A stretch of 64,000 nucleotides of DNA. Source: Flavobacteriales bacterium (lineage in GTDB: Bacteria > Bacteroidota > Bacteroidia > Flavobacteriales_F > PHOS-HE28). Location of the stretch: positions 2,000 to 65,999 of the forward strand of contig DAOKZW010000001.1 of the NCBI GenBank assembly GCA_035325445.1. Direction: 5' to 3'. Below, piece by piece: positions 1 to 64,000 of the stretch. A program made the translations under genes and the position numbers. The notes beneath the pieces were generated by a model. The model was given only the letters and a program-made list of their open reading frames with translations. It had not been told where the DNA came from and made no database searches. The number at the start of each line of letters is the position of its first letter. The stretch's first letter is position 1.

Positions 1-292
1 GGCGGTAACGGCCGTGGTGGTCTACTACCTCATGCGTTCGCTCAGCCTCGGCCTGGGCATGCTGTTGTTCAACCTGCTTTGCCTGGCCCTGGCGCGCTGG
101 GTCACACTGAACGTGGCATGGCCGCTGTGGGCCATCTGCCTCGCCTTGTTCGTGCTCGCTTGGATCGCCCAGTTCTGGGGTCACGGGGTGGAAGGGAAGA
201 AACCAAGCTTCCTGAAGGACATCCAGTTCCTGCTGATCGGCCCCGCCTGGCTTCTGTCCAAGGTCTACCGCGGGCTGGGCATCGCCTATTGA
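1..292 (+). CDS. DUF962/Mpo1-like integral membrane protein, C-terminal part (gene starts upstream of the window; track ORF 14..292)
   Basis: The ORF reaches the window edge with no upstream stop. Hydrophobic helices and the conserved block WGHGxEGKKPSF...GPAWLL are typical of the DUF962 family. Confidence 0.45.
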   Translation, partial: AVTAVVVYYLMRSLSLGLGMLLFNLLCLALARWVTLNVAWPLWAICLALFVLAWIAQFWGHGVEGKKPSFLKDIQFLLIGPAWLLSKVYRGLGIAY

Positions 293-1407
293 ACGGCCCT
301 GAAGTACACGGGGACCCGGTCGCCGAGGAGGCCGGAATGGAATACCTGCACCAGGTCCAGCAGCACCACGTCCGGCTCCAGCCCCGCCTGTCCGAAAATA
401 TCGCTCTCGCGGCTGTTGGCATAGAAGGCGCCGTGCTTCGCGAAGGCGGGCAGCGCCCGTATGCGCCCATCATCACCGGCCACGTCCGATTCCGTCACCG
501 CCCGTTCCAGGTCGATGATGCGCCCCCAGAAGTCGGCCTGTACCCCCGTTTGCAGCACCTGCTCCAAGGCCACGCCGATGTTGCCCGGCGCCTCGCGGTC
601 CGCAAAGAGGTAATCGCCGCCCGCATCGGCGATCAGATGGGCCATGTAGCTCCGGCCTGACGGGATGGACCAGGCGCCCTTCCACGAGCTGCCGAAGAAG
701 ACGCGCGGGCGTTGTGCCCCCGGCGGCACCATGGCCTTGGCCTGTTCGTAGCGCCCCGCGATCCCGCGGAAGAGCCCCGCGGCCTCTTCCTCCTTCCCCA
801 TCAGCACGCCGAAGACCCGGATCCACTCGGCACGGCCCAAGGGATCGCGCTCCAGGTACTCCGCCACGGGGATCATCGGCAGCGCACCGAAGGAGCCCCG
901 GTCAGCCTCCGTGCCATACGGATACACGAACAGCGCCTCCGGCGCCAGCACAAGCACCCTTTCCCGGTCCAGGCCCTCGGCGGCGCCCACCTCGGCGATC
1001 GCCCCGGCATCGGCCCGGGCCTTCACCAGCGGGTCGCGCAGGCGCCCCACGTGCGCACAGCCCACCACCGCATCCGCCAGGCCCAAGGCCGACAGGAAGG
1101 AGGCATGGGTGGTGCTGAGCAGGGCCACCTGCCGCAGGGGCGCGGCCAGGTGCACCGCCCCGGGCGGCAGGGCCATGGAGGCCTCGCCGCCCACCACGAA
1201 GAGGCCCGTGGTATCGGTTTCTCCGCCCGGCCCGAAGGTGAGCAGCAACCGGGCGTCGCCTTGGTGCCAAAGCTGGAAGAAGGTGGCCGCCTGCACGTGC
1301 TGGCGCTCCCATCCGTCCCAAGAGCCCCCTTCCCGGCCCGGTGTACAGGCCACCAAGGCCAACAAGGCCAACAGGGCCCCATGAAGCGTCCGCTGCGGGC
1401 GGATCAT
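286..1407 (-). CDS. ABC transporter periplasmic substrate-binding protein (TroA/FecB/BtuF-like class), lipoprotein
   Basis: 373-aa ORF with an N-terminal lipoprotein signal (LLALLALVAC) and a two-lobed binding-protein-like composition. Its stop overlaps the start of the downstream gene. Confidence 0.55.
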   Translation of the reverse strand: MIRPQRTLHGALLALLALVACTPGREGGSWDGWERQHVQAATFFQLWHQGDARLLLTFGPGGETDTTGLFVVGGEASMALPPGAVHLAAPLRQVALLSTTHASFLSALGLADAVVGCAHVGRLRDPLVKARADAGAIAEVGAAEGLDRERVLVLAPEALFVYPYGTEADRGSFGALPMIPVAEYLERDPLGRAEWIRVFGVLMGKEEEAAGLFRGIAGRYEQAKAMVPPGAQRPRVFFGSSWKGAWSIPSGRSYMAHLIADAGGDYLFADREAPGNIGVALEQVLQTGVQADFWGRIIDLERAVTESDVAGDDGRIRALPAFAKHGAFYANSRESDIFGQAGLEPDVVLLDLVQVFHSGLLGDRVPVYFRAVQ

Positions 1408-2861
1408 TGCATTTCAGCGATCAGAAGCATCAGGGCCTCGCGCACGGTGTCCTTGCCGTAGATCAAATCCTGCGGCAGCCGGGGCACCTGATAGCTGGGC
1501 ATCTCGCCGCGGTCCACCGGGCCTGCCGGCACCCCTTCGGGCACGAAACGTGTCAGCGGCACCGTCAGGATGCAGCCGCTGTTCGGCAAAGTGACCTCCA
1601 AGGTGCGCCCCCCGCAGAAGCTCGAGGCGTTGGACCCCGTTTCCTCGCCCACGGTGCGTGCGCGCCCCGTGCGTTTGGCCGCCATCACGAAAGCTGCCGC
1701 AGCCCCGGTGGTGCCACCATCGCAAACCACGTAAACCTTGCCCGTGAAGGCTTTGGGCAAAGGGTCCTGGTACTTCAGCCGCGCATCCTCGGCAAGCAGC
1801 TCCCGCCGGCCGTTCACCTCGGCCGCATACAGCCCGCCCACGGCCGCGAAGAACTCGGGCTCGGGCTTGGCATAGCGGTAGGAATCGGGTACCCGGCCGC
1901 TGCGGATGGACATGGAGCCCACCATGCGGAACGGCTTTTTCGCGATCAGGCTGAACACCCGCGCGGCCATGGCCATATCGCTGCCTTGCGCGCCGCGCAC
2001 ATCGATCACCAGCGTGGTGGCCTCCGATCTGCGCAAGGCATCCGCCACATTGCCCAGGAAGCGCTCCGGGTTCACCCGCCAGCGCTCCAGCTCGGCCTGT
2101 TCGAAGGTGCCCAAGGTGAGCCAGGCGCTACGCGTGCCGGGGAACTCCTCCAGCCGCCACGGCTGCAGCTCGATGCCCTTGGGCCGGTACGTGCGCCGCA
2201 TCTCCTCCTTGGTCATGGCAAAGACCTCTTTGCGTTGCGGATTTCCGTCGCCCATGCGGTAATCCACCTCGAAGCGGTCGCCCGCCTCCACGAAGCGCCG
2301 GTACATCTCGGGGAAATTGCGCTCGATCCGCCGGTCCAGCAGGGTGGTGTCGTTCCCTTCGCGCACTTGGCTGTTGCGCAGCCGTTCCACGATCCGTTCC
2401 GCAGGCCGCCCGTTGATGGCCAGGATCTCGCACCCCGTGGGCAAGCTGCGGAAGCCCTTGGGTTCCTCATCCAGGTAAAGCCGGTCGGCGATGACCGACA
2501 CATGGATGGGGATCATCGGCACCGAATTGTCGTAGGCGCGCTGCAGGGCTGCGGGCGGCGCCAGGCTGGTGCCGGCATCGCCCACCACTTGCAGGGCAGG
2601 CAGCACCATCCGGATGAACTCCTCCGCCGTCATCGACCCGTCCAGCGAATAGGACAGCCCGTCGAACAGCTGATCCACCTCGGTGCGGGTGCGGTAGCGG
2701 TACGGATCGGGATGGGCCTGCTCCAAGGTTTGGCGGATGATGCCCAGGTCCTCCTGCAACCCTTCGCGCCAAGTCACCTTGCCCAAGGGGTCGCCCTGCG
2801 CCATGCCGGCCACGGCCAGCATCACCCCTGCCATCACTCCAAGGCTCCGTCCCATCATCAT
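1404..2861 (-). CDS. S41 family peptidase (tail-specific / C-terminal processing protease-like)
   Basis: ~485-aa ORF with a signal peptide (MMMGRSLGVMAGVMLAVAGMAQG) and an S41-like architecture. I trimmed the start to the first Met in front of the signal peptide. Confidence 0.7.
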   Translation of the reverse strand: MMMGRSLGVMAGVMLAVAGMAQGDPLGKVTWREGLQEDLGIIRQTLEQAHPDPYRYRTRTEVDQLFDGLSYSLDGSMTAEEFIRMVLPALQVVGDAGTSLAPPAALQRAYDNSVPMIPIHVSVIADRLYLDEEPKGFRSLPTGCEILAINGRPAERIVERLRNSQVREGNDTTLLDRRIERNFPEMYRRFVEAGDRFEVDYRMGDGNPQRKEVFAMTKEEMRRTYRPKGIELQPWRLEEFPGTRSAWLTLGTFEQAELERWRVNPERFLGNVADALRRSEATTLVIDVRGAQGSDMAMAARVFSLIAKKPFRMVGSMSIRSGRVPDSYRYAKPEPEFFAAVGGLYAAEVNGRRELLAEDARLKYQDPLPKAFTGKVYVVCDGGTTGAAAAFVMAAKRTGRARTVGEETGSNASSFCGGRTLEVTLPNSGCILTVPLTRFVPEGVPAGPVDRGEMPSYQVPRLPQDLIYGKDTVREALMLLIAEMQ

Positions 2862-2867
2862 CCGTGT

Positions 2868-2908
2868 CCCCGAAATATAAGAATGCCTGCGCCGCGGCGC
2901 AGGCATTC
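2868..2908 (-). terminator. Rho-independent terminator downstream of pckA
   Basis: Perfect 11-bp GC-rich palindrome AATGCCTGCGC-CGCG-GCGCAGGCATT immediately 3' of the pckA stop, followed on the minus strand by a U-rich stretch (CTTATATTTCG). Confidence 0.5.
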
Positions 2909-2926
2909 AGATCCCGGGCCGTTTTT

Positions 2927-4543
2927 TCAGGCCTTCACCCCGCTGCCGGGCTCGGCTTGGAGGGTTTCCTCGTTGGCAAACTCGCGGTACTTGTCGAAAT
3001 TCTTCCGGAAGGCCTTGGCCAGGTTGTCCGCCTGTGCGTCGTAGGCCGCCTTGTCCTTCCATGTGTTGCGCGGCTGCAGCACCTCGGTGGGTACGTTGGG
3101 GCAGCTCTGCGGCACCTGCACGCCGAACACCGGGTCGGCCTTATACTCCACCTTGTCCAGCTCGCCGTTCAGCGCCGCGGTGATCATGGCGCGGGTGTGG
3201 CGCAGGCTCATGCGCTGGCCCACGCCGTAGGCGCCGCCGCTCCAGCCGGTGTTCACCAGCCACACATGCACCTGGTGCTTCTTCATCCGCTCGCCCAGCA
3301 TTTCGGCGTACTTGGTGGGGTGCAAGGGCAGGAAGGGCGCCCCGAAGCAGGTGCTGAACACCGTCTTCGGCTCGGTGATGCCCGCTTCCGTGCCGGCCAC
3401 CTTGGCGGTGTAGCCGCTGAGGAACCAGTACATGGCCTGGCCGGCATCGAGCCTGCTGATGGGGGGCAGCACCCCGTACGCATCGCAGGTCAGGAAGAAG
3501 ATGTTCTTCGGATGCCCGCCCATGCTGGGCACCGCATGGTTGGCGATGTGCTCCATGGGGTAGCTCACGCGGGTGTTCTCCGTCTTGCTCTTGTCGGTGA
3601 AGTCCACCACCGTCTCGCTGCCCTCCTGGAACCCGATGTTCTCCAGCAGCGCGCCGAAGCGGATGGCATCCCAGATCTCGGGCTCCTTCTCCTTGCTCAG
3701 GTCGATGGCCTTGGCATAGCAGCCGCCCTCGAAGTTGAACACGCCGTTCTCGCCCCAGCCGTGCTCATCGTCGCCGATGAGGTGACGCTCGGGGTCGGCG
3801 CTCAAGGTGGTCTTGCCTGTACCGCTGAGGCCGAAGAAGACCGCCACATCGCCCTGCTTGCCGATGTTGGCCGAGCAGTGCATGCTGAATACGTTGTGGT
3901 CCTGCGGCAGGATGAAGTTGAGCACCCCGAAGATGCCCTTCTTGATCTCGCCCGTGTAGGCGGTGCCGCCGATCAGGATCATCTTGCGACTGTAGTCCAC
4001 CGCGGCGAAGTTGTGCTGACGCGTGCCGTCGATCTTGGGGTCGGCCATGAAGCCGGGGGCGCACAGGATATGCCACTCGGGGTCGAAGTCCTCCAGCTCG
4101 GCGCGGTCGGGCCGCAGGAACATGTTGTTGGCGAACAGGGCCTCCCACGGTAGTTCGGCCACCAGTCGCAGGTTCAGCCGGAAGGCCGGGTCGGCGCAGG
4201 CATAGGCGTCATGCACGTAGGCATCGCGGCCCATCATGTAGGCGGTCATGCGCTCGCGCAGCCGCTCGAAGGTGGCCGGGTCCATCGGGATGTTGATGTC
4301 GCCCCAGTGGATGGTATCCTCGGTGATGGCATCCTTCACTTGGAACTTGTCCTTGGGGCTGCGGCCGGTGAACTCACCGGTATCCACCGCCAGCGCGCCG
4401 CTGCTCGCCAGCACCCCTTGGCCGTTCACCAGCGTGTGCTCCACCAGCTCGGCCGGTTCCAGGTTCCAGAATACATCACCCATATTGCCCAGGCCGATCT
4501 TGGAAAGGTCTGCGTGCTTCGGTTTCAATCCGAATTCGTTCAT
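2927..4543 (-). CDS. pckA: Phosphoenolpyruvate carboxykinase (ATP)
   Basis: Full-length match to ATP-dependent PEPCK: kinase-1a motif GLSGTGKTT, the conserved blocks FNFEGGCYAK and LIGDDEHGW, and a length of ~538 aa. The start is set at MNEFGLKPKH. Confidence 0.95.
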   Translation of the reverse strand: MNEFGLKPKHADLSKIGLGNMGDVFWNLEPAELVEHTLVNGQGVLASSGALAVDTGEFTGRSPKDKFQVKDAITEDTIHWGDINIPMDPATFERLRERMTAYMMGRDAYVHDAYACADPAFRLNLRLVAELPWEALFANNMFLRPDRAELEDFDPEWHILCAPGFMADPKIDGTRQHNFAAVDYSRKMILIGGTAYTGEIKKGIFGVLNFILPQDHNVFSMHCSANIGKQGDVAVFFGLSGTGKTTLSADPERHLIGDDEHGWGENGVFNFEGGCYAKAIDLSKEKEPEIWDAIRFGALLENIGFQEGSETVVDFTDKSKTENTRVSYPMEHIANHAVPSMGGHPKNIFFLTCDAYGVLPPISRLDAGQAMYWFLSGYTAKVAGTEAGITEPKTVFSTCFGAPFLPLHPTKYAEMLGERMKKHQVHVWLVNTGWSGGAYGVGQRMSLRHTRAMITAALNGELDKVEYKADPVFGVQVPQSCPNVPTEVLQPRNTWKDKAAYDAQADNLAKAFRKNFDKYREFANEETLQAEPGSGVKA

Positions 4544-4613
4544 GATCGTCAAGTTCTCGTTTTGGAGGTGCAAAGTTAGGGAACCGGCCATCGCCGCGCT
4601 GACGGATGTCAGC

Positions 4614-5018
4614 CTACCCGCGCCGGTAGGCTCCGATGAGGATGGCTGCCCATCCCGCGATGAACATCAGGCCGCCCAAGGGCGTGATGGGCCCCAGCAC
4701 CCGGGTGAGCGCTTCCAACCCCAGCAGTTCGCGCGTGGCCAACAGGTACAGCGAGCCGCTGAAGCAAAGGATGCCCAGCAGGAACAGGATGCGCACGAAG
4801 CTCACCACCCGCACGGGCAACCGCCCCTCCAAGGCCGCCAAGCCCAGCAGGGCCAGACCGTGGTAGAACTGGTATTGGGCCGCCGTGGCCCAGTTCTGGT
4901 ACGCCCGCGCATCCACCTTGCCCTGTATCCCATGGGCACCGAAGGCACCCAGCGCCACCGCGGCCAACAAGATGGCCGCCGCCCACGCCAAGGTCCGTTC
5001 ATGCAGTTTCACAGCCAT
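4614..5018 (-). CDS. DUF423 family membrane protein (YgdD-like)
   Basis: 134-aa protein with four predicted TM helices and the DUF423 signature (AAQYQFYHGLALL...). Confidence 0.7.
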   Translation of the reverse strand: MAVKLHERTLAWAAAILLAAVALGAFGAHGIQGKVDARAYQNWATAAQYQFYHGLALLGLAALEGRLPVRVVSFVRILFLLGILCFSGSLYLLATRELLGLEALTRVLGPITPLGGLMFIAGWAAILIGAYRRG

Positions 5019-5085
5019 GCTGCAAAGTTGGTGACGGACACCCGCTCCGGGGCCATCCTCCCTTTTTTTGGGGCGGGCCAGACGG

Positions 5086-5823
5086 TCACCGGTTGCGCGC
5101 CTTGCGCAGCCGCGCCTTGTCAGGGTCCTCGTGGAAGAAATACCGCAGGTCCACCGTGAGGTAGCTGCCGCTCAGGCGGGTGATCATGCGGTACGGCTTG
5201 TACCCCGCATAGCGGTCCAGCCAGGTGGCATCGGCCTGCGCCATGTCGCCGAAGGGCCGGTGGTAGGTGGCCCCCAGGTAGAAATAGCCCGACTTCTCCG
5301 TGCGGTATTCAACCCCGATGTTGCCCAGCACCCCCACCTGCGCCCAATTGCGGCGGAACAGATAGGCCTGGGCGTAGTCCAGCTCCCGGTGCGCGTCGCT
5401 GGGGTAGAAATCCACGCTGGCGCCCAAGGCGTTGTTCATCCACGTGTTCTCGCCCAACCGCACGTACACCAGGCACACCACCGGCACCTCGTAGCCCACG
5501 TAGCGCAAGCGGCCCGAGCCGCTGTACCCGTTGGTGTCATTGGCCATGGTGAAGTCGTAGCGCCTGTTGATCTGGTCGATGCCCACCTCCAACGAAATGG
5601 CCTTGGTGATCCCGTGGCGCACCAACATGCCGAAGGCCATGCCCCCGTTGAGGTCCAGCGTGGCCGACAGATGCTCCTGCTGCAAGGCGCCCTTGTTCTC
5701 GAAAAAGCCGAACGGGATCACCGGCTTCACCTGAAGGCCGAAAGTGGTGACACCCTGCTGGGCATGCAGCCACCCAGGGCCCAACAAGGCCACCAGGGCG
5801 AGGATCGGTGCACACCGGCGCAT
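5086..5823 (-). CDS. Hypothetical secreted / outer-membrane beta-barrel-like protein
   Basis: Signal peptide (MRRCAPILALVALLGPGWLHAQ), alternating beta-strand-like composition and an aromatic-rich C-terminus. No recognisable family. Confidence 0.4.
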   Translation of the reverse strand: MRRCAPILALVALLGPGWLHAQQGVTTFGLQVKPVIPFGFFENKGALQQEHLSATLDLNGGMAFGMLVRHGITKAISLEVGIDQINRRYDFTMANDTNGYSGSGRLRYVGYEVPVVCLVYVRLGENTWMNNALGASVDFYPSDAHRELDYAQAYLFRRNWAQVGVLGNIGVEYRTEKSGYFYLGATYHRPFGDMAQADATWLDRYAGYKPYRMITRLSGSYLTVDLRYFFHEDPDKARLRKARNR

Positions 5824-6015
5824 GGCGCCAAAGTTCGCCCAAAGCACGATCGGAATGAGGAGCATGCCCCTGCGAAGCGGGAAAAGGCCCGGACGAAAGC
5901 ACGAAGGGCGGCCCCGGCATGGGGATCGGCTTTTCCATGAAAACCCGGTTCACAAATGGGGGCATTGTTGAAAAAGTGTCCCCCGCCCCGCCTGTCTTCC
6001 ACCTTAGCTTTCGCC

Positions 6016-6720
6016 ATGCGACACCCCGCCCGCGCCCTGCTTCCCTGCCTCGCCTTGGCGACCATGGGCTGCGCCGGGACCGCCCACCAAGCGCACGGCC
6101 CCCAATACGGCTGGCTGCGGAAACAAGGCCACAGGGCCACCGCCCGGCAAGCGGTGCCCGATGCCCCGGCCCTACGTACCAGCGGGGGGGCCGCAGCCGG
6201 GGAACCGGCCCTGCCGATGGTGCGGGAGGAATGGGACGGCGCGGACATGGCGGCCATGGCCGCCCTCCCCGGCGGCACCATCGCCCCGGCCCGATCGCCT
6301 TCCGGGGATGACCCCCAAGCCCTGAACACGGCCCGGCAGGAGCCCGCCCGCCCCTCCCCCTCAGTGCCGTTTTCGGTATCCGCAGGACAGCCGTTTTCAA
6401 CAATGCGGCCGGACCCCGGACCCGCCATAGCCCCGGCGGCCCACGACCAAGATGACCATGTGGAAGCGGAGCGGCGCTGGAACATCAAAGGCCTGGTGGC
6501 GGCCCCCATCGGAGTGGGCACGGTGATCGCCGGGCTGGCCCTGCACAGCGTCCCCCTCCTGCTCATCGGCGGGGCCGTCGCCTTCGCCTTGGGACTGTGG
6601 GCCAGCCGGCAGTGCCGCGACCGGATGGACCGCGGAAAGGGCTTCGCGCTGGTGGGCATGATCCTCGGTGCGGCCGCCCTCTTCTTCAGCCTGATGGTGC
6701 TGGTCCTGGGGGTTGGATAG
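6016..6720 (+). CDS. Hypothetical lipoprotein with two C-terminal TM helices (DUF4190-like tail)
   Basis: Lipobox (LALATMGCAG), a Pro/Ala-rich low-complexity middle region and two C-terminal hydrophobic helices. Confidence 0.35.
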   Translation: MRHPARALLPCLALATMGCAGTAHQAHGPQYGWLRKQGHRATARQAVPDAPALRTSGGAAAGEPALPMVREEWDGADMAAMAALPGGTIAPARSPSGDDPQALNTARQEPARPSPSVPFSVSAGQPFSTMRPDPGPAIAPAAHDQDDHVEAERRWNIKGLVAAPIGVGTVIAGLALHSVPLLLIGGAVAFALGLWASRQCRDRMDRGKGFALVGMILGAAALFFSLMVLVLGVG

Positions 6721-6891
6721 GCGTTGCTCCAACGACTATCCCGAGAGCAAAAGGGGCCGTTTCCGAGGAATTTCAGGATTCAACATTGGATTGGACATCC
6801 ATCCGGACATCATCTTGGACATTCACTTGTTCAACAATTCCTGAAATGCTTCGTATACAGCTTCTTGTCCGCTACTTCTTTTGGGACATCC

Positions 6892-8040
6892 ATGCGCTCA
6901 TACGAACAGACACATCCGTGGATTTCTTTCCGTTTTGACCCCCGGCAACTGCCTTGGCCCGTGTGGATCCGCTTGGGCGAGGCCGCAGCCATCTGCCGAC
7001 AGCTCCGCACGGCCGCCCTGCCCGCCAAGGACGGCGAGCTGATCGGGTACATCGTCCTGCTCCACGGGGTGGTGGCCAACGCCGCCTTGGACGGCAATAC
7101 GCTCAGCGAGGACCAGGTGGATCGCCTGTTGGAAGGGAGCCTCCAACTGCCGCCCTCGCAGCTATACATGGAACGCGAGGTACGCAATCTGGTGAAGGCA
7201 GTGGCCTGGACCGAGGCCCGTGCCAAGGCCGCCGACCACGATACCGGCCCGTGGACCTTGCAGGTGCTGAACGCACAGGTGATGAAGGAGCTGGCGGACG
7301 AGCAGGGCGGTGCACCGGGGCAGTACCGGACGGTGCGCGACCCCAACCCCTCGGGCGGGGTTGCTCCCGAGGATATCCCCACGCTGATCGAGCGCCTGCA
7401 AACTTGGCTTCAAGGGCCACCCTTCACGCCCGAACACGAGGAAGAGAAGTTGCCCATGGCGATCATCAGCGCGGCGATCATCCACCTGTACCTGCGCTGG
7501 ATCGCCCCCTTCGCCGCCGGCAACGGACGCACCGCCCGCCTGGTGGAATTCCAGCTGTTGCTGAACGCCGGCATCCCCGCCCCGGCCGCCCACCAGATGG
7601 CCGCCCATGCCGCCGCCACCCGCACCGAATACGAGCGCCAGGTGGCCCATGCCGCCCGGCCCGGCGGGGACCCGGTCCCCTTCGTGGCATACATGGTGAA
7701 TGGATTCGCCGATGCCCTGCGCTCCTTGGCCGACGAGGTGAACGAGGCCCAGTACCAGCACTTGGCACAGGAGGAGCTCAGGCGCCTCACCCTGCCCGAT
7801 GGTTCGCCCGCCGGCGAGCGCCTGATGGCCTTGGCCACCGGCATCCATGCCCAGCCGGGCAAGATCGCCACCAGCCGCATCCCCCGCCTGTCCGCCGAGC
7901 TCGCCCTGGCCTACTCCCGCCTGAACGCCAAGACCTTGCAGCGCGACCTGGCCCAGCTTGAGCACCTCGGGCTGGTGGAACGCAGCCGGGGGGCCGTGCG
8001 CGCCAAGGCCCCGGGTGTCAGGCCCTTCCGTACGGCCTGA
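6892..8040 (+). CDS. Fic/DOC family protein with a degenerate active-site motif (APFAAGNGRTAR instead of HPFx[DE]GNGR)
   Basis: Fic-fold length and architecture. The recognisable Fic core motif keeps PF..GNGR..R but lacks the catalytic His and the acidic residue. The start is set at MRSYEQTHPW. Confidence 0.65.
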   Translation: MRSYEQTHPWISFRFDPRQLPWPVWIRLGEAAAICRQLRTAALPAKDGELIGYIVLLHGVVANAALDGNTLSEDQVDRLLEGSLQLPPSQLYMEREVRNLVKAVAWTEARAKAADHDTGPWTLQVLNAQVMKELADEQGGAPGQYRTVRDPNPSGGVAPEDIPTLIERLQTWLQGPPFTPEHEEEKLPMAIISAAIIHLYLRWIAPFAAGNGRTARLVEFQLLLNAGIPAPAAHQMAAHAAATRTEYERQVAHAARPGGDPVPFVAYMVNGFADALRSLADEVNEAQYQHLAQEELRRLTLPDGSPAGERLMALATGIHAQPGKIATSRIPRLSAELALAYSRLNAKTLQRDLAQLEHLGLVERSRGAVRAKAPGVRPFRTA

Positions 8041-8047
8041 CACCGCC

Positions 8048-8881
8048 TTACGGCTCCCCCAAGACCTGCTGCAGCAGGCCGTCCGCCAAGGCGTGCACAA
8101 AGGCCGGGTCCTCGCCCCGCAAGCGGGCCGCCTGCAGCGAGGCCGCACCTTTGGATTTGGACCGTTTTTCGCCTGTGTCGTCCAACAGCAGCGCGTGGTG
8201 CAGGAACAGCGCTTCGCCGAAGGCGGCCTCGCCCAAGAGACGGGCCAAATGCAGCTGAATGGCCGTGGATGGCAGCAGGTCCTTGCCCCGCACGATCAGG
8301 TCCACGCCGAATTGCAGGTCATCCGCCAAGGAGGCGATCTGATAGGCCGGGCGGCCGTTCTGCTGGAGGATCACCGGGTCGGGCATGTCCAAGGGCAGCT
8401 CCCGCACACGCCCGGCAGGCCACGTGCGCATGGCCACGGACGCACCTGCGGGCATACGGAGCCGCCAGCGGCAGCCCGGCGTGTCGAGCGGGAGGCCCAA
8501 GTCGCGGCAATGGCCATCGTACTCCCCGCTCCCGGTGCGTTCGGCAATATCCTTGCGCGAGCAGGTGCAGGCATACAGATGGCCATCGGCACGCAACCGC
8601 CCCACCAACGCCGTGTAGCCCGCTACCCGCAGGTGCTGCGACCATTCACGCACCAGGTCCGCGGGCGTGCGGGGCCCTTGGTACCAATCGAGCCCCAGCC
8701 ATTCCAGCGTATCGAAAATGTCCTGCACGTATTCGGGCCGTACGCGCTCCGCATCGAGGTCGTCGATCCGCAGCAGCACTTGGCCGCCTGCTTCGCGGGC
8801 CAGCCGCCACGCCAGCGCGAACGAGGCCCCGTTGCCCGCGTGCAGCAGGCCGCTGGGCGTAGGGGCCAGGCGCGTCTTCAT
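8048..8881 (-). CDS. gluQ: Glutamyl-Q tRNA(Asp) synthetase (GluQRS/YadB)
   Basis: Truncated class-I GluRS catalytic domain without an anticodon-binding domain (~277 aa). It has the HIGH-like region PSGLLHAGN and a Zn-binding Cys cluster (CTCSRKD...CRD). The start is set at MKTRLAPTPSG. Confidence 0.85.
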   Translation of the reverse strand: MKTRLAPTPSGLLHAGNGASFALAWRLAREAGGQVLLRIDDLDAERVRPEYVQDIFDTLEWLGLDWYQGPRTPADLVREWSQHLRVAGYTALVGRLRADGHLYACTCSRKDIAERTGSGEYDGHCRDLGLPLDTPGCRWRLRMPAGASVAMRTWPAGRVRELPLDMPDPVILQQNGRPAYQIASLADDLQFGVDLIVRGKDLLPSTAIQLHLARLLGEAAFGEALFLHHALLLDDTGEKRSKSKGAASLQAARLRGEDPAFVHALADGLLQQVLGEP

Positions 8882-8888
8882 GGCAAGC

Positions 8889-8977
8889 GTGGTGCCCGGG
8901 GCGGGACTTGAACCCGCACGGCCCTTGCGGGCCAAGGGATTTTAAGTCCCTCGTGTCTACCGATTCCACCACCCGGG
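8889..8977 (-). tRNA. tRNA-Leu (anticodon UAA), type II with a long variable arm
   Basis: The reverse complement reads GCCCGGGTGGTGGAATCGGTAGACACGAGGGACTTAAAATCCCTTGGCCCGCAAGGGCCGTGCGGGTTCAAGTCCCGCCCCGGGCACCA. It has a cloverleaf, a T-loop GGTTCAAGTCC, anticodon loop CTTAAAA and an encoded CCA. Confidence 0.85.
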
Positions 8978-9413
8978 CGGTGGGGCAAAGAAACAGGCCC
9001 GCCGCCGCTAAAGCTAACGCCTCCTTCGCCTTCGCGTAGCCGCTACGGCGGAGCAAGGCGCTAAAGCTTCAGCGGCACGCGGACGGCGGGACAAGGTGAA
9101 TAGCGGCAGGTGATGAGTGACTGGTGAATAGTGCCTTTCATCAGCAGCGCCTTTGCGGGAAACAGCATACCTCCGCGTTCTCCATGGCCCTGTGGTGGAT
9201 CCCCTGGAGCCCATTCCCGAACAACAACTTCACATAGAAGCCCGGCTTCCTTAGCTGCCCGCACAGGTCGAGGTCGTTGAATGGGTTGCTGATGGAATCA
9301 GCCGTGGCAGCGAAAACATGTAGCACAAATTCTATAAGATCATCACATGCTTTAACTTACTTTCGGCCTTTACACCCCCCCAGCCCACATGATTACCCGA
9401 TACCCGATACCCG

Positions 9414-11502
9414 TTGCGGGTGGCGTTGTTCGTTACCCTATGTGCAATAGTTTTGACCAATCAGGCCCAAGTGGCCTTGGAATGGCTGACCATTGATGCG
9501 GCTCCCATGAGGCCGACAGGTTATTCGGTGGTCTTTGACCAATGGCTGGACCAGCCCGGTTTTCCGGCAAGGTTCAGCGTGGATGCCGCATCAGTCCAGC
9601 CGCAAGCAAGGGACAACAGCGGGACGGATTGGTGGTATGCCCATGTGAACCTTGCAGAGGGCGGCTATATCGCGGTGGGCTATACCAGCTATGTGAATTG
9701 GCGTGCCAATGACGGCTGCCTGTCCCCCCCCGGAACACATTGAAGAACCTTTGGCAATGGACTGGGTACGTACCGAACGACAGGAACGACTGAATGGATC
9801 GGCCCTGCAGGCCATGGCCCGCTACAACGAATCCGGGAACCGTCTGTGGTACAAGTCTTTCGCATACGGTATCCTCTTTGACGTCATCCAGGATCATCAA
9901 GGGAATATCGTGGCAACCGGCTTCAACAAGGACCTCAAGGCCGCTGCCCACATGCCAGTGCACGACATCCACTTCAATCCCACAACGGCAAACCCCGCCG
10001 AGAGCCTTGCCAGCCAGCAATGCGAGCCGGGCCGGAAAAGGCAGATGAGCGTGATGAAGTTCAATGTGGACGGCGATATCCTGTGGAACCACTTGTACAG
10101 TGCGCACGACGTGGTCACGACCGCCCTGACGATGGACCGCACCGCCAACGGCATGCTCTTCAATGGTGCGGCCAGCTACGTGGAGGTGCAGGGCAACAAG
10201 ATCCGCCGCCACAAGTACGGCCTGCACCTCAGCGCCAATGCCATCATCGGAGGCCAGGACCGCACGGGCAACCTGTGGTACAGCGCACCGGCCACAGGAG
10301 GCTTGGGGGCGTGGAATGAGCATCCGCAGGCATCCAGCAACCCCTTCATGTACAATGCGGCCTTGATTGAGGGAGGCAATACCGAACCGCCGTCGTGGGC
10401 ACCAAGCAACTGGTTTCAACCGTCAGGTCTACCGAACTACGAGTGCAGCCCGGTGGGCGGCGACAGCTATTGCGGCCAGTTCCAGATGGCCTTGGTGGAG
10501 GGCGGCCTCACCGAACTGGACGGGCTGGTGGCCCGCGACAGCCTGCGGAACGACCCCTACACCGCCGAGACCCGATGGATGCTGAAGGAGGGTCTGTACC
10601 GGAAGCTGGACGACGACCCTGAACTGCTGACGGGGCGGCCGGACATGACCGTCTTCTATGCCGACATGCAGGGCACGGCCACCGCGGCCTTTAAGCTGAT
10701 CGACGACGGGCGACCCGCCCTCTTTGCCATGGACAGCACCGTGACCGCCCAGTTGCAGGCCAATGCGGACCAGATCGCTGCCCTGATGGACTCCGTGAAG
10801 GTGCGCATGGACCAGCTGCAGGACAGCACCCTGACCCCGGCCCAGACCGCAGCCGTGCTGGCCAGCCTGGGCGGCTTCCGCCAAAGCATGCAAACCCTGG
10901 CCGCCTGGAACAGCACCGCCATGCAGGTGGCCGGGGACAGCAAGGTGCTTACCGCAGAAGGGTTGAAGACCGCCAACGGCAATATCGCCGCCACCGAGCT
11001 GATCGAGACCAACCGCAAAATGGTGGACGAGATCTATCTGAGTACAGTGGGCAAGGAGATCGACACCTTCACGGTGGCGCAGGCCAATGAGCTTTTCGCC
11101 ATAGCCAACCAATGTCCGATGGTGGGCGGCAATGCGGTCTATACGGCACGCTCGCTCTACTGGCTGATCGACGACAGCCAGGAGTATGATGACCAGCTGC
11201 TGTGCCTGCCGCACGGCATCGTGGTGCGGAGCGCGTTGCAGGAGGAGCCCCCCGCAGTAACTGTGGTACCCAACCCGACACGTGACCGAGCGGCCTTGGT
11301 GCTGGACGAACCGCTGGAGGAAGCGGGCCTGCTGGTGCTGTACAACCTGGCGGGCCAAGAGGTGTTGCGCGTGGACCTGCCAGCCGGGGATCTCCGCACC
11401 GAGTTTGCCACCGGCAGCTTGGCCACGGGGGTGTACCAGTACCGGGTGCAGCAGGGCGGCGGTGCCTTACTGGGCCAAGGTAAACTGACCCTTGTGCGCT
11501 AG
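9414..11502 (+). CDS. T9SS (Por) C-terminal-sorting-domain secreted protein, interrupted by a frameshift at a C8 homopolymer (track ORFs 9414..9743 and 9703..11502)
   Basis: The N-terminal ORF carries a signal peptide (MRVALFVTLCAIVLTNQAQ). The C-terminal ORF ends with a type A T9SS CTD (VVPNPTRDRAALVLDE...GVYQYRVQ). The two frames overlap across CCCCCCCC at 9724-9731, and a 7-C tract would fuse them into one ~695-aa protein. Confidence 0.6.
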
Positions 11503-11505
11503 GAG

Positions 11506-13019
11506 ATGTGCCGTTACGCATGGCTTGTTGGGGCTTTGTTGCTTGGGGCGGCCGTACCGCCCCAAGCACCGGCCCAGCAGGGCCTGAACAACCTGTGGAT
11601 GGAGGGATATTATGATGAGGCTCCCCACCCGTTATTGGGAGGGGTCGATATTGAGTTCTCTTCCGGTTCGCCGGTGGTCACCGCGGTGGAAAGGGAGATC
11701 AGTTTCCATCGTACGAACACGAACATCACGGACACGTCCGGGATCCTGTTGTTCAGCACCAACGGGGCGTATCTGGCGAATGCCACCGGGGTGCAGATGC
11801 AGGGAGGGGGGGGCTGAACCCGAGTATGTACACCTCGTGGTATCCGGAGGGGATGCACCTTTCCCAGTCCCACCTGATCCTGTCCAAACCGGGTACCGCC
11901 GGTATTTATTACCTGATCCACAGTACCTTGGACAACCCGGCGAGCCCGCCAGCACCCAACTCGGCCTATTCCCTGTACCTGACCACGGTGGACATGGCGT
12001 TGGACGGGAGCCTGGGCGGGGTGATAAGCAAGAACGAAGTGATCCTGCAGGACACCTTGAACACGGGGAAGATCACGGCGGTGCGGCATGCCAACGGACG
12101 GGATTGGTGGGTGCTGTGCCACAAGTGGGGCACCACGCTCTATTATCGCTTGCTGGTCACCCCCCAGGGAGTGGCGGTGGACGGCACGCAGTCCATCGGG
12201 ATCATGCGCAGTGTAGATGCCGGCCAAGTATGCTTTTCACCACAGGGTGACCGTTTTGCCTATTACTATCCCGGGCCACGCGGCCTGGAGGTCTTCGACT
12301 TCGACCGCTGCACGGGCCTGCTCTCCAACCCGGTGCAGGTGCCTACGGTGAGCACGGGTGCCGCCGCAGGCGTGGCCTTTTCGCCCAACGGGCGCTTCGT
12401 GTACGTGTCCTCCTCTCCGAATGTCTATCAGTTCGATACGGAAGCCCCTGACATTGCGGCCAGCCAGGTGCTGGTCGCCGAGTGGGACGGATTCTACTCG
12501 CCCAGCCCGCCCTTTGCCACCCTATTCGATATCGCGCAGCTGGCCCCGGACGGGAAGATCTATATCGCCACAGGAAATGGCACGCTGCACCTGCATGTGA
12601 TCCACGACCCGGACCAGCCGGGCCTGGCCTGCAACCTGGAGCAACACGGGGTGGAGCTGCCGCGCTACTTCATGAACTCGCTGCCCAACCACCCCAACTA
12701 CCACTTGGGGGCGCTTAGCGGTACGGTGTGCGATAGTTTGGGGTTGTCGGTGGGCCTTACTGACCCTTCGGCTGCGCTCAGGGTGACAGTAAGGCCCAAC
12801 CCTTCCACGGGGGCTTTTACGCTTTCCTATCCGGTGCAAGGCACGGCCGGGCAACTGGATGTGCTGGATGCCGCCGGGCGGGTCGTGCACAGGGCCTACT
12901 TGGCGCCGTGGAGCCAGCTGCACCACCTGGAGCTGCACCAGCCGCCGGGGTTGTACCACTGCCGTTTGCGCTGGAGCAACCGCGTGCTTTCCACTCGGGT
13001 CATGATCGTTGAGCCATGA
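11506..13019 (+). CDS. T9SS C-terminal-sorting-domain secreted protein, interrupted by a frameshift at a G8 homopolymer (track ORFs 11506..11817 and 11826..13019)
   Basis: The N-terminal ORF has a signal peptide (MCRYAWLVGALLLGAAVPPQAPAQQ) and stops right after GGGGGGGG (11806-11813). The next ORF carries a T9SS CTD (VRPNPSTGAFTLSYPV...GLYHCRL). A 9-G tract would join the two frames. Confidence 0.6.
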
Positions 13020-13507
13020 GGACGTTGTTGCCTGTTTTGTTGTTGGCGTTGCTGCCGGTGGCAGTGGTGGCCCAAGGTGTCAGCCCCCAGCCTCAGGGTC
13101 CCAGCGAGGCGCTGGAGACCCTGAGGGAGCTGGGGGCCCCCAACGTCATCGCGAGGAACTGTGCATTCAACAGTTCCGAAGCAATCTTTAATTCGGATGG
13201 ACGAGGTAGTAAGGACACCGTGCCGCAGGCGCAATTAAAGATCGCTTCGCCGGATGCTCGTGCCTCGCATCCTTCTCGCGATGACGTTAGGGGTATCGCT
13301 TCGCGGGATGACGTGAATGCCACCACGCTGGCCGTGCTGCTCGCCAATCGTCCGGAGCGTTTCACCGAAAACGAGTGGCTGCGGATGATGCAGGAACCGG
13401 TGAACCGGGCGCTGTTCCCGCTGAGGGTTACGCCCGGCATGCTGGATACGCTCGATGGCAGGGAGATGGATTTGCGGTTCCGGTATGTGATGGTGGGTGA
13501 ATGGTGA
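13016..13507 (+). CDS. Hypothetical secreted protein
   Basis: 163-aa ORF with a signal peptide (MRTLLPVLLLALLPVAVVAQG). No recognisable domain. It overlaps the upstream stop by 4 nt. Confidence 0.3.
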   Translation: MRTLLPVLLLALLPVAVVAQGVSPQPQGPSEALETLRELGAPNVIARNCAFNSSEAIFNSDGRGSKDTVPQAQLKIASPDARASHPSRDDVRGIASRDDVNATTLAVLLANRPERFTENEWLRMMQEPVNRALFPLRVTPGMLDTLDGREMDLRFRYVMVGEW

Positions 13508-13673
13508 GACGTGATAAGTGAATGGTGCCCTTCGAGAGCCTCTGGACACGAAAGGCACCGTGTCCACCACGTCCACCGAAACCCCATGGAAACCGCTACC
13601 TTGTAGCCCCTACCCCACCAACCCATCACCATGCACCGCGCATACGCTGAACGACCGGTAGGTAGGGTCCTCG

Positions 13674-14459
13674 TCATCCCCGCTTCTCCAGTTGCTCCCG
13701 CAGGTTCCTGATCTCGGCCGTGAGCGCGTCCACCTTGGCTTCCAAGGCATCGTTGTTGTCGGCCACCATGGCGTCCACGAAGATGGAGTTGACCAGCGAG
13801 AGGCCGAAGATGCCGCCGCCCATGAGGATGAGGATGAACCAGCCGCGGGAGAAGAAGCGCGCCACCGTGGGCATCTCGGCGGTGACCTCGTCCGGGATGT
13901 CGAACCAGCCTTCCACGGTAAAGATCTTGAAGGTGGAGTAGAGCGCCTTGGCAGGGTCGCCAAAATGCTCGGGCGAGATGGTGGCGAACAGGCGTTGGCT
14001 GAAGAGCGCGGCGATCAGCAGGGTGATGATGAAGGCGATGAGCACCACGAACGAGGCCTTGGCCGCCCGCACCACGCCGGACACCAGCTCGTCCACATTG
14101 GGAAAGAAGCGCACCGAGCGCAACAGCTTCACCACGCGTGCGGCCCGCAGCACCAGGAAGATGCCGTACGCCTCCATGTCGCCGCCGAGGAAGATGCTGG
14201 CCAAGGACGGCAGTGCCAAGGCCACCAGGATGAAGTCGAACACGTTCCAGCCGTCGCGGATGTAGCCCCGCCACGTGTCCCGCTGGATCTTGAACACGGC
14301 TTCCAGCACGAAGGCGATGGTAATGGCGTTGTCCGCACCGGTGAACCACTGCTTCAGCGCCGGGTCCACCTGCGGGAAGCCCGAGATGAAGATGGCCACG
14401 GCATTGATGATGATCAAGGCGAAGATCACCCGGTCGTTCAGGAGGAGCTTGCGGATCAT
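13674..14459 (-). CDS. Single-domain voltage-gated cation channel (bacterial NaChBac/NavBac-like ion transport protein)
   Basis: 261 aa with six TM segments. It has an S4-like voltage sensor with Arg every third residue (LRAARVVKLLRSVR) and a pore loop FKIFTVEGWF (a TxExW-type selectivity filter), plus a C-terminal coiled coil. Confidence 0.75.
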   Translation of the reverse strand: MIRKLLLNDRVIFALIIINAVAIFISGFPQVDPALKQWFTGADNAITIAFVLEAVFKIQRDTWRGYIRDGWNVFDFILVALALPSLASIFLGGDMEAYGIFLVLRAARVVKLLRSVRFFPNVDELVSGVVRAAKASFVVLIAFIITLLIAALFSQRLFATISPEHFGDPAKALYSTFKIFTVEGWFDIPDEVTAEMPTVARFFSRGWFILILMGGGIFGLSLVNSIFVDAMVADNNDALEAKVDALTAEIRNLREQLEKRG

Positions 14460-14654
14460 GCGGGAAAGTTAGGACGGGGCGTGAAGCCCAAGGTGCGGGA
14501 CCCAAGCCGAAAAATGACACCACCCGGTAGATACACCCGGCGACCCTACGAACTGCGAACTACGCCCTTTTTACTGTCCTATGTCCTATGCACGTTGTCC
14601 GATGCAAGCGCGTAGTCGTAGTTCGCAGGACGGAGGACGGGCCCGGGGTGCCCA

Positions 14655-14690
14655 ACGAAAAAGGGCCATCCGGTTCCGGACGGCCCTTTC
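14655..14690 (-). terminator. Putative intrinsic terminator 3' of tRNA-Gly
   Basis: 12/13-bp GC-rich hairpin AAGGGCCATCCGG-TT-CCGGACGGCCCTT directly after the tRNA 3' end on the minus strand, followed by a short U-stretch (TTTCGTT). Confidence 0.4.
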
Positions 14691-14691
14691 G

Positions 14692-14767
<76 letters not shown>

Positions 14768-14853
14768 TTAGGGGCTGCAAATATAGCGGCGGGAATGATC
14801 GGCACAACAGGTGCGGCCGGGTTTGGTGAATTTTCCTTCCGCGGCCGGTGTCG

Positions 14854-17502
14854 TCACACCTTCTTCAGGCGTTGCTTTCCCGCGCCGGCCATGCGTTTAA
14901 TCTCGCTTAGCTTCATCAGGGCCTCCACCGGGGTGAGGTTGTCGATGTCCACCTCCTCCAGCCGCTCGCGGATGCCTTCCAAGGCGGGATCGTCGAGTTG
15001 GAAGAAGCTGAGCTGGGGCTCGCGCCCGATACCGCCCATATCGGCGTGCACCGCCTTGGGCTGGCCGGCCTCGTCCTCCCCCAGGTTGCCGGCGTGGCTG
15101 GCCTCCAGGTGGCGCAGCACCTTCTCGGCGCGCTCCACCACCGCCTTGGGCATGCCCGCCATGCGGGCCACGTGGATGCCGAAGCTGCGGTCGGTGCCGC
15201 CGGGCACCAGCTTGCGCAGGAACAGCACCTTGCCGTCGGCCTCGCGCACGGCCACATTGGCGTTGCAGATGCGCGGGAAGCTCTCCGCCATGTCGTTCAG
15301 CTCGTGGTAGTGCGTGGCGAAGAGCGTTTTGGGCCGCATGGGGTGCTCATGCAGGAACTCCGCGATGCTCCACGCGATGGAGATGCCGTCGTACGTGCTG
15401 GTGCCCCGCCCGATCTCGTCCATCAGCAGCAGGCTGCGCGCGCTGAGGTTGTTGAGGATGCTGGCGGTCTCGTTCATCTCCACCATGAAGGTGCTCTCGC
15501 CCGTGGTGAGGTTGTCGCTGGCGCCCACGCGCGTGAACACGCGGTCCACGATACCGATGTCGGCCTCGCGGGCCGGCACGAAGCTGCCCGTCTGCGCCAT
15601 CAGCACGATGAGCGCCGTTTGCCGCAGCAGCGCCGACTTGCCGCTCATGTTCGGCCCGGTGATCACCAGCAGCTGCACCTGTTCCGGGTCCAGCGTAAGG
15701 TCGTTGGCCACGTAAACCTCGCCCGGCGGCAGCTGCTGCTCGATCACCGGGTGGCGCCCATCGCGGATGCGCAACGCCGCCCCCTCGTTGACCCCGGGCC
15801 GCGCATAGCCCCAGGCCACCGCGTTCAGCGCGAAGCCACGCAGCACGTCCAACCGCGCCACCTCGGCCGCAACGGCCTGCAGGGCCGCCATGGCGGAGCA
15901 TACTTCCTGCACCACTTCGTCGTACAGCCGGGCCTCCAGGGCCAGGATGCGCTCCTCGGCGCTGAGGATGCGTTCCTCCAAGGCCTTCAGCTCATCGGTG
16001 ATGTAGCGCTCCGCACCCGTGAGCGTCTGCTTGCGCACCCATTCGGCCGGCACCTTGTCGCGGTGCGTGTGCCGCACCTCCAGGTAGTAGCCGAAGACGT
16101 TGTTGTAACCCACCTTCAGCGAGGTGATGCCCGTGCGTTCCGCCTCCCGCTGCTGCACGCCCAGCAGTAATTCCTTGGCGTGCGTGGTGATGTGGCGCAG
16201 CTCGTCCAGATCGGCGTTGGCGCCCTGGCGGATCACCCCGCCCTTCTGCACGTTCACCGGCGCCTCCGGCTCGATGCCCGCCTCGATGTGCGCCGCCGTG
16301 GCCAGCGGCACCTCCCAGCGGCGCGCCTGCTCACGCCAGATGCCTTCGGGCGCCAGCAGGGCCTCGCGCAGGCGGTCCGCCGCGCGCACCGCGGCAGCCA
16401 GCTGCAGCAGCTCGCGCGGGTTGATGCGCCCCACGGCCGCCTTGGCCGCCAAGCGCTCCAGGTCGCCCACCGTGCGCAGGTCGGCCTCCAGCGCCTCGCG
16501 CAGCGCCTCCTCCTTCACCAGGGCCTCCACCAGGTCGAGCCGATGGCCGATGGCGGAGGGGTCCACCAGCGGGGCCAGCAGCCAGCGCCGCAGCAGGCGT
16601 GCACCCATGGGGGTGGTGCAGCGGTCCATGGCCGCCAGCAGCGTGCGCCCGCCCTCGTTCACCGGGGCCACCAGCTCCAGGTTGCGCACCGTGAAGCGGT
16701 CCAGCCACACCTGTCCGTCGGTGGCCAGCTTGGCGATGCGGCCCACGTGCCCCAGCCGGTCGTGGTGCGTTTCACCCAAGTAATGAAGCACGGCGCCCGC
16801 CGCCCGCTGGGCCAGGCGCAGGCCTTCGATGCCGAAGCCCTTGAGGCTGGTGGTGCCGAACTGCCGCAGCAGGCGTTCCTGCGCGAAATCGTCGGTGAAG
16901 GCCCACCCCTCCATGGCGAAGCCGCGCCAACGCGCCGCCTCCTCCACGATGAAGGGCTGCTTGGCCCCGCGCGGGTGTAGCAGTTCGGCCGGCGCATGGG
17001 CTTCCAGCGCCTTGGCCATGGCCGCGCGGTCGCCCTCGCCGGCCAGGAACTCGCCCGTGGTGACGTCGAGGAAGGCCACGCCGTAGCGGTCGCCCTCGCC
17101 GCACAAGGCCCCCAGCCAGTTGTTGGAGCGGCCGTCCACCACGCCCTCGGCGAAGGTGGCCCCCGGGGTGGCCACCTCGGTGACGCCGCGTTTTACCACG
17201 CCCTTGGCCAGCTTGGGATCCTCCAGCTGGTCGCACACGGCCACCCGGTGGCCCGCCCGCACCAGCTTGGGCAGGTAGTTGTCCAGGGCATGGTGCGGGA
17301 AGCCCGCCAGCTCGATGTCGCTGCTGCCGTTGTTGCGCTTGGTGAGGGTGATGCCCAGCACGCCCGCCGCCGTGACCGCGTCCTGCAGGAAGGTCTCGTA
17401 GAAGTCGCCCACCCGGAACAGCAGCAGCGCGTCGGGATACTGCCCCTTGATGCGCATGTACTGCTTCATCAGCGGGGTTTCGGCGGGGGCGGGCTTGCTC
17501 AT
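14854..17502 (-). CDS. mutS: DNA mismatch repair protein MutS
   Basis: Full-length MutS. It has the N-terminal mismatch-binding block (LMKQYMRIKGQYPDALLLFRVGDFYETF), Walker A GPNMSGKS and Walker B LLLMDEIGRGTSTYDG, and a length of ~882 aa. Confidence 0.95.
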   Translation of the reverse strand: MSKPAPAETPLMKQYMRIKGQYPDALLLFRVGDFYETFLQDAVTAAGVLGITLTKRNNGSSDIELAGFPHHALDNYLPKLVRAGHRVAVCDQLEDPKLAKGVVKRGVTEVATPGATFAEGVVDGRSNNWLGALCGEGDRYGVAFLDVTTGEFLAGEGDRAAMAKALEAHAPAELLHPRGAKQPFIVEEAARWRGFAMEGWAFTDDFAQERLLRQFGTTSLKGFGIEGLRLAQRAAGAVLHYLGETHHDRLGHVGRIAKLATDGQVWLDRFTVRNLELVAPVNEGGRTLLAAMDRCTTPMGARLLRRWLLAPLVDPSAIGHRLDLVEALVKEEALREALEADLRTVGDLERLAAKAAVGRINPRELLQLAAAVRAADRLREALLAPEGIWREQARRWEVPLATAAHIEAGIEPEAPVNVQKGGVIRQGANADLDELRHITTHAKELLLGVQQREAERTGITSLKVGYNNVFGYYLEVRHTHRDKVPAEWVRKQTLTGAERYITDELKALEERILSAEERILALEARLYDEVVQEVCSAMAALQAVAAEVARLDVLRGFALNAVAWGYARPGVNEGAALRIRDGRHPVIEQQLPPGEVYVANDLTLDPEQVQLLVITGPNMSGKSALLRQTALIVLMAQTGSFVPAREADIGIVDRVFTRVGASDNLTTGESTFMVEMNETASILNNLSARSLLLMDEIGRGTSTYDGISIAWSIAEFLHEHPMRPKTLFATHYHELNDMAESFPRICNANVAVREADGKVLFLRKLVPGGTDRSFGIHVARMAGMPKAVVERAEKVLRHLEASHAGNLGEDEAGQPKAVHADMGGIGREPQLSFFQLDDPALEGIRERLEEVDIDNLTPVEALMKLSEIKRMAGAGKQRLKKV

Positions 17503-17602
17503 GCGGCGCAAAGATCGCCCTTCCTTCCGGGGCGAGCCCGAAGGTACCGCTCATTTCCCGTCCTTTGCCGCCCCGTTGCACCCTCTTTTCAACACCCCCG
17601 CC

Positions 17603-18181
17603 ATGCCCCTGCCCGACCGCAAGCTCACCATGGAGGAACTGGGCCGCGTGGACGCCGCCACCTACCGCTCCATGCCCAAGCGCCGCCTTCGCTTCGTGCT
17701 CGACGATGTGCGCAGCCGCCACAACACCGGAAGCATGTTCCGCACCGCCGATGCCTTCGCCATGGAGGGCATCGACCTCTGCGGCTTCACCCCGCTGCCA
17801 CCCCACCGCGAGATCGAGAAGACCGCCTTGGGCGCCACCCTTTCGGTGCCGTGGAAGCACCACCCCGATGCCGCAGGGGCCGTGCGGCTCCTCAAGGAGG
17901 CCGGCTGGCAGGTGTGGGCCGTGGAACAGACCGTGCAGGCCGTGCCCCTCACCACCTGGCGGCCCGATCCCGCCAAGGGCATCGCGCTGGTGATGGGCAA
18001 CGAACTGAACGGCGTGAGCGACGAGGTGGTGGCCCTGTGCGACGGGGCCGTGGTGGTGCCGCAGGGCGGAACCAAGCACTCGCTCAATGTATCCGTATGC
18101 GCCGGCATCGTGGCCGCCTGGGCCGTCCTCGCCGATATTTCCCCCTCCTTCGCGGCAACCCATCCACAACCTCTGCGTTAA
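17603..18181 (+). CDS. SpoU/TrmH family RNA 2'-O-methyltransferase
   Basis: ~190-aa SPOUT-fold protein. It has conserved blocks (RSRHNTGSMFRTADAF, LVMGNELNGVS, VVVPQGGTKHSLNVSVCAGIV). The start is set at MPLPDRKL. Confidence 0.75.
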   Translation: MPLPDRKLTMEELGRVDAATYRSMPKRRLRFVLDDVRSRHNTGSMFRTADAFAMEGIDLCGFTPLPPHREIEKTALGATLSVPWKHHPDAAGAVRLLKEAGWQVWAVEQTVQAVPLTTWRPDPAKGIALVMGNELNGVSDEVVALCDGAVVVPQGGTKHSLNVSVCAGIVAAWAVLADISPSFAATHPQPLR

Positions 18182-18248
18182 AGGAATGTTCCGCAACCCT
18201 GGGCGGAATGCTCCCTTCTTCTATATTTGGCACGCAACCCCGACGCAA

Positions 18249-19205
18249 GTGAGGCACAAATACACGCTCCATCTGTTGGCACTGCTCGTGATGCTGGGCT
18301 CCTCCTTCGGGGCGGAAGCACAGTATTTCCGGGATTCCAACTACTGGAAGACGCACCGCAGCGAAATCGCCGTGGGGATAGGCATTTCCAACTTCCTCGG
18401 CGAACTGGGCGGACGCGACCAGATCGGGTCCCCTTTCATCTGGGACCTCGAATTCAGCCAGACCAAACCGGCCGTCAGCCTGGGCTACCGCTATTACTTG
18501 GCCAAGACCCTGTCCATCAGGGGCGCCGGCACCTACGGCGTGCTGGCCGGGAACGACAACCTCACCAAGGAGGATTTCCGCGAGAACAGGAACCTCAGCT
18601 TCCGCTCCAACGTCATCGAGGCCCAAGTATGCCTGGAGTGGCACCCCTTCCAGGAAATGCCCGGCCACATGTACGACCTGCGCGGCGTAAAGGGCATGGC
18701 CCCCAGCCGCACCGGCCTGTACTTCTTCCTGGGTGTGGGCGGCTTCCACTTCAACCCCAAGACCCAGCTGGACGGGGCCTGGGTGGAACTGAAGCCCTTG
18801 GGGACCGAGGGGCAAGGCCTGCCCAACGGGCCCGATGAGTACAACCTCACGCAGTTCTGCATACCCATGGGCCTGGGCGTGCGCCGTGCGCTGAACAAGA
18901 CCATGACCATCGGCCTGGAGCTGCAGTACACCAAGACCTTCACCGACTACATCGACGATGTGAGCGGCAGCTACTACGACAAGACCCTGCTCGAGGAGGC
19001 CCGCGGACCCGTGGCCGCCTACCTGAGCGACCCCAGCCTCGGCGCCATTCCGGGCCAGACCATCACCGGGGCGCAGCGCGGCTACTCCGAGCACAACGAC
19101 GCCTACCTCTTCCTGAAGGCACAGTTGCATTACAAGCTCTTCAAGTACCGCACGCACAACAAGAAGTACCGCACCCGCCTGCGGAGGCAGAAGATCGTCT
19201 TCTAA
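18249..19205 (+). CDS. Hypothetical outer-membrane beta-barrel protein (likely GTG start)
   Basis: Signal peptide (HKYTLHLLALLVMLGSSFGAEAQ), alternating amphipathic beta-strand pattern, a C-terminal aromatic residue and many Tyr/Gly. There is no ATG in front of the signal peptide, so the start is uncertain. Confidence 0.45.
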   Translation: MRHKYTLHLLALLVMLGSSFGAEAQYFRDSNYWKTHRSEIAVGIGISNFLGELGGRDQIGSPFIWDLEFSQTKPAVSLGYRYYLAKTLSIRGAGTYGVLAGNDNLTKEDFRENRNLSFRSNVIEAQVCLEWHPFQEMPGHMYDLRGVKGMAPSRTGLYFFLGVGGFHFNPKTQLDGAWVELKPLGTEGQGLPNGPDEYNLTQFCIPMGLGVRRALNKTMTIGLELQYTKTFTDYIDDVSGSYYDKTLLEEARGPVAAYLSDPSLGAIPGQTITGAQRGYSEHNDAYLFLKAQLHYKLFKYRTHNKKYRTRLRRQKIVF

Positions 19206-19264
19206 GTGCGATCGGAACGCATTGGACACGGCCCGGGATCTTTCCGGGCCGTGTCATTTCCGGC

Positions 19265-29044: not shown

Positions 29045-30054
29045 AAAAGCGTGAGCTCCCTGTTCGCCTTCACCTTGCTCTTTCTTACTGCTTTGGCATC
29101 CTCTGAAGGCAGATCATAGCACTCCTTCACCGCCTTGGCCAGCTGGTAGGCCAGCAATGGGGGCACCGCGTTACCGATCTGATTGAACTGCTGCGTCTCG
29201 TTACCCATGAACTCGAAATGGTCAGGGAAGCTCTGTAATCGGGCCGCCTCACGAACCAGGATCCTACGCCGTCGTCCATCTTCCAAACGCACGCGATGCA
29301 TATCCCCTGTCGCCCCGGCCAAATTGCGGCAGGTCAGCGTGCGTGCCGGGCGATCCCCGTACAGGTCACGAGGATTGATGCACTGCGAGGCCTTTTCGTA
29401 CTTGGCCACGTAGGCGTCCATGGCCGGAGTGAGGAACTTGCTCTCCGGCGGGGTCGTGAACATCATGTCTCCAATGGCTTCCGCCACCGTGACCTTTCGT
29501 CTACGCGCCACGGGGAATTGGAATGAGGAACGGTGCCCTACCACAAAGAGCCTTTCGCGGTTCTGCGGAACTCCGAAATTGACCGCATTCAGCAACCGGT
29601 AGTCCAACCGATACCCGAGCTTGACCAGCTCCTCCAGGATCAGCTCGAAGTACCACTTGTTCGCATAGAGTAAGCCGCGCACGTTCTCGAACATGAAAAC
29701 TTTGGGCTGCAATCGCTTCACGGCATCGATGAAGATGGGGAAACCGTCGCGGGCATCCTCCATGCCGCGCTGGTGGCCACCCACGCTGAATGGTTGGCAA
29801 GGCGGACCACCGATCACAATGTCGGCCTCCGGATACTCGAACCCCACTTCCAACTTCACTGCGTGACACTCGCTGCCCAGGTTGTGCCTGTAACTCTCGG
29901 CGGCAGCCTCATTCATCTCGTAGCCGATAGTCTTGAAGCCAACAGCCTCAAAGCCCAAGGCCAAACCGCCACAGCCCGCGAACAAGTCCAGTACCACTGC
30001 CTCCTCGGTGTGGCGGGGTACCAGTAGTTCGTTGAGTTCTGCGACGTAGGACAT
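29041..30054 (-). CDS. DNA (cytosine-5)-methyltransferase
   Basis: Motif I DLFAGCGG, motif IV GGPPCQPFS, motif VI ENV, motif VIII QNRERLFVVG and motif X GNAV, with a variable TRD between VIII and IX. Confidence 0.9.
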   Translation of the reverse strand: MSYVAELNELLVPRHTEEAVVLDLFAGCGGLALGFEAVGFKTIGYEMNEAAAESYRHNLGSECHAVKLEVGFEYPEADIVIGGPPCQPFSVGGHQRGMEDARDGFPIFIDAVKRLQPKVFMFENVRGLLYANKWYFELILEELVKLGYRLDYRLLNAVNFGVPQNRERLFVVGHRSSFQFPVARRRKVTVAEAIGDMMFTTPPESKFLTPAMDAYVAKYEKASQCINPRDLYGDRPARTLTCRNLAGATGDMHRVRLEDGRRRRILVREAARLQSFPDHFEFMGNETQQFNQIGNAVPPLLAYQLAKAVKECYDLPSEDAKAVRKSKVKANRELTLF

Positions 30055-30134
30055 TCAGGCTGCCAGAGTTCTTGGCAATCGGCTAGTGGCAAAGTAAAGC
30101 ACTAAGCCTGTGGAAAACTTCGCATGCGACTCAT

Positions 30135-32879
30135 ATGTGCAAAAGCTACCTTGTCATCTGCGCCTTCGACAAAATATTCGTCAATGCCGCTCGTCAAATG
30201 AAGGAAACTTCTACCTCCAGCGATCAGAACTCAACCTACATGGGCATTGAGCTACAGCACATCAAATGCCTCATAGCATCTCCATCCGATACCGGAGAAG
30301 AACGAGCTGCATGTGAAAGAGTTGTAGAGGAACTGAACAAAAGCATCGGTCTGTCACTTGGGGTCTTTTTGGAAACACGCATGTGGGAGCATGACACACA
30401 CCCAGCAATCGGAGAATATGCGCAAGGAGTCGTTAATGAACAGCTTGGCGACGACTACAAGATATTCATTGGGATCATGTACCAACGTTTTGGAACACCG
30501 ACAATAAATGCCGGTTCAGGAACAGAGGAAGAGTTCGACCGTGCAGTTACTCGACATCGGGAAGGCCAGGATGTTGAGGTAATGCTGTACTTCAATGACC
30601 AACCAGTTCCAGTACATGCGATTAACACAAACGACATTGATCGCATCAATGCATTCAAGAAAAGGGTCTCAGATGCAGGTGTGTACTATAAATCTTACTG
30701 TGGCGCATCAGACTTTGAAGGGATGCTCAGGCAGCATCTTACCAAGCAATTGATGAAGCTCTCTGGGGTGAGTGACCAAGGTGTTCTCGGCAACCATGGA
30801 GAGACCCCTCAAGAGTCGGCAGAAGAGGTTCTTCAAAAACGATTGAATGAAGCCTTAGTCAGCTTTTCTGGGCAACCCGTAATCTGGGTTGACCCGGTCC
30901 TGAGCAAGACCAATGACATATCATACAACGCGAACGCCAACTTCACAAGCCGTGTGAAACTTGAAGATCTAATCGATGAGCCGGACTCGGTGATTATCAA
31001 AGCTCCACCACAATTTGGGCTTACTTGCCTCGCCCATAGGTTGATTCTCGAAGCGTGGCGGAAGGGACAGCCATGGATTTACCTTGATTCCAAGGAGGTC
31101 AAGGCGCATCAGGCGCACAGAGTGGTGGAATCAGCCGCTGGCACCATGGGCTGGAGACTGGAAGACGTAATGTGCATCGTACTGGACTCGTGGAATTTTT
31201 ATGACGCGAAGGCACTTAAGAAACTTCGGACACTTTGTTCTACTCATCCGACTATCCCAATCATCGTGATGAACACGATAGATGAGACCAAGTTTGGGAA
31301 CGTGATTGAGGACAACGAGAAGATTGACCGGAACTTCAAAGTGCTGCACCTTCTAGCATTGCCAAGGACACAGTTGCGCAAGGTAGTAGCTCAGTATAAC
31401 GATGCCCGCGAAATCGGCGATGAGGACGTTGTACTCTCGAAAGTTGTGTCAGATCTTCAGTCGTTGAACATCCATCGTACTCCCTTCAACTGCTTGACGC
31501 TTTTGCGCGTCGCTGAGAGGGATTTCGACGAGAGCCCCGTGAACCGGACCAGGATGATTGAGATGGTCCTATTCGCACTTTTCAATATGGATGGCGTTCC
31601 TACCTACGCGTCACGCCTTGATTTGAAAGACTGTGAGTACATGCTCGGCCGACTCTGTGAGAGCATGATCCGAGATGGGTCATACCTATTCACACGAGAG
31701 CGATTCGTGTCCGCCCTGACCAACTTCGGAAAGGAGCAACTGATTGAATTGGACATTGAGAAGCTCTTTGAGGTTCTCTTCGCCAATCACATCATCGTTC
31801 GGCAAGATATAGGGTTCGTATTCCGTGCATCCTACTGGTTCTCATACTTCGCCGCGAAGCGCATGCACATCGACCCGAACTTCCGATCATTCATCTTCGA
31901 ATCGCGTAAGTACACGAGCATCCCGGAAATCATCGAGTTCTATACCGGTATTGACAGGAATCGAGCCGATGCACTCAAGGTTCTGTGTGAGGATCTGCGC
32001 GGAACCCGTGAATTGGTGAGTGCCAAGGTTGGCCTTCCGGAAAACATGAACCCCTATGACCACTTGAAGTGGCTGCCTACGGAGGACCAACTGGCAAGCA
32101 TTCAAGCCGACATCAGCCAAAGTGTACAACAATCCGGACTTCCGGATGAACTCAAGGACCAACATGCCGACAACGCCTACAACCAGCTCCGACCTTACAA
32201 CCAGAGCATACAAGACTTTTTTGAGAAATACTCAGTGTACAATCTCATACAAAAGGTAAGCGCTGCATCACGTGCGCTCAGAAACAGCGATTATGTTGAA
32301 CCCGGACTGAAGCGGGAGGTTCTTGCCGAACTCATGATGAGTTGGCAAGAGCTTTCAAAAGTCCTCATTGTCCTCGCCCCGGTTCTAGCTGCAAAAGGAG
32401 TAGCGGCGTATGAGGGTGCCACATTCTGGCTTGGGGACGGTTTTGGGGACACATTCACCGAACGCTTGCCGAAAATCATTCAAGCCCTTCCGACCAACAT
32501 TGTTGGCTTTTACAAGGACGATTTGGCCTCCGGGAAGATTGGTCCTCTTCTCTTCGACAGACTGATAACGGACGAGGACCCACTCCGCCGACACGAGTTG
32601 GCCTTGCTGACAATCTTCTCTCGCCCAACGGGCTGGAGAAGTCACATCGAAGGCTATATCGCTTCGGTGCACAAGAACTCGTTCTACCTTGCTGACTTGG
32701 TGATGGCGCTTCAGGTTCGCTATCGTTACGACTTCCTTGCAGACGGCGAGGCAAAGGACATCGAGTACCTCATCAAAATGGGTCTTGCCAAACACGAATT
32801 TGGGGACAAGCGTCCTGGCTTGGACAAGATCATAAGAATCTCGAATCGCGTCTTACCAAAGCGCGAGGGGGAAGAATAG
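30135..32879 (+). CDS. Large defense-island protein: N-terminal DUF4062-like domain, central STAND/NACHT-like NTPase with degenerate Walker A, C-terminal alpha-helical region
   Basis: 914-aa ORF at ~47% GC against a ~68% background. The N-terminus (KCLIASPSDTGEER...DYKIFIGIMYQRFGTP...SGTEEEFDRAV...VEVMLYF) fits the DUF4062 pattern. The central region has a P-loop-like IIKAPPQFGLTCLA with no Lys, Walker B-like MCIVLDSWNFYD and a sensor-like HRTPFNCLTLL. The start may be 30198 or 30240. Confidence 0.5.
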   Translation: MCKSYLVICAFDKIFVNAARQMKETSTSSDQNSTYMGIELQHIKCLIASPSDTGEERAACERVVEELNKSIGLSLGVFLETRMWEHDTHPAIGEYAQGVVNEQLGDDYKIFIGIMYQRFGTPTINAGSGTEEEFDRAVTRHREGQDVEVMLYFNDQPVPVHAINTNDIDRINAFKKRVSDAGVYYKSYCGASDFEGMLRQHLTKQLMKLSGVSDQGVLGNHGETPQESAEEVLQKRLNEALVSFSGQPVIWVDPVLSKTNDISYNANANFTSRVKLEDLIDEPDSVIIKAPPQFGLTCLAHRLILEAWRKGQPWIYLDSKEVKAHQAHRVVESAAGTMGWRLEDVMCIVLDSWNFYDAKALKKLRTLCSTHPTIPIIVMNTIDETKFGNVIEDNEKIDRNFKVLHLLALPRTQLRKVVAQYNDAREIGDEDVVLSKVVSDLQSLNIHRTPFNCLTLLRVAERDFDESPVNRTRMIEMVLFALFNMDGVPTYASRLDLKDCEYMLGRLCESMIRDGSYLFTRERFVSALTNFGKEQLIELDIEKLFEVLFANHIIVRQDIGFVFRASYWFSYFAAKRMHIDPNFRSFIFESRKYTSIPEIIEFYTGIDRNRADALKVLCEDLRGTRELVSAKVGLPENMNPYDHLKWLPTEDQLASIQADISQSVQQSGLPDELKDQHADNAYNQLRPYNQSIQDFFEKYSVYNLIQKVSAASRALRNSDYVEPGLKREVLAELMMSWQELSKVLIVLAPVLAAKGVAAYEGATFWLGDGFGDTFTERLPKIIQALPTNIVGFYKDDLASGKIGPLLFDRLITDEDPLRRHELALLTIFSRPTGWRSHIEGYIASVHKNSFYLADLVMALQVRYRYDFLADGEAKDIEYLIKMGLAKHEFGDKRPGLDKIIRISNRVLPKREGEE

Positions 32880-33077
32880 TCGTGTAACAGGCAACAGCGG
32901 TAACCCGGCGCTTGATTGGTCTTGCAGGCGCGAGCATCAAGGAGCCGACCGGAGGAAATCACCGCAGCGCCGCGACCGCTGGCCGCGACAAGTCCGGCTA
33001 TAGCGGATGGCCCGGCCCGTGCGTAGGCTTGTGCGCGAGGAAAGGGATACGCCCAAAGGCAATCCCGCAGGCTTCAT

Positions 33078-33689
33078 TCAATCCTGACGTACTTCGGGAT
33101 CCGTGACGTAATCCTTCACCCGTTCCCTGAGATAGAGGAATGCAAAAGGCAGTATGAGGGCACAGATGCCCAATGACACCCATGTAATGCCATTTGCGGC
33201 AATCACTATGGGCATGGCTATGAGCAGAGCCAATCCCGATACGCCTAATGGAAACAAGTTCGATAGGTCCCTTCGGGCAACGCAGAACAGCACATCGTCC
33301 AGCACCGAATCATAGCTCTTTCCCGGCTTGACCACAGGTCTGGTACCATTCACGGCGAGCGCTTCCTTGTTTCGGATTTCTTGCATCATCTCCCACTGCT
33401 TCGCCTTCGGAAACCGCAGCGGCTCATGGCGCACCAGCAGGCGGTGCATCCGATAATAGGCGATACGCGTATCCTCATACCGCAGGACTTCAAATCCCTT
33501 GCGGATGGACAGGAGTGCTTCATGGTCACCAGTGGGAATCACCTGCTTACACCTGCGCAGAAACTGGCGGAGGAGATGGATGTCCGAAAATCCAGGATCT
33601 ACGCCAAGAACGGCATAGTAGTTCGCCAAGATCAATGAATCAGATCCGTTCACGTTCCCGGTGCGAGCAACTTCTGCATGGTGCTCCAT
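33078..33689 (-). CDS. J-domain-like membrane protein (degenerate DnaJ domain, no HPD)
   Basis: NYYAVLGVDPGFSDIHLLRQFLRR resembles a J-domain helix II, but HPD is replaced by IPTGDH. Two C-terminal TM helices. Confidence 0.35.
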   Translation of the reverse strand: MEHHAEVARTGNVNGSDSLILANYYAVLGVDPGFSDIHLLRQFLRRCKQVIPTGDHEALLSIRKGFEVLRYEDTRIAYYRMHRLLVRHEPLRFPKAKQWEMMQEIRNKEALAVNGTRPVVKPGKSYDSVLDDVLFCVARRDLSNLFPLGVSGLALLIAMPIVIAANGITWVSLGICALILPFAFLYLRERVKDYVTDPEVRQD

Positions 33690-33694
33690 GTACC

Positions 33695-34960
33695 CTACAT
33701 ATTCCTCCTGTACTGCCCACCAACCTCAAACATGGCGGAGGTAAGCTGGCCGAGGCTACAGTACTTACACGCTTCCATCAGCACCGCAAACATGTTCTCG
33801 TTGCGGACCGCCGCCTGTTGGAGATCGTGCAAAGCTTTGGTGCTTTCCGCCGCGTAAGCGACCGTGAGGTTTTCCACGGTATGGATCTGATCCTCCTTTT
33901 CCTCTTCGGTGGCGCGGATCACCTCCTTGGGGATGATGGTGGGTGAGCCGCTGCTGCTGAGGAAGGTATTGACGCCCATGATGGGGTATTCGCCGCTGTG
34001 CTTGAGGCGCTCGTAGTAGAGGCTTTCCTCCTGGATCTGGCCGCGCTGGTACATGGTTTCCATGGCGCCCAGCACGCCGCCGCGCTCGGTGATGCGGTCG
34101 AACTCACTGAGCACGGCCTCTTCCACCAGGTCGGTGAGCTCCTCGATGATGAAGCTGCCCTGCAAGGGATTTTCGTTCTTGGCCAGGCCGAGCTCGTGGT
34201 TGATGATGAGCTGGATGGCGAGGGCGCGGCGCACGCTTTCCTCGGTGGGCGTGGTGATGGCCTCGTCGTAGGCGTTGGTGTGCAGGCTGTTGCAGTTGTC
34301 GTAAATGGCGTAGAGCGCCTGCAGCGTGGTGCGGATGTCGTTGAAATCGATCTCCTGCGCGTGCAGGCTGCGGCCGCTGGTCTGGATGTGGTACCGTGGG
34401 TGCCACTGCGGGCCTCGCTCCGGCATCACCGCCTTCGGCGGCCCTTCGGGCGAGCGCGCTCCTTGCGCCATACCGCGTTGCTTCCTCGGTCAGCTACCGG
34501 TTACGGTAGCCTCCCTCGTCGCGCCTTGTCTGGCACAAAGATCATCGCTCGTGCTTGCCGTTCGAGGCCCACAGAGGCACCCTGGCATCTGGCTGCGCTA
34601 TTCTCTGATCGAAGAACAGAAGGCGCGCCTGCCTGCCGAAGCGTCTTCGCGAAGGCATGGCCACGCGGCCCATCACGGCATACTCGGGGTCCATGCCGTT
34701 GCTGAAGAAGAAGCTCAGGTTCGGAGGGAAGGCGTTGATGTCCATGCCCCGACTGAGGTAGTACTCCACGTAGGTGAAGCCGTTCGCCAGCGTGAAGGCG
34801 AGCTGGCTGATGGGGTTGGCGCCGGCCTCCGCTATGTGGTAGCCGCTGATGCTTACGCTGTAGAAGTTGCGCACCTTCTTGTCGATGAAGTACTGCTGCA
34901 CGTCGCCCATGAGGCGCAGCGCGAACTCGGTACTGAAGATGCAGGTGTTCTGCGCCTGGT
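33695..34960 (-). pseudogene. Silent 3' copy A of icmF (mutase substrate-binding domain C-terminus), split by a ~270-nt insertion (track ORFs 33695..34471 and 34542..34910)
   Basis: Near-identical at protein level to the last ~360 aa of the intact icmF ([30 protein letters not shown]...[17 protein letters not shown]). There is no upstream coding continuation and the homology stops at ...TTCTGCGCCTGGT. Confidence 0.85.
34393..34662. mobile_element. MITE-like insertion inside icmF copy A
   Basis: ~270 nt replace 67 nt of the icmF sequence. Imperfect terminal inverted repeats (GGGTGCC-CTG-GGGCCTCG) flank an internal core shared with the insertion in copy B (CCTTCGGGCG.GCGCGCTC ... GCTACC-loop-GGTAGCCTCCCT ... 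GATCATCGC). Confidence 0.5.
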
Positions 34961-34989
34961 GGGTATGCCCGCCCTGAGCTTGTCGAAGG

Positions 34990-35160
34990 GTTGGGCGTGC
35001 CCCGGCTCAAATGCAGCCGGGTCGCGTGCTACGCTGTAGCCGGACTTGTCAGGGCCAGCGACTGCGGCACTTCGGGGTCACTCCTTCGTCGTGCCTCCTC
35101 GTTGCTCGCATCCACAAGGCCCTGCCTGTGCCGGGCTGGCGCTTCGCCCGCTCACGCAAC
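34990..35160. repeat. Conserved ~170-nt element X at the island-side boundary of icmF copy A
   Basis: It is ~90% identical to 40338..40510 next to copy B. It begins exactly where icmF homology ends and contains the hairpin CCCGGCT-CAAATGC-AGCCGGG. It is non-coding and lies ~150 nt upstream of the first plus-strand gene of the island. Confidence 0.55.
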
Positions 35161-35311
35161 GCACATTTGTTCTACCCAGCGTTGAACCTAGTAGGCAAGG
35201 TCTTGGCCCGTTATGAACAAATTGTTTGTATCTGATGCGTCAGTTCGTATACTTGTTCAGAGTAACAGAACGTTTTGCCGACGAACCGTAATGCAATAAG
35301 ACCAGACCACC

Positions 35312-37168
35312 ATGGCCGAACTCGAAGTACCCAAAGATGTTCCGTGGCACCTGCTATGCACAAGCCAAGACATGATGGACCCGAAGTTCTGCAACAAGAG
35401 CTTCCCATTCCCGTGGCGTTCATCGCTGGCAATATCCGCCTATGAAGTTCCGGAAGAGGACTTGCCGGAACCCTTCTGCAATGGCCGCCTGACCTACGTC
35501 AAACTGACCCTTTCCATCACGGGCTACCAACCCACGGATCAAGAAATTGAAGATGCCTATGTACAGTTCGGCAACACACCCGTTGAAGCCAACCTGGACG
35601 ACATCTTCGCAGAATACTTTGGGTGCTATGGGGCACTGCTCAACGTGGCCTTCTTTCCCAACTCAGCCCAGAGTTGGCCCACAAAGGACTTCCCTCGGAT
35701 CATCGCCATGGAACCCAAGGTTCGGGAGTTGATCCAAAGCGCCACGGAGTCGGGTGAGCTTTTGACCGCGACAAAGGGCAGCCTTTCGACTACGAAGACC
35801 AATTCGACCACGCGGGAAACGAAGACGGGGATCAAGGCCGATCTGGAGTCACCCATTCCAACCTTTGGAACTGATAAAGGGAAGGCAACATTGGGGTTTA
35901 CCCACAATTGGGGTCGGACACAGCAGGACACGTATCAGACAGTGGCCAATGCCTCCGATGAGCGTTCGGAGAAGGAAGGCCATACTACACAGCTTGAACA
36001 GCTGTACAACTTCTTGGCGGCTTATCATCAGGGCACCAACCGTGGCGTATTCCTGATGCTTCCCCGGCCCCACATCCTGCAACCCACCGACCGCAGGACT
36101 TTCGTGCAGGGTGTCCGTTCGATCGAAGGAATTCAGGAGTTCTTCCTCGCTGTGGTGCGACCTGCCGACATGGAAGGCATCTGCATCGAGGCCAGCTTGG
36201 ATACGGGGCATTTTCCGGAGGATGCTCGGATACTCCCTCCATTACCGAACTACCACGAAAAGACGGAAACCTTCATAATAGACAAGCATGTGCCCAACGG
36301 TGGCGGGCCGTGGGGGAGTGGGCAGCAGGTGTCCCTCAACCATACCCATACTGTTGCATCCGGATGGGTAGTGGACCAACGAACGTTCCCCTTCCCTCCA
36401 TTCCCCAAGGGTGATCCGGGACACATCGGCGTATCCGATCACATTGTCTCACAGAATTCCCAAGGCGCGCCGCAGAACTACAACTATCAGGCGACCAGCG
36501 CAACCACGGTGCAGGTCAGTGGTCATATTCAAAGTGGTACTTGGGGGATCGGGCATGGTGCCATTTTCAAGCATCTGTACACAGTGCATTGTCGTTCTGT
36601 GAACGAGATCGAATCCGACTTCCAGAACCTTCACCGGATCTCCGATCTGCTGATCACTTCCCGGAACCTGTGCTGCTGTTTCTATAAGGGGGCCACAGCA
36701 TGCCTGATCCAAGGCCCTGTGCCGCCCACGCCGCCCACGCCGGTGCCGGATACCCCATACAGCAGGATCGTGGAGCAGCGCGAATTGAAGATCCCCGCAA
36801 GCCTGCTTTCCGACCCGATCGCCGGAAAGAGCTTGGAACCGGCGACCAAAGGACTGCTGCGTGAATTGAAGGCGATCATGTCCACCAGCCGGGATGGCCG
36901 GTTCTCGCATACCAAGGATGGCATCAACTACCTGCAATCCGACCACTTCATCCGCAGGGTCATCGCCAAGTACCCCAAGGAGATAAGGGACGAGTTGTTG
37001 CGCAATGTCCCGGGCCTATCACCACACGTGGTGGATGCCTTTGGTAGCGAGGGCACGGTGGAAGAGGCGCTCTCGGTGACGCTGGCCAAGTTCATGGTCC
37101 GGACCGGCTTGGACCTGTCGAAATCTCTCGACGAACGGCAGTTGCTCATCAACCTGATAAAACGTTGA
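35312..37168 (+). CDS. Hypothetical 618-aa orphan protein (low-GC island)
   Basis: Long ORF with an ATG start and a GC content clearly below its surroundings. No signal peptide or recognisable catalytic motif. Its central Ser/Thr/Gly-rich alternating stretch is suggestive of beta-hairpins. Confidence 0.5.
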   Translation: MAELEVPKDVPWHLLCTSQDMMDPKFCNKSFPFPWRSSLAISAYEVPEEDLPEPFCNGRLTYVKLTLSITGYQPTDQEIEDAYVQFGNTPVEANLDDIFAEYFGCYGALLNVAFFPNSAQSWPTKDFPRIIAMEPKVRELIQSATESGELLTATKGSLSTTKTNSTTRETKTGIKADLESPIPTFGTDKGKATLGFTHNWGRTQQDTYQTVANASDERSEKEGHTTQLEQLYNFLAAYHQGTNRGVFLMLPRPHILQPTDRRTFVQGVRSIEGIQEFFLAVVRPADMEGICIEASLDTGHFPEDARILPPLPNYHEKTETFIIDKHVPNGGGPWGSGQQVSLNHTHTVASGWVVDQRTFPFPPFPKGDPGHIGVSDHIVSQNSQGAPQNYNYQATSATTVQVSGHIQSGTWGIGHGAIFKHLYTVHCRSVNEIESDFQNLHRISDLLITSRNLCCCFYKGATACLIQGPVPPTPPTPVPDTPYSRIVEQRELKIPASLLSDPIAGKSLEPATKGLLRELKAIMSTSRDGRFSHTKDGINYLQSDHFIRRVIAKYPKEIRDELLRNVPGLSPHVVDAFGSEGTVEEALSVTLAKFMVRTGLDLSKSLDERQLLINLIKR

Positions 37169-37171
37169 ACC

Positions 37172-37531
37172 ATGGCCATACAAGCAAAAGACATCATGGG
37201 CAAATGGGAGTTCACTGAAACCTTTATCGAGAGCAAGTCCATCCCGGTAGAGGCGCAGTGCTTTTACGACCTCGGTTTCGGCGGCTCCTTTACGTGTACG
37301 ACGATTGATAATGGGGTCAAAGTGGACATCCATGTACACGGACGATGGAGCTTTGATGAAAACAACGCCCAAATGGAGTTGGTCTTCAAGAGGGATGAGG
37401 ACTTGGGACTGCCTGACAGGCACTATCTGTGTGAGGTCACCAATGCGGACAACAGCACGCTCAAGTTCTCCTACAAGGACGTGAATGGGATCACCTCACA
37501 TGCCGTGCTCAAAGCGGTGGTACCCACATGA
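37172..37531 (+). CDS. Lipocalin-like domain protein
   Basis: 119 aa with the N-terminal GKWEF motif typical of lipocalin-like beta-barrel domains. It begins 4 nt after the upstream stop. Confidence 0.5.
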   Translation: MAIQAKDIMGKWEFTETFIESKSIPVEAQCFYDLGFGGSFTCTTIDNGVKVDIHVHGRWSFDENNAQMELVFKRDEDLGLPDRHYLCEVTNADNSTLKFSYKDVNGITSHAVLKAVVPT

Positions 37532-37601
37532 ACCATTCCGTGCAGATACGGCACCATTTTGCCCGGTTGGCACAGATTGTGGAACCAACGGAGAGGAAGA
37601 T

Positions 37602-38168
37602 ATGAGCGCATGGGGCAAGTATTTGGTGGTAGGCATGTTCATGTTTTGGAATGCGTGCAGTTCCCGGAAAATAGCTTTCATCCCCACGGAACCTGTTTCA
37701 CTGCCCACCGCTGAGGCTCTGCCTTACTCGTTCTGCCTGAGTGTTTCGGATGTGAAGGACACCATGCACATAGTGAGCCGCTATGCCGTGGTCCATGATG
37801 TCCGGCGCACCACAGCATTCGCGCTTGAGAAAGCCTTCGAGGCTTCGTTTCCATTGGTGCGAACCGATGGTGCCAACAACTGCCTCATGCTGAGGGTGGT
37901 TTCCGTGGCGGTGGACTATCGTCCGGTTGAACACTATCAGCACAGGCGATCGGATGGTTCTTCGAGCACCCAGCAGGTCTTCTTGGTCGATGTGGCATAC
38001 AAGGCCCTGCTGTACAATGCGGACACGCTCATTGCCGTGTTCGACAACGTCGTAAGCCATACCGAACTCAACACGTTCCGCAAGAACTTGAAAAGAGGCA
38101 TGGAACTGATGGCCGAAGATCTGAATGCCAAGGTGGTCCGGTTCATGCTGGGGCAGAAGGATGAATGA
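37602..38168 (+). CDS. Hypothetical lipoprotein
   Basis: The signal peptide and lipobox region (MSAWGKYLVVGMFMFWNACSS) were chosen as the start within track ORF 37485..38168. Confidence 0.35.
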   Translation: MSAWGKYLVVGMFMFWNACSSRKIAFIPTEPVSLPTAEALPYSFCLSVSDVKDTMHIVSRYAVVHDVRRTTAFALEKAFEASFPLVRTDGANNCLMLRVVSVAVDYRPVEHYQHRRSDGSSSTQQVFLVDVAYKALLYNADTLIAVFDNVVSHTELNTFRKNLKRGMELMAEDLNAKVVRFMLGQKDE

Positions 38169-39043
38169 ACGGCCATGGCACCATGTGGACGATGCGCGGA
38201 TATATCGCCGTTACCACGGTCTTAATGACCATCCATGTCAGCGGCCAGTACATCTTGAACGGCGACTTCGAGATCAACAACGCCACACCGGGGGCGAACG
38301 AGATGAACATGACCAATGCCCAGTTCAATGCAATGGTCCCGGATTGCTTCAGCTTCGCTCAACCCGGATGGGCCCAGTTGGATCTGATCACGACGGCGGA
38401 ATGGGGTGGCCTTGCCCATAGCGGTGATCGCTTCATTGGGATGGGTTGGACGGATCGCCTTGCCATGCGGCTTTCAGAGCCATTGACCATCGGACAGACC
38501 TACCAACTCTCGTTCCATGAAAGAGGGTATTCCGGGGCATGTACGGGCGGGTTCTCCATTGGCCTGTCATCCACCCCCTCCAGCATGGGCACCTATATCC
38601 ATAACACCTCCCTTTTCCCGGTGGTGGGCGTCTGGAAATTGCGTGTGTTCTCCTTCGTCGCCCCAGTGGCGGCGGACTACATCACCGTGCTCATGTCCGG
38701 TTTTGTGGGCTGCTGGCAGCACGTTGATAATTTCTGTCTATCAGCCACTTCCGATTGCGCAATCCCGACCGTGATCCATGTGCCGAATGTGTTCACACCC
38801 AATGCGGATGGTGTCAACGACCGTTTCTTGCCATTCGCCGGGACGGACATCACCGGTGGATCCATGGAGATCTACAACCGTTGGGGCGACATGATCTTCA
38901 GCACTGAAGACATCGACAGCGGATGGGATGGCACCACTGATGAGCAGCCATGCTCGAATGGCGTCTACTTCTATCGCCTTTCCTACACAACGGTCTTTGG
39001 CGCGAGCGAGAGCAAACACGGGTCCTTCACATTACTGAGATAA
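38165..39043 (+). CDS. Secreted protein with type B T9SS sorting domain (gliding motility-associated C-terminal domain)
   Basis: The C-terminal ~90 aa match the TIGR04131-type CTD (VPNVFTPNADGVNDRF...IYNRWGDMIF...WDGT...NGVYFYRL...GSFTLLR). The N-terminal signal may begin at MRGYIAV (38192). Confidence 0.6.
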   Translation: MNGHGTMWTMRGYIAVTTVLMTIHVSGQYILNGDFEINNATPGANEMNMTNAQFNAMVPDCFSFAQPGWAQLDLITTAEWGGLAHSGDRFIGMGWTDRLAMRLSEPLTIGQTYQLSFHERGYSGACTGGFSIGLSSTPSSMGTYIHNTSLFPVVGVWKLRVFSFVAPVAADYITVLMSGFVGCWQHVDNFCLSATSDCAIPTVIHVPNVFTPNADGVNDRFLPFAGTDITGGSMEIYNRWGDMIFSTEDIDSGWDGTTDEQPCSNGVYFYRLSYTTVFGASESKHGSFTLLR

Positions 39044-39079
39044 AACTGGGGAACTCTTTCAGCACCACCTTCGCGTTGG

Positions 39080-40338
39080 TTACATATTCCTCCTATACTG
39101 TCCCCCCACTTCGAACATCGCAGCCGTCAACTGCCCCAGCGAGCAAAACTTCGTCGCTTCCATCAATACCTCGAACATGTTCTCGTTCCGGATCGCGGCT
39201 TGTTGCAGATCCTTGATCGCCTTGGCCGCTTCATCCGCATAAGCAGTTCGGAGATTCTCCACGGTCGCGATCTGGGCTTCCTTCTCTTCTTCCGTTGCCC
39301 GAATGACCTCTTTCGGGAGAATTGTAGGTGACCCCTTGCTCGACAGGAAGGTATTCACCCCGATGATCGGATACTCGCCCGTGTGCTTGAGCGTTTCGTA
39401 GTAGAGGCTTTCCTCCTGGATCTTGCCGCGCTGGTACATCGTCTCCATGGCGCCGAGCACGCCGCCGCGTTCAGTGATGCGGTCGAACTCCTTCAGCACG
39501 GCTTCTTCCACCAGGTCGGTGAGTTCCTCGATGATGAAGCTGCCCTGCAGCGGGTTCTCGTTCTTGGCCAGGCCGAGCTCGCGGTTGATGATGAGCTCTC
39601 GGGTACCACACCGCACCCCGTTCCGGCGCCATGGCGGCACAGCCGCCACCCTTCGGGCGGGCGCGCTCGTCCGCCCATGCTGCGTTGCTCGGCGGTCGGC
39701 TACCTCGTGGTAGCCTCCCTTCCTCGCGCCTTGCCTGGCCGAACGATCATCGCCCGTGGCATCCGTTCGGGGCACGGCGTGGTACCCTGAGGCCATGGCG
39801 CGGCGCACGCTTTCCTCGGTGGGCGTGGTGATGGCCTCGTCGTAGGCGTTCGTGTGCAGGCTGTTGCAGTTGTCGTAGATGGCGTAGAGCGCCTGCAGGG
39901 TGGTGCGGATGTCGTTGAAGTCGATCTCTTGCGCGTGCAGGCTGCGGCCGCTGGTCTGGATGTGGTACTTCAGCATCTGGCTGCGCTCGTCGGCGCCGTA
40001 GCGGTGCTTGAGGGCTTTGGCCCAGAGGCGGCGCGCCACGCGACCCATCACGGCGTATTCGGGGTCCATGCCGTTGCTGAAGAAGAAGCTCAGGTTGGGC
40101 GCGAAGGCGTTGATGTCCATGCCCCGGCTGAGGTAGTACTCCACGTAGGTGAAGCCGTTGGCCAGGGTGAAGGCGAGCTGCGAGATGGGGTTGGCGCCGG
40201 CCTCTGCGATGTGGTACCCGCTGATGCTGACGCTGTAGAAGTTGCGGACCTTCTGGTCGATGAAGTACTGCTGCACGTCGCCCATCAAGCGCAGCGCGAA
40301 CTCGGTGCTGAAGATCGTTGTTCTGCGCCTGGTGGTTC
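39080..40338 (-). pseudogene. Silent 3' copy B of icmF with a ~190-nt in-frame insertion (track ORF 39080..40288)
   Basis: 402-aa ORF nearly identical to the intact IcmF C-terminus, except for a 63-aa insert between EESVRRAMA and LIINRELG. Homology to the intact gene ends at the same point as copy A. Confidence 0.85.
39603..39789. mobile_element. MITE-like insertion inside icmF copy B
   Basis: 187 nt bounded by GGTACC-containing ~24-bp imperfect terminal inverted repeats (GGGTACCACACCGCACCCCGTTCCGG / CCGTTCGGGGCACGGCGTGGTACCC). The internal hairpin GGCTACC-TCGT-GGTAGCC covaries with the copy A version GCTACCG-GTTA-CGGTAGC. Confidence 0.55.
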
Positions 40339-40510
40339 TTTGGGCGTGCCCCGGCTCAAATGCAGCCGGGTCGCGTGCTGCGCTTTAGCCGGTCTTGTCA
40401 GGGCCAGCGGCTGCGGCACTGCGGGGTCACGCCTGCGTCGTGCCGCCTCGTTGCTCGCATCCGCAATGCCCTTCCTGCGCCGGGCTGCCGCTTCGCCCGC
40501 TCACGCGGAG
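40338..40510. repeat. Conserved ~170-nt element X at the island-side boundary of icmF copy B
   Basis: Second copy of the element at 34990..35160. It starts where the icmF homology ends and is followed ~50 nt later by the first gene of the heavy-metal island. Confidence 0.55.
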
Positions 40511-40557
40511 AACACGCTTGCGATCTCAACCGTTGAAGCCTACATTCGTCCCGGAAA

Positions 40558-40923
40558 ATGCGTCGCCTCCTTTTCCTGCTCACCCTTACGGTCTATGGCT
40601 TCAGTGCCCTGGAACTGCACGAGTGGCTGCATGTGCCGCAAGTGGTGATGCACTTTCTGGAGCAGCATACCAGTGAGGACTTCCACGACCTCTTCCACAA
40701 CGAGCACACCGACGATCAGCAACACGATGAGCACGACCACGATCCGTTCAGCGAGGATTGCCACGGCGAGTTCTGCGCGTGCAGTGGCCTGGTCGCGCTT
40801 TCACCGGTGAACAGGTCTCTCCTGATCTCCCTACAGCCGCTCACCACCAAGGTGGGTGCGCAATTCCTCAACGTTGCGCCCAGTGGTTTCACGGGCAACG
40901 TGTGGATCCCTCCCAAGGCTTGA
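40558..40923 (+). CDS. His/Asp/Cys-rich small secreted protein (putative periplasmic metal-binding protein), first gene of the metal efflux cluster
   Basis: Signal peptide (MRRLLFLLTLTVYGFSA), a His-rich stretch (HNEHTDDQQHDEHDHD) and a CxxxxCxC cluster. Confidence 0.4.
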   Translation: MRRLLFLLTLTVYGFSALELHEWLHVPQVVMHFLEQHTSEDFHDLFHNEHTDDQQHDEHDHDPFSEDCHGEFCACSGLVALSPVNRSLLISLQPLTTKVGAQFLNVAPSGFTGNVWIPPKA

Positions 40924-41036
40924 GTTGATCCGCCCTTCGGCGGAACGGGAACGCACCGTGCTTCGGCACGGTCCGGGGCCATTGTGTACCCGCGTTCCGC
41001 ATTCGTCCTTCCTTCCATTCCCAAGTTTTTCCATCC

Positions 41037-44000
41037 ATGATCGACAGGATCATCCGGTTCTCCATACACAACAAGGCCATCATCGGGCTCTTCACGCTCG
41101 TGCTGGTGCTTTACGGGGCGTACTCGCTCACGCAATTGCCGATCGATGCGGTACCCGACATCACCAACAACCAGGTGCAGGTGATCACCACCACGCCTAC
41201 GCTGGCCGCGCAGGAGGTGGAACAGTTCGTTACCGCGCCCATCGAGCGGGCCATGGCCAGCCTGCCCGATCTGGTGGAGATCCGCTCCATCAGCCGCTTC
41301 GGGCTAAGTCTTGTGACCATCGTATTCGATGAGGACGTGGACGTGTACTTCGCCCGCACCTTGGTGGACCAGCGCCTGGGCGAGGCCGCCGCACTGATAC
41401 CGCCCGGGGTGGGCACACCGACCATGGCCCCGGTAAGCACCGGGTTGGGCGAGGTGTACCAATACGTGCTGCACCCCAAGGAAGGGTACGAGGGCACCTT
41501 CAGCCCCAGCGAGCTGCGCACCATCCAGGAATGGATCGTAGTGCGGCAGCTGTTGGGCACACCCGGTGTGGCCGAGGTGAACAGCTACGGCGGCGAGGTG
41601 AAGCAGTACGAGGTGAGCGTGGACCCCAAGCGCTTGCAAAGCATGGGCGTCACCATCGGTGAGCTACTGCTCGCGTTGGAGAGCAACAACGAGAACACCG
41701 GCGGCGCCTACATCGAGAAACGGCCCAACAGCTACAGCATCCGGGGCGAAGGACTGCTGCGCACGCTGGACGACATCCGCAAGGTGGTGGTGAAGATCCC
41801 GCCCGGCGGTGTGCCGCTCCTGGTGGGCGATGTGGCCGAGGTGGGCTTCGGTGCGGCCCCGCGCTACGGTGCGCTCACCCGCAATGGCGAAGGCGAAGCG
41901 GTGGGCGGCACGGTGATGATGCTGAAGGGTGGCAACAGCGCCGAAGTGGTGAAGGCTATTGAAGCGCGCATACCGAACGTGCAGAAGGCCCTGCCGGAAG
42001 GGCTGATGATCGAACCCTATCTGGTGCGCAGCGAACTGGTGGGGCGGGCCATCGGCACGGTGAAGACGAACCTGATCGAGGGCGCGTTGATCGTGATCTT
42101 CGTGCTGGTGCTCTTTCTAGGAAATTGGCGCGCGGGCCTCATCGTGGCCTCGGTGATCCCACTGTGCATGCTCTTCGCCATCATCCTCATGAACGCCTTC
42201 GGCGTCAGCGGCAATTTGATGTCGCTTGGTGCCATCGATTTCGGATTGATCGTGGACGGCGCCGTGATCATCGTGGAGGCCACCCTGCACCACCTGCATG
42301 CGCGCTTCAAGGGAAGGATCCTTACCCGCGAGGAGATGGACCGCGAGGTTTTCGTGAGCGCCAGCAAGATCCGGACGAGCGCGGCCTTCGGCGAGATCAT
42401 CATCCTGATCGTGTACATCCCCATCCTCACACTGGTGGGCATCGAGGGCAAGATGTTCCGCCCCATGGCCATCACCGTCAGCTTCGCCATCCTGGGTGCC
42501 CTGTTGCTCTCGCTCACCTATGTGCCCATGATGAGCGCGCTGGTGCTGCCGCGCAACACGGCGCACAAACCCAACTTCAGCGACCGCATGATGGACCGTT
42601 TCCAGAAGTGGTACGATCCCATCATCGGCTTCGCCTTGCGCAACCGGATCAAGACCGTGGGTGTGGCCGTGGCGCTCTTCATCAGCTCGGTCTTCCTGTT
42701 CGCACGCATGGGCGGCGAGTTCATTCCCACCTTGGAAGAGGGCGACTTCGCCTTCCACAGCATCCTGCCGCAGGGCGCATCGCTCAGCCAGAGCATCGCC
42801 AACAACGCCAAGGTGGAGAAGATCCTGCTGCAATTCCCGGAGGTGAAGCAGGTGGTGGGACGCACCGGCAGCGCCGAGATCCCCACGGACCCCATGCCCC
42901 CCGAAGCCACGGACCTCATGATCATCTTGAAGGACAAGGACGAATGGACCACCGCGCACGACCGCGAGGCTTTGCAGGACACCATGCTGCAAGCCTTGAG
43001 GCAGGTACCCGGCGTGTTCTACGAAGCCACCCAACCCATCCAGATGCGCTTCAACGAATTGATGACCGGCATACGGCAGGACGTGGCCGTGAAGATCTAC
43101 GGTGAGAACATGGACACCCTCGCGGTGATCGCGAACAAGGTGGCGGCGATCATCGGCGAAGTGCAAGGTGCGGGTGAACCGCAGGTGGAAAAGGTGGTGG
43201 GCCTGCCACAGATCACCATCACCTATGATCGTGCACGGGTAGCGCAGTACGGCCTCAACATCCGCGAACTGAACCGCACCGTGCGCACGGCCTTCGCGGG
43301 CGAGGCCACCGGCGTCATCTACGAGAACGAGCGCCGCTTCGATCTGGTGGTGCGCCTCGGTGACCAACAGCGGCAGAGCATCGACGATGTGCGCACCCTC
43401 TTCGTGGCGCTGCCCGGTGGCGGACAGATCCAGTTGCAGCAGGTGGCCGATGTGTCCTTGACACCCGGCCCGGCCCAGATCAGCCGGGAGGATGCCAAGC
43501 GCCGCATCGCCGTGGGCGTGAACATCCGTGGCCGTGACGTGGAAAGCTTCGTGGAAGAGCTCCAAGGCCGCATCGATGCCGAAGTGCCAATGCCCGCGGC
43601 CTACTACTACACCTTCGGCGGCACCTTCGAGAACCTGCAGGCAGCTAGCAAACGCCTGATGCTGGCGGTGCCCATCGCGCTGGCCCTCATCTTCCTGCTG
43701 CTCTTCTTCACCTTCAACAGCGTGAAGCGCGCCCTGCTGATCTACACCGCCATCCCCATGAGCGCCATCGGCGGTGTGCTTGCGCTCATGGCGCGCGGCA
43801 TGCCCTTCAGCATCAGCGCGGGCGTGGGCTTCATCGCGCTCTTCGGCGTGGCGGTGCTCAACGGCATCGTCCTCATCGCCACCTTCGACCAACTGGAAAA
43901 GGAAGGCATCAGCGACCTGAAGGAGCGCGTGTTGAAAGGTACCCGCACACGGCTGCGTCCCGTGCTGATGACGGCGGCGGTGGCCTCGCTCGGTTTCCTG

Positions 44001-45359
44001 CCCATGGCCTTGAGCGGCAACGCGGGCGCGGAAGTGCAACGCCCCCTGGCCACGGTGGTGATCGGTGGCCTCATCACCGCCACGGCCCTCACCCTCATGG
44101 TGCTGCCGGTGCTCTATCTGCTCTTCATGGGCGGAGGCAGGAGGCGCAACGATGCCAATGGCGGCAAGGCGAACGCACCGCTGATCGTCGCGACCGTGCT
44201 GTTGATCATGATCGGCGGCACCAGCAGCGCACAGGAACCGATGCCGATGGACACGGCGATCGCACGCGCCTTGCGCACCCATCCGAGCATGACCGCTGCG
44301 GAACTGCGTGTGCAGGAACAGGATGCCCTGCGTGGCACGGCCTTCGGGCTGCAGCCGCTCAACGCGCAATTCTCCCATGGCCAGACCCAGGGGCCGTATC
44401 CCAAGGACATTATCCTGGAAGCCAATACCGGGTTCGCATTTCCCACCACCATTGCCCGACGCGCGGCCTACCTGAAGGAAAGCCTGCACCTTGCGGAGAA
44501 CGAAAAGCTGAACACGGCGGCCTACGTGAAGGAGAGCGCGGGAGGGGCCTACCTGCAATGGGCCATGGGCCTTGAACAGGTGCGTATCCTGCAACAGCTG
44601 GACAGCGCGTACGCATCCATGGCGGCCTTCGCGCTGCAGCGCTTCGAGCTCGGTGAGACCGGCCGCTTGGAAAGCACCAGTGCGCAAAGCCGCGCCGAGC
44701 AGGTGAAGGTGCGCTTGCGCCAGGCACAGGCTGATCTGGTGGCCTACCAGGTGGAAGTAGAACGCTGGACGGGCCCGCTCAGTGGTGCCGTGCCGGTGCC
44801 CGAGGAATTGCTCAACACCGCACGAGCGCCGGATCCCGGCGGCGGCAACGACCCGCTCCTGCTCTCCTTGCAGCAGCGCACGCAGGTGGCCGAGGCCGAA
44901 TGGAAACTGCAACGCAGCCAATGGGCACCCAGCCTGCAGGGCGGCGGCTTCTACCAGACCTTCGATGGCACGTCGCCCTTTTCGGGCTTCCTCATCGGTG
45001 CTTCGATCCCCCTGCCCGGCAGCGGCCAGGGCGGTCGCACCTCGGCGGCACGTTTGCGCAGCGAGATCGCCGCGCAGGAACTGGAAGCCGCACGCCGACA
45101 GCGCAGCAGCGAGCGCGCCACCACGCAGGCGCAGCTCACTCAATTGCGCGAGAGCCTCGCCTTCTATGAAAGCACCGGTGCCGCGCTGGGTGCTACCCTG
45201 CGCGACGATGCCCTGCGTGCCTATCGCGCGGGCGAAGCCGACTACTTCCAATTCACTCAAGGCATCGAGCAGGCCTTTCAACTCAACGCCGAGCACTTGC
45301 GCGTGCGTTACGAGCTCGCACTTACCGTCCTCCACCTCCGTGCCCTCAATGGGCTCTAA
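41037..45359 (+). CDS. CzcA-family heavy-metal efflux RND transporter fused in frame to a TolC/CzcC-like outer-membrane factor (1440 aa)
   Basis: The first ~1040 aa form a canonical HME-RND pump (12 TM segments, two large periplasmic loops). With no stop, the frame continues through a signal-peptide-like segment (RRRNDANGGKANAPLIVATVLLIMIGGTSSAQ) into a ~370-aa outer-membrane efflux protein-like domain. Confidence 0.8.
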   Translation: MIDRIIRFSIHNKAIIGLFTLVLVLYGAYSLTQLPIDAVPDITNNQVQVITTTPTLAAQEVEQFVTAPIERAMASLPDLVEIRSISRFGLSLVTIVFDEDVDVYFARTLVDQRLGEAAALIPPGVGTPTMAPVSTGLGEVYQYVLHPKEGYEGTFSPSELRTIQEWIVVRQLLGTPGVAEVNSYGGEVKQYEVSVDPKRLQSMGVTIGELLLALESNNENTGGAYIEKRPNSYSIRGEGLLRTLDDIRKVVVKIPPGGVPLLVGDVAEVGFGAAPRYGALTRNGEGEAVGGTVMMLKGGNSAEVVKAIEARIPNVQKALPEGLMIEPYLVRSELVGRAIGTVKTNLIEGALIVIFVLVLFLGNWRAGLIVASVIPLCMLFAIILMNAFGVSGNLMSLGAIDFGLIVDGAVIIVEATLHHLHARFKGRILTREEMDREVFVSASKIRTSAAFGEIIILIVYIPILTLVGIEGKMFRPMAITVSFAILGALLLSLTYVPMMSALVLPRNTAHKPNFSDRMMDRFQKWYDPIIGFALRNRIKTVGVAVALFISSVFLFARMGGEFIPTLEEGDFAFHSILPQGASLSQSIANNAKVEKILLQFPEVKQVVGRTGSAEIPTDPMPPEATDLMIILKDKDEWTTAHDREALQDTMLQALRQVPGVFYEATQPIQMRFNELMTGIRQDVAVKIYGENMDTLAVIANKVAAIIGEVQGAGEPQVEKVVGLPQITITYDRARVAQYGLNIRELNRTVRTAFAGEATGVIYENERRFDLVVRLGDQQRQSIDDVRTLFVALPGGGQIQLQQVADVSLTPGPAQISREDAKRRIAVGVNIRGRDVESFVEELQGRIDAEVPMPAAYYYTFGGTFENLQAASKRLMLAVPIALALIFLLLFFTFNSVKRALLIYTAIPMSAIGGVLALMARGMPFSISAGVGFIALFGVAVLNGIVLIATFDQLEKEGISDLKERVLKGTRTRLRPVLMTAAVASLGFLPMALSGNAGAEVQRPLATVVIGGLITATALTLMVLPVLYLLFMGGGRRRNDANGGKANAPLIVATVLLIMIGGTSSAQEPMPMDTAIARALRTHPSMTAAELRVQEQDALRGTAFGLQPLNAQFSHGQTQGPYPKDIILEANTGFAFPTTIARRAAYLKESLHLAENEKLNTAAYVKESAGGAYLQWAMGLEQVRILQQLDSAYASMAAFALQRFELGETGRLESTSAQSRAEQVKVRLRQAQADLVAYQVEVERWTGPLSGAVPVPEELLNTARAPDPGGGNDPLLLSLQQRTQVAEAEWKLQRSQWAPSLQGGGFYQTFDGTSPFSGFLIGASIPLPGSGQGGRTSAARLRSEIAAQELEAARRQRSSERATTQAQLTQLRESLAFYESTGAALGATLRDDALRAYRAGEADYFQFTQGIEQAFQLNAEHLRVRYELALTVLHLRALNGL

Positions 45360-45371
45360 GACCGCATAGAC

Positions 45372-46751
45372 ATGAAAACGCAACCGATCAACAGCGCTCT
45401 TCAGCGCATGCCGAATACGCTCTTTCTGCTCCTGCTCACCATCGCACTGGCCGCCTGTGGCGGTGGCGCGGCCTCCGGCGAAGAAGAAGGCCATGGCCAC
45501 GGCGAAGAGGAGGGCCACGGCGGTGGGAGCACCGTCACCGTTTCGCCGCAACAATTCGCCGCCATCGAGGGCAAGCTTGGCAAGGTGGAGATGAAGGACC
45601 TCACCACCGCCCTCAAGGCCGTCGGCTTTTTGAAAGTGCCGCCGCAGAACGTCGCCGACATCACCGTGGCCATGGGAGGCACCGTGCGCGAAGTGCTGGT
45701 GCAGGAAGGCGACCATGTGAACAAGGGGCAGGTGCTCGCTACGGTCACCGACCCTTCGATCATCCAACTGCAACGCGACTACCTCGATGCGAAAGCACGA
45801 CTGGTGTACGCCGAAACGGAATTGGAACGCCAGACCGAACTGGCCCGCGCCAACGTGAGCGCGCAGAAGACCCTGCAACAGGTCACGGCGGAACACGCCT
45901 CCTTGCGGGCCAGCGTGAACGCCCATGCCGAGCAGTTGCGCCTGATCAACATCGACCCCGAGAAGCTCACTGCCAATGCACTGCGCTCAGCCGCGGGCAT
46001 CGTAAGCCCCATCGATGGCACCGTGGCGCACATCGCGGTGAACGTGGGAAGCAAGGTGAGCAACGATGCCACAATGTTCCGCGTGGTGAACAACAGCAAG
46101 CTCCACGTGGACCTCTTCCTCTACGAACAGGACATCGCCTCCGTGAAGGTGGGCCAGACCATCGACCTCAGCCTCACCAACCTGCCGGGCAAGAACTACA
46201 CGGCCGTGGTCTTCGCCATCGGCAGTGCCTTCGAACGCGAGACGAAGACGATCCCGGTGCACGCGGAGATCACCGGCGACAAAGTGGGCCTGATCGACGG
46301 CATGGGCGTTACCGGGCGCATCAGCGTAGGCAACGCCACCACCACCGCCGTGCTCACCGAGGCCATCGTGAACATGGAAGGCAAGGACTACGTGTTCATC
46401 AGGACCGAAGGTGAAGAGGAGCATGGGCACGGGCATGATGAAGAGCCCGCGCACAAGGAGGAACCGGCGCACAAACACACCGAAGGGGAAGCACACGATC
46501 ACGCGAAGGAGAACAAGGCAACCCATGCACAAGGTGAGGTGCACGAACATGACCATAGCGATGAACATGCGCACGAGGCCGCAACCGGCAGCATGAGCTT
46601 CCAACGCATCGAAGTGAAGCGTGGAACGACCGATGGCGCGTACACAGCAGTAACCTTCCTGCAACCGGTGGACCCGGACGCCGAAGTGGTGACCGGTGGC
46701 GCCTACTACCTGATCGCGATGATGAACACGAGTGAAGGACACGAGCATTAA
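45372..46751 (+). CDS. Efflux RND periplasmic adaptor subunit (CzcB/HlyD family) with His-rich termini
   Basis: Lipoprotein signal (LLLTIALAACGG), a biotinyl-lipoyl/beta-barrel MFP core, and His-rich stretches at the N-terminus (EEGHGHGEEEGHGG) and C-terminus (HGHGHDEE...HEHDHSDEHAHE). Confidence 0.8.
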   Translation: MKTQPINSALQRMPNTLFLLLLTIALAACGGGAASGEEEGHGHGEEEGHGGGSTVTVSPQQFAAIEGKLGKVEMKDLTTALKAVGFLKVPPQNVADITVAMGGTVREVLVQEGDHVNKGQVLATVTDPSIIQLQRDYLDAKARLVYAETELERQTELARANVSAQKTLQQVTAEHASLRASVNAHAEQLRLINIDPEKLTANALRSAAGIVSPIDGTVAHIAVNVGSKVSNDATMFRVVNNSKLHVDLFLYEQDIASVKVGQTIDLSLTNLPGKNYTAVVFAIGSAFERETKTIPVHAEITGDKVGLIDGMGVTGRISVGNATTTAVLTEAIVNMEGKDYVFIRTEGEEEHGHGHDEEPAHKEEPAHKHTEGEAHDHAKENKATHAQGEVHEHDHSDEHAHEAATGSMSFQRIEVKRGTTDGAYTAVTFLQPVDPDAEVVTGGAYYLIAMMNTSEGHEH

Positions 46752-46755
46752 GATC

Positions 46756-48636
46756 ATGAGCACCCATCATTCCCTCGCTGCTCGTTCCACCTGGCGGACC
46801 TACCTGCCTGCTATTGTTTCGTTCATCCTGCTCCTCAGCGGCATCGCCATCGACCAGCTGGCACCGCAGCTCTGGCAACAGGCATGGTGGCGTTTCGCCT
46901 GGTACTTGGCCGCGTACCTGCCGGTAGGCTGGCCGGTGCTGGTGAATGCGGTACGTACCATCGCGAAGGGCGCGGTCTTCAGCGAGTTCTTCCTGATGAG
47001 TTTGGCCACCATCGGCGCGTTCTACATCGGCGAGTACCCCGAGGGCGTGGCGGTGATGCTGTTCTATGCCGTGGGTGAACTGTTCCAGAACGCCGCCGTT
47101 GATCGGGCCAAGCGCAATATCCAGGCCTTGCTGGATGTACGTCCGGATACCGCGAACGTGCTGCGCGACGGCATCCCGGTGGAAACGCCCGCTGCTGAGG
47201 TGAAGGTCGGTGACATCCTCCGCATCCGCGTGGGCGATCGCGTGCCGTTGGACGGAAAACTCCTGAGTGAAAAAGCGTCGTTCGATACCGCCGCGCTCAC
47301 CGGTGAGAGCGTGCCGCGCACCATCGTGAACGATGCGCCGGTGCTTGCTGGCATGATCGCTGCGGACAAGGTGGTGGACATGGAAGTGACCAAACCCTTT
47401 GGCGAGAGCAGCCTCGCACGCATACTGGATCTGGTGCAGAACGCCGCCAAGAGCAAGGCACCAACGGAGCTCTTCATCCGCCGCTTCGCCCGCATCTACA
47501 CACCCATCGTGGTGGCGCTCGCCGTGGGCATCGTGCTGGTGCCCATGTTGGTTGTGGAGTCCTACGACTTCAACAGTTGGCTATACCGTGCCCTCATCTT
47601 CCTAGTGATCTCCTGCCCATGCGCACTGGTCATCAGCATTCCGCTGGGCTACTTCGGTGGCATCGGCGCAGCCAGCCGCAAGGGCATCCTGCTGAAGGGT
47701 GGCAACTACCTCGATGTGCTCACCAAGGTGAACACCGTGGTGATGGACAAGACCGGTACGCTCACCGAGGGCGTGTTCGCTGTTCAGGAGGTGAAGCCTG
47801 CGGAAAGTGCAAGCGCGGAACAACTGCTCGGCGTGGTGAAGGCCATGGAAGCGCACAGCACGCACCCCATCGCAAAGGCCGTGTTGGAACATCCGCAAGG
47901 CGATGCCGTGGGCGAGGCCACGAACGTGGAGGAGATCAGCGGCCACGGTATGCGCGGTACGGTGCAGGGCAAGGAGGTGCTGGTGGGCAATGCGCGCCTC
48001 TTGAAGAAGTTCAACGTGTCCTATCCTGCGGACGTGGATACCGTCGAGGATACCATCGTGGTGTGTGCGATCGGCGGCAGCTACGCGGGCTACATCACCG
48101 TTGCCGATAAGGTGAAAGCGGACGCACAGCAGGCGGTGAACGAACTGCGTGCATCGGGCGTGCGCGAGATCGTGATGCTCAGCGGCGACAAGACGGCCAT
48201 CACGCAGCGCGTCGCGGCCAAGCTGGGTATCCACAAGGCCTTCGGCGATCTGCTGCCGGAAGATAAAGTATCGAAGATGCAGCAGGTGAAGAAGGACCCT
48301 ACCGCCGTGGTGGCCTTCGTGGGCGACGGCATCAATGATGCGCCGGTGCTCGCGCTCAGCGATGTGGGTATCGCCATGGGCGGCCTGGGCAGCGATGCGG
48401 CCATCGAGACCGCTGATGTGGTGATCCAGAACGACCAGCCCTCGCGGATCGCCGAAGCCATCCGCATCGGCCGGGCCACCAAGCGGGTGGTCACGCAGAA
48501 CATCGTACTCGCTTTCGGCGTGAAGGCGATCGTCCTGATCCTCGGCGCGGGAGGATTGGCCACCCTATGGGAAGCGGTGTTCGCCGATGTGGGTGTGGCG
48601 CTGTTGGCGATACTTAACGCGAGCAGGATGCGGTGA
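46756..48636 (+). CDS. Heavy-metal translocating P1B-type ATPase (Zn/Cd/Pb-type CPC)
   Basis: Motifs are TGES, transmembrane CPC (ISCPCALVISIP), phosphorylation site DKTGTLT and hinge GDGINDAP. There is no N-terminal HMA domain. The start is set at MSTHHS. Confidence 0.9.
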   Translation: MSTHHSLAARSTWRTYLPAIVSFILLLSGIAIDQLAPQLWQQAWWRFAWYLAAYLPVGWPVLVNAVRTIAKGAVFSEFFLMSLATIGAFYIGEYPEGVAVMLFYAVGELFQNAAVDRAKRNIQALLDVRPDTANVLRDGIPVETPAAEVKVGDILRIRVGDRVPLDGKLLSEKASFDTAALTGESVPRTIVNDAPVLAGMIAADKVVDMEVTKPFGESSLARILDLVQNAAKSKAPTELFIRRFARIYTPIVVALAVGIVLVPMLVVESYDFNSWLYRALIFLVISCPCALVISIPLGYFGGIGAASRKGILLKGGNYLDVLTKVNTVVMDKTGTLTEGVFAVQEVKPAESASAEQLLGVVKAMEAHSTHPIAKAVLEHPQGDAVGEATNVEEISGHGMRGTVQGKEVLVGNARLLKKFNVSYPADVDTVEDTIVVCAIGGSYAGYITVADKVKADAQQAVNELRASGVREIVMLSGDKTAITQRVAAKLGIHKAFGDLLPEDKVSKMQQVKKDPTAVVAFVGDGINDAPVLALSDVGIAMGGLGSDAAIETADVVIQNDQPSRIAEAIRIGRATKRVVTQNIVLAFGVKAIVLILGAGGLATLWEAVFADVGVALLAILNASRMR

Positions 48637-48657
48637 GGGTTCTGGAACATAACTTGC

Positions 48658-49095
48658 GTGGCTACGAACATGAAACAGCTGACCACCCTGCTCTTTGCCT
48701 TTTGCACACTAGGCCTATCTGCACAAACCGGTGCAGTTTCCCCGCCCGCCAAAGGCAAGAAGACCGCCACCATCGCCATCCAGAGCACTGGCATCTGCGA
48801 TATGTGCGAGAAGACCATCGAGACCGAACTCGTCTATACCAAGGGCGTGAAGAAGGTGGATGTGGACCTCAGCACCGCTGCCGTGAGCGTGACCTACGAT
48901 CCGCGCAAGACCGACGCGGACAAATTGCGTGCAGCGCTCACCAAGCTGGGGTACTCCGCCGATGGCACACCCGGTGATGCAGCCGCCTTTGCCAAATTGC
49001 CCCAGTGCTGCCAGAATGAAGGCTGCGGCAAGTTGCCGGTGAAGCAATCAAGCTTCATTGGGCCATGCCGACGCAGGTGCGGCCATACTACGTAG
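48658..49095 (+). CDS. Heavy-metal-associated (HMA) domain lipoprotein / metallochaperone
   Basis: Signal peptide (LLFAFCTLGLSAQ), a ferredoxin-like HMA fold with the metal-binding site GICDMCE (CxxC) and a C-terminal Cys-rich tail (CCQNEGCGK...CRRRCGH). Confidence 0.7.
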   Translation: MATNMKQLTTLLFAFCTLGLSAQTGAVSPPAKGKKTATIAIQSTGICDMCEKTIETELVYTKGVKKVDVDLSTAAVSVTYDPRKTDADKLRAALTKLGYSADGTPGDAAAFAKLPQCCQNEGCGKLPVKQSSFIGPCRRRCGHTT

Positions 49096-49418
49096 CAGAG
49101 TTGCGCAAGAGCGAAGAGGCTCGCACGCTCGGCGATCTGCAACTCGAATGGCACCATCTCGAGCGGGCCCATATTCTCGGCCAGCGTTGGCCCTTGGAGC
49201 ACAACGCGGTGCATTGGCGCATGCTGAAGTTCGGGTTCCGTACCAAGAACATGCGCGAGATCATCGGACAGTTGCCGCGTCTGGTCTTCGGTGGGGTGAA
49301 GAGCTTCGTGGGCACGGTGCCGATCGGGAATACGGGCGGAGCGAATGTGCCGGCGCTGAAGCCGCTGGCGTTACCAGACGACCTAGCAGCGATACTCAAT
49401 GACACCTTTGCCGTGTGA
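49065..49418 (+). CDS. DUF3703 domain protein
   Basis: 117 aa with the characteristic blocks HLERAHILGQ and GNTGGANV. Confidence 0.55.
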   Translation: MPTQVRPYYVAELRKSEEARTLGDLQLEWHHLERAHILGQRWPLEHNAVHWRMLKFGFRTKNMREIIGQLPRLVFGGVKSFVGTVPIGNTGGANVPALKPLALPDDLAAILNDTFAV

Positions 49419-49473
49419 TCGATAGTGCGATCACCGTGTCCGAGAGTGAATGGAGTATCGGGCCCTTCGCGGG

Positions 49474-52400
49474 TCACATATTCCGCCGATACTGCCCCCC
49501 CACCTCGAACATCGCCGCAGTCAACTGCCCGAGCGAGCAATACTTCGTCGCCTCCATCAGCACGGCGAACATGTTCTCGTTCCGGATGGCCGCTTGCTGC
49601 AGGTCCTTGATCGCCTTCGCCGCTTCCGCGCTGTAGGCCGCGCGTAGGTTCTCCACCGTCGCAATCTGCGCTTCCTTCTCTTCCTCGGTGGCGCGGATCA
49701 CCTCCTTGGGCAATACCGTCGGTGAGCCCTTGCTGCTGAGGAAGGTGTTCACGCCGATGATCGGGTATTCGCCCGTGTGCTTGAGGGTCTCGTAGTACAA
49801 GCTCTCTTCTTGGATCCTGCTGCGTTGGTACATCGTTTCCATCGCTCCCAAGACACCACCGCGCTCCGTGATCCGGTCGAACTCGGTGAGCACGGCTTCT
49901 TCCACCAGGTCGGTGAGCTCTTCGATGATGAAGGAGCCTTGGAGCGGGTTCTCATTCTTGGCCAGGCCGAGCTCCTTGTTGATGATGAGCTGGATGGCCA
50001 TGGCGCGGCGCACGCTTTCCTCGGTGGGCGTGGTGATGGCCTCGTCGTAGGCGTTGGTGTGCAGGCTGTTGCAGTTGTCGTAAATGGCATACAGCGCCTG
50101 CAACGTGGTGCGGATGTCGTTGAAGTCGATCTCCTGCGCGTGGAGGCTGCGACCGCTGGTCTGGATGTGGTACTTCAGCATCTGGCTGCGCTCGTCGGCA
50201 CCATAGCGATGCTTGAGCGCCTTGGCCCAGAGGCGGCGCGCCACGCGGCCCATCACGGCGTACTCTGGGTCCATGCCGTTGCTGAAGAAGAAGCTCAGGT
50301 TGGGCGCGAACGCGTTGATGTCCATGCCCCGGCTGAGGTAGTACTCCACGTAGGTGAAGCCGTTGGCCAGGGTGAAGGCGAGCTGGCTGATGGGGTTGGC
50401 GCCGGCCTCCGCGATGTGGTAGCCGCTGATGCTGACGCTGTAGAAGTTGCGGACCTTCTTGTCGATGAAGTATTGCTGCACGTCACCCATCAAGCGCAGC
50501 GCGAACTCGGTGCTGAAGATGCAGGTGTTCTGCGCCTGGTCTTCCTTGAGGATGTCGGCCTGCACGGTGCCGCGGACCTGCTGGAGGGTGTCGGCTTTGA
50601 TCTTGGCGTAGACGTCGGCGGGCAACACCTGGTCGCCGGTGATGCCTAAGAGCATTAGTCCGAGACCGTTGTTTCCCTCCGGGATCTCGCCATGGTACTG
50701 GGGCCGCAAGCCGCTAGCTCCAAGCTTCAAGCTTGAGGCTTGTGGCTTATGGCTTGCTGCTCCCCATCGTGCAGCGATCTTCTTCTCCACCTCGGCCTCG
50801 AGCCCGTTGGCGCGGATGTACTTCTCGCAGTTCTGGTCGATGGCGGCGTTCATGAAGAAGCCGAGGAGCATGGGCGCGGGACCGTTGATGGTCATGCTCA
50901 CGCTGGTCTTGGGGTCGCTGAGGTCGAAGCCGCTGTAGAGCTTCTTGGCATCGTCCAGGCAGCAGATGCTCACACCGCTGTTGCCCACCTTGCCGTAGAT
51001 ATCGGGACGGCGGCCGGGATCGTTGCCGTAGAGCGTTACACTGTCGAAGGCGGTGCTGAGGCGCTTGGCGGGCATGCCCTGGCTCACGTAGTGGAAGCGC
51101 TTGTTGGTGCGCTCGGGGCCGCCCTCGCCGGCGAACATGCGCGCGGGGTCCTCGCCGGTACGCTTGAAGGGATAGATGCCGGCGGTGTAAGGGAAGAAGC
51201 CCGGCGTGTTCTCCTGCATCGCCCAGCGCACCTTGTCGCCCCAGCTGCGGAATTTGGGCAGGGCCACCTTGGGGATCTTCAGGTGGCTGAGGCTTTCGGT
51301 GTGGTTGGGCACCTTGATCTCCTTGCCGCGCACGGTGTAGGTGTAGAACTCGTCGCTGTACCGCTTCTCCTCGCTCTTCCAGTTGCTGAGCATGGCCCAG
51401 AGGTGGGGGTCGAGGTCTTTTTTGAGGTCGTGGAATCGAGCAGTCAAGGCTTCAAGCTCCGGGCCTCGGGCCGCAGGCTTCGCAGCCGGGCCCGTGGCCT
51501 GTGGCTTGTGGCCTGTGGCCTCTTCCAAGAGATCCGGCCCACCGAAGGTTAGCACCGCGGAATACAAGCCGTAGAGCTGGTCGGCGATGCGGGCCTGCTG
51601 GTCCACACGCTGGTCGTAGCGGCGGTTGTTCTCGCTGATCTCGCTGAGGTAGCGGGTGCGGGCCGGCGGGATGATCCACACCTTCTCGCTCATCTCGTCG
51701 TGGCCGTGGAACCGGCTGTGGAAGTCGGTGCCGGTCTTTTCGGCGATCGTCTTCATCAGCAGCGCGTACAGCTTGTTGGTGCCGGGGTCGTTGAACTGGC
51801 TGGCGATGGTGCCCACCACGGGGATGTCCTCGTCCTTGGCGTCGAAGAGCAGGTGGTTGCGCTTGAACTGCTTGCGCACGTCGCGCAGGGCGTCCTGGGC
51901 GCCGCGCTTGTCGAACTTGTTGATGGCCACCAGGTCGGCGTAGTCGAGCATGTCGATCTTTTCCAGCTGGGTGGCGGCGCCGAACTCGGGCGTCATCACG
52001 TAGAGGGCCACGTCGCTGTGGTCCATGATCTCGGTGTCGCCCTGGCCGATGCCGCTGGTCTCCAGCACGATCAGGTCGAAGCCTGCGGCGCGCAGCACTT
52101 GCAGGGCCTTGTCCACCTGGGCACTGAGGGAGAGGTTGCTGCCGCGCGTGGCCATGCTGCGCATGTAAACCCGCTCGCCGCGGATGCTGTTCATGCGGAT
52201 GCGGTCGCCCAGCAGGGCCCCGCCGGTCTTGCGCTTGCTGGGGTCCACGCTGATGATGCCGATGGTCTTGTCCGGCTGATCGAGCAGGAAGCGCCGCAGC
52301 AGCTCATCCACCGTGCTGCTCTTGCCCGCGCCGCCTGTGCCGGTGATGCCCAGCACCGGGGCCTTGTTCTTGTCGGCCAGCTTCTTCAGCTCCGCCTCCG

Positions 52401-52953
52401 CCTTGCTGAACACGTCGGGATGGTTCTCGGCCACGCTGATCAGACGCGCGATGGCCGTCCAGTTCGTGGTGTCCAGCTTCTTCACCTCGCCATTCAGCCG
52501 GTCGCTCAGGTCCACGTCGACCTGCTGCACCATGTCGTTGATCATGCCTTGCAGGCCCAAGGCACGGCCGTCATCGGGGTGGTAGATGCGCGTGATGCCG
52601 TAGGCCTCCAGGTCCTTGATCTCGCTGGGCAAGATGGTGCCGCCGCCCCCGCCGAAGATCTTGATGTGGCCCGCGCCCTTCTCCTTCAGCAGATCGAACA
52701 TGTACTTGAAGTACTCGTTGTGCCCGCCCTGGTAGCTGGTCATGGCGATGGCGTGGGCATCCTCCTGGATGGCGGTATTGACCACCTCGGCCACGCTGCG
52801 GTCGTGCCCCAGGTGGATCACCTCCACGCCGGTGCCTTGCAGGATGCGGCGCATGATGTTGATGGCCACGTCGTGCCCATCGAAAAGGCTGCCGGCGGTG
52901 ACCACGCGGATCTTGTTCTTGGGGATGTAGGGTGCTGCTACGGCTGTTGACAT
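49474..52953 (-). CDS. icmF: Fused isobutyryl-CoA mutase IcmF (B12-binding domain + MeaB-like G-protein chaperone + mutase substrate-binding barrel)
   Basis: 1159 aa. The N-terminal cobalamin-binding domain has DxHxxG ([10 protein letters not shown]). The central MeaB GTPase has P-loop [12 protein letters not shown] and an NKxD-like NKFD. The C-terminal part is a methylmalonyl-CoA-mutase-like TIM barrel ([15 protein letters not shown]...). Confidence 0.9.
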
Positions 52954-53115
52954 GCCGCGAAGATATTGAGGACCCGGGTGAACGGCGGTCGGCGACGGAT
53001 GACCGGCGATGAGGCCGCATGAATGAGCTAGGAGCTAACCATCGTCTCTCCGAAGGGCTTTGGCCGTCTTGTCCCACCCGGCATCGCACCGGGCGGGGCT
53101 TCCATCCAGTAAAGA

Positions 53116-53946
53116 TCAATCCGTGCCCATCCCGAGATGCCGGGCCATTGACTTCCTATAGATCTCGGCCAGGTCGGTTCCATCAGCCTGTCTCACCAAC
53201 AGGTACGGCTTGAACCAATAGGGGACGTGTTGCGCCTGTATGGTCCACTCAGCACCGGACCTGGTACGTTTCATCTCGCAGAACAGACGTGCTGCACCAT
53301 GCTGCGAATTGTCCCACAGGTACGCATGATAGGCCAACTCCAGGGCCTCGGCCAAATGGCCCATTGTTCGGTGGTAGCGGCTGATGATCTTGTCCTTCGG
53401 AACGTCATGTCCTCCCTGTTTCACCCGGATCTCCTTCACCCGTTGCACATTGATCGCGGGATCTTCAGTGGACACGAAGTACAAGTACACCTTATATCCC
53501 AGATCCCGCGCCCTTCGCATCAGTTCCAGTTTGCCCCGGTGGCTGAACACCGTCTCGAACGAGAATTTGATCTTGGCCTTCAGCAATTCGTCATAAAGGA
53601 ACTGCGCCACCAACTGTGCCGCCCGGTCCTTTGGCAGGGGCGCCCGGGCACGCACCATTCCAGGTTTCCAGATCATGCCCTTGGCCAATGCCGTCCGGGT
53701 CAGCTGGCCGTCCAACAGTCCCGACCCTTCCGCGAACGTCAGGAACCTCCCGCCATCGAGATCCAACCCGAACGGCGTCAGGTCATATCCCCGGCCCAGG
53801 GCGCGGGCTATATCGTCCGCATTGATGTAAACCCCGAAATCCACCGGGCGTCCGTTCACTTTGGCTTTTCTTACCTCCTCGATGATCGTGGTCTTCCCCG
53901 ACCCGTTGGGCCCGGCAAAAACGCGCATGCGCAACGATTCCGCCAT
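53116..53946 (-). CDS. Zeta-toxin family P-loop kinase (PezT/zeta-like toxin)
   Basis: Walker A FAGPNGSGKTT at the N-terminus. Its length and downstream blocks are consistent with zeta toxin/UNAG-kinase fold proteins. Confidence 0.7.
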   Translation of the reverse strand: MAESLRMRVFAGPNGSGKTTIIEEVRKAKVNGRPVDFGVYINADDIARALGRGYDLTPFGLDLDGGRFLTFAEGSGLLDGQLTRTALAKGMIWKPGMVRARAPLPKDRAAQLVAQFLYDELLKAKIKFSFETVFSHRGKLELMRRARDLGYKVYLYFVSTEDPAINVQRVKEIRVKQGGHDVPKDKIISRYHRTMGHLAEALELAYHAYLWDNSQHGAARLFCEMKRTRSGAEWTIQAQHVPYWFKPYLLVRQADGTDLAEIYRKSMARHLGMGTD

Positions 53947-53950
53947 GGAC

Positions 53951-54172
53951 TCAGGCTGCGGGCAACTGGATCCGCCGCACCTTCCTCCGCACCTTGCCGT
54001 CCTTATCCACCTTCACCAACCAACCATCCTGCACCACCAGCAATGTTTCCACCACTTCAAAAGCTGCTTTGCTGGCCGCTTCGGTAGCCACAACCGATGC
54101 CTTTCGCAACGCCTTGCTCGTCAATGGAGCCTTGGTCATTTTCTTCTTTGCACCGTTATTCTTGGTTGGCAT
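53951..54172 (-). CDS. Small basic protein immediately upstream of the zeta-toxin gene (candidate antitoxin)
   Basis: 73-aa ORF ending 4 nt before the toxin start. Lys/Ala-rich N-terminus. No recognisable family. Confidence 0.3.
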   Translation of the reverse strand: MPTKNNGAKKKMTKAPLTSKALRKASVVATEAASKAAFEVVETLLVVQDGWLVKVDKDGKVRRKVRRIQLPAA

Positions 54173-54373
54173 GAGGTAAAGATACGACGGCCGGTGGGCA
54201 CTTGCACCCCTCCTTTATGGCCGTGCCATCACGACAGTGGACGTGCGCCGGTGGCTGGGCAGCATGACTTACCACGATCGCATACCCCTGATGCTTGCCT
54301 TTAACGCTCCTTCGGGCTCCAAGCAAAACGCTTCACCGTGGCTACCAGTCCACCGACTTATCCAGCGGCAATC

Positions 54374-54919
54374 TTAAGCCGCCGCCTGTGCCGGCTCCAG
54401 CAACCGGGCCACCTCGTACGGTACCGCCCCGGCTATGCTGCCACGTTCCTTGGCCAATTGGCCCGCCAAGTTGGCCTGCGTCATGCCGGCGGCCACCTTT
54501 TGGCCCAGCCCGCGCATCACCATGGCGCCCGCCAAGCCCAGCAAGGGCGCGGTGTTGTTCGGCTTCACGCCGGAAAACTGCTGGATCAGCGCCTGCACGC
54601 GCCCGGCATCGTTGCCGAAGAGCGAGCTGATCAGCTCCTTGGCCGGATTGCCGGCATCACCGGCACCCAGCTTCTTGGCATCGATCAGCGCGTTCAGGTC
54701 CTTCAGCGCCGGGTTGGATGCCCCTTCCTTGAGCATGTTGTACACGGCGCCCATCGCTTGGCTGTCCGTGCTCTTGTGCGCCAAGGCCGCCATCACCGTG
54801 GGGATCAGCCCTGCCATGGCACGGCCGGTGGTCGTGTGGCTCTGGCCAAGCCCGATGGCCAGCCGCTGCATCAATCCCAAGCTCCACTGTGCTTCAACGG
54901 AATCCAGAAGGTCGCTCAT
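54374..54919 (-). CDS. DUF937 domain protein
   Basis: ~180-aa Ala/Gly-rich helical protein with DUF937-like blocks (MSDLLDSVEAQ..., GLIPTVMAAL, SLFGNDAG). The assignment is tentative. Confidence 0.35.
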   Translation of the reverse strand: MSDLLDSVEAQWSLGLMQRLAIGLGQSHTTTGRAMAGLIPTVMAALAHKSTDSQAMGAVYNMLKEGASNPALKDLNALIDAKKLGAGDAGNPAKELISSLFGNDAGRVQALIQQFSGVKPNNTAPLLGLAGAMVMRGLGQKVAAGMTQANLAGQLAKERGSIAGAVPYEVARLLEPAQAAA

Positions 54920-55053
54920 CACGCTATCGGCTTTTTCAACTGTTGCGAATGTATCCCTTCCGGACATTGGGCAAGTCATTCCAACGTCAACTTGCCGGGG
55001 CAGGCAGCATTCCTGTTTTCTTCAGCGTCAACCCTTTTTGATACCTTGAACCC

Positions 55054-55902
55054 ATGAACCGGCTTTTCGTGCTGACGTTCGCCCTGCCACTGTCCTTCGC
55101 CGCTGCGGCCCAAAGCTGGTGCCCGCCAGGTGCCACGTGGACCTACGAGGCCGGATTGTTTGTCGCCGGTTTCCAGCGCATGACCTACACGCATGACACG
55201 ATCATCGCTGGCCACACGGCCCATGTGATCGACCGTTATGTTGCCATCCAGTATCCGCTTCCACCACCGGACTATGGCTTTACAGAACCTTACATCGATC
55301 ACACTCCGGTGGCAGCGATCACCCAATTGGAGGATGATGTGGTCTACATCTTTTCGGGCACCGACCGGGACACCTTGTACTGGTTCGGCGCCTTGCCTGG
55401 GGACCATTGGTATCCCGCTTTCGTGGATGACCCCACCTGCCAACCGCTCACGGTGACGGACACCTCCACCACCGTGGTCGATGGAGTGCCGTTGCGCACG
55501 CTCAACGTGTCCGGGGTCACGGTCATGGAGCGGATCGGCTGCACCTGGGACATGTTCATGTACTGCCCCAACTGGATCATTGATGGCCCCATGGGCATGC
55601 GCTGCTACAGCGATGCGGAGATCGAGTTCAGCTTGGTGGCCGGGGAATGCGAACTACTCATGGGTGTGCCTGAGGCAGAGCGATCGCATATCGCCCTTTA
55701 CCCCAACCCCGGCACCAACCAATTGATACTTCAACTTCCACCCGGCACGTTCAAGATCCAGATCCGCGATGCCTTGGGGCGCATGATCTGCCAAACTAAG
55801 GCAGCGGGATCACCCATCGAGATCGATACGGGCGCATGGCCCAGTGGCCTGTATCTGGTGCATGTGGATGGTCAGCCCGCGCAACGCTGGGTGAAGGAGT
55901 GA
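55054..55902 (+). CDS. T9SS type A CTD cargo protein (paralog 1)
   Basis: Signal peptide, the conserved N-terminal block QSWCPPGATWTYE, and a CTD (ALYPNPGTNQLILQLPPGTFKIQIRDALGRMI...GLYLVHVDGQPAQRWVKE). Confidence 0.6.
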   Translation: MNRLFVLTFALPLSFAAAAQSWCPPGATWTYEAGLFVAGFQRMTYTHDTIIAGHTAHVIDRYVAIQYPLPPPDYGFTEPYIDHTPVAAITQLEDDVVYIFSGTDRDTLYWFGALPGDHWYPAFVDDPTCQPLTVTDTSTTVVDGVPLRTLNVSGVTVMERIGCTWDMFMYCPNWIIDGPMGMRCYSDAEIEFSLVAGECELLMGVPEAERSHIALYPNPGTNQLILQLPPGTFKIQIRDALGRMICQTKAAGSPIEIDTGAWPSGLYLVHVDGQPAQRWVKE

Positions 55903-55974
55903 ACTGCAATCCTGGAGCGAGGGCGGTCAACAAAATGAACTTGAAACCTGTCTGTATTCAAACGAACTGATGCC

Positions 55975-56826
55975 ATGGCCCGACCGATCACTCTTCTCGT
56001 CTTGCTGTTGCTCGTCTTTCCCCTTCAGGCCCAGAACTGGTGCCCACCGGGCGCCACCTGGACCTATACATATACCGATGGCTGGATCTTTAACGGACAT
56101 GCCCGCTTCGAGTACGCGGGTGATACCCTTATTGACGGGGAAACCTGCCAGCGGATCGACCAATACTCCGAGGCTTGGAATTTCATCTTCGATACGCTGA
56201 TGGTCAGCCACGAACCCGCCGCGCTCATCACAAAGGTTGAAGGCGACCTGGTGAGCATCCTCACCGAAACGGGCTTCGACACACTCTATTGGTTCGGGGC
56301 CAACCCCGGCGACCATTGGTACGTGGCCATGCCGTACGCCATGGAGCCCCTGATGCGGTTCGACATCACCGATACCGGTACCGTGGTGATCGATGGCCTG
56401 CCGTTGCGTTACGTGGCCGCCGGGCCCGATACGATGGTGGAACGGCTCGGCTCGCTCTCCAACTTCATGCTGCCGTGGAACGCGGCATTGATCGACCACG
56501 GCACCCGCCCCTTGCCCTGTTATGCGGATGCGACGATCCGCTTCCCCGCCCCGTGGAGGCCCTTCGGATGCGCCAGCGGAATGGGCATCGACAACACCGC
56601 CAATGGACCGCGCATGTCCCTCTCCCCCAATCCCGGCCGTGACCTGTTGGTGATCCAGCTTCCGCCCGGTACGCACACAATCCATGTCCATGATGCTTTG
56701 GGGCGAATGGTGTTTCATACCGGGGTGGTTGGATCACGCATCGAGGTTGATACGGGCGCATGGCCCCAAGGTCTCTACATGGTACAGGTTGATGGACGGC
56801 CCGCGCAACGCTGGGTGAAAGAGTGA
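55975..56826 (+). CDS. T9SS type A CTD cargo protein (paralog 2)
   Basis: Collinear with paralog 1 (QNWCPPGATWTYTY...LSPNPGRDLLVIQLPPGTHTIHVHDALGRMV...GLYMVQVDGRPAQRWVKE). Confidence 0.6.
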   Translation: MARPITLLVLLLLVFPLQAQNWCPPGATWTYTYTDGWIFNGHARFEYAGDTLIDGETCQRIDQYSEAWNFIFDTLMVSHEPAALITKVEGDLVSILTETGFDTLYWFGANPGDHWYVAMPYAMEPLMRFDITDTGTVVIDGLPLRYVAAGPDTMVERLGSLSNFMLPWNAALIDHGTRPLPCYADATIRFPAPWRPFGCASGMGIDNTANGPRMSLSPNPGRDLLVIQLPPGTHTIHVHDALGRMVFHTGVVGSRIEVDTGAWPQGLYMVQVDGRPAQRWVKE

Positions 56827-56840
56827 ACTACCTTCACACC

Positions 56841-57704
56841 ATGCGATCCCGCACACTCCGCATTTCATCCGTGTTGTTTGCTGGCTGCACGGCCCTGTTC
56901 CTCACCGCCCAGATCCCCAACGGCGGCTTCGAGGATTGGGTGGACCACGGCAACTACACGGAACCCGCCGGATGGCTCACCTACAACGACGTACCCACAG
57001 TAGGCGGCCCCACGGTGGAACAAGGCACGCCGGGCCACCCCGGAAACTTCCATGCAGCGATCACCACGCGCCAGTCGCCGGGCGGCATCATGGCGATCCA
57101 AGGATGGATCTCCGCAGGGACCTCGTCCGACCATGCCGGGTTCCCCTTCACCCAGCGCCCGGCCGCTCTTACGGGGCAGTGGCAATACAATGCCGCGGCC
57201 GGTGATAGCGTCCAAGTGCTGGTGGCACTCAGCAAGTGGAACGGTACCGGCACGACCATGGTAGGCCAAGGCTCTTGGGCCGTCACAGGTGCCATCAACG
57301 GCTGGGAGCCATTCTCGGTCCCGATCATCTATTTCAACAATGAGGTGCCTGACACGGCGTACATCCAGATCGTTTCCAGCATCGACTTCGGCGCACCGGT
57401 GGTAGGTAGCACGCTGCGAGTGGACGACCTGGCGTTTTCCGGTGTGGCCGGCGTGGAGGGCCTTGGTGGCCTGCCCGATCTACACGTGTTGATCACTTCC
57501 CACGCCGACCGGATGTCGGTGAACGTTCCGCAGCCGGGCCTCTTTGAGCTTCTCGATATCACCGGACGCCGGTTGACGGCCCTTCACATCCCGCAGGCCA
57601 CCACCACCCTGAACGTGGGGCACCTCCCTCCGGGGGTGCTGTTGTACCGCTTCACCAGCGACCACGGGCAGCAAGTGGTGGCCGGAAAGTGGGTGAAAGA
57701 GTGA
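56841..57704 (+). CDS. T9SS type A CTD cargo protein (third member, KWVKE tail)
   Basis: Signal peptide (MRSRTLRISSVLFAGCTALFLTAQ) and a CTD ending LLYRFTSDHGQQVVAGKWVKE. It overlaps the upstream stop by 4 nt. Confidence 0.55.
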   Translation: MRSRTLRISSVLFAGCTALFLTAQIPNGGFEDWVDHGNYTEPAGWLTYNDVPTVGGPTVEQGTPGHPGNFHAAITTRQSPGGIMAIQGWISAGTSSDHAGFPFTQRPAALTGQWQYNAAAGDSVQVLVALSKWNGTGTTMVGQGSWAVTGAINGWEPFSVPIIYFNNEVPDTAYIQIVSSIDFGAPVVGSTLRVDDLAFSGVAGVEGLGGLPDLHVLITSHADRMSVNVPQPGLFELLDITGRRLTALHIPQATTTLNVGHLPPGVLLYRFTSDHGQQVVAGKWVKE

Positions 57705-57793
57705 GGGATCGGCCATAGGGCAAAGGGAACGGCCCTCGGCGCCGGTTGCGGTCCGATGTTCACCTGCCGATGTGTTCCAGAGGTGAATAACAA

Positions 57794-57824
57794 TTGCCCA
57801 TCGGGCGATCTGCCCATTGGGCAA
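57794..57824. promoter_or_regulatory. Palindromic candidate operator upstream of the WYL regulator gene
   Basis: TTGCCCA-N17-TGGGCAA, with an internal direct half-site repeat (TGCCCATCGGG / TGCCCATTGGG), 10-40 nt upstream of the WYL gene start codon. Confidence 0.4.
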
Positions 57825-57833
57825 ATTGCTTAA

Positions 57834-58736
57834 TTGCACACCATGTCCTACCGCGGAAAACTCAAACGTTACTGGCTCATCCTGAAGCGCCTGCAACAGG
57901 CACCCAGCATGGCGGAGATCATTGACCACCTGAACGACCACGGCTTCGAGATCAGCCAGCGCACGGTGGAACGCGACCTGGAGGACCTGCGTGACGACTT
58001 CGGCGTGGAGGTGGTGTACAACCGGCCCGGCAATAGCTACGGCATTTCCGAGGAACTGACCCGCGACCTGCCCGGGCTGATGCACCTGCTGGACCGGGTG
58101 CAGCTCCTGGAGCTGGTCCAAGGGAATACCAACGGCCTGCGCGAGCTGCACCGGTTCGTCCATTTCGAGGGCCTGGGCCAGCTCCGGGGCATCCAGCACC
58201 TCGAACCGCTCCTCCAAGCCATCCGCCTTCAGCGGGAAGTGCGCATCACGTACAAGAAGTTTTCGGAGGACAAGGCGAAGGTGCACCGCGTGAAGCCCCA
58301 CCAGCTGCGCGAATTCCACGGACGATGGTACGTGCTCGGGCCCACAGCCAACCACACCCGCCCCATCGCCCTGGGGCTCGACCGCATGGAGGAGGTGGAG
58401 GTGACGGACAAGCGATTCAAGCGTAAGGAGAATGAGCTCGATGCCCTGTACACCCATTCCATCGGCGTGGACACCAGCCCCGACAAGCCGGAGCAGGTGG
58501 TGCTGCATTTCCACCCCCAGCAGGCGCCCTATGTGAAGGCGCTGCCCCTCCACCCCTCCCAGGTTCCGGTGAAGGAGGATGCACGGGGCCTGACCGTCTC
58601 CCTGCACGTGATGGTGAACTTCGAGCTGCGCCAGATCATCCTCGGACATGGGCGCCTGGTGAAGGTGATCGCGCCCAAACACCTCGCCGCAAACATCCGG
58701 AAGGCGCACCGCGAGGCCGCGGCCCAGTACAAGTAA
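57834..58736 (+). CDS. WYL-domain transcriptional regulator (HTH + WYL)
   Basis: N-terminal winged HTH (SMAEIIDHLNDHGFEISQRTVERDLEDL) and a WYL domain with the hallmark HGRWYVLG. Length ~300 aa. Confidence 0.75.
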   Translation: MHTMSYRGKLKRYWLILKRLQQAPSMAEIIDHLNDHGFEISQRTVERDLEDLRDDFGVEVVYNRPGNSYGISEELTRDLPGLMHLLDRVQLLELVQGNTNGLRELHRFVHFEGLGQLRGIQHLEPLLQAIRLQREVRITYKKFSEDKAKVHRVKPHQLREFHGRWYVLGPTANHTRPIALGLDRMEEVEVTDKRFKRKENELDALYTHSIGVDTSPDKPEQVVLHFHPQQAPYVKALPLHPSQVPVKEDARGLTVSLHVMVNFELRQIILGHGRLVKVIAPKHLAANIRKAHREAAAQYK

Positions 58737-58794
58737 GGCATCCGGGAAAAAAACGCCGACATGCTTTGTCGGTGTAAGGGGGAAATCTTGGGGC

Positions 58795-59895
58795 ATGAAG
58801 CACCAAGCCCCATCCACCGACCTCCACCGGCGCAACGCACTCCTGAACGAACTCCCGGCCCGCCTGCGCCAGGGCCATTTCGGGATCGATCCCGAGATCC
58901 AGCAACTGCTCGATGCCTTCGCGCCGTGGTACCGTTTGGCCGAGGCACAGGAACGGCCACGCGTGATCGGACCGTGGGGCATGACCGGCACCGGCAAGAG
59001 CAGCCTGGTGCGCGCGTTGGTGAAGGAGGCGGGGCTGGAGGACCGCACCTTCTGGATCGATGCGGGCCAGTTCAAGGACCGCTGGCACCTCGCCGAGATC
59101 CTTTCCGCCCTCGAGCAGCATCACCAAGGCCGCCCCTTCGTGCTGGTGGTGGACGAGTTCCAGCATGCCCGCACCCTGCGGCTGGGGCTGGAAACGGAAG
59201 AGGCCCATCCCCTGCGCCGCTTCTGGGAACTGCTGGACACCGGCCGCGCCACGGTGGATCCCGAGTTCAGCATACGTGATATCTATGAACTGCATGATTT
59301 CCTTTTCCGCTTCCGCAAGGCCGTGCAGCATGGCGTAGTGGTGCGCAACGGCCGCATCGCCAAAGGCATCAAGGCCTACAGGGCGTGCATGGGCGAGAGG
59401 TACGAATCCGGCGAGGACCGCTGGGCGATCCCGCAATTCCTGTGGATCACCATGCATGAGCTGCACCACCACCCCAAGCCGTTGGTGGTGGAGGTGGAAC
59501 AGCACATGGCCGGCTGCGGTCACCAAGAGCTCATCGCCTGGCTGGAGCAGCTGCTGGCCAATGCCCGCGGCACCCGCATCCTTGATGCCAGCAAGGCCTT
59601 GGTGATCCTCCTCGGCAACCTCGACGAGCCGTACACCTTGGACAAGGAACCCTTGGCCGAGCTCGACCCCGATGTGCTGCTGCACCGGCACCGCAACATC
59701 GGGCTCGGGGGCGTGCACAACGCCCTGTTGCGCCTGTTCCGCATCGAACAGGTGGCCCGCATGGGCACGGACCACATCGTGTTCCCGCCCATCGGCCAAC
59801 AAGTGGTGGACACCTTGGTGCAGCACGCGGTGGGCAGCCTGGCCGCACGGCTATCCGTGATATCGGGTCACGAGATCCGTGTTTCCGCTTCCTAG
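58795..59895 (+). CDS. Divergent P-loop (AAA-like) ATPase
   Basis: Walker A VIGPWGMTGTGKSS and Walker B VLVVDEFQH. 366 aa with no TM helices. Its TAG stop is immediately followed by the GTG start of the next gene. Confidence 0.55.
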   Translation: MKHQAPSTDLHRRNALLNELPARLRQGHFGIDPEIQQLLDAFAPWYRLAEAQERPRVIGPWGMTGTGKSSLVRALVKEAGLEDRTFWIDAGQFKDRWHLAEILSALEQHHQGRPFVLVVDEFQHARTLRLGLETEEAHPLRRFWELLDTGRATVDPEFSIRDIYELHDFLFRFRKAVQHGVVVRNGRIAKGIKAYRACMGERYESGEDRWAIPQFLWITMHELHHHPKPLVVEVEQHMAGCGHQELIAWLEQLLANARGTRILDASKALVILLGNLDEPYTLDKEPLAELDPDVLLHRHRNIGLGGVHNALLRLFRIEQVARMGTDHIVFPPIGQQVVDTLVQHAVGSLAARLSVISGHEIRVSAS

Positions 59896-60714
59896 GTGGA
59901 TCATTTGCGACGTGTCTCGGCCATCGCCGTGATGGGCGCACGTCCCGTGGTGCAGGCCGTGCAGAACACGCTGCCCATGCACCTCTCCCGTGTGATCGCG
60001 GCGTTGCCAACCACCGTTTCGGGGCCGATCCACTTCACGGTCAGGGAAGACATACCGGTAGCCACATACGAGGATGGGAACGGCACCCGGATCATCCGCC
60101 TGGCCTGGCCCGCGGCCTTCCAGAAGGGTTCCGGCCCGTCGCCGGGGCACCTGCACGCCGTGGCGGTGCATGAGGCCGGGCACGTCCTGTGCGGCGTGCT
60201 GCTCCTCGGGCACAAGCCCTTGCAGGCCTGCGTACATGTCCGCGACCACAACATCGGTGGCTTTGTCATCTGGGACCGCGACATGGAGCCCGACCTGAAG
60301 CGTTCCCAGATCGTGCCCCTGCTGGCCAAGGGCCTTGGGGGCTGGGCAGCGGAGCGCGTGGCCTTCGGTCCTGACGGGGTGACGGCCGGCAGCTCCGACG
60401 ATATCCGGAAGGTGTCGTCACTGGCGCTGGCCTTGGCCAAGGAAAGCGGTCTGGGCGCGGACAGGCTGCACCATGCGCATCATCCTCAATTCGACGGCCC
60501 CGGATTCCGAACGACCCTGACCCAGGCGGAAGCCCAGGCCCGGCAATGGGTGGAGGCGGCCGAAGCACTGGCGGTGTCAGCGATCCAGGAAAACAGAAGG
60601 ATGCTGGACAGGATCGCCCGGGAGCTGGAAGCGAAGGGAAGCTTGGGGATGAAGGAACTTAAGGAGCTGGTCAGCGAATTTCAAGCCGCTGCACCCCGTG
60701 CCATGGCCGGCTGA
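59896..60714 (+). CDS. Stand-alone FtsH-type (M41-like) zinc metallopeptidase domain protein
   Basis: HEAGH zinc motif (AVHEAGHVLCGVLL), the third-ligand block LGGWAAERVAFG, and a downstream AGSSDDIRKVSSLALAL collinear with the FtsH M41 GASNDlerAT region. No AAA module or TM helices. Confidence 0.55.
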   Translation: MDHLRRVSAIAVMGARPVVQAVQNTLPMHLSRVIAALPTTVSGPIHFTVREDIPVATYEDGNGTRIIRLAWPAAFQKGSGPSPGHLHAVAVHEAGHVLCGVLLLGHKPLQACVHVRDHNIGGFVIWDRDMEPDLKRSQIVPLLAKGLGGWAAERVAFGPDGVTAGSSDDIRKVSSLALALAKESGLGADRLHHAHHPQFDGPGFRTTLTQAEAQARQWVEAAEALAVSAIQENRRMLDRIARELEAKGSLGMKELKELVSEFQAAAPRAMAG

Positions 60715-60740
60715 GCACTTCGCGCCACGCCCACCCTTTT

Positions 60741-62753
60741 CTACTTCTTCACCGCCGGTGGCAGCGGCGCGGGCCGCAAGCCGGTCACCTCTTGGATCTC
60801 CAGCTCGTCCAGCGTTTCGCGCTCCAACAGCGCCTTCGCCAAGGCATCCAGTTGCGGGCGGTGTTCCATCAGCAAACGGGTGGCCTCGGCATGGCACTCA
60901 CCGATGATCCGGTGCACCTCCTCATCCACACGCCGGGCGGTGTGCTCGCTGATGTCCTTTTGCGGAAGCGCGCCGTACCCGCCACTGAGGTAGGGATTCT
61001 CCCGCCCGGCCAGTTCCACCATGCCCAATTCGTCGCTCATGCCCCAGCGCGTGACCATCCGGCGGGCGATGCCCGTGGCCTGCTCGATATCGTTCTCCGC
61101 CCCGGTGGTGCGATCGCCGTACACCACCTCCTCAGCGACCCGGCCGCCCAAGATGCCGATGATGCGTGCCCGGAGGAACTGCTCGGTGTAGTTGTAGCGG
61201 TCCTCATCCGGACGCTGGTAGGTGACGCCCAAGGCCTGTCCGCGCGGCACGATGCTCACCCGCTTCACCGGGTCCGCACCGGGCATCAGCAGGCCCAGGA
61301 TGGCGTGACCGCCCTCGTGGTAGGCGATCCGTTCGCGATCCGCCGGGTTGAGCACCAAGGCGCGCGCCGGGCCCAGCAACACCTTTTCCAACGAGTCCAT
61401 GAAGTCGGCCTGGTGCACTTGGTCCTGCTTGCGGCGTGCGGCCATCAGGGCGGCCTCGTTCACAAGGTTCCTCAGATCGGCGCCGCTCAGGCCCGGCGTG
61501 GAGCCCGCCACCTCGGCCAGGCTGACGTCCGCGGCCAGCGGCACCTTGCGCGTGTGCACCTTCAGGATGGCCTCGCGCCCGTGGCGGTCGGGCAGGTTCA
61601 CCACCACCCGCCGATCGAAGCGGCCGGCCCGCAGCAGGGCCTTGTCCAGGATGTCGGGCTGGTTGGTGGCGGCCAGCACGATCACGCCCGTGGTGCTGGA
61701 GAAGCCGTCCATCTCGGCGAGGATCTGGTTCAGCGTCTGCTCCTGTTCCTGCGCGCCGCCCAAGGCGGTCATGCCCCGCGCCCTTCCGATGGAGTCGATC
61801 TCGTCGATGAAGATGATGGAGGGCGCATGCTCGCGGGCCTGCTTGAACAGGTCGCGGACACGGGCGGCACCCACGCCGACGATCATCTCCACGAACTCGG
61901 AGCCGCTCATGCTGAAGAAGGGCACGTCGGCCTCGCCGGCCACGGCCCGCGCCAGCAGGGTCTTGCCCGTGCCGGGCGCCCCGATGAGCAGCACGCCCTT
62001 GGGCGCGGCCCCGCCCAGGCGGGTGTACTTCTCGGGATCCTTCAGGAAATCCACGATCTCCACCAGCTCCTCCTCCGCATCGTCGATGCCCGCCACGTCG
62101 TCGAAGGTCACCCGCTTATCGGTCTCCTTGTCGAAGCGCTTGGCCTGGCTGCGCCCGATGCCCATCATGCCGCCGGCACCACCGGCCAAGCCGCCCTGCC
62201 TCATCCGGCGGAACAGGAAGATGTAGAGGCCGATGATGAGCAGGGCCGGGCCGAACATGTAGAGGAAGCTCATGATGGGGCTGACCTCCTTCACCACGGG
62301 TTCGGCACTGATCTCCACCTCATGGTCAAGCAGCAGCTCCTCCAAGCGGGTGTCGGCAAAGGCCGGCAGCACCGTGGTGAACTGCTTCACCTCCGCTGGT
62401 CCGCGGGCATGCAGCTTGATGGCGGCGGAATCCTTCGGCCAGGTGACGGGCTCGATGAAGATGCCGCTGATCGATTCGCCCTTACCGTACACCTCCTTCA
62501 CATTGCCGCGTTCCACCTCGGCCTTGAACAGGGTGTACGGTATGGTCACCGCCTGCTCCCGGGTGCCTTCCAGGAAGGAGCGCACCGCCCAGATGTTGAA
62601 CAGCAGGAGCAGGATGAACCAAAACCAAGAGGCGCGCGGCAATTGCCGCACGGGCGGCTTGTTGCCGGAGGAGGCATCATTCGGGCCAGCGCCCGGCTTA
62701 CGTGCATTGGGCATCATAAGGCCTAAGATACCCCTGCCTTGGCGACCGTACAA
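60741..62753 (-). CDS. ftsH: ATP-dependent zinc metalloprotease FtsH
   Basis: Two N-terminal TM helices and a AAA module (GAPGTGKTLLARAVAGEADVPFF, Walker B IIFIDEIDSIGRARG, SRH). The M41 domain has HEGGHAILG. The start may lie a few codons further downstream. Confidence 0.95.
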   Translation of the reverse strand: MYGRQGRGILGLMMPNARKPGAGPNDASSGNKPPVRQLPRASWFWFILLLLFNIWAVRSFLEGTREQAVTIPYTLFKAEVERGNVKEVYGKGESISGIFIEPVTWPKDSAAIKLHARGPAEVKQFTTVLPAFADTRLEELLLDHEVEISAEPVVKEVSPIMSFLYMFGPALLIIGLYIFLFRRMRQGGLAGGAGGMMGIGRSQAKRFDKETDKRVTFDDVAGIDDAEEELVEIVDFLKDPEKYTRLGGAAPKGVLLIGAPGTGKTLLARAVAGEADVPFFSMSGSEFVEMIVGVGAARVRDLFKQAREHAPSIIFIDEIDSIGRARGMTALGGAQEQEQTLNQILAEMDGFSSTTGVIVLAATNQPDILDKALLRAGRFDRRVVVNLPDRHGREAILKVHTRKVPLAADVSLAEVAGSTPGLSGADLRNLVNEAALMAARRKQDQVHQADFMDSLEKVLLGPARALVLNPADRERIAYHEGGHAILGLLMPGADPVKRVSIVPRGQALGVTYQRPDEDRYNYTEQFLRARIIGILGGRVAEEVVYGDRTTGAENDIEQATGIARRMVTRWGMSDELGMVELAGRENPYLSGGYGALPQKDISEHTARRVDEEVHRIIGECHAEATRLLMEHRPQLDALAKALLERETLDELEIQEVTGLRPAPLPPAVKK

Positions 62754-62785
62754 TGAGAACGGTCGGCCGACCCTGCGCGCCGCGC

Positions 62786-64000
62786 CTACTGCACCAGGCG
62801 CATGGCCTCCACGGTCATCAGCGCCGTGTTCTGGCCCATGTTGCCCCGTCCGAGCAGCGACTCCAGGAGCACCGGCTGTCCCAGGTCGAGCGTCAGCTCA
62901 TCGTACCGCACCCCGGGGCTCACATCGGCCAGCACCTGCCCTGTCGCCGCGTCCTTGATGCGGCCGGGCTGCCCTTGGAAACGCATGCGGCTGTTGATCC
63001 ATTTGCCCACACCCACATCGTGGAAGGTCACGCCCACCAGCACCACCTTGGATGCGGTGATCGTTGAAGGGAATGCGCTCTTGGCCCACGTACTGATGTT
63101 GCCACCCGACACGTTGGCGCACCGCGCCGTCAAGGGCTGCACCACGTCGGTGCCCACCATCGCCTTCAGGCGGCATCCGTCAGCGCCCCCGAATGTGGTC
63201 TTCCATACCACTTGCCCTTGCGGCGGGACCGGGGCCCAAGACAAATGGGCCGCCGCATAGCCCGGCAGTTGAACCATGCCCATATTGTCGGCCGTGCCGC
63301 TCACCGGCATCACGTTGGCCGAAGCATTTACGCTGTTGCCGCCGGTGCCGGCCACGATGTTCTGGCTCCCCAGCACCGTGTAGGAGATATTCCCCGCATC
63401 ACCCACGAAGGACGACAGGTTCATCGCGTTTCCGGAACGGTTGACCAGGTACAGATGTTGCCGGCCATCGGCAGCCAGGAAGGCGAAGCCCCGCAACCCT
63501 TCATGGCCGGAGATCGCCACCTCCTGCGGCAGGTTGCCCGCCTTGTACAGGTCCTCGAACAAGAGGCTCGACCAGTAGTTGATCTGCGGCTCGATGGCAC
63601 CTCCCCGCTTCTTCACCAGGTTGTACCCGTCCTGCACGGCCAGGAATTGATGGTAGGCGCTCACGTCCACCTTTGGCTGCCCGGCCATGGTGAGGCTCAT
63701 GTCCGCGTAGAACAGTGCCTGTGCCATGGAATTGCCGTAATGGTTGTACCCGCCGTCGATGTTCCACTCCGTGATCCAGATCTTCTTGTTCCCCATGGAG
63801 GCGAGCTCATCCAACGCCACGGGCAGCTTCTCGCAGGCATAGGACCGGCTGTAGTCGGCCGCGCATTTGAAGCTGGTCTGCGCCGCATTCTGGTTGCACG
63901 AAGGGGCCCTGCTGTAGCAATGGATGATGAGGGCATCGCCAAACCCGGCCGCGGAACAGGCCTGGTTCCACAGCAGGGCGCGCTGTGTGCCGGCCGGCCC
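62786..64000 (-). CDS. Glycoside-hydrolase-like secreted protein, 3' portion (gene continues beyond the window and a frame change occurs near 63.8 kb)
   Basis: ORF 62786..63820 contains KIWITEWN (a GH-type catalytic Glu context) followed by a Gly/Ser/Asn-rich beta-sandwich-like C-terminus. The upstream part lies in another frame (track ORF 63697..63942), so the gene model is uncertain. Confidence 0.3.
   Translation of the reverse strand, partial: GPAGTQRALLWNQACSAAGFGDALIIHCYSRAPSCNQNAAQTSFKCAADYSRSYACEKLPVALDELASMGNKKIWITEWNIDGGYNHYGNSMAQALFYADMSLTMAGQPKVDVSAYHQFLAVQDGYNLVKKRGGAIEPQINYWSSLLFEDLYKAGNLPQEVAISGHEGLRGFAFLAADGRQHLYLVNRSGNAMNLSSFVGDAGNISYTVLGSQNIVAGTGGNSVNASANVMPVSGTADNMGMVQLPGYAAAHLSWAPVPPQGQVVWKTTFGGADGCRLKAMVGTDVVQPLTARCANVSGGNISTWAKSAFPSTITASKVVLVGVTFHDVGVGKWINSRMRFQGQPGRIKDAATGQVLADVSPGVRYDELTLDLGQPVLLESLLGRGNMGQNTALMTVEAMRLVQ

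Follow-up and report, generated by a model that had tools for sequence, protein, structure and literature searches.

In the window, a stretch of 64,000 nucleotides from a Flavobacteriales bacterium, we found an uninterrupted open reading frame at positions 30135-32879 of the + strand that runs from ATG to TAG and comprises 914 codons plus the stop. The frame is far from a chance one, because it has 713 homologues in one database and 676 clusters (50% identity) in another. The true start is probably M22 (position 30198; 893 aa) or M36 (30240; 879 aa), since full-length homologues have about 875-893 aa and the N-terminus of homologue P0003 (67% identical), MKEQSTT, is the same as that beginning at M22. 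The gene has 49.8% GC, somewhat more than the ~47% given in a preliminary description of this DNA, and the window has 62.3% overall (flanks 63-66%), less than the ~68% given there for the genome; GC3 is 0.58 in the gene vs 0.85 in an acrB-like gene. The motifs singled out in that description all lie where it placed them: IASPSDTGEER at aa 47-57, DYKIFIGIMYQRFGTP at aa 107-122, GSGTEEEFDRAV at aa 127-138, VEVMLYF at aa 147-153, IIKAPPQFGLTCLA at aa 287-300, MCIVLDSW at aa 346-353 and HRTPFNCLTLL at aa 447-457. Promoter and terminator scans returned nothing above chance.

Divergent from the gene, on the - strand, lies a type II restriction-modification (R-M) pair (28034..30054), consisting of a BsuBI/PstI-type endonuclease (28034-29044) and a C5-cytosine methyltransferase (29041-30054). 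The rest of the low-GC variable region (23532..27648), on the same - strand, holds a PIN_3 ORF (27313-27648), RhuM (26017-27117), a PqiA-like gene (24570-25886) and HNH_2 (23532-24323). The neighbours named beforehand (type II R-M pair, PIN, RhuM and HNH) are, thus, all present as described. No MoxR or vWA genes were found near the 914-aa gene. We also asked whether the gene forms a two-gene system together with the convergent 203-aa ORF (33078-33689), a reading dropped because neighbours vary between loci and are not conserved.

The N-terminal part of the protein, aa 41-210 (30255..30764, + strand), is a DUF4062/NIR (TIR-like NADase) effector domain, as judged from PF13271, PADLOC and the structural model. 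Taken alone, the 914-aa protein scores 17.5-20.7 bits against PF13271, under the Pfam cut-off of 24.7, yet the same profile matches 21 of 22 aligned family N-domains at E<=0.01 (best E 7.5e-10), and KpSwz DUF4062 (10wc_A, E 0.0022) was the sole PDB match to a profile of the family N-domain, which bears out the initial description of a DUF4062-like domain. Precomputed PF13271 matches exist for many homologues, and the RefSeq name of a homologue on a Chryseobacterium plasmid is 'DUF4062 domain-containing protein'. The PADLOC profile PDLC05050 matches aa 43-240 (E 3e-54), and in the AF2 model the domain has an alternating beta/alpha fold. The predicted catalytic residue is Glu133 (codon 30531..30533, + strand; E98 if counted from M36) within the invariant SGTxxE[FL] motif. 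A2 shows no variation at this residue or at the W/E and Q positions of the domain, and Glu133 aligns with the position of E97A in the KpSwz structure 10wc_A. Work of 2026 established the DUF4062/NIR domain as a TIR-like NADase, and the equivalent glutamates are essential (E108 in PsAvs2, E97 in KpSwz, E98 in Vulcan, E103 in VstA). All tested domains of this kind (PsAvs2, Vulcan, VstA, KpSwz, Eva01 and human TEP1) deplete or hydrolyse NAD+ via the same glutamate. DUF4062/NIR NADases act by abortive infection, and one of them, PsAvs2, is a STAND protein. By analogy with these enzymes, the 914-aa protein is a predicted NADase acting through its N-terminal domain.

The centre of the protein is a real STAND module, in line with the STAND-like NTPase proposed at first reading. 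In the AF2 model (pLDDT 78.6) a nucleotide-binding domain (NBD; aa 286-425, 30990..31409, + strand; beta1, P-loop, alpha1 and on to beta5), also indicated by Foldseek and profiles, is followed by helical domain 1 (aa 426-485, 31410..31589, +; helices 430-444, 450-463 and 471-483) and a winged-helix domain (aa 497-580, 31623..31874, +). The last of these combines a helix-helix-hairpin-helix arrangement with a match to PF24406 (nSTAND_NTPase4) at aa 517-573 of 28.6 bits, over the gathering cut-off of 27, and most homologues match this profile too. The top Foldseek matches in the PDB were the NLR proteins NLRP5/9, NLRC4, NOD2 and NAIP (E 2e-7 to 4e-5), followed by AAA+ proteins; global TM-scores were low, ~0.22-0.26, as expected for multi-domain comparisons. 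The STAND core is also matched by the PADLOC profile PDLC05051 and the NCBIfam DS8 profile. A full-length sequence search of the PDB gave nothing relevant, and a literature search on nSTAND4 or PDC-S60 found no relevant paper. The stretch HRTPFNCLTLL, previously read as the sensor, falls in the helical domain after the NBD and not at sensor 1. It belongs to a loop in which N445, H447, R448, T449 and P450 are near-invariant; R448 is kept in 339 of 342 sequences, and position 447 is His in 299 of the 342 and Pro in 39, outgroups having Pro. We infer that the N445-P450 loop corresponds to the GxP motif of other STANDs.

The canonical Walker A motif GxxxxGK[ST] is absent; instead, the protein reads APPQFGLT (A290-PPQFGL-T297; 31002..31025, +), with Leu296 at the position of the lysine. 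In a multiple alignment this column coincides with the lysine of GVKEAGKT, GKKEMGKT and GNRESGKT in plasmid metallophosphatase-STAND proteins, and BLASTP (E 9e-17) likewise places Leu296 opposite the GKT lysine of these relatives. In a weak hhalign alignment (E 0.11), Leu296 stands opposite K375 of the E. coli protein DS-8. No match resulted when BLASTP was used to compare the 914-aa protein with the published 99-aa fragment of DS-8. The lysine is absent in 324 of 326 relatives, where the position is occupied by L (286), M (14), Q (8), A (7), S (4), F (3), I (2) or K (2). The lysine-less Walker A pointed out in the preliminary description is, thus, confirmed, and its loss extends clade-wide. 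G295 and T/S297 are 100% conserved among the same 326 relatives, and the P-loop consensus across the clade, [AS]PPQ[FY]GL[TS], is rigidly conserved. The first Walker A glycine is also replaced, by A or S, and two prolines and one aromatic residue lie in the loop. The Walker B strand, CIVLDSW (aa 347-353; 31173..31193, +), forms a strand at 347-354 in the AF2 model; its D351 is present in 331 of 331 sequences and is followed by no second acidic residue in the protein, position 352 being S, N, E or D across the family and position 353 W in 267 sequences. R415 and R448 are at least 98% conserved. The invariant G295, T/S297 (Mg2+-coordinating) and D351, together with R415 and R448, also fit a retained, non-canonical binding of a nucleotide or other ligand.

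Since G295, T/S297 and D351 are invariant, the P-loop site appears from these alignments to be rebuilt rather than decayed. The two Lys-bearing members were considered as ancestral forms and rejected as such; they are nested deep in a rough neighbour-joining tree, which indicates that they are probably reversions. The 914-aa protein is predicted to be deficient in ATP binding, and canonical ATP binding and hydrolysis by the core of the clade seems very unlikely, because the change of the Walker A lysine to Leu is clade-wide and lies within a rigidly conserved loop. In every bacterial STAND tested, changing the Walker A lysine to Ala kills function: K375A in DS-8, where the lysine sits in GDEFCGKST and the substitution abolishes defence (PMC13092281), K379A in EfAvs5 and K363A in PaAvs5. 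For Avs7 and Avs5 it is nucleotide binding, not hydrolysis, that matters, and Avs7 is inactive without nucleotide.

The remainder of the protein, aa 581-914 (31875..32876, +), forms an all-alpha domain that we presume to be the sensor. A helical C-terminus had been expected, and the domain is indeed helical; its length after the winged helix is ~335 aa, not the 450 first suggested. The model of this domain reaches a pLDDT of 84.4 and a pTM of 0.84. It carries an invariant RALRNSDY motif (32271-32294, +) and a loop at aa 681-698 that is conserved but poorly modelled. Foldseek found no significant match to it in the PDB, the best (E 0.025, TM ~0.2) being importin/ARM/PUF (HEAT/ARM/PUF-type) solenoids. 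The domain is short and unusually conserved for a sensor, and resembles no solved sensor.

The same STAND core recurs with different N-terminal domains. At E<=1e-30 there are at least 177 clusters (50% identity) with at least 10 effector types; NIR (187 sequences) and metallophosphatase (104) are joined by kinase, SIR2, alpha/beta-hydrolase, PNP, trypsin, CHAT and SEFIR/TIR domains. Such effector swapping on one core is a hallmark of an immune STAND chassis. Across phyla the proteins are 50-56% identical over their full length, with catalytic and structural residues invariant, and the family is spread patchily over at least six phyla, with homologues in Pedobacter and Pseudomonas sp. MAC6 among others. 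The Chryseobacterium plasmid homologue lies between hsdS and hsdR, beside a gene pair made up of a nucleotidyltransferase and S-4TM. Recorded by occurrence, the genes around the family at 28 other loci comprise, among others, type III and IIG restriction enzymes, Hhe, NERD-UvrD, a methyl-directed REase and transposases. Neither a partner gene of any kind nor a partner STAND gene is conserved across these 28 loci, and a scan found no relatives in viral contigs. The suggested defence setting is supported by the local island, by the variable set of defence and mobile-element genes near homologues and by the exchange of effectors; some homologues lie among housekeeping or metabolic genes. The patchy spread, in contexts rich in R-M and TA genes, is consistent with horizontal transfer.

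The suggestion that the architecture was undescribed holds only in part, since papers of 2020-2026 had already described STAND proteins with an NIR domain (PsAvs2), STANDs that are inactive and one Avs whose Walker motifs are degenerate. PsAvs2, which depletes NAD+ and triggers abortive infection (Le Mouellic et al., bioRxiv 10.64898/2026.09.04.749371), likewise combines in a single gene a DUF4062/NIR domain bearing the catalytic Glu, a STAND module in the middle and a helical C-terminal part, the sensor in PsAvs2 and a presumed one here. However, PsAvs2 has an Avs2-type STAND and a TPR sensor recognising terminase, whereas in the protein in the window the core is of the nSTAND4 type (PF24406), Leu replaces the Walker A lysine, and the putative sensor is compact (335 aa) and unlike solved structures. 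Swarozyc, Vulcan, Vesta and Evangelion share the effector domain and the catalytic glutamate, and they act by NAD+ depletion and abortive infection, as is predicted for the protein in the window; but their NIR domain is coupled to auxiliary domains other than STAND, to HEAT domains or to a phosphatase encoded by a separate gene, and the NTPase-like oligomerisation core is absent.

Among proteins validated by experiment, DS-8 (WP_032203427.1; DefensePredictor, PMC13092281; NCBIfam equivalog NF053861) is the nearest relative of the STAND core, and half of the lysine-less clade shares its metallophosphatase-STAND architecture. Assignment to DS-8 was nevertheless rejected: NF053861 matches only aa 250-578 (E 1e-11), at 43.2 bits vs a cut-off of 790, and the protein has NIR and Leu296 where DS-8 has a metallophosphatase and the canonical GDEFCGKST. 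Metallophosphatase members of the clade score 80-177 bits against NF053861. The only system reported by PADLOC was PDC-S60, an assignment also rejected, as there is no full-length match but two partial matches to two different profiles: PDLC05050, covering profile positions 5-203 of 906 (the N-domain only), and PDLC05051, covering positions 355-822 of 1027 (the core, E 4e-19).

That an immune STAND may do without a functioning ATPase has a precedent in KpAvs8, a functional bacterial Avs whose degenerate Walker A and B motifs suggest that it lacks ATPase activity (Lee et al., Nature 2026, PMC13581612). It belongs to another STAND family and senses the major capsid protein; moreover, degeneracy was noted for one Avs8 homologue (EcAvs8 is canonical), whereas in the clade described here the change is fixed across a whole set of proteins with many effectors. 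Predicted catalytically inactive STANDs (iSTAND, iSTAND2 and an inactive nSTAND2 partner) have been described in conflict systems (Kaur et al. 2020; 2021, PMC8195603). These belong either to ternary, multi-gene systems with MoxR-vWA or to two-gene systems, and erosion is described for their NTP-binding motifs, whereas the gene in the window stands alone and has a remodelled motif that keeps G, T/S and D. Assignment to iSTAND was rejected, given that MoxR and vWA are missing nearby, the 28 loci reveal no fixed partner and the motif is strictly conserved. The plant sensor NLRs RRS1, RGA5 and Pb1 are immune receptors with degenerate P-loops, and such sensors pair with a helper NLR bearing an intact P-loop; the present family differs in having no conserved partner STAND gene at the 28 loci.

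Taken together, these data make it probable, though far from certain, that the product of the 914-aa gene acts on its own as an NLR-like (Avs-type) receptor against phages, depleting NAD+ and having a switch that does not use ATP in the canonical manner, and that the gene was horizontally acquired into the defence island. The protein has the three-part plan of Avs-type receptors, with an N-terminal effector, a STAND and a C-terminal putative sensor, and its family has at least 10 interchangeable effectors. A typical Avs sensor consists of large TPR-like repeats of at least 400 aa and binds a conserved phage protein; the C-terminal domain here, all-alpha and with non-significant resemblance to solenoids, has ~335 aa. 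In the resting state, the protein would be kept an inactive monomer by its STAND core and its alpha-helical C-terminal domain. A phage-derived trigger, most likely a protein, would bind the C-terminal domain and lift autoinhibition, upon which the STAND core would oligomerise and bring the N-terminal DUF4062/NIR domains together. NAD+ would then be depleted, and the infected cell would arrest or die before the phage cycle is completed (abortive infection). The trigger would probably suffice to drive assembly, and the rebuilt P-loop would serve as a fixed structural element. More tentatively, and with somewhat less than even confidence, we propose that the clade has permanently replaced the Walker A lysine and would assemble and fire without ADP/ATP exchange or, in a bolder form, that its pocket may be a receptor for another ligand.

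Another reading retains the architecture and the immune role but holds that the STAND core is still a nucleotide or small-molecule switch, with the rebuilt P-loop binding ATP, ADP or a phosphate ligand without the lysine, in a pocket made of P-loop backbone amides, T297 and D351 with Mg2+, plus R415, H447 and R448. The conservation of these residues (G295, T/S297 and D351 invariant in more than 326 sequences) and the rigidity of a motif that is not eroded favour such a pocket, as do His447, a clade-specific gain, the tolerance of a restored Lys in two lineages and the precedent of Avs7 and Avs5, in which binding is what counts. However, the Lys-to-Ala substitutions in DS-8, EfAvs5 and PaAvs5 abolish function, the first glycine has gone as well, the loop is filled by two prolines and an aromatic residue, and W353, directly after the Walker B Asp, may indicate a pocket filled by hydrophobic side chains. 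We consider a retained switch of this kind rather unlikely.

It is improbable that the N-domain is instead an N-glycosidase of the nucleoside 2-deoxyribosyltransferase (NDT)/TIR-like superfamily, for example a CMP/dNMP hydrolase defending by nucleotide depletion. In favour of this idea, sequence space places DUF4062 between the TIR and NDT families, CMP hydrolase was the original annotation of the PsAvs2 domain, and the N-domain is divergent, as seen from its score under the Pfam cut-off and its modest match to KpSwz; on the other hand, the tested DUF4062/NIR domains without exception act on NAD+, and the catalytic glutamate plus the W/E and Q positions are invariant. We give very little credence to a non-immune role, with the gene a decaying or repurposed STAND regulator or scaffold that lies in the variable region by chance. 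The intact ORF, the full-length identity across phyla with invariant catalytic residues, the swapping of N-terminal domains that are all classic immune effectors, the patchy spread in R-M/TA-rich settings that fits horizontal transfer, and the matches to PADLOC candidate-defence profiles all argue against such a role, to which the loss of the canonical ATPase motif, the ordinary metabolic neighbours of some homologues and the lack of a viral relative would lend themselves.

On our preferred reading, that of an NAD+-depleting receptor whose switch does not use ATP canonically, the family would add a putative, widespread, Bacteroidota-centred branch to the recently recognised DUF4062/NIR NADase defence repertoire. 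NLR/STAND receptors of animals, plants and bacteria are thought to be nucleotide-gated switches, and the tested DS-8, Avs5 and Avs7 depend on nucleotide binding. Here, a large natural clade under clear purifying selection is without the lysine yet has the full set of immune effectors. With this clade one can ask directly whether assembly of the NLR type is separable from ATP, and what takes the place of the nucleotide latch. The two lineages that regained Lys and the sister proteins with canonical GKT, such as K. grimontii QXW42430.1, are built-in controls, and several effectors joined to this core (NADase, phosphatase and protease) lend themselves to simple assays. On the more tentative proposal made above, the clade would bypass ADP/ATP exchange, regarded as the universal switch of NLRs.

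The 914-aa gene is an unbroken open reading frame (window 30135-32879, + strand; 914 codons, ATG to TAG), and every motif quoted in the preliminary description was found at the position claimed for it. The compositional contrast noted there is real, though smaller than the 47% versus 68% GC reported: the gene has 49.8% GC (GC3 0.58) between flanks of 63-66%, and a nearby acrB-like gene has a GC3 of 0.85. The true start is probably 30198 or 30240, because full-length homologues (869-893 aa) begin near M36 of the query, and the two nearest (80 and 67% identity) carry short N-terminal extensions, one of which opens MKEQSTT, as the query does at M22. An ENA metagenome assembly contains an identical locus, where the gene is called far too late, from M150.

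The proposed STAND-like centre is supported by both profile and fold. PF24406 (nSTAND_NTPase4) scores above its gathering threshold at aa 517-573, and an AlphaFold2 model with 27 homologues as input (pLDDT 78.6) has a P-loop-type alpha/beta domain (beta1 286-290, loop, alpha1 296-309, Walker B strand 347-354), as well as a four-helix domain and a winged helix. Foldseek against the PDB ranked NLRP5, NLRP9, NLRC4, NOD2 and NAIP at the top (E 2e-7 to 4e-5), with AAA+ proteins next. The NCBIfam model of the anti-phage protein DS-8, a validated E. coli metallophosphatase-STAND (PMC13092281), covers aa 250-578 (E 1e-11), and profiles of the PADLOC candidate PDC-S60 matched the N-domain and the core as separate pieces. 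Membership tests for DS-8, PDC-S60 and iSTAND all failed for the 914-aa protein.

The P-loop of the query reads A290-P-P-Q-F-G-L-T297. A plasmid tblastn search retrieved metallophosphatase-STAND proteins homologous to the core (BLASTP E 9e-17 over ~400 residues), whose canonical Walker A motifs, GVKEAGKT in Klebsiella grimontii, GKKEMGKT in Bacillus thuringiensis and GNRESGKT in Sphingomonas, align column by column with the query loop. Leu296 therefore sits at the position of the Walker A lysine, and the lysine-less Walker A described earlier is borne out. In DS-8, whose residues 1-399 have been published, the motif is GDEFCGKST; its lysine is residue 375, and the K375A mutant lost defence. 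This lysine lies opposite L296 in a weak profile alignment (E 0.11); BLASTP of the published fragment against the query gave no informative alignment.

To survey the loop among homologues, as had been suggested, we sampled 120 close matches, 150 representatives of 50%-identity clusters (to ~27% identity) and 80 genome loci. In the 326 relatives spanning the loop, the lysine position holds L in 286, M in 14, Q in 8, A in 7, S in 4, F in 3, I in 2 and K in only 2. Other positions vary far less: G295 and T/S297 are each kept in 326/326, Walker B D351 in 331/331, R415 in 333/339 and R448 in 339/342. A or S takes the place of the first glycine, the loop is filled by two prolines, Q and F/Y, the residue after the Walker B Asp is usually W, and His447 stands where GKT-bearing outgroups have proline. 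Judged from these patterns, the motif is rebuilt, not eroded, and loss of the lysine extends through the whole clade, under selection.

With the GKT proteins as root, an approximate neighbour-joining tree places metallophosphatase fusions on every basal branch and gathers the NIR (the new name of DUF4062) fusions into a derived subclade. The two lysine-bearing members, L075 10001-12622 (a locus in an Alcanivoracaceae MAG) and the protein P0145, have the P-loops PPQFGKT and PEFGKT. They are nested deep among lysine-less relatives, which suggests that their lysine is a reversion. As the tree is based on distance only, the branching order of metallophosphatase, NIR and lysine-bearing members is provisional.

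The N-terminal domain of the query alone scores 17.5-20.7 bits against Pfam DUF4062, under the threshold of 24.7, but PF13271 is matched by 21 of 22 aligned family N-domains (best E 7.5e-10), and RefSeq titles a plasmid homologue 'DUF4062 domain-containing protein'. The only relevant match of a family N-domain profile among solved structures was the DUF4062 domain of the Swarozyc protein KpSwz (10wc_A, E 0.0022). The DUF4062-like assignment first proposed is thus secure at the level of family profiles. In the motif SGTxxE[FL] the glutamate, E133 (E98 from M36), is invariant in the family and lines up, in the N-domain profile alignment, with the residue mutated (E97A) in the KpSwz construct. 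Three 2026 preprints establish DUF4062 as a TIR-like NADase, renamed NIR, with the role demonstrated in Swarozyc, Evangelion, Vulcan, Vesta and the STAND protein PsAvs2.

The C-terminal domain (aa 581-914), modelled alone, forms an all-alpha bundle or solenoid with one hairpin (pLDDT 84.4, pTM 0.84). Searches against the PDB gave no significant match, the best being importin, ARM and PUF repeats (E 0.025, TM ~0.2). Typical Avs sensors are longer and less conserved than this domain, which has the invariant polar motifs KDQHAD and RALRNSDY. In the loop at aa 681-698 (window 32175-32228), Y682, Q684, P687, Y688 and Q690 are invariant, yet pLDDT is below 50; the loop may serve in binding or as a latch. 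By analogy with other STANDs, we infer that the C-terminal domain is both sensor and autoinhibitor.

Sorting the N-termini of 349 family sequences with profiles built for this analysis gave 187 NIR, 104 metallophosphatase, 27 other and 31 truncated. Ten of the others are protein kinase, FAD/NAD Rossmann, SIR2, alpha/beta-hydrolase, PNP/UDP phosphorylase, trypsin-like protease (three), CHAT and SEFIR/TIR, and all ten sampled long forms carry a calcineurin-like metallophosphatase. Such exchange of toxic N-termini, with the core left unchanged, is the hallmark of Avs/NLR-type immune proteins. The family is patchy over Bacteroidota, Pseudomonadota, Chloroflexota, Desulfobacterota, Planctomycetota and others.

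The defence-type neighbours reported for the 914-aa gene are present: an HNH_2 protein (23532-24323), RhuM (26017-27117), a PIN_3 ORF (27313-27648), a BsuBI/PstI-type endonuclease (28034-29044) and an overlapping C5 methyltransferase (29041-30054). The partner of this endonuclease (pair 28034-30054, 4-nt overlap) is a C5-cytosine methyltransferase, not an N6-adenine enzyme. Beside the PIN_3 ORF, 0.9 kb off, lies a 55-nt copy of the endonuclease 3' end (27154-27208, 89% identity), which suggests a leftover of an older cassette. A further island ORF (24570-25886, 438 aa) matches PqiA (paraquat-inducible protein A) only in part, over aa 282-373.

Neighbouring genes vary from one family locus to the next, which makes this a single-gene system. 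At the loci inspected, the neighbours are often defence or mobile-element genes. In L083 (9485-14208, Chryseobacterium sp. SNU WT5 plasmid NZ_CP041688.1) hsdS and hsdR of a type I R-M operon flank the inserted family gene; the locus also carries a DUF4145 gene and a CBASS-like pair, made up of a nucleotidyltransferase and an S-4TM pore-forming effector, and is a compact plasmid-borne defence island. Around 28 NIR-type loci we found type III and IIG restriction enzymes, Hhe, NERD-UvrD, a methyl-directed endonuclease, Schlafen/AlbA_2 and transposases. The 80%-identical homologue adjoins HNH_2 and DndB genes, and further homologues adjoin ParE/PIN genes, an IS110 element or a SNIPE nuclease; some loci have ordinary-looking neighbours. 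In published surveys, ~20% of DUF4062 genes lie near defence genes, against 3.9% expected.

Elsewhere in the window, a methylmalonyl-CoA-mutase-like gene occurs twice (33695-35157 and 39080-40506) in a direct repeat of ~1.4 kb (71-96% nucleotide identity). Copy one is broken (ORFs 33695-34471 and 34542-34910) and copy two is intact, together with its upstream region (401 aa, 39080-40288). Between them lies a lower-GC cassette of four + strand genes (35312-39043), including a CHU_C/type IX secretion sorting-domain protein (38165-39043). Repeat and cassette look like an insertion or recombination scar at the far edge of the variable region. The 1440-aa ORF at 41037-45359 encodes an entire AcrB/AcrD/AcrF RND transporter followed, at the C-terminus, by an outer-membrane efflux protein (OEP) domain; unless an assembly error or a frameshift created the fusion, such a single chain is unusual.

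The claim that this architecture is not among described systems holds in part. PsAvs2 (published 2026) is a precedent for NIR-STAND; inactive STAND modules (iSTAND, iSTAND2 and an nSTAND2 partner) were predicted in 2020-21 (Kaur et al. 2020, 2021; PMC8195603); Lee et al. (Nature 2026, PMC13581612) catalogued 589 STAND clades, with Walker motifs degenerate in one functional protein, KpAvs8; and the family is already covered by a Pfam model and, in part, by PADLOC candidate profiles. In the literature searched we found no account of a clade-wide, strictly conserved lysine-less P-loop, of its origin from GKT-bearing, DS-8-like metallophosphatase-STANDs or of its spread over ten effector types or more, nor any experiment on a family member. 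The protein is 'Avs-like' by architecture only.

The evidence best supports reading the 914-aa protein as an NLR-like receptor that acts by abortive infection. On this reading, a phage trigger would engage the C-terminal domain, the STAND core would then oligomerise and draw the NIR domains together, and these clustered domains would deplete NAD+ via E133. What sets the clade apart is its switch. Avs7 holds ADP at rest, and its activation requires ATP binding via Thr, Lys, Asp and Arg residues; Walker A lysine mutants of Avs5 and DS-8 are dead. The lysine-less clade cannot use this lysine for switching. It is somewhat more likely that assembly is nucleotide-independent, with the P-loop a structural latch, than that the loop is a non-canonical ligand site. 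The invariance of T/S297 and D351 across the family keeps the ligand site a serious rival. L075 and P0145, in which the lysine is present, offer natural 'revertant' controls.

Follow-up and report, generated by a model that had tools for sequence, protein, structure and literature searches.

e14 and phage 21 in E. coli icd carry a replacement 3' gene end for a stretch of about 165 bp and encode an integrase. The 3' end of icmF in the window (the whole stretch of 64,000 nucleotides analysed here) resembles them in that the gene receives a working new end from an incoming element, behind which the old one lies silent; the E. coli elements differ in the short length replaced, in having their own integrase and in not stacking unrelated cargo. 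Orphan toxin/immunity arrays behind rhs and cdiA, and the 'minimal mobile elements' lying between conserved genes in Neisseria, are alike in that new DNA is installed via homologous recombination in conserved sequence, and at rhs and cdiA the former gene tip is also displaced downstream with a piece of the conserved region. There, however, the variable part is the gene tip, whereas in the window the displaced tip is conserved and the unrelated cargo is variable. CIMEs are tandem ICE or IME remnants at the 3' end of protein genes, as for ICESt1/ICESt3 at fda in Streptococcus thermophilus (PMC5704250), and share with our locus the direct repeats of the target gene end that bracket the units, the stacking of units devoid of recombination genes and the preservation of an intact gene. 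Nevertheless, their att repeats measure tens of bases and their cognate integrase is known, while here the repeat comprises 1,067 nt plus a conserved flank, no integrase was found at any locus examined, and cargo and long repeat are not inherited together. Repeated integration at one site, pushing older units inward and leaving partial target copies around adaptive cargo, is also a feature of the Tycheposon-built islands of Prochlorococcus (bioRxiv 10.1101/2020.12.28.424599) and of the ssrA-targeted islands of Dehalococcoides (PMC3146451), but these target tRNA or tmRNA genes, have short repeats and in many cases tyrosine recombinases. Integron cassette arrays recall the small cassettes found in three related loci (L003, L004 and L170), mostly with an ORF after each repeat, toxin-antitoxin modules and some cassettes at different positions; unlike integrons, the icmF arrays have no intI beside them, their repeats are gene-end copies rather than attC hairpins, and the cargo in the window is large and antisense.

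The intact icmF encodes a protein with B12-binding, MeaB and MM_CoA_mutase domains (Pfam) and scores 1749 bits (cut-off 1500) against the NCBIfam equivalog NF045497, 'fused isobutyryl-CoA mutase/GTPase IcmF'; this match and the mutase domains rule out the T6SS protein IcmF/TssM as its identity. Its final 1,067 nt are present three times in the window, all in direct orientation, as revealed by self-BLAST and three-way alignment, which agrees with the three direct copies of about 1.1 kb described in the initial annotation. The features of the region are as follows.

32885..33056, plus strand: inverted, diverged flank copy (nhmmer E=7e-35; alignments)
33078..33689, minus strand: 203-aa ORF, beginning 6 nt past the copy A stop on the same strand
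33695..34960, minus strand: silent copy A of the icmF end, broken at 34395-34659
34395..34659, minus strand: insertion in copy A, a palindromic element (34395-34590) plus about 70 nt of unrelated sequence
34961..35157, minus strand: flank A, conserved non-coding element directly 5' of copy A (alignments)
35158..39079, plus strand: island 2, GC content about 0.55
35312-37168: 618-aa orphan (island 2)
37172-37531: 119-aa ORF (island 2)
37485-38168: 227-aa ORF (island 2)
38165-39043: T9SS type-B (CHU_C) protein (island 2)
39080..40333, minus strand: silent copy B of the icmF end, with a 2-nt deletion near its 5' boundary, interrupted at 39598-39790
39598..39790, minus strand: palindromic insertion in copy B (alignments; covariance model R1)
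40334..40506, minus strand: flank B, conserved non-coding element directly 5' of copy B (alignments)
40507..49473, plus strand: island 1, heavy-metal module (Pfam, NCBIfam)
40558-40923: 121-aa His/Asp-rich ORF (island 1)
41037-45359: CzcA-OEP fusion (island 1)
45372-46751: HlyD-type adaptor (island 1)
46732-48636: P1B-ATPase (island 1)
48658-49095: HMA protein (island 1)
49065-49418: DUF3703 protein (island 1)
49474..52953, minus strand: intact icmF, 1159 aa (ORF, Pfam, NCBIfam)
49474..50540, minus strand: repeat unit inside the intact icmF, codons 806-1159 plus stop, 1,067 nt (self-BLAST, three-way alignment, translation)

In copies A and B alike, homology to the intact gene stops at one identical base (...ACCAGGCGCAGAAC in gene sense, window 50540), so that the boundaries expected to coincide do so at the nucleotide level, and a search of the whole window for the repeat end motifs gives exactly three occurrences, with none expected by chance. 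The positions first given for the silent copies hold, except that copy B, previously drawn to 40338, ends at 40333; the structured insertions, the conserved flank and its inverted copy had been missed. Copy B carries 193 nt in place of 4 nt, a net gain of 189 nt (63 codons) that is in frame, and copy A 265 nt in place of 66 nt of gene; the cores of the two insertions are copies of one palindromic element of about 190 nt, 76% identical. MM_CoA_mutase is still matched by two stretches of copy B and by residual ORFs of copy A. Past their common boundary, flanks A and B are 87-92% identical over 173-197 nt, and the same boundary and flank recur in four other loci (L083, L172, L175 and L178), the copy in L164 being cut by the contig start. 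The inverted flank copy of the window sits beyond the 203-aa ORF; L164, L172 and L004 have partial inverted copies just past their last icmF-end copy, and L178 has a near full-length one about 120 nt beyond its own.

The gene content first proposed for both islands was reproduced by Pfam and NCBIfam scans. The cargo of both islands is large and antisense to icmF. The genes behind copy A, by contrast, lost their labels: the 203-aa ORF, previously called a J-domain gene, matches nothing in Pfam, NCBIfam or PHROGs at E<=0.01, and neither it nor the STAND gene can be 'backbone-type', because homologues of both are absent from about 170 related loci. The 203-aa ORF is lineage-specific and probably cargo.

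The three gene ends are unevenly alike: in all three pairs, identity falls from about 95% in the first 540 nt to about 80% in the last 520 nt. The icmF-end copies are mosaics. The high-identity 5' half is not confined to the repeat, since it starts about 80 nt upstream of its edge, and therefore gives no specific support for module-driven exchange. The 3' halves show a pairwise pS of 0.59-0.61 with dN/dS of 0.05-0.09, which places them at the top of the range between intact icmF genes of different genomes in the clade (pS 0.34-0.60). As they are as divergent as the genes of different species while dN/dS is low, they are imported, once-functional ends and not local duplicates; judged from the sequences, the three evolved as working gene ends in different lineages. 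This divergence under purifying selection is what tandem insertion with imported replacement ends, as originally suggested, would leave behind.

Arrangements with a single island were found in the close relative L178 and in three more distant genomes (L172, L175 and L083), and no relative with silent copies but without cargo was seen among the loci compared, both as the integration reading had anticipated. L178 and L179, whose identity to the window is about 95% where they share DNA with it, have icmF, a variant of island 1, the flank and one silent copy, without island 2; L175 and L083 have one island each, at whose far side lie the flank and a 1.07-kb copy free of interruption. Island 1 also occurs in L172, and next to icmF in L175 and L178. 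Its roughly 9 kb are 94-99% identical between the window and L172, against only 79-86% for icmF outside a conserved stretch of about 95%; therefore, island 1 has moved horizontally. Where the cargo is 94-99% identical, the flank and 1.07-kb segment are 86-94% identical, so that this segment is, on these identities, not tightly linked to the cargo: the cargo alone is near-identical, and both arms (the icmF end on one side, the flank and silent copy on the other) stand at background identity. The near-identity starts at GTGGGGGGGCAGTATCGGCGGAATATGTGA, only about 35-40 nt inside icmF, and runs on into island 1. L172 also has an extra REase cassette and a silent copy of about 480 nt between icmF and island 1, and the 5' end of its icmF is duplicated too, around a toxin-antitoxin pair.

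Small cassettes form arrays at five loci (L003, L004, L084, L170 and L171). Each cassette is closed by a piece of the icmF end 37-135 nt long; every such copy stops exactly at the stop codon, and the same cassettes occupy different array positions in different genomes. In L003, L004 and L170, most cassettes have a same-strand ORF 1-14 nt past each repeat, several of them being toxin-antitoxin modules. One toxin-antitoxin cassette has a distinctive end type (…GTTGGGGG.CAGTACCG.CGCAACATGTGA), which in L170 is the end of the intact icmF, with a typical host-type end behind the cassette, and in L003 is present as an internal repeat. The earlier proposal that each unit brought its own 3' end is thus borne out for this cassette, but for island 1 it is only weakly traceable, through the short near-identity with L172. 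The reading of tandem integrations at the icmF 3' end stands as regards boundaries, replacement ends and one-island relatives, and gives way on the backbone label and on this weak trace.

We consider it likely that, in this clade of Flavobacteriales-like bacteria, the icmF end is a hotspot for insertion, and that two unrelated cargo blocks were stacked there by recombination in icmF 3' homology, narrowly via host homologous recombination. The topology of stacked insertion is the firmest part and highly probable; for the homologous-recombination route the chance is close to, though short of, even, and for a recombinase acting in trans it is appreciable and somewhat lower. The far side of each cargo block is closed by one and the same portable module, formed by the non-coding flank of about 170-195 nt and icmF codons 806 to stop. 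Each addition would be a recombination within icmF 3' homology that leaves icmF complete at the front, its new end foreign yet functional, and pushes the previous end downstream, where it is now silent and decays via palindromic insertions and small deletions. Incoming DNA would consist of icmF, cargo, flank and silent copy in this order, and its left arm would pair with the resident icmF; pairing of the right arm with the resident flank and silent copy would swap the cargo, whereas pairing with the 3' part of the intact gene already in place would stack it. Campbell-style integration of an excised circle would have the same outcome. The enzymology of the additions, homologous recombination included, we infer. 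We lean slightly towards homologous recombination with icmF and the silent copy as arms, because the copies are mosaic and the arms stand at background identity while the cargo is near-identical, because the single silent copy of L178 combines both palindromic insertions, orthologous to those that the window bears on separate copies and placed at the same sites, and because copy lengths vary from 37 to 1,067 nt across loci and the icmF 5' end is duplicated in L172. No circular or empty-site junctions were observed, which counts against this explanation.

The same topology would result if a site-specific recombinase, encoded by a helper element or in another part of the genome, catalysed crossover in the last 35-40 nt or so of icmF. 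In that case, islands and cassettes alike would be units without an integrase, CIME-like or integron-like and mobilised in trans, and the long silent copy with its flank would be either a further cis site or baggage that they inherited. In essence, the initial annotation read the locus in this way. It is credible without being probable, and homologous recombination is at least as likely as such an attL/attR mechanism. A fixed crossover site would predict the sharp breakpoint between the window and L172 35-40 nt before the icmF stop, yet that is the single clean breakpoint available. The terminal 37 nt or so are kept in all copies, the 37-nt ones included, and the short copies start at the same base (G|CTGATGG) in 6/11 cases, which also speaks against homologous recombination, but at least seven different left boundaries exist. 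The distinctive end type common to L170 and L003 favors a recombinase in trans, as do the short repeats of the relatives (37-97 nt, 75-90% identical), which are poor RecA substrates, and the well-documented tandem accretion of decayed elements at gene 3' ends (PMC5704250). On the other side, island 1 is inherited separately from the flank and silent copy, though all would be part of the same circle, and the second duplication, of the icmF 5' end in L172, also counts against this scheme. As stated earlier for the window, no recombinase family matched among ORFs of at least about 115 aa between the copies (Pfam, NCBIfam, PHROGs), nor was one found in the Pfam-scanned ORFs of the window, L003, L083 and L084, or in the precomputed Pfam lists for genes called at the other array loci, the search around most arrays spanning +/-10 kb. 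The array loci examined hold together two dozen or so cargo units, and comparable systems usually keep some intact elements (bioRxiv 10.1101/2020.12.28.424599).

It is improbable that the flank and silent copy are a resident landmark that arose once in the ancestor of the clade, with cargo later replaced, gained or lost between fixed arms, unequal crossing-over duplicating the landmark in the window lineage, and no whole element ever inserted. The recurrence of one boundary and flank in the window, L083, L172, L175 and L178, the exchange of cargo independently of the arms, and the one landmark of L178 against two in the window all suit it, but local duplication would not yield the pS of about 0.6 under purifying selection between the 3' halves of A and B, and the clade has many shorter copy types with other boundaries. 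Such a landmark overlaps heavily with our preferred explanation, the main difference being that it denies stacking by incoming DNA.

An assembly chimera, in which strain variants with different cargo behind icmF were chained via shared icmF sequence, is very unlikely. All sequence data are metagenome assemblies, the short contigs of other runs (Logan assemblies) break in or beside the repeats, and the link across the copy B insertion is supported by long ENA contigs only. However, the earlier concern about an artefact is answered by three long ENA contigs that agree on gene order, by independent contigs from three other sequencing runs that match at 100% identity through the junctions of flank A/island 2/copy B and of copy A/203-aa ORF, 35001-39565 included, by longest exact matches between copies of 54-87 nt, below the k=141 implied by the contig name (k141_), and by the order icmF, island, flank and silent copy on single contigs from unrelated projects (L083, L172, L175 and L178). 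That the icmF end was duplicated in tandem in situ, or as a target-site duplication of very great length, and then diverged would explain the direct orientation and identical boundary but hardly merits consideration, as the 3' halves differ as much as those of different species of the clade and dN/dS between functional and silent copies is 0.02-0.09 at pS up to 0.6, where copies diverging in place should near neutrality.

Under the preferred reading, that of stacked insertion into a hotspot, islands without an integrase and small cassettes would have landed time and again at the end of icmF in the relatives of this bacterium.

The 1159-aa ORF at 49474..52953 (minus strand) is the fused isobutyryl-CoA mutase/GTPase IcmF, with B12-binding, MeaB and methylmalonyl-CoA-mutase domains in one chain (Pfam) and a match to the IcmF equivalog model of NCBIfam (NF045497) of 1749 bits, against a cut-off of 1500; an identity as the IcmF/TssM of type VI secretion was rejected, no such family being reported for this ORF. 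The last 1,067 nt of the gene (codons 806-1159 plus the stop, 49474-50540) constitute a repeat unit that recurs in two silent copies:

Silent copy B: 39080-40333, same orientation as icmF, homologous to the icmF end
Silent copy A: 33695-34960, same orientation as icmF, homologous to the icmF end

As put forward in the initial annotation, the copy boundaries coincide, the homology of both A and B to the intact gene stopping at one identical base, and the terminal motifs of the repeat occur exactly three times in the window, where none is expected by chance. Direct repeats from the 3' end of the target gene bracket each unit, as they do in arrays of CIMEs, decayed integrative elements that accrete in tandem at gene 3' ends (PMC5704250). 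All three pairs of copies are ~95% identical in the first 540 nt of the repeat and ~80% in the last 520 nt. Gene callers annotate the silent copies as additional 'methylmalonyl-CoA mutase' genes; a candidate 393-aa 'fragment' on a long contig (P0016) was merely a split icmF.

Directly 5' of each silent copy lies a conserved non-coding element, here called the flank, which forms a module with icmF codons 806-stop. Its homology between A and B spans 173-197 nt, and inverted copies are found in the window and at related icmF loci from other genomes and metagenomes (numbered with L). Each silent copy is further interrupted by a palindromic element. Both features had been overlooked in the initial annotation.

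Flank A: 34961-35157, non-coding, homologous to flank B past the common boundary
Flank B: 40334-40506, non-coding, homologous to flank A past the common boundary
Inverted, diverged flank copy: 32885-33056, plus strand, just past a 203-aa ORF
Inverted flank copies elsewhere: L164, 1040-1190; L172, 8152-8197; L004, 7530-7573; L178, 6585-6749
Palindromic element in copy B: 39598-39790, ~190 nt, rod-like
Palindromic element in copy A: 34395-34590, ~190 nt, rod-like

The flank stands in direct orientation ahead of long icmF-end copies; inverted, it directly follows the last icmF-end copy in L164, L172 and L004 and lies ~120 nt farther in L178. Its hairpin has a conserved loop (GCATTTG/CAAATGC) and stems that vary compensatorily between loci, and it could possibly be a terminator, a transfer origin or a recombination end. 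The two palindromic elements have 76% identity and 13 compensatory base pairs, and occupy different sites in the silent copies, the one in copy B adding exactly 63 codons in frame. Both sites are filled on one silent copy in L178, and the silent copies of L083, L164, L172 and L175 carry neither insertion. No one history could be derived for one insertion per window copy and both on the L178 copy, and the simplest patch that reconciles the two distributions would be gene conversion between copies. Flank and palindromic insert were unmatched in Rfam at gathering or E≤1 thresholds, and were absent from viral contigs in exact-pattern scans and from plasmids by BLAST, while a covariance model of the insert retrieved no additional copy in the window and 17 loci.

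The cargo between the copies and the DNA on both sides of the array comprise:

Island 1, between intact icmF and copy B: 40507-49473, His/Asp-rich ORF, CzcA-OEP fusion, HlyD-type adaptor, heavy-metal P-type ATPase, HMA protein and DUF3703
Island 2, between copies B and A: 35158-39079, GC ~0.55, 618-aa orphan, two small ORFs and T9SS type-B protein
Defence-type region downstream of the array: 23500-33000, HNH nuclease, RhuM, PIN_3 pair, BsuBI/PstI-type restriction-modification (RM) system and DS8-like STAND NTPase
Zeta-toxin-like gene: 53116-53946, minus strand, upstream of icmF
Upstream stretch: 54976-60714, WYL-domain gene, nSTAND/AAA ATPase and stand-alone M41 peptidase-domain gene beside ftsH

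Family searches agreed with the gene content first proposed for both islands, and no family of Pfam, NCBIfam or PHROGs matched the 618-aa orphan or any other island ORF left unassigned. The J-domain that had been read in the 203-aa ORF after copy A was not recovered, nor did any family match this ORF at E≤0.01, and the DNA beyond copy A, previously taken for backbone, is instead variable and of defence type, with a GC of 0.48-0.53 from 23500 to 33000. Neither the 203-aa ORF nor the STAND gene has a homologue in ~170 related loci; the BsuBI/PstI-type RM system is common to L164 and L175, and the genes separating it from the icmF copy differ in each genome. The upstream side of icmF, with its zeta-toxin-like, DUF937 and T9SS cargo genes, may likewise be accessory DNA. 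Island 1 is itself modular: compared with the window (at 46751), the adaptor and ATPase genes of its L178 variant are separated by another ~3.5 kb of genes (L178 15821-19338; MgtC, HXXEE, four unknowns), and the L175 variant carries CrcB, a CDF transporter and a PAD_porph protein.

Among 80 species-representative genomes, 78 have one icmF and no extra copy, the exceptions being the two closest relatives; further array loci came from a metagenome scan and context look-ups. L178, whose record is an activated-sludge metagenome, and L179 are ~95% identical to the window in shared DNA and lack island 2, which provides the one-island arrangement anticipated for a relative. In L178, icmF is followed by the island-1 variant, the flank with one silent copy, a PIN cassette, a 289-nt copy and the inverted flank. 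In the Flavobacteriales MAG GCA_016716605.1 (L172), icmF is followed by a restriction-enzyme-like cassette with a silent copy of ~480 nt behind it, and then by island 1 and the flank; last come an uninterrupted 1.07-kb copy and a partial inverted flank. Island 1 of L172 is 94-99% identical to that of the window over ~9 kb, whereas the host icmF genes are only 79-86% identical; the island has thus been transferred horizontally. L175 and L176 have an island-1 variant that is 82-84% identical, contains extra genes and is closed by the flank and an uninterrupted copy, past which lies an RM system related to that at 28-30 kb of the window; in L083 the same flank and boundary close off a 5-kb island of unrelated content.

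L003, L004, L084, L170 and L171 are arrays of small cassettes, each closed by 37-135 nt of the icmF end, and L170 additionally starts an icmF-end copy of ~430 nt. All icmF-end copies in these arrays stop exactly at the stop codon, and most cassette ORFs lie on the icmF strand and start 1-14 nt past it. In L004, small ORFs on the icmF strand are set apart by icmF-end copies of 85-135 nt, at least nine in all (1830-7573); three of the copies contain an extra 23-nt hairpin (CCCGGCTCGCAGGCCGGG), and the copies terminate in AGGAGGAATATGTAG, whose base pattern resembles a ribosome-binding site with the start codon of the next ORF. A DUF2281/PIN pair occupies position 1 in L170 and position 2 in L003, and a two-gene unit position 2 in L084 and position 3 in L004. 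The PIN toxin-antitoxin cassette has a distinctive end type, which in L003 is an internal repeat; in L170 it makes up the intact icmF end, and a host-type end of the typical kind follows the cassette. The L170 cassette thus matches the gene-end displacement foreseen in the initial annotation, and the related claim, that each unit restored the gene with its own end, holds in part: the L170/L003 cassette and the purifying selection on the window copies speak for it, while for island 1 such an end is traceable over merely ~35-40 nt. In L172 the first ~60 icmF codons are duplicated upstream of the intact gene (23845-24024), with a HicA-type toxin-antitoxin pair in between, so at least one genome has received an insertion at the 5' end as well.

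The 3' halves of the three window copies differ with a pS of 0.59-0.61 and a dN/dS of 0.05-0.09, and the 5' halves with a pS of ~0.2 and a dN/dS of 0.02-0.07; between clade genomes, most of intact icmF shows a pS of 0.23-0.47 and its 3' part one of 0.34-0.60. The three ends are therefore as distant as between species and diverged under purifying selection, a pattern that fits ends which would formerly have been functional in different lineages. Local in-situ duplication or a giant target-site duplication of the icmF end is ruled out by dN/dS. Among intact icmF genes of the clade there is a tract of low pS (0.12-0.25, about half that of the rest) at 49996-50620, gene positions 2335-2955, which could reflect recent recombination among species or unusual constraint; against outgroups, its synonymous divergence is saturated like that of the rest of the gene. 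The low divergence was not accepted as a specific sign that the mobile module homogenises the repeat's 5' half, the region being conserved even in outgroups, and the tract cannot be credited to the module because it begins ~80 nt upstream of the module edge.

Very probably, the cargo came in via the 3' homology of icmF, leaving the gene whole and pushing the old end downstream. Incoming cargo would recombine within this homology with the intact gene kept, and the previous end would move downstream and then decay. In a swap, the right arm of a donor 'icmF - cargo - flank - silent copy' would pair with the resident flank and silent copy; in stacking, its partner would be the resident intact icmF, in the 3' part of the gene, and this pairing would yield the structure of the window without a circle or an integrase. 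That host homologous recombination provided the route is plausible, held with a little less than even confidence. The lack of a recombinase, already remarked upon, is borne out for the window ORFs that were scanned, Pfam-type searches returning no such family, and none was found among genes called at the other array loci in sequence retrieved up to ±10 kb. The repeat offers long homology (1,067 nt, ~95% identical over the first 540 nt), and the icmF-end copies are mosaics. Near-identity of the window to L172 is confined to the cargo, the flank and silent copy being 86-94% identical and the icmF end beyond its last 35-40 nt at background identity, and near-identical cargo between arms of background identity is exactly what exchange between two homologous arms predicts. 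The re-assortment of the two palindromic insertions in L178, silent-copy lengths of 37-1,067 nt and the 5' duplication in L172 around the HicA-type pair were also counted for this route.

A site-specific enzyme acting in trans may instead move the cargo, a possibility that we entertain with appreciable doubt. The sole clean breakpoint, between the window and L172, is sharp and only 35-40 nt before the icmF stop; 6/11 short copies begin at the same base, with left ends clustering at G|CTGATGG; all icmF-end copies retain the terminal ~37 nt; and RecA acts poorly on repeats that are 37-97 nt long and 75-90% identical. However, at least seven different copy lengths and the mosaic copies argue against one fixed crossover site. 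The clean breakpoint hugs the edge of homology, while the mosaic copies fit spread exchange points.

An assembly chimera behind the three copies is unlikely, given the agreement of contigs, exact matches shorter than the assembler k and the occurrence of the same icmF-island architecture in unrelated projects, each time within one contig. The window comes from a metagenome contig of 98.7 kb, and its arrangement is common to three long contigs. Across the junctions flank A/island 2/copy B and copy A/203-aa ORF, contigs from three other sequencing runs, which end at the repeats, match it at 100% identity. Any two copies share exact matches of no more than 54-87 nt, below the final assembler k of 141 (k inferred from the contig name).

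The elements e14 and phage 21 bring a replacement gene end in icd. Besides these, the closest kinds of known systems are CIME accretion, the islands built by tycheposons, which contain partial tRNA copies (bioRxiv 10.1101/2020.12.28.424599), the Dehalococcoides islands that target ssrA (PMC3146451) and, for the arrays of the relatives, integron arrays. The defining enzyme of each of these kinds is missing at the icmF array; usual att duplications are far shorter than the 1.07-kb repeat with its conserved flank, and the cargo is not co-inherited with the long repeat. For these reasons the array is assigned to none of the compared families. An integron, sought as intI and attI beside the array, was rejected for lack of its defining enzyme, with no recombinase among the genes upstream of icmF, and no dyad symmetry was evident by eye in the icmF-end repeats of the relatives (direct copies of the last 37-135 nt). 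A diversity-generating retroelement was dismissed, no reverse transcriptase family being present in the scanned ORFs; the differences between repeats are mostly synonymous and comprise all kinds of change.

Cargo at the icmF end includes toxin-antitoxin cassettes as small as 0.3 kb and metal-resistance islands as large as 9 kb. A more speculative reading, which taken as a whole we consider rather unlikely, is that, in this Flavobacteriales-like clade, the icmF end anchors a capture of cassettes that needs no integrase encoded by the elements, in which host recombination or one chromosomal recombinase acting ~35 nt before the stop would install, swap and stack cargo, the gene end would serve both as recombination site and as translation-coupling signal for the next gene, and the flank would be a second cis-acting site, such as a transfer origin or second recombination end. 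If true, such a system would be a functional analogue of the integron on a housekeeping gene. Nothing relevant came from literature searches on icmF or isobutyryl-CoA mutase as a site of integration, and icmF is a landing site, not reported before, for DNA that moves horizontally in environmental Bacteroidota; integrase-based island finders would overlook its units. Among the cargo is a complete module for heavy-metal efflux, which has moved between genomes with icmF genes of only ~80-85% identity. If a trans-acting recombinase is responsible, this would be a new cassette system; if host recombination alone suffices, the silent 1-kb gene fragment would be a portable homology arm, a simple and under-appreciated route to stacked islands.

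Follow-up and report, generated by a model that had tools for sequence, protein, structure and literature searches.

A WYL-Family Regulator Linked to a Predicted Soluble Clp-Type AAA+–M41 Metalloprotease, Whose Gene Carries an In-Frame Stop Codon in a Flavobacteriales Genome

Introduction

In a stretch of 64,000 nucleotides from a Flavobacteriales bacterium (GCA_035325445.1), hereafter referred to as the window, a gene for a WYL-family regulator is followed on the + strand by two open reading frames (ORFs), of which the first resembles a P-loop ATPase and the second an M41-type zinc peptidase. All three ORFs (57834/57843..58736, 58795..59895 and 59896..60714) are found as initially annotated; there, they had been read as a three-gene “split FtsH-like” cassette under the control of a defence-type regulator. 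This raises the questions of whether ATPase and peptidase are indeed separate genes, what kind of protease they constitute, and which signal the regulator would respond to.

As a whole, the locus is probably best explained as a two-gene module composed of a WYL regulator and an AAA+–M41 protease, likely induced by DNA damage, whose second gene has become split in the lineage of the window. The structural core of this explanation, comprising one interrupted gene, a chimera of a Clp-D2-type motor with an M41 peptidase, and the linkage to the WYL gene, is assigned with high confidence; the damage-induced regulatory mechanism has an even chance of being correct.

One Reading Frame with One Stop Codon

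The protease locus is made up of the following parts:

58795..60714, + strand: interrupted AAA+–M41 metalloprotease gene with a predicted soluble product; a single 639-codon frame with one TAG, colinear with fused homologues
58795..59892, + strand: N-fragment, 366 aa; N-terminal helices, Clp-D2-type AAA+ large domain and first half of the lid domain
59893..59895, + strand: in-frame TAG nonsense codon in the AAA+ lid domain, between strand and helix; Leu in most homologues at this site
59896..60714, + strand: C-fragment, 272 aa from GTG; last lid helices, small beta linker domain and M41 peptidase

The ORFs beginning at 58795 and 59896 lie in one frame, and when the TAG is read through, the product aligns without gaps to fused homologues of 624–641 aa which carry the peptidase domain PF01434. 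The TAG takes the place of a conserved Leu, and the GTG regarded as the start codon of the 272-aa ORF is the conserved Val next to it; hence, the proposed TAG-GTG translational coupling is an in-frame stop instead. Approximately 120 homologous loci bear the gene without interruption (620–700 aa), unbroken frames having been counted at 34 loci from genomes and 80 from metagenomes, and the fused form is the rule. Judged from these alignments, a single gene, interrupted by one in-frame TAG, underlies both the 366-aa “ATPase” and the 272-aa “peptidase”. The three-gene architecture, in which the ATPase would have evolved separately and the peptidase would stand alone, is, thus, refuted, since the locus is a two-gene module with one nonsense codon in an otherwise fused second gene.

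A Clp-Type Motor Fused to an M41 Peptidase

The sequence motifs of motor and peptidase are distributed over the two fragments as follows:

58969-59004, + strand: Walker A GPWGMTGTGKSS, N-fragment
59140-59163, + strand: Walker B VLVVDEFQ, N-fragment
59611-59628, + strand: sensor-1 LGNLDE, N-fragment
59737-59760, + strand: FRIEQVAR, N-fragment
59935-59946, + strand: sensor-2 GARP, last lid helices of the C-fragment
60169-60183, + strand: HEAGH, M41 peptidase part
60400-60402, + strand: Asp in SSDD, M41 peptidase part, besides a conserved Glu in AAE

In Pfam searches, the 366-aa ORF gives weak P-loop/AAA matches only (PF00004, residues 61–129, E = 1.5e-4), and neither AAA_lid_3 nor a classical-clade FtsH AAA module is found in the protease ORFs. 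When the profile of the protease family is compared with the PDB, positions 288–432 correspond to the D2 domains of ClpB, ClpC and Hsp104 (1e-17 to 1e-10) and positions 9–99 to those of ClpA and ClpE, whereas the FtsH AAA module reaches merely 3–5 bits. An AlphaFold2 (AF2) model (pLDDT 85.9) matches ClpB NBD2 (TM 0.65–0.70, target-normalised) as well as FtsH, with an rmsd of about 5.5 Å in the Foldseek match to ClpB NBD2, and several homologues are matched by PF10431. Walker A and B, sensor-1, the Arg finger and a sensor-2 GAR within a D2-small lid, i.e., the elements of a Clp/Hsp100 D2-type module, are all present, the window copy being cut by the TAG before GARP. The assignment of the ORF as a P-loop AAA-type ATPase is, therefore, borne out, while a reading as a divergent form of the FtsH module is not; since the motor is Clp-D2-like, the label “split FtsH” is wrong. 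The motor also has peculiarities of its own. A family-specific insert of approximately 110–145 aa follows Walker B, and the segment from strand 2 to Walker B is about 15 residues shorter than in ClpB D2. A pore-1 loop of the GYVG type was not found in the motor, with a conserved Trp-Leu alone at that position (Trp-His in the window); therefore, processive unfolding is not assured.

The peptidase half is readily assigned. In the 272-aa ORF, PF01434 (Peptidase_M41) scores 64.7 bits against a cut-off of 29.9, LGGWAAERVAFG and SSDDIRKVS accompany the HEAGH motif, and HEAGH, E153 and D169 (C-fragment numbering) are invariant in the family. The AF2 model of this ORF (pLDDT 83.5) shows the fold of FtsH protease domains (2di4, TM 0.76, target-normalised; 3kds, E = 9e-10), and the M41 part of the family profile retrieves FtsH, YME1 and AFG3L2 from the PDB (1e-25 to 1e-18). 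The M41-type core is, thus, confirmed by score, motifs and structure prediction, the last of which had been proposed as a check. The same ORF had been described as devoid of an AAA module; yet, its first ~40 residues form the final AAA+ lid helices, and because the cut falls within the lid domain, the “peptidase” retains the sensor-2 GARP of the ATPase.

That the protein lacks a membrane anchor is supported by a maximum 19-residue Kyte-Doolittle hydropathy of 1.09 and 1.57 for the two fragments and of at most 1.77 for 27 homologues, compared with 2.23 for the neighbouring FtsH, and no FtsH_ext match indicative of an FtsH-type N-terminal anchor is obtained in Pfam. The NCBIfam model TIGR01241 (FtsH_fam), whose cut-off is 600 bits, scores 43, and this match is confined to the peptidase part. 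The family counts 1,029 clusters at 50% identity (E ≤ 1e-30), its members come mostly from Bacteroidota, and some metagenome-assembled genomes (MAGs) carry a second paralogue; as a family, it is absent from NCBIfam, PADLOC and PHROGs. Walker A/B, the sensor-1 Asn, R315/R321, GARP, HExGH, E520 and D536 are invariant among its members and all intact in the window. On these sequence features, the best reading is an uncharacterised, mainly Bacteroidota class of cytosolic single-chain ATP-dependent zinc protease.

Three groups of known proteases lend themselves to comparison. With the FtsH/AAA proteases (MEROPS M41; YME1, AFG3L2), the family shares a C-terminal zinc peptidase of the M41 fold, including HExxH and conserved Glu/Asp, and the succession of ATPase and peptidase in one, presumably ring-forming and ATP-dependent, chain. 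In contrast to FtsH, it has neither transmembrane helices nor a periplasmic domain, and its ATPase is not of the classical clade but possesses a GARP sensor-2, a lid of the Clp D2-small type and the insert of ~110–145 aa after Walker B, with a beta linker preceding the peptidase. With the D2 domains of Clp/Hsp100 proteins (ClpB, ClpC, ClpA, Hsp104 NBD2), it has in common the region from sensor-1 to sensor-2, the small domain, and the pre-Walker-A helix plus P-loop; however, it constitutes a single ring module lacking D1, N-domain, middle domain and GYVG pore loop, and its peptidase is fused in cis rather than docked like ClpP. Lon follows the same overall design, in which a soluble AAA+ motor is continued in the same chain by a C-terminal protease, and the Lon motor is a member of the AAA+ clade that includes Clp. 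The Lon protease is a Ser-Lys dyad enzyme (S16) rather than a zinc M41 enzyme, the window protease is devoid of the Lon N-domain, and no sequence relationship to Lon was detected in Pfam and PDB profile searches.

Fate of the Split Copy

For the interrupted gene, two outcomes are in rough balance. There is about an even chance that both pieces are still produced, via termination–reinitiation at the adjacent GTG, and then reassemble. The serious alternative, rated somewhat short of an even chance, is that the protease is a young pseudogene in the window lineage, with the nonsense codon abolishing its function and the regulator left without a target. The TAG falls inside the AAA+ lid, a folded domain, and precedes the invariant sensor-2 Arg; a cut at such a place, which parts sensor-2 from the remaining ATPase, makes loss of function more likely. 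At the start of the C-fragment, ~20 residues that have lost their partner are modelled with low confidence (AF2, pLDDT 49–56), and the second paralogue found in some MAGs could render a loss tolerable. Moreover, since the five contigs bearing the TAG are nearly identical across the protease gene, the mutation is possibly a young one, leaving too little time for further lesions to appear; for the same reason, these contigs offer no power for detecting post-split selection.

Against a pseudogene speak the intact invariant residues of both halves, the C half without extra divergence relative to the N half, and the occurrence of the allele in five different sequencing runs (identical context, short-read assemblies) and on two strain backgrounds. 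A further argument comes from an independent lineage (L071), in which a frameshift is located 4–9 codons upstream of the TAG site and the stop again overlaps or abuts a GTG. Two random lesions in 635 codons would lie within nine codons of each other with a chance of about 3%, and the L071 break near the same spot points to a possible functional split.

A WYL Regulator Related to PafBC and DriD

57843..58736, + strand: WYL-family transcription factor of wHTH-WYL-WCX architecture, 297 aa; Pfam matches above cut-off

The regulator most likely starts at the ATG at 57843 rather than at the TTG at 57834 of the mechanically called ORF, as judged from the N-termini of homologues and from gene calls. 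Its assignment as a WYL-domain HTH regulator is well founded, with PF13280 at 50.5 bits (cut-off 21.8), PF25583 (WCX) at 47.3 bits (cut-off 23.9) and HTH-type matches at residues 11–60; hence, the HTH, the Sm-like WYL and the WCX dimerisation domains are all represented.

Importance of the pairing with the protease is suggested by gene neighbourhoods. WYL is the only recurrent neighbour of the protease gene, at 22 of 44 loci and at 52 of 80 metagenome loci, and it is present in 15 of the 17 members of the window clade with enough flanking sequence; where the flanks are adequate, approximately 20% of the loci have no WYL gene close by. A conserved and functionally meaningful link between regulator and protease, as initially assumed, is thereby supported.

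Concerning the kind of regulator, the profile of the WYL family (A4) retrieves PafBC from the PDB at 7.5e-12 and DriD at about 1e-8, followed by CapW (4.6e-5) and BrxR (4.5e-4). The defence regulators BrxR and CapW, which repress BREX and CBASS and had served as the initial model, share with the window protein the three-domain architecture, the position as a local regulator beside its target and a palindromic operator; however, the profile similarity is weaker than to the DNA-damage activators, and no BREX, CBASS or other PADLOC system is adjacent. DriD of Caulobacter and PafBC of mycobacteria are ssDNA-sensing WYL activators of SOS-independent DNA-damage responses; they have the same wHTH-WYL-WCX architecture and are the best PDB profile matches of the family, although the resemblance is a distant one that does not extend beyond the WYL and WCX parts. 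Furthermore, PafBC is encoded beside an ATP-dependent protease system, the Pup-proteasome (PMC6789036), which parallels the neighbourhood of the window WYL gene. The predicted target in the window is a protease, unlike didA, recA or repair genes.

Palindromes and a Candidate Operator

57709-57723, 57794-57808 and 57810-57824: three copies of the near-palindrome TTGCCCATNGGGCAA, just upstream of the WYL gene
58756..58772: DriD-box-like palindrome CCGAC-ATGCTTT-GTCGG (CCGACATGCTTTGTCGG), 39 nt before the protease ATG; candidate WYL operator
58783..58790, + strand: element AAATCTTG resembling the Bacteroidota -7 box (TAnnTTTG), at a fixed distance past the palindrome, with 4 nt left to the ATG

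A palindrome upstream of the WYL gene had been pointed out at the outset and is indeed there in the form of the three TTGCCCATNGGGCAA copies, which form the sole cluster when sites with ≤2 mismatches are sought across the 64-kb window. These are lineage-specific, with related loci bearing other short repeats at that place. More informative is the palindrome between the two genes. Allowing ≤1 mismatch, its core, ACGAC-N7-GTCGT, is present ahead of the protease gene in 19 of 111 loci, compared with 0.004 expected per locus, and it directly precedes this gene even where other genes lie between WYL and protease. Published DriD operators are ATACGTCCGTTTCTGGCGCA and ATACGACCGTTTCTGTCGCA (PMC9186387), the 20-bp DriD box being a TACGAC-N7-GTCG palindrome (ATACGACCGTTTCTGTCGCA) with the same half-sites and spacing as the window-type ACGAC-N7-GTCG(T). 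The window sequence TGTCGG-N10-aAatcT also fits the published PafBC motif tGTCgg(N10)tA(N3)T; purely at the sequence level, a DriD/PafBC-type operator is found at the target promoter. The element at 58756-58772 is, hence, a candidate site through which the WYL protein would control the protease promoter. Within the 64-kb window, no further member of a regulon was seen besides the neighbouring protease gene.

In the window clade, the palindrome ends ~22 nt before the start codon and may, for this reason, overlap the core promoter, a position that would suit repression as well as activation. Homologous loci keep GAATCTTG, AACCTTTG, TAGCTTTG or TAGGTTTG at the -7-like position. A -7 consensus of the form TAnnTTTG is known for Bacteroidetes promoters, and the arrangement suggests a leaderless or very short-leader protease transcript.

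Being an inverted repeat between two co-oriented genes, whose outer arm positions change symmetrically between lineages, the conserved palindrome could also act as RNA, in the form of a leader hairpin, an attenuator or a processing site, instead of being a DNA operator, which we consider unlikely. No Rfam family matches it, no T-run follows it on the + strand, and its ACGAC-N7-GTCG half-sites and spacing are those of the experimentally defined DriD operator. With the -7-like box at a fixed distance behind it and the start codon within another 4–5 nt, much of the palindrome would precede the transcript start. Symmetric arm changes are equally expected for the operator of a dimer.

Genomic Setting and the Question of a Defence Role

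60741..62753, - strand: canonical membrane FtsH, 670 aa, with FtsH_ext, AAA, AAA_lid_3 and M41 (Pfam); convergent neighbour outside the module

The canonical FtsH lies convergent to the cassette, as annotated. The accompanying statement that the cassette is not found in typical ftsH neighbourhoods does not agree with related Flavobacteriales (L012, L018, L019, L028), in which FtsH is also near the gene; FtsH proximity is lineage synteny.

Before the frame was recognised as interrupted, the locus had been considered a true three-gene defence or abortive-infection cassette, with a coupled ATPase and M41 peptidase under a BrxR/CapW-type repressor. Such a reading is now improbable, albeit with some points in its favour. 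Both BREX and CBASS are gated by WYL factors that share this architecture, and PADLOC WYL models match the regulator. In addition, distant full-length homologues of the protease are found on six large IMG/VR viral contigs, toxin–antitoxin genes occur near some protease loci, and in some lineages variable “cargo” genes lie between WYL and protease. On the other side, the motor is Clp-D2-like rather than FtsH-like and the WYL profile is nearer to PafBC and DriD. PADLOC-DB v2 returns no match for the 272-aa peptidase and two marginal P-loop matches (E 0.002–0.007) for the 366-aa ATPase, and no protease copies were found on plasmids or in GenBank phage records. The cassette has a host-like GC content, its neighbours are housekeeping or syntenic genes, and in distant clades, the protease gene likewise sits among plain housekeeping genes. 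The true defence island of the window, a low-GC region with restriction–modification genes and an nSTAND NTPase, is located at 28–33 kb, i.e., 25 kb off.

Taken together with the DriD-like operator, these observations leave little support for a role in defence, and the proposed survey of the surroundings places the protease outside known defence systems. Neighbours of the DNA-repair type are present in several lineages, comprising Ogt, an AlkD-like protein, a PD-(D/E)XK nuclease and weak UDG-like matches. The trigger may also be phage-related, because ssDNA-sensing WYL factors serve both roles.

Proposed Mechanism

In the two-gene module that we favour, a dimer of the WYL protein would bind the palindrome of the 58756-58772 type before the protease gene, and a nucleic-acid signal, such as ssDNA arising from DNA damage or possibly from phage infection, would bind the WYL domain and switch on protease transcription. 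The protease would assemble as a ring by way of its M41 and AAA+ domains and degrade specific cytosolic proteins; in analogy to the PafBC–proteasome linkage, DNA-repair proteins or regulators that are damaged or spent are candidate substrates. In the window lineage, a single Leu-to-TAG change in the AAA+ lid has split the gene into the ORFs of 366 and 272 aa. That this stop arose from a mistake in sequencing or assembly, or that recoding or a suppressor tRNA allows its read-through, is highly improbable: other family members do look fragmented in long-read MAGs (L028, L070), owing to indel errors in such assemblies, but the TAG stands in identical context in five independent short-read assemblies, it is a normal stop here, terminating FtsH and 16 of 52 long confident ORFs of the window, a search of the window for a suppressor tRNA yielded none, and a near-identical fused protein is missing from a collection of 5.8 billion proteins.

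Only tentatively can the elements be combined into a wider picture, in which an undescribed Bacteroidota class of cytosolic AAA+ protease and an ssDNA-sensing, DriD/PafBC-like WYL factor would constitute a damage- or infection-inducible proteolysis module, with an enzyme that also tolerates natural fission in its lid loop. If this holds true, the module would be a bacterial parallel to the link between PafBC and the proteasome, and the window enzyme would be a two-piece AAA+ protease whose sensor-2 arginine is supplied by the peptidase-bearing polypeptide.

A nonsense-interrupted protease gene

At this locus, a single nonsense codon interrupts the gene of a soluble and widespread protease, so far uncharacterised, in which a Clp-type motor is joined to an M41 peptidase. 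The initial annotation had proposed a split FtsH controlled by a defence regulator, a reading that does not hold; the observations made there are partly confirmed and their interpretation is partly supported. Three ORFs are indeed found on one strand, with the canonical FtsH as convergent neighbour, and every sequence motif cited for them is present in the window:

57834/57843..58736, + strand: WYL regulator, as annotated (WYL PF13280 and WCX PF25583 above the Pfam cut-offs, HTH at the N-terminus)
58795..59895, + strand: "ATPase" ORF of 366 aa, with weak P-loop/AAA matches only in Pfam
59896..60714, + strand: "peptidase" ORF of 272 aa (Peptidase_M41, 64.7 bits versus a cut-off of 29.9)
60741..62753, - strand: canonical FtsH, complete according to its Pfam domains

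The second and third ORFs had been regarded as separate genes with TAG-GTG translational coupling. However, the TAG at 59893-59895 that stops the "ATPase" and the GTG at 59896 that starts the "peptidase" share one frame, which is interrupted by this single nonsense codon. Nearly all homologues of the "ATPase" are single polypeptides, 624-641 aa long, in which PF01434 is present too, and the window frame, when read through the TAG, aligns with them without gaps; the TAG column is Leu in most homologues (..DAALVDHLR.. versus ..SAS*VDHLR.. in the window), while the supposed start GTG is a conserved Val. The frame is uninterrupted in 34 loci of species-representative genomes and in 80 metagenome loci; a near-identical fused version of the window copy was not found in a collection of 5.8 billion proteins.

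A sequencing artefact is ruled out as the origin of the TAG, because the identical context is present in contigs of five different sequencing runs, all of them short-read assemblies. Stop-codon reassignment or suppression is ruled out as well: the organism uses TAG as a normal stop, terminating FtsH and 16 of the 52 confident ORFs of the window with it, and a search of the window for a suppressor tRNA gave none. In annotation, adjacent "ATPase" and "stand-alone peptidase" ORFs may, hence, be one gene with one nonsense codon. Two homologous loci with the protease cut into three frames, L028 and L070 (GCA_016705675.1), are not counted as biological splits; their breaks are attributed to indel errors of long-read MAGs, because the HI0933-like gene next to the protease in L070 is broken up likewise.

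Architecture and distribution of the protease family

The accepted ATP-dependent proteases of bacteria are ClpXP, ClpAP/ClpCP, HslUV, Lon, FtsH and the actinobacterial proteasome. To this short list, a soluble single chain with a Clp-type motor and an FtsH peptidase would contribute a new architecture, and it would offer a natural experiment in swapping motor and peptidase.

When a profile built from 27 fused homologues is compared with PDB sequences, it matches FtsH, YME1 and AFG3L2 in the M41 part only (E 1e-25 to 1e-18), while its positions 288-432 match the second nucleotide-binding domains of ClpB, ClpC, ClpA and Hsp104 (E 1e-17 to 1e-10), and its pre-Walker-A helix and P-loop match the D2 modules of ClpA and ClpE. 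The AAA module of FtsH itself scores only 3-5 bits against the family profile, which argues against a "split FtsH". In Foldseek, the ATPase half superposes on ClpB NBD2, bearing out the predicted AAA-like fold, and the whole protein on FtsH; ClpB_D2-small is matched by several homologues. When the C-terminal fragment is modelled alone with AF2, its first ~20 residues are of low confidence, whereas its M41 part is modelled with confidence and finds its matches among the protease domains of FtsH, in line with the M41 fold originally assigned.

Invariant in the family are Walker A and B, the sensor-1 Asn, the two Arg in FRIEQVxR and GARP and, in the M41 part, HExGH, the Glu in AAE and the Asp in DD; all of these residues are intact in the window copy. 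Hydropathy analysis reveals no hydrophobic segment in the protein. Two features are specific to the family: ~110-145 aa are inserted after Walker B, ahead of sensor-1, and a GYVG-type pore loop is lacking, with a conserved Trp-Leu pair at this place.

The family comprises 1,029 representatives at 50% identity (E <= 1e-30), at least 150 of which are full-length at E < 1e-122, and is almost wholly confined to Bacteroidota (Flavobacteriales, Cryomorphaceae, Chitinophagales, Cytophagales, Saprospiraceae), with few others; Flavihumibacter stibioxidans YS-17 is one cultured carrier. NCBIfam, PADLOC and PHROGs contain no model of the family, and no relevant description emerged from the literature searched, which concerned WYL together with M41, FtsH-like proteins that are soluble, and Peptidase_M41 in anti-phage studies. 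The "FtsH ternary systems" (PMC7159879) are MoxR-vWA-linked and different.

Position of the interruption

The intact fused homologue P0008, for which an AF2 model of pLDDT 85.9 was obtained, displays the following elements (residues of P0008):

~334-401: AAA+ lid domain
359-362: lid strand
364-374: lid helix
380-383: sensor-2 motif GARP, invariant in the family alignment
382-401: last lid helix
410-435: small beta unit
448-626: M41 domain

The window TAG corresponds to residue ~366 of this model, between lid strand and lid helix, and therefore the sensor-2 arginine and the final helices of the lid form the beginning of the 272-aa ORF. The 366-aa ORF is an ATPase devoid of sensor-2, and the 272-aa ORF is no clean stand-alone peptidase, at variance with the earlier description of a peptidase free of any AAA module.

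Is the split copy functional?

The odds between a young pseudogene and a working two-piece enzyme are roughly even. That the cut lies within a folded domain and takes sensor-2 off the ATPase chain speaks for a pseudogene, as does the possibly recent age of the TAG allele, suggested by the near-identity, across the gene, of the contigs that bear it. A two-piece enzyme is supported by the intactness of the invariant residues in both halves, by a divergence of the C half that is no greater than that of the N half, by the presence of the allele in five runs and two strain backgrounds, and by locus L071, which is independently broken near the same lid site. A signal of relaxed selection on the C half after the split was not detected among the near-identical contigs, which have no power to show one.

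L071 is a WYL-adjoining locus of an independent lineage (52% identical), with a frameshift of 1 nt that is located upstream, by 4-9 codons, of the position of the window's TAG; this break creates a stop overlapping a GTG (TAGTG), and both breaks are, thus, followed by an immediate restart codon. The chance that two lesions placed at random in 635 codons lie no more than 9 codons apart is ~3%, a value to be read in light of the fact that L071 is a single contig and that the coincidence was spotted post hoc. With two independent breaks at one loop of the lid domain, one may ask whether an AAA+ lid can be cut and still be functional.

Linkage to the WYL regulator

Upon BLAST clustering of the neighbours in 44 loci, the WYL protein emerges as the sole recurrent partner, and there is no conserved third gene; hence, the proposed three-gene unit is reduced to regulator and protease. 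Besides the clustering, about 45 neighbour proteins were annotated individually. The WYL gene is present in 15 of the 17 members of the window's clade with enough flank, is found near the protease in two further clades, and lies within 3.5 kb in 52 of 80 metagenome loci, the flanks being adequate in only 13 of the other 28. Usually it is located immediately upstream of the protease on the same strand; sometimes it lies downstream, or one to three genes intervene. The link between regulator and protease is real. The genes immediately downstream of the protease (226, 181 and 143 aa) are unrelated and without Pfam match.

A profile of 16 protease-linked WYL proteins, run against the PDB, matches the DNA-damage activators PafBC (7.5e-12), PafB (1e-8) and DriD (1.4e-8 to 5e-8) better than the defence regulators CapW (4.6e-5) and BrxR (4.5e-4).

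Contig L001 (SRR31012035) equals the window from nucleotide 611 of the WYL gene through protease, TAG and FtsH, except for a single synonymous substitution at 59630. Over the initial two thirds of the WYL gene (window 57862-58452), however, the two diverge by 19%, with 117 substitutions that affect 58 codons synonymously and 38 non-synonymously; the genes upstream of it are 94% and 84% identical. There is a recombination breakpoint or a chimeric assembly within the regulator gene at ~58453. Just upstream of the cassette, at 55054-57704, three tandem genes (282, 283 and 293 aa), the first two clearly paralogous, encode products with ..RWVKE or ..KWVKE at the end; in the near-identical contigs L001 and L002, one of these genes is called with a T9SS Por_Secre_tail signal, supporting a Bacteroidota origin.

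A candidate operator in front of the protease

In the short spacer between WYL gene and protease, a palindrome is conserved across loci with protein identities of only 25-55%. Its consensus is (c)TACGACA-N3-TTTG(G/T)CGTAg, with the core ACGAC-N7-GTCGT. Within 190 nt before the protease start of 111 non-redundant loci, the core occurs with at most one mismatch in 19 loci (expected, 0.004 per locus) and with at most two in 42. Where genes lie between WYL gene and protease (L083, L084), the motif still directly precedes the protease. The elements of the window are:

58756-58772: palindrome copy CCGACATGCTTTGTCGG, starting 39 nt before the protease ATG
58783-58790: -7-box-like element AAATCTTG, at a fixed distance after the palindrome

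Both half-sites of the window copy are altered, symmetrically, relative to the consensus. Half-sites and spacing of the palindrome are the same as in the experimentally defined operator of DriD, the Caulobacter WYL activator (natural site ATACGTCCGTTTCTGGCGCA, palindromic version ATACGACCGTTTCTGTCGCA; PMC9186387), and the right half of the window palindrome also fits the PafBC motif tGTCgg(N10)tA(N3)T (PMC8635444). Homologous loci carry the -7-box-like element at the same fixed distance (GAATCTTG, AACCTTTG, TAGCTTTG). On these sequence grounds, the palindrome is likely the operator of a DriD/PafBC-like WYL factor, placed on the protease promoter. A mere 4-5 nt separate the -7-like box from the ATG in the window's clade, suggesting that the protease mRNA has a short leader or none.

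The intergenic region with the palindrome has no Rfam match; a scan for sigma-70-type promoters, which is uninformative for Bacteroidota, gave zero matches. No further credible DriD-like box is contained in the 64-kb window, a match at 30498 being situated within an ORF. Extra DriD-like boxes precede other genes in L092/L099 (position 1032) and L140 (positions 1272 and 1822). In L092, the box stands before an operon that encodes an unknown protein of 213 aa, a weakly UDG-like one of 244 aa and the WYL regulator; in L140, two small paralogous ORFs (126 and 102 aa), located between WYL gene and protease, each have a box in front of them. These arrangements look like small local regulons.

The palindrome noted earlier upstream of the WYL gene is also present, as three near-palindromic copies of TTGCCCATNGGGCAA at 57709-57824, and is a motif different from the box in front of the protease. 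It is not conserved in related loci, among which no common operator upstream of WYL genes was found; each lineage has its own short repeats, such as the direct repeat ATCTGCGTC (four copies) in L020 and CTGATC (three copies) in L027/L028.

DNA damage, phage or defence

Damage or nucleic-acid stress is the favoured trigger of the module. Besides the PafBC/DriD affinity of the regulator and the candidate operator, this is hinted at by the neighbourhood: in three lineages the module is adjoined by Ogt, and likewise in three by an AlkD-like gene of alkylation repair; such operons include a PD-(D/E)XK nuclease, DUF2130, a phosphoesterase and two weak UDG-like proteins; and in one subclade, a pair of PAD_porph and ADP-ribosylglycohydrolase lies directly upstream of the protease. 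Because the protease is tightly linked to a WYL factor with a DriD-like operator, we hypothesize that Bacteroidota, in which DNA-damage signalling is poorly understood, couple the sensing of damage or ssDNA to regulated proteolysis. The pair of PAD_porph (arginine/agmatine deiminase-type) and ADP-ribosylglycohydrolase is found on the same strand in L010, L014, L068, L083, L088 and L094, and its apparent inclusion in the WYL-linked unit suggests, tentatively, a connection with protein modification involving arginine or ADP-ribose.

A phage trigger, the less likely alternative, is hinted at by six large IMG/VR contigs with distant full-length homologues of the protease and no WYL gene, and ssDNA-sensing WYL factors serve in both damage and phage settings (PMC11662680). 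On these contigs (L072-L077, 61-353 kb), the homologues are 22-24% identical and embedded in phage-like, tightly packed, co-oriented arrays; in L073 and L076, about eleven tandem ORFs of ~150-165 aa each, without PHROG match, precede the protease homologue.

Membership in a defence island is argued against by the lack of a PADLOC match for the protease, the absence of copies from plasmid and GenBank phage records, a cassette GC of 0.64-0.65 equal to that of the host, and syntenic chromosomal neighbours (FtsH, methylmalonyl-CoA mutase, the nuo operon, rplU-rpmA, serS, ispD, glgB). The real defence island of the window is located 25 kb from the cassette, in a low-GC stretch at ~28-33 kb that holds a PstI-type R-M pair and an NTPase:

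28034-29044, - strand: BsuBI/PstI-type restriction endonuclease
29041-30054, - strand: C5 cytosine methylase
30135-32879, + strand: nSTAND NTPase, 914 aa

Low GC extends over ~26-40 kb (0.49-0.59 versus ~0.64 elsewhere). Since fragments of methylmalonyl-CoA mutase (33695-34471 and 39080-40288) flank or follow the island, the latter may have disrupted the mutase gene; in related genomes, methylmalonyl-CoA mutase directly adjoins the WYL gene.
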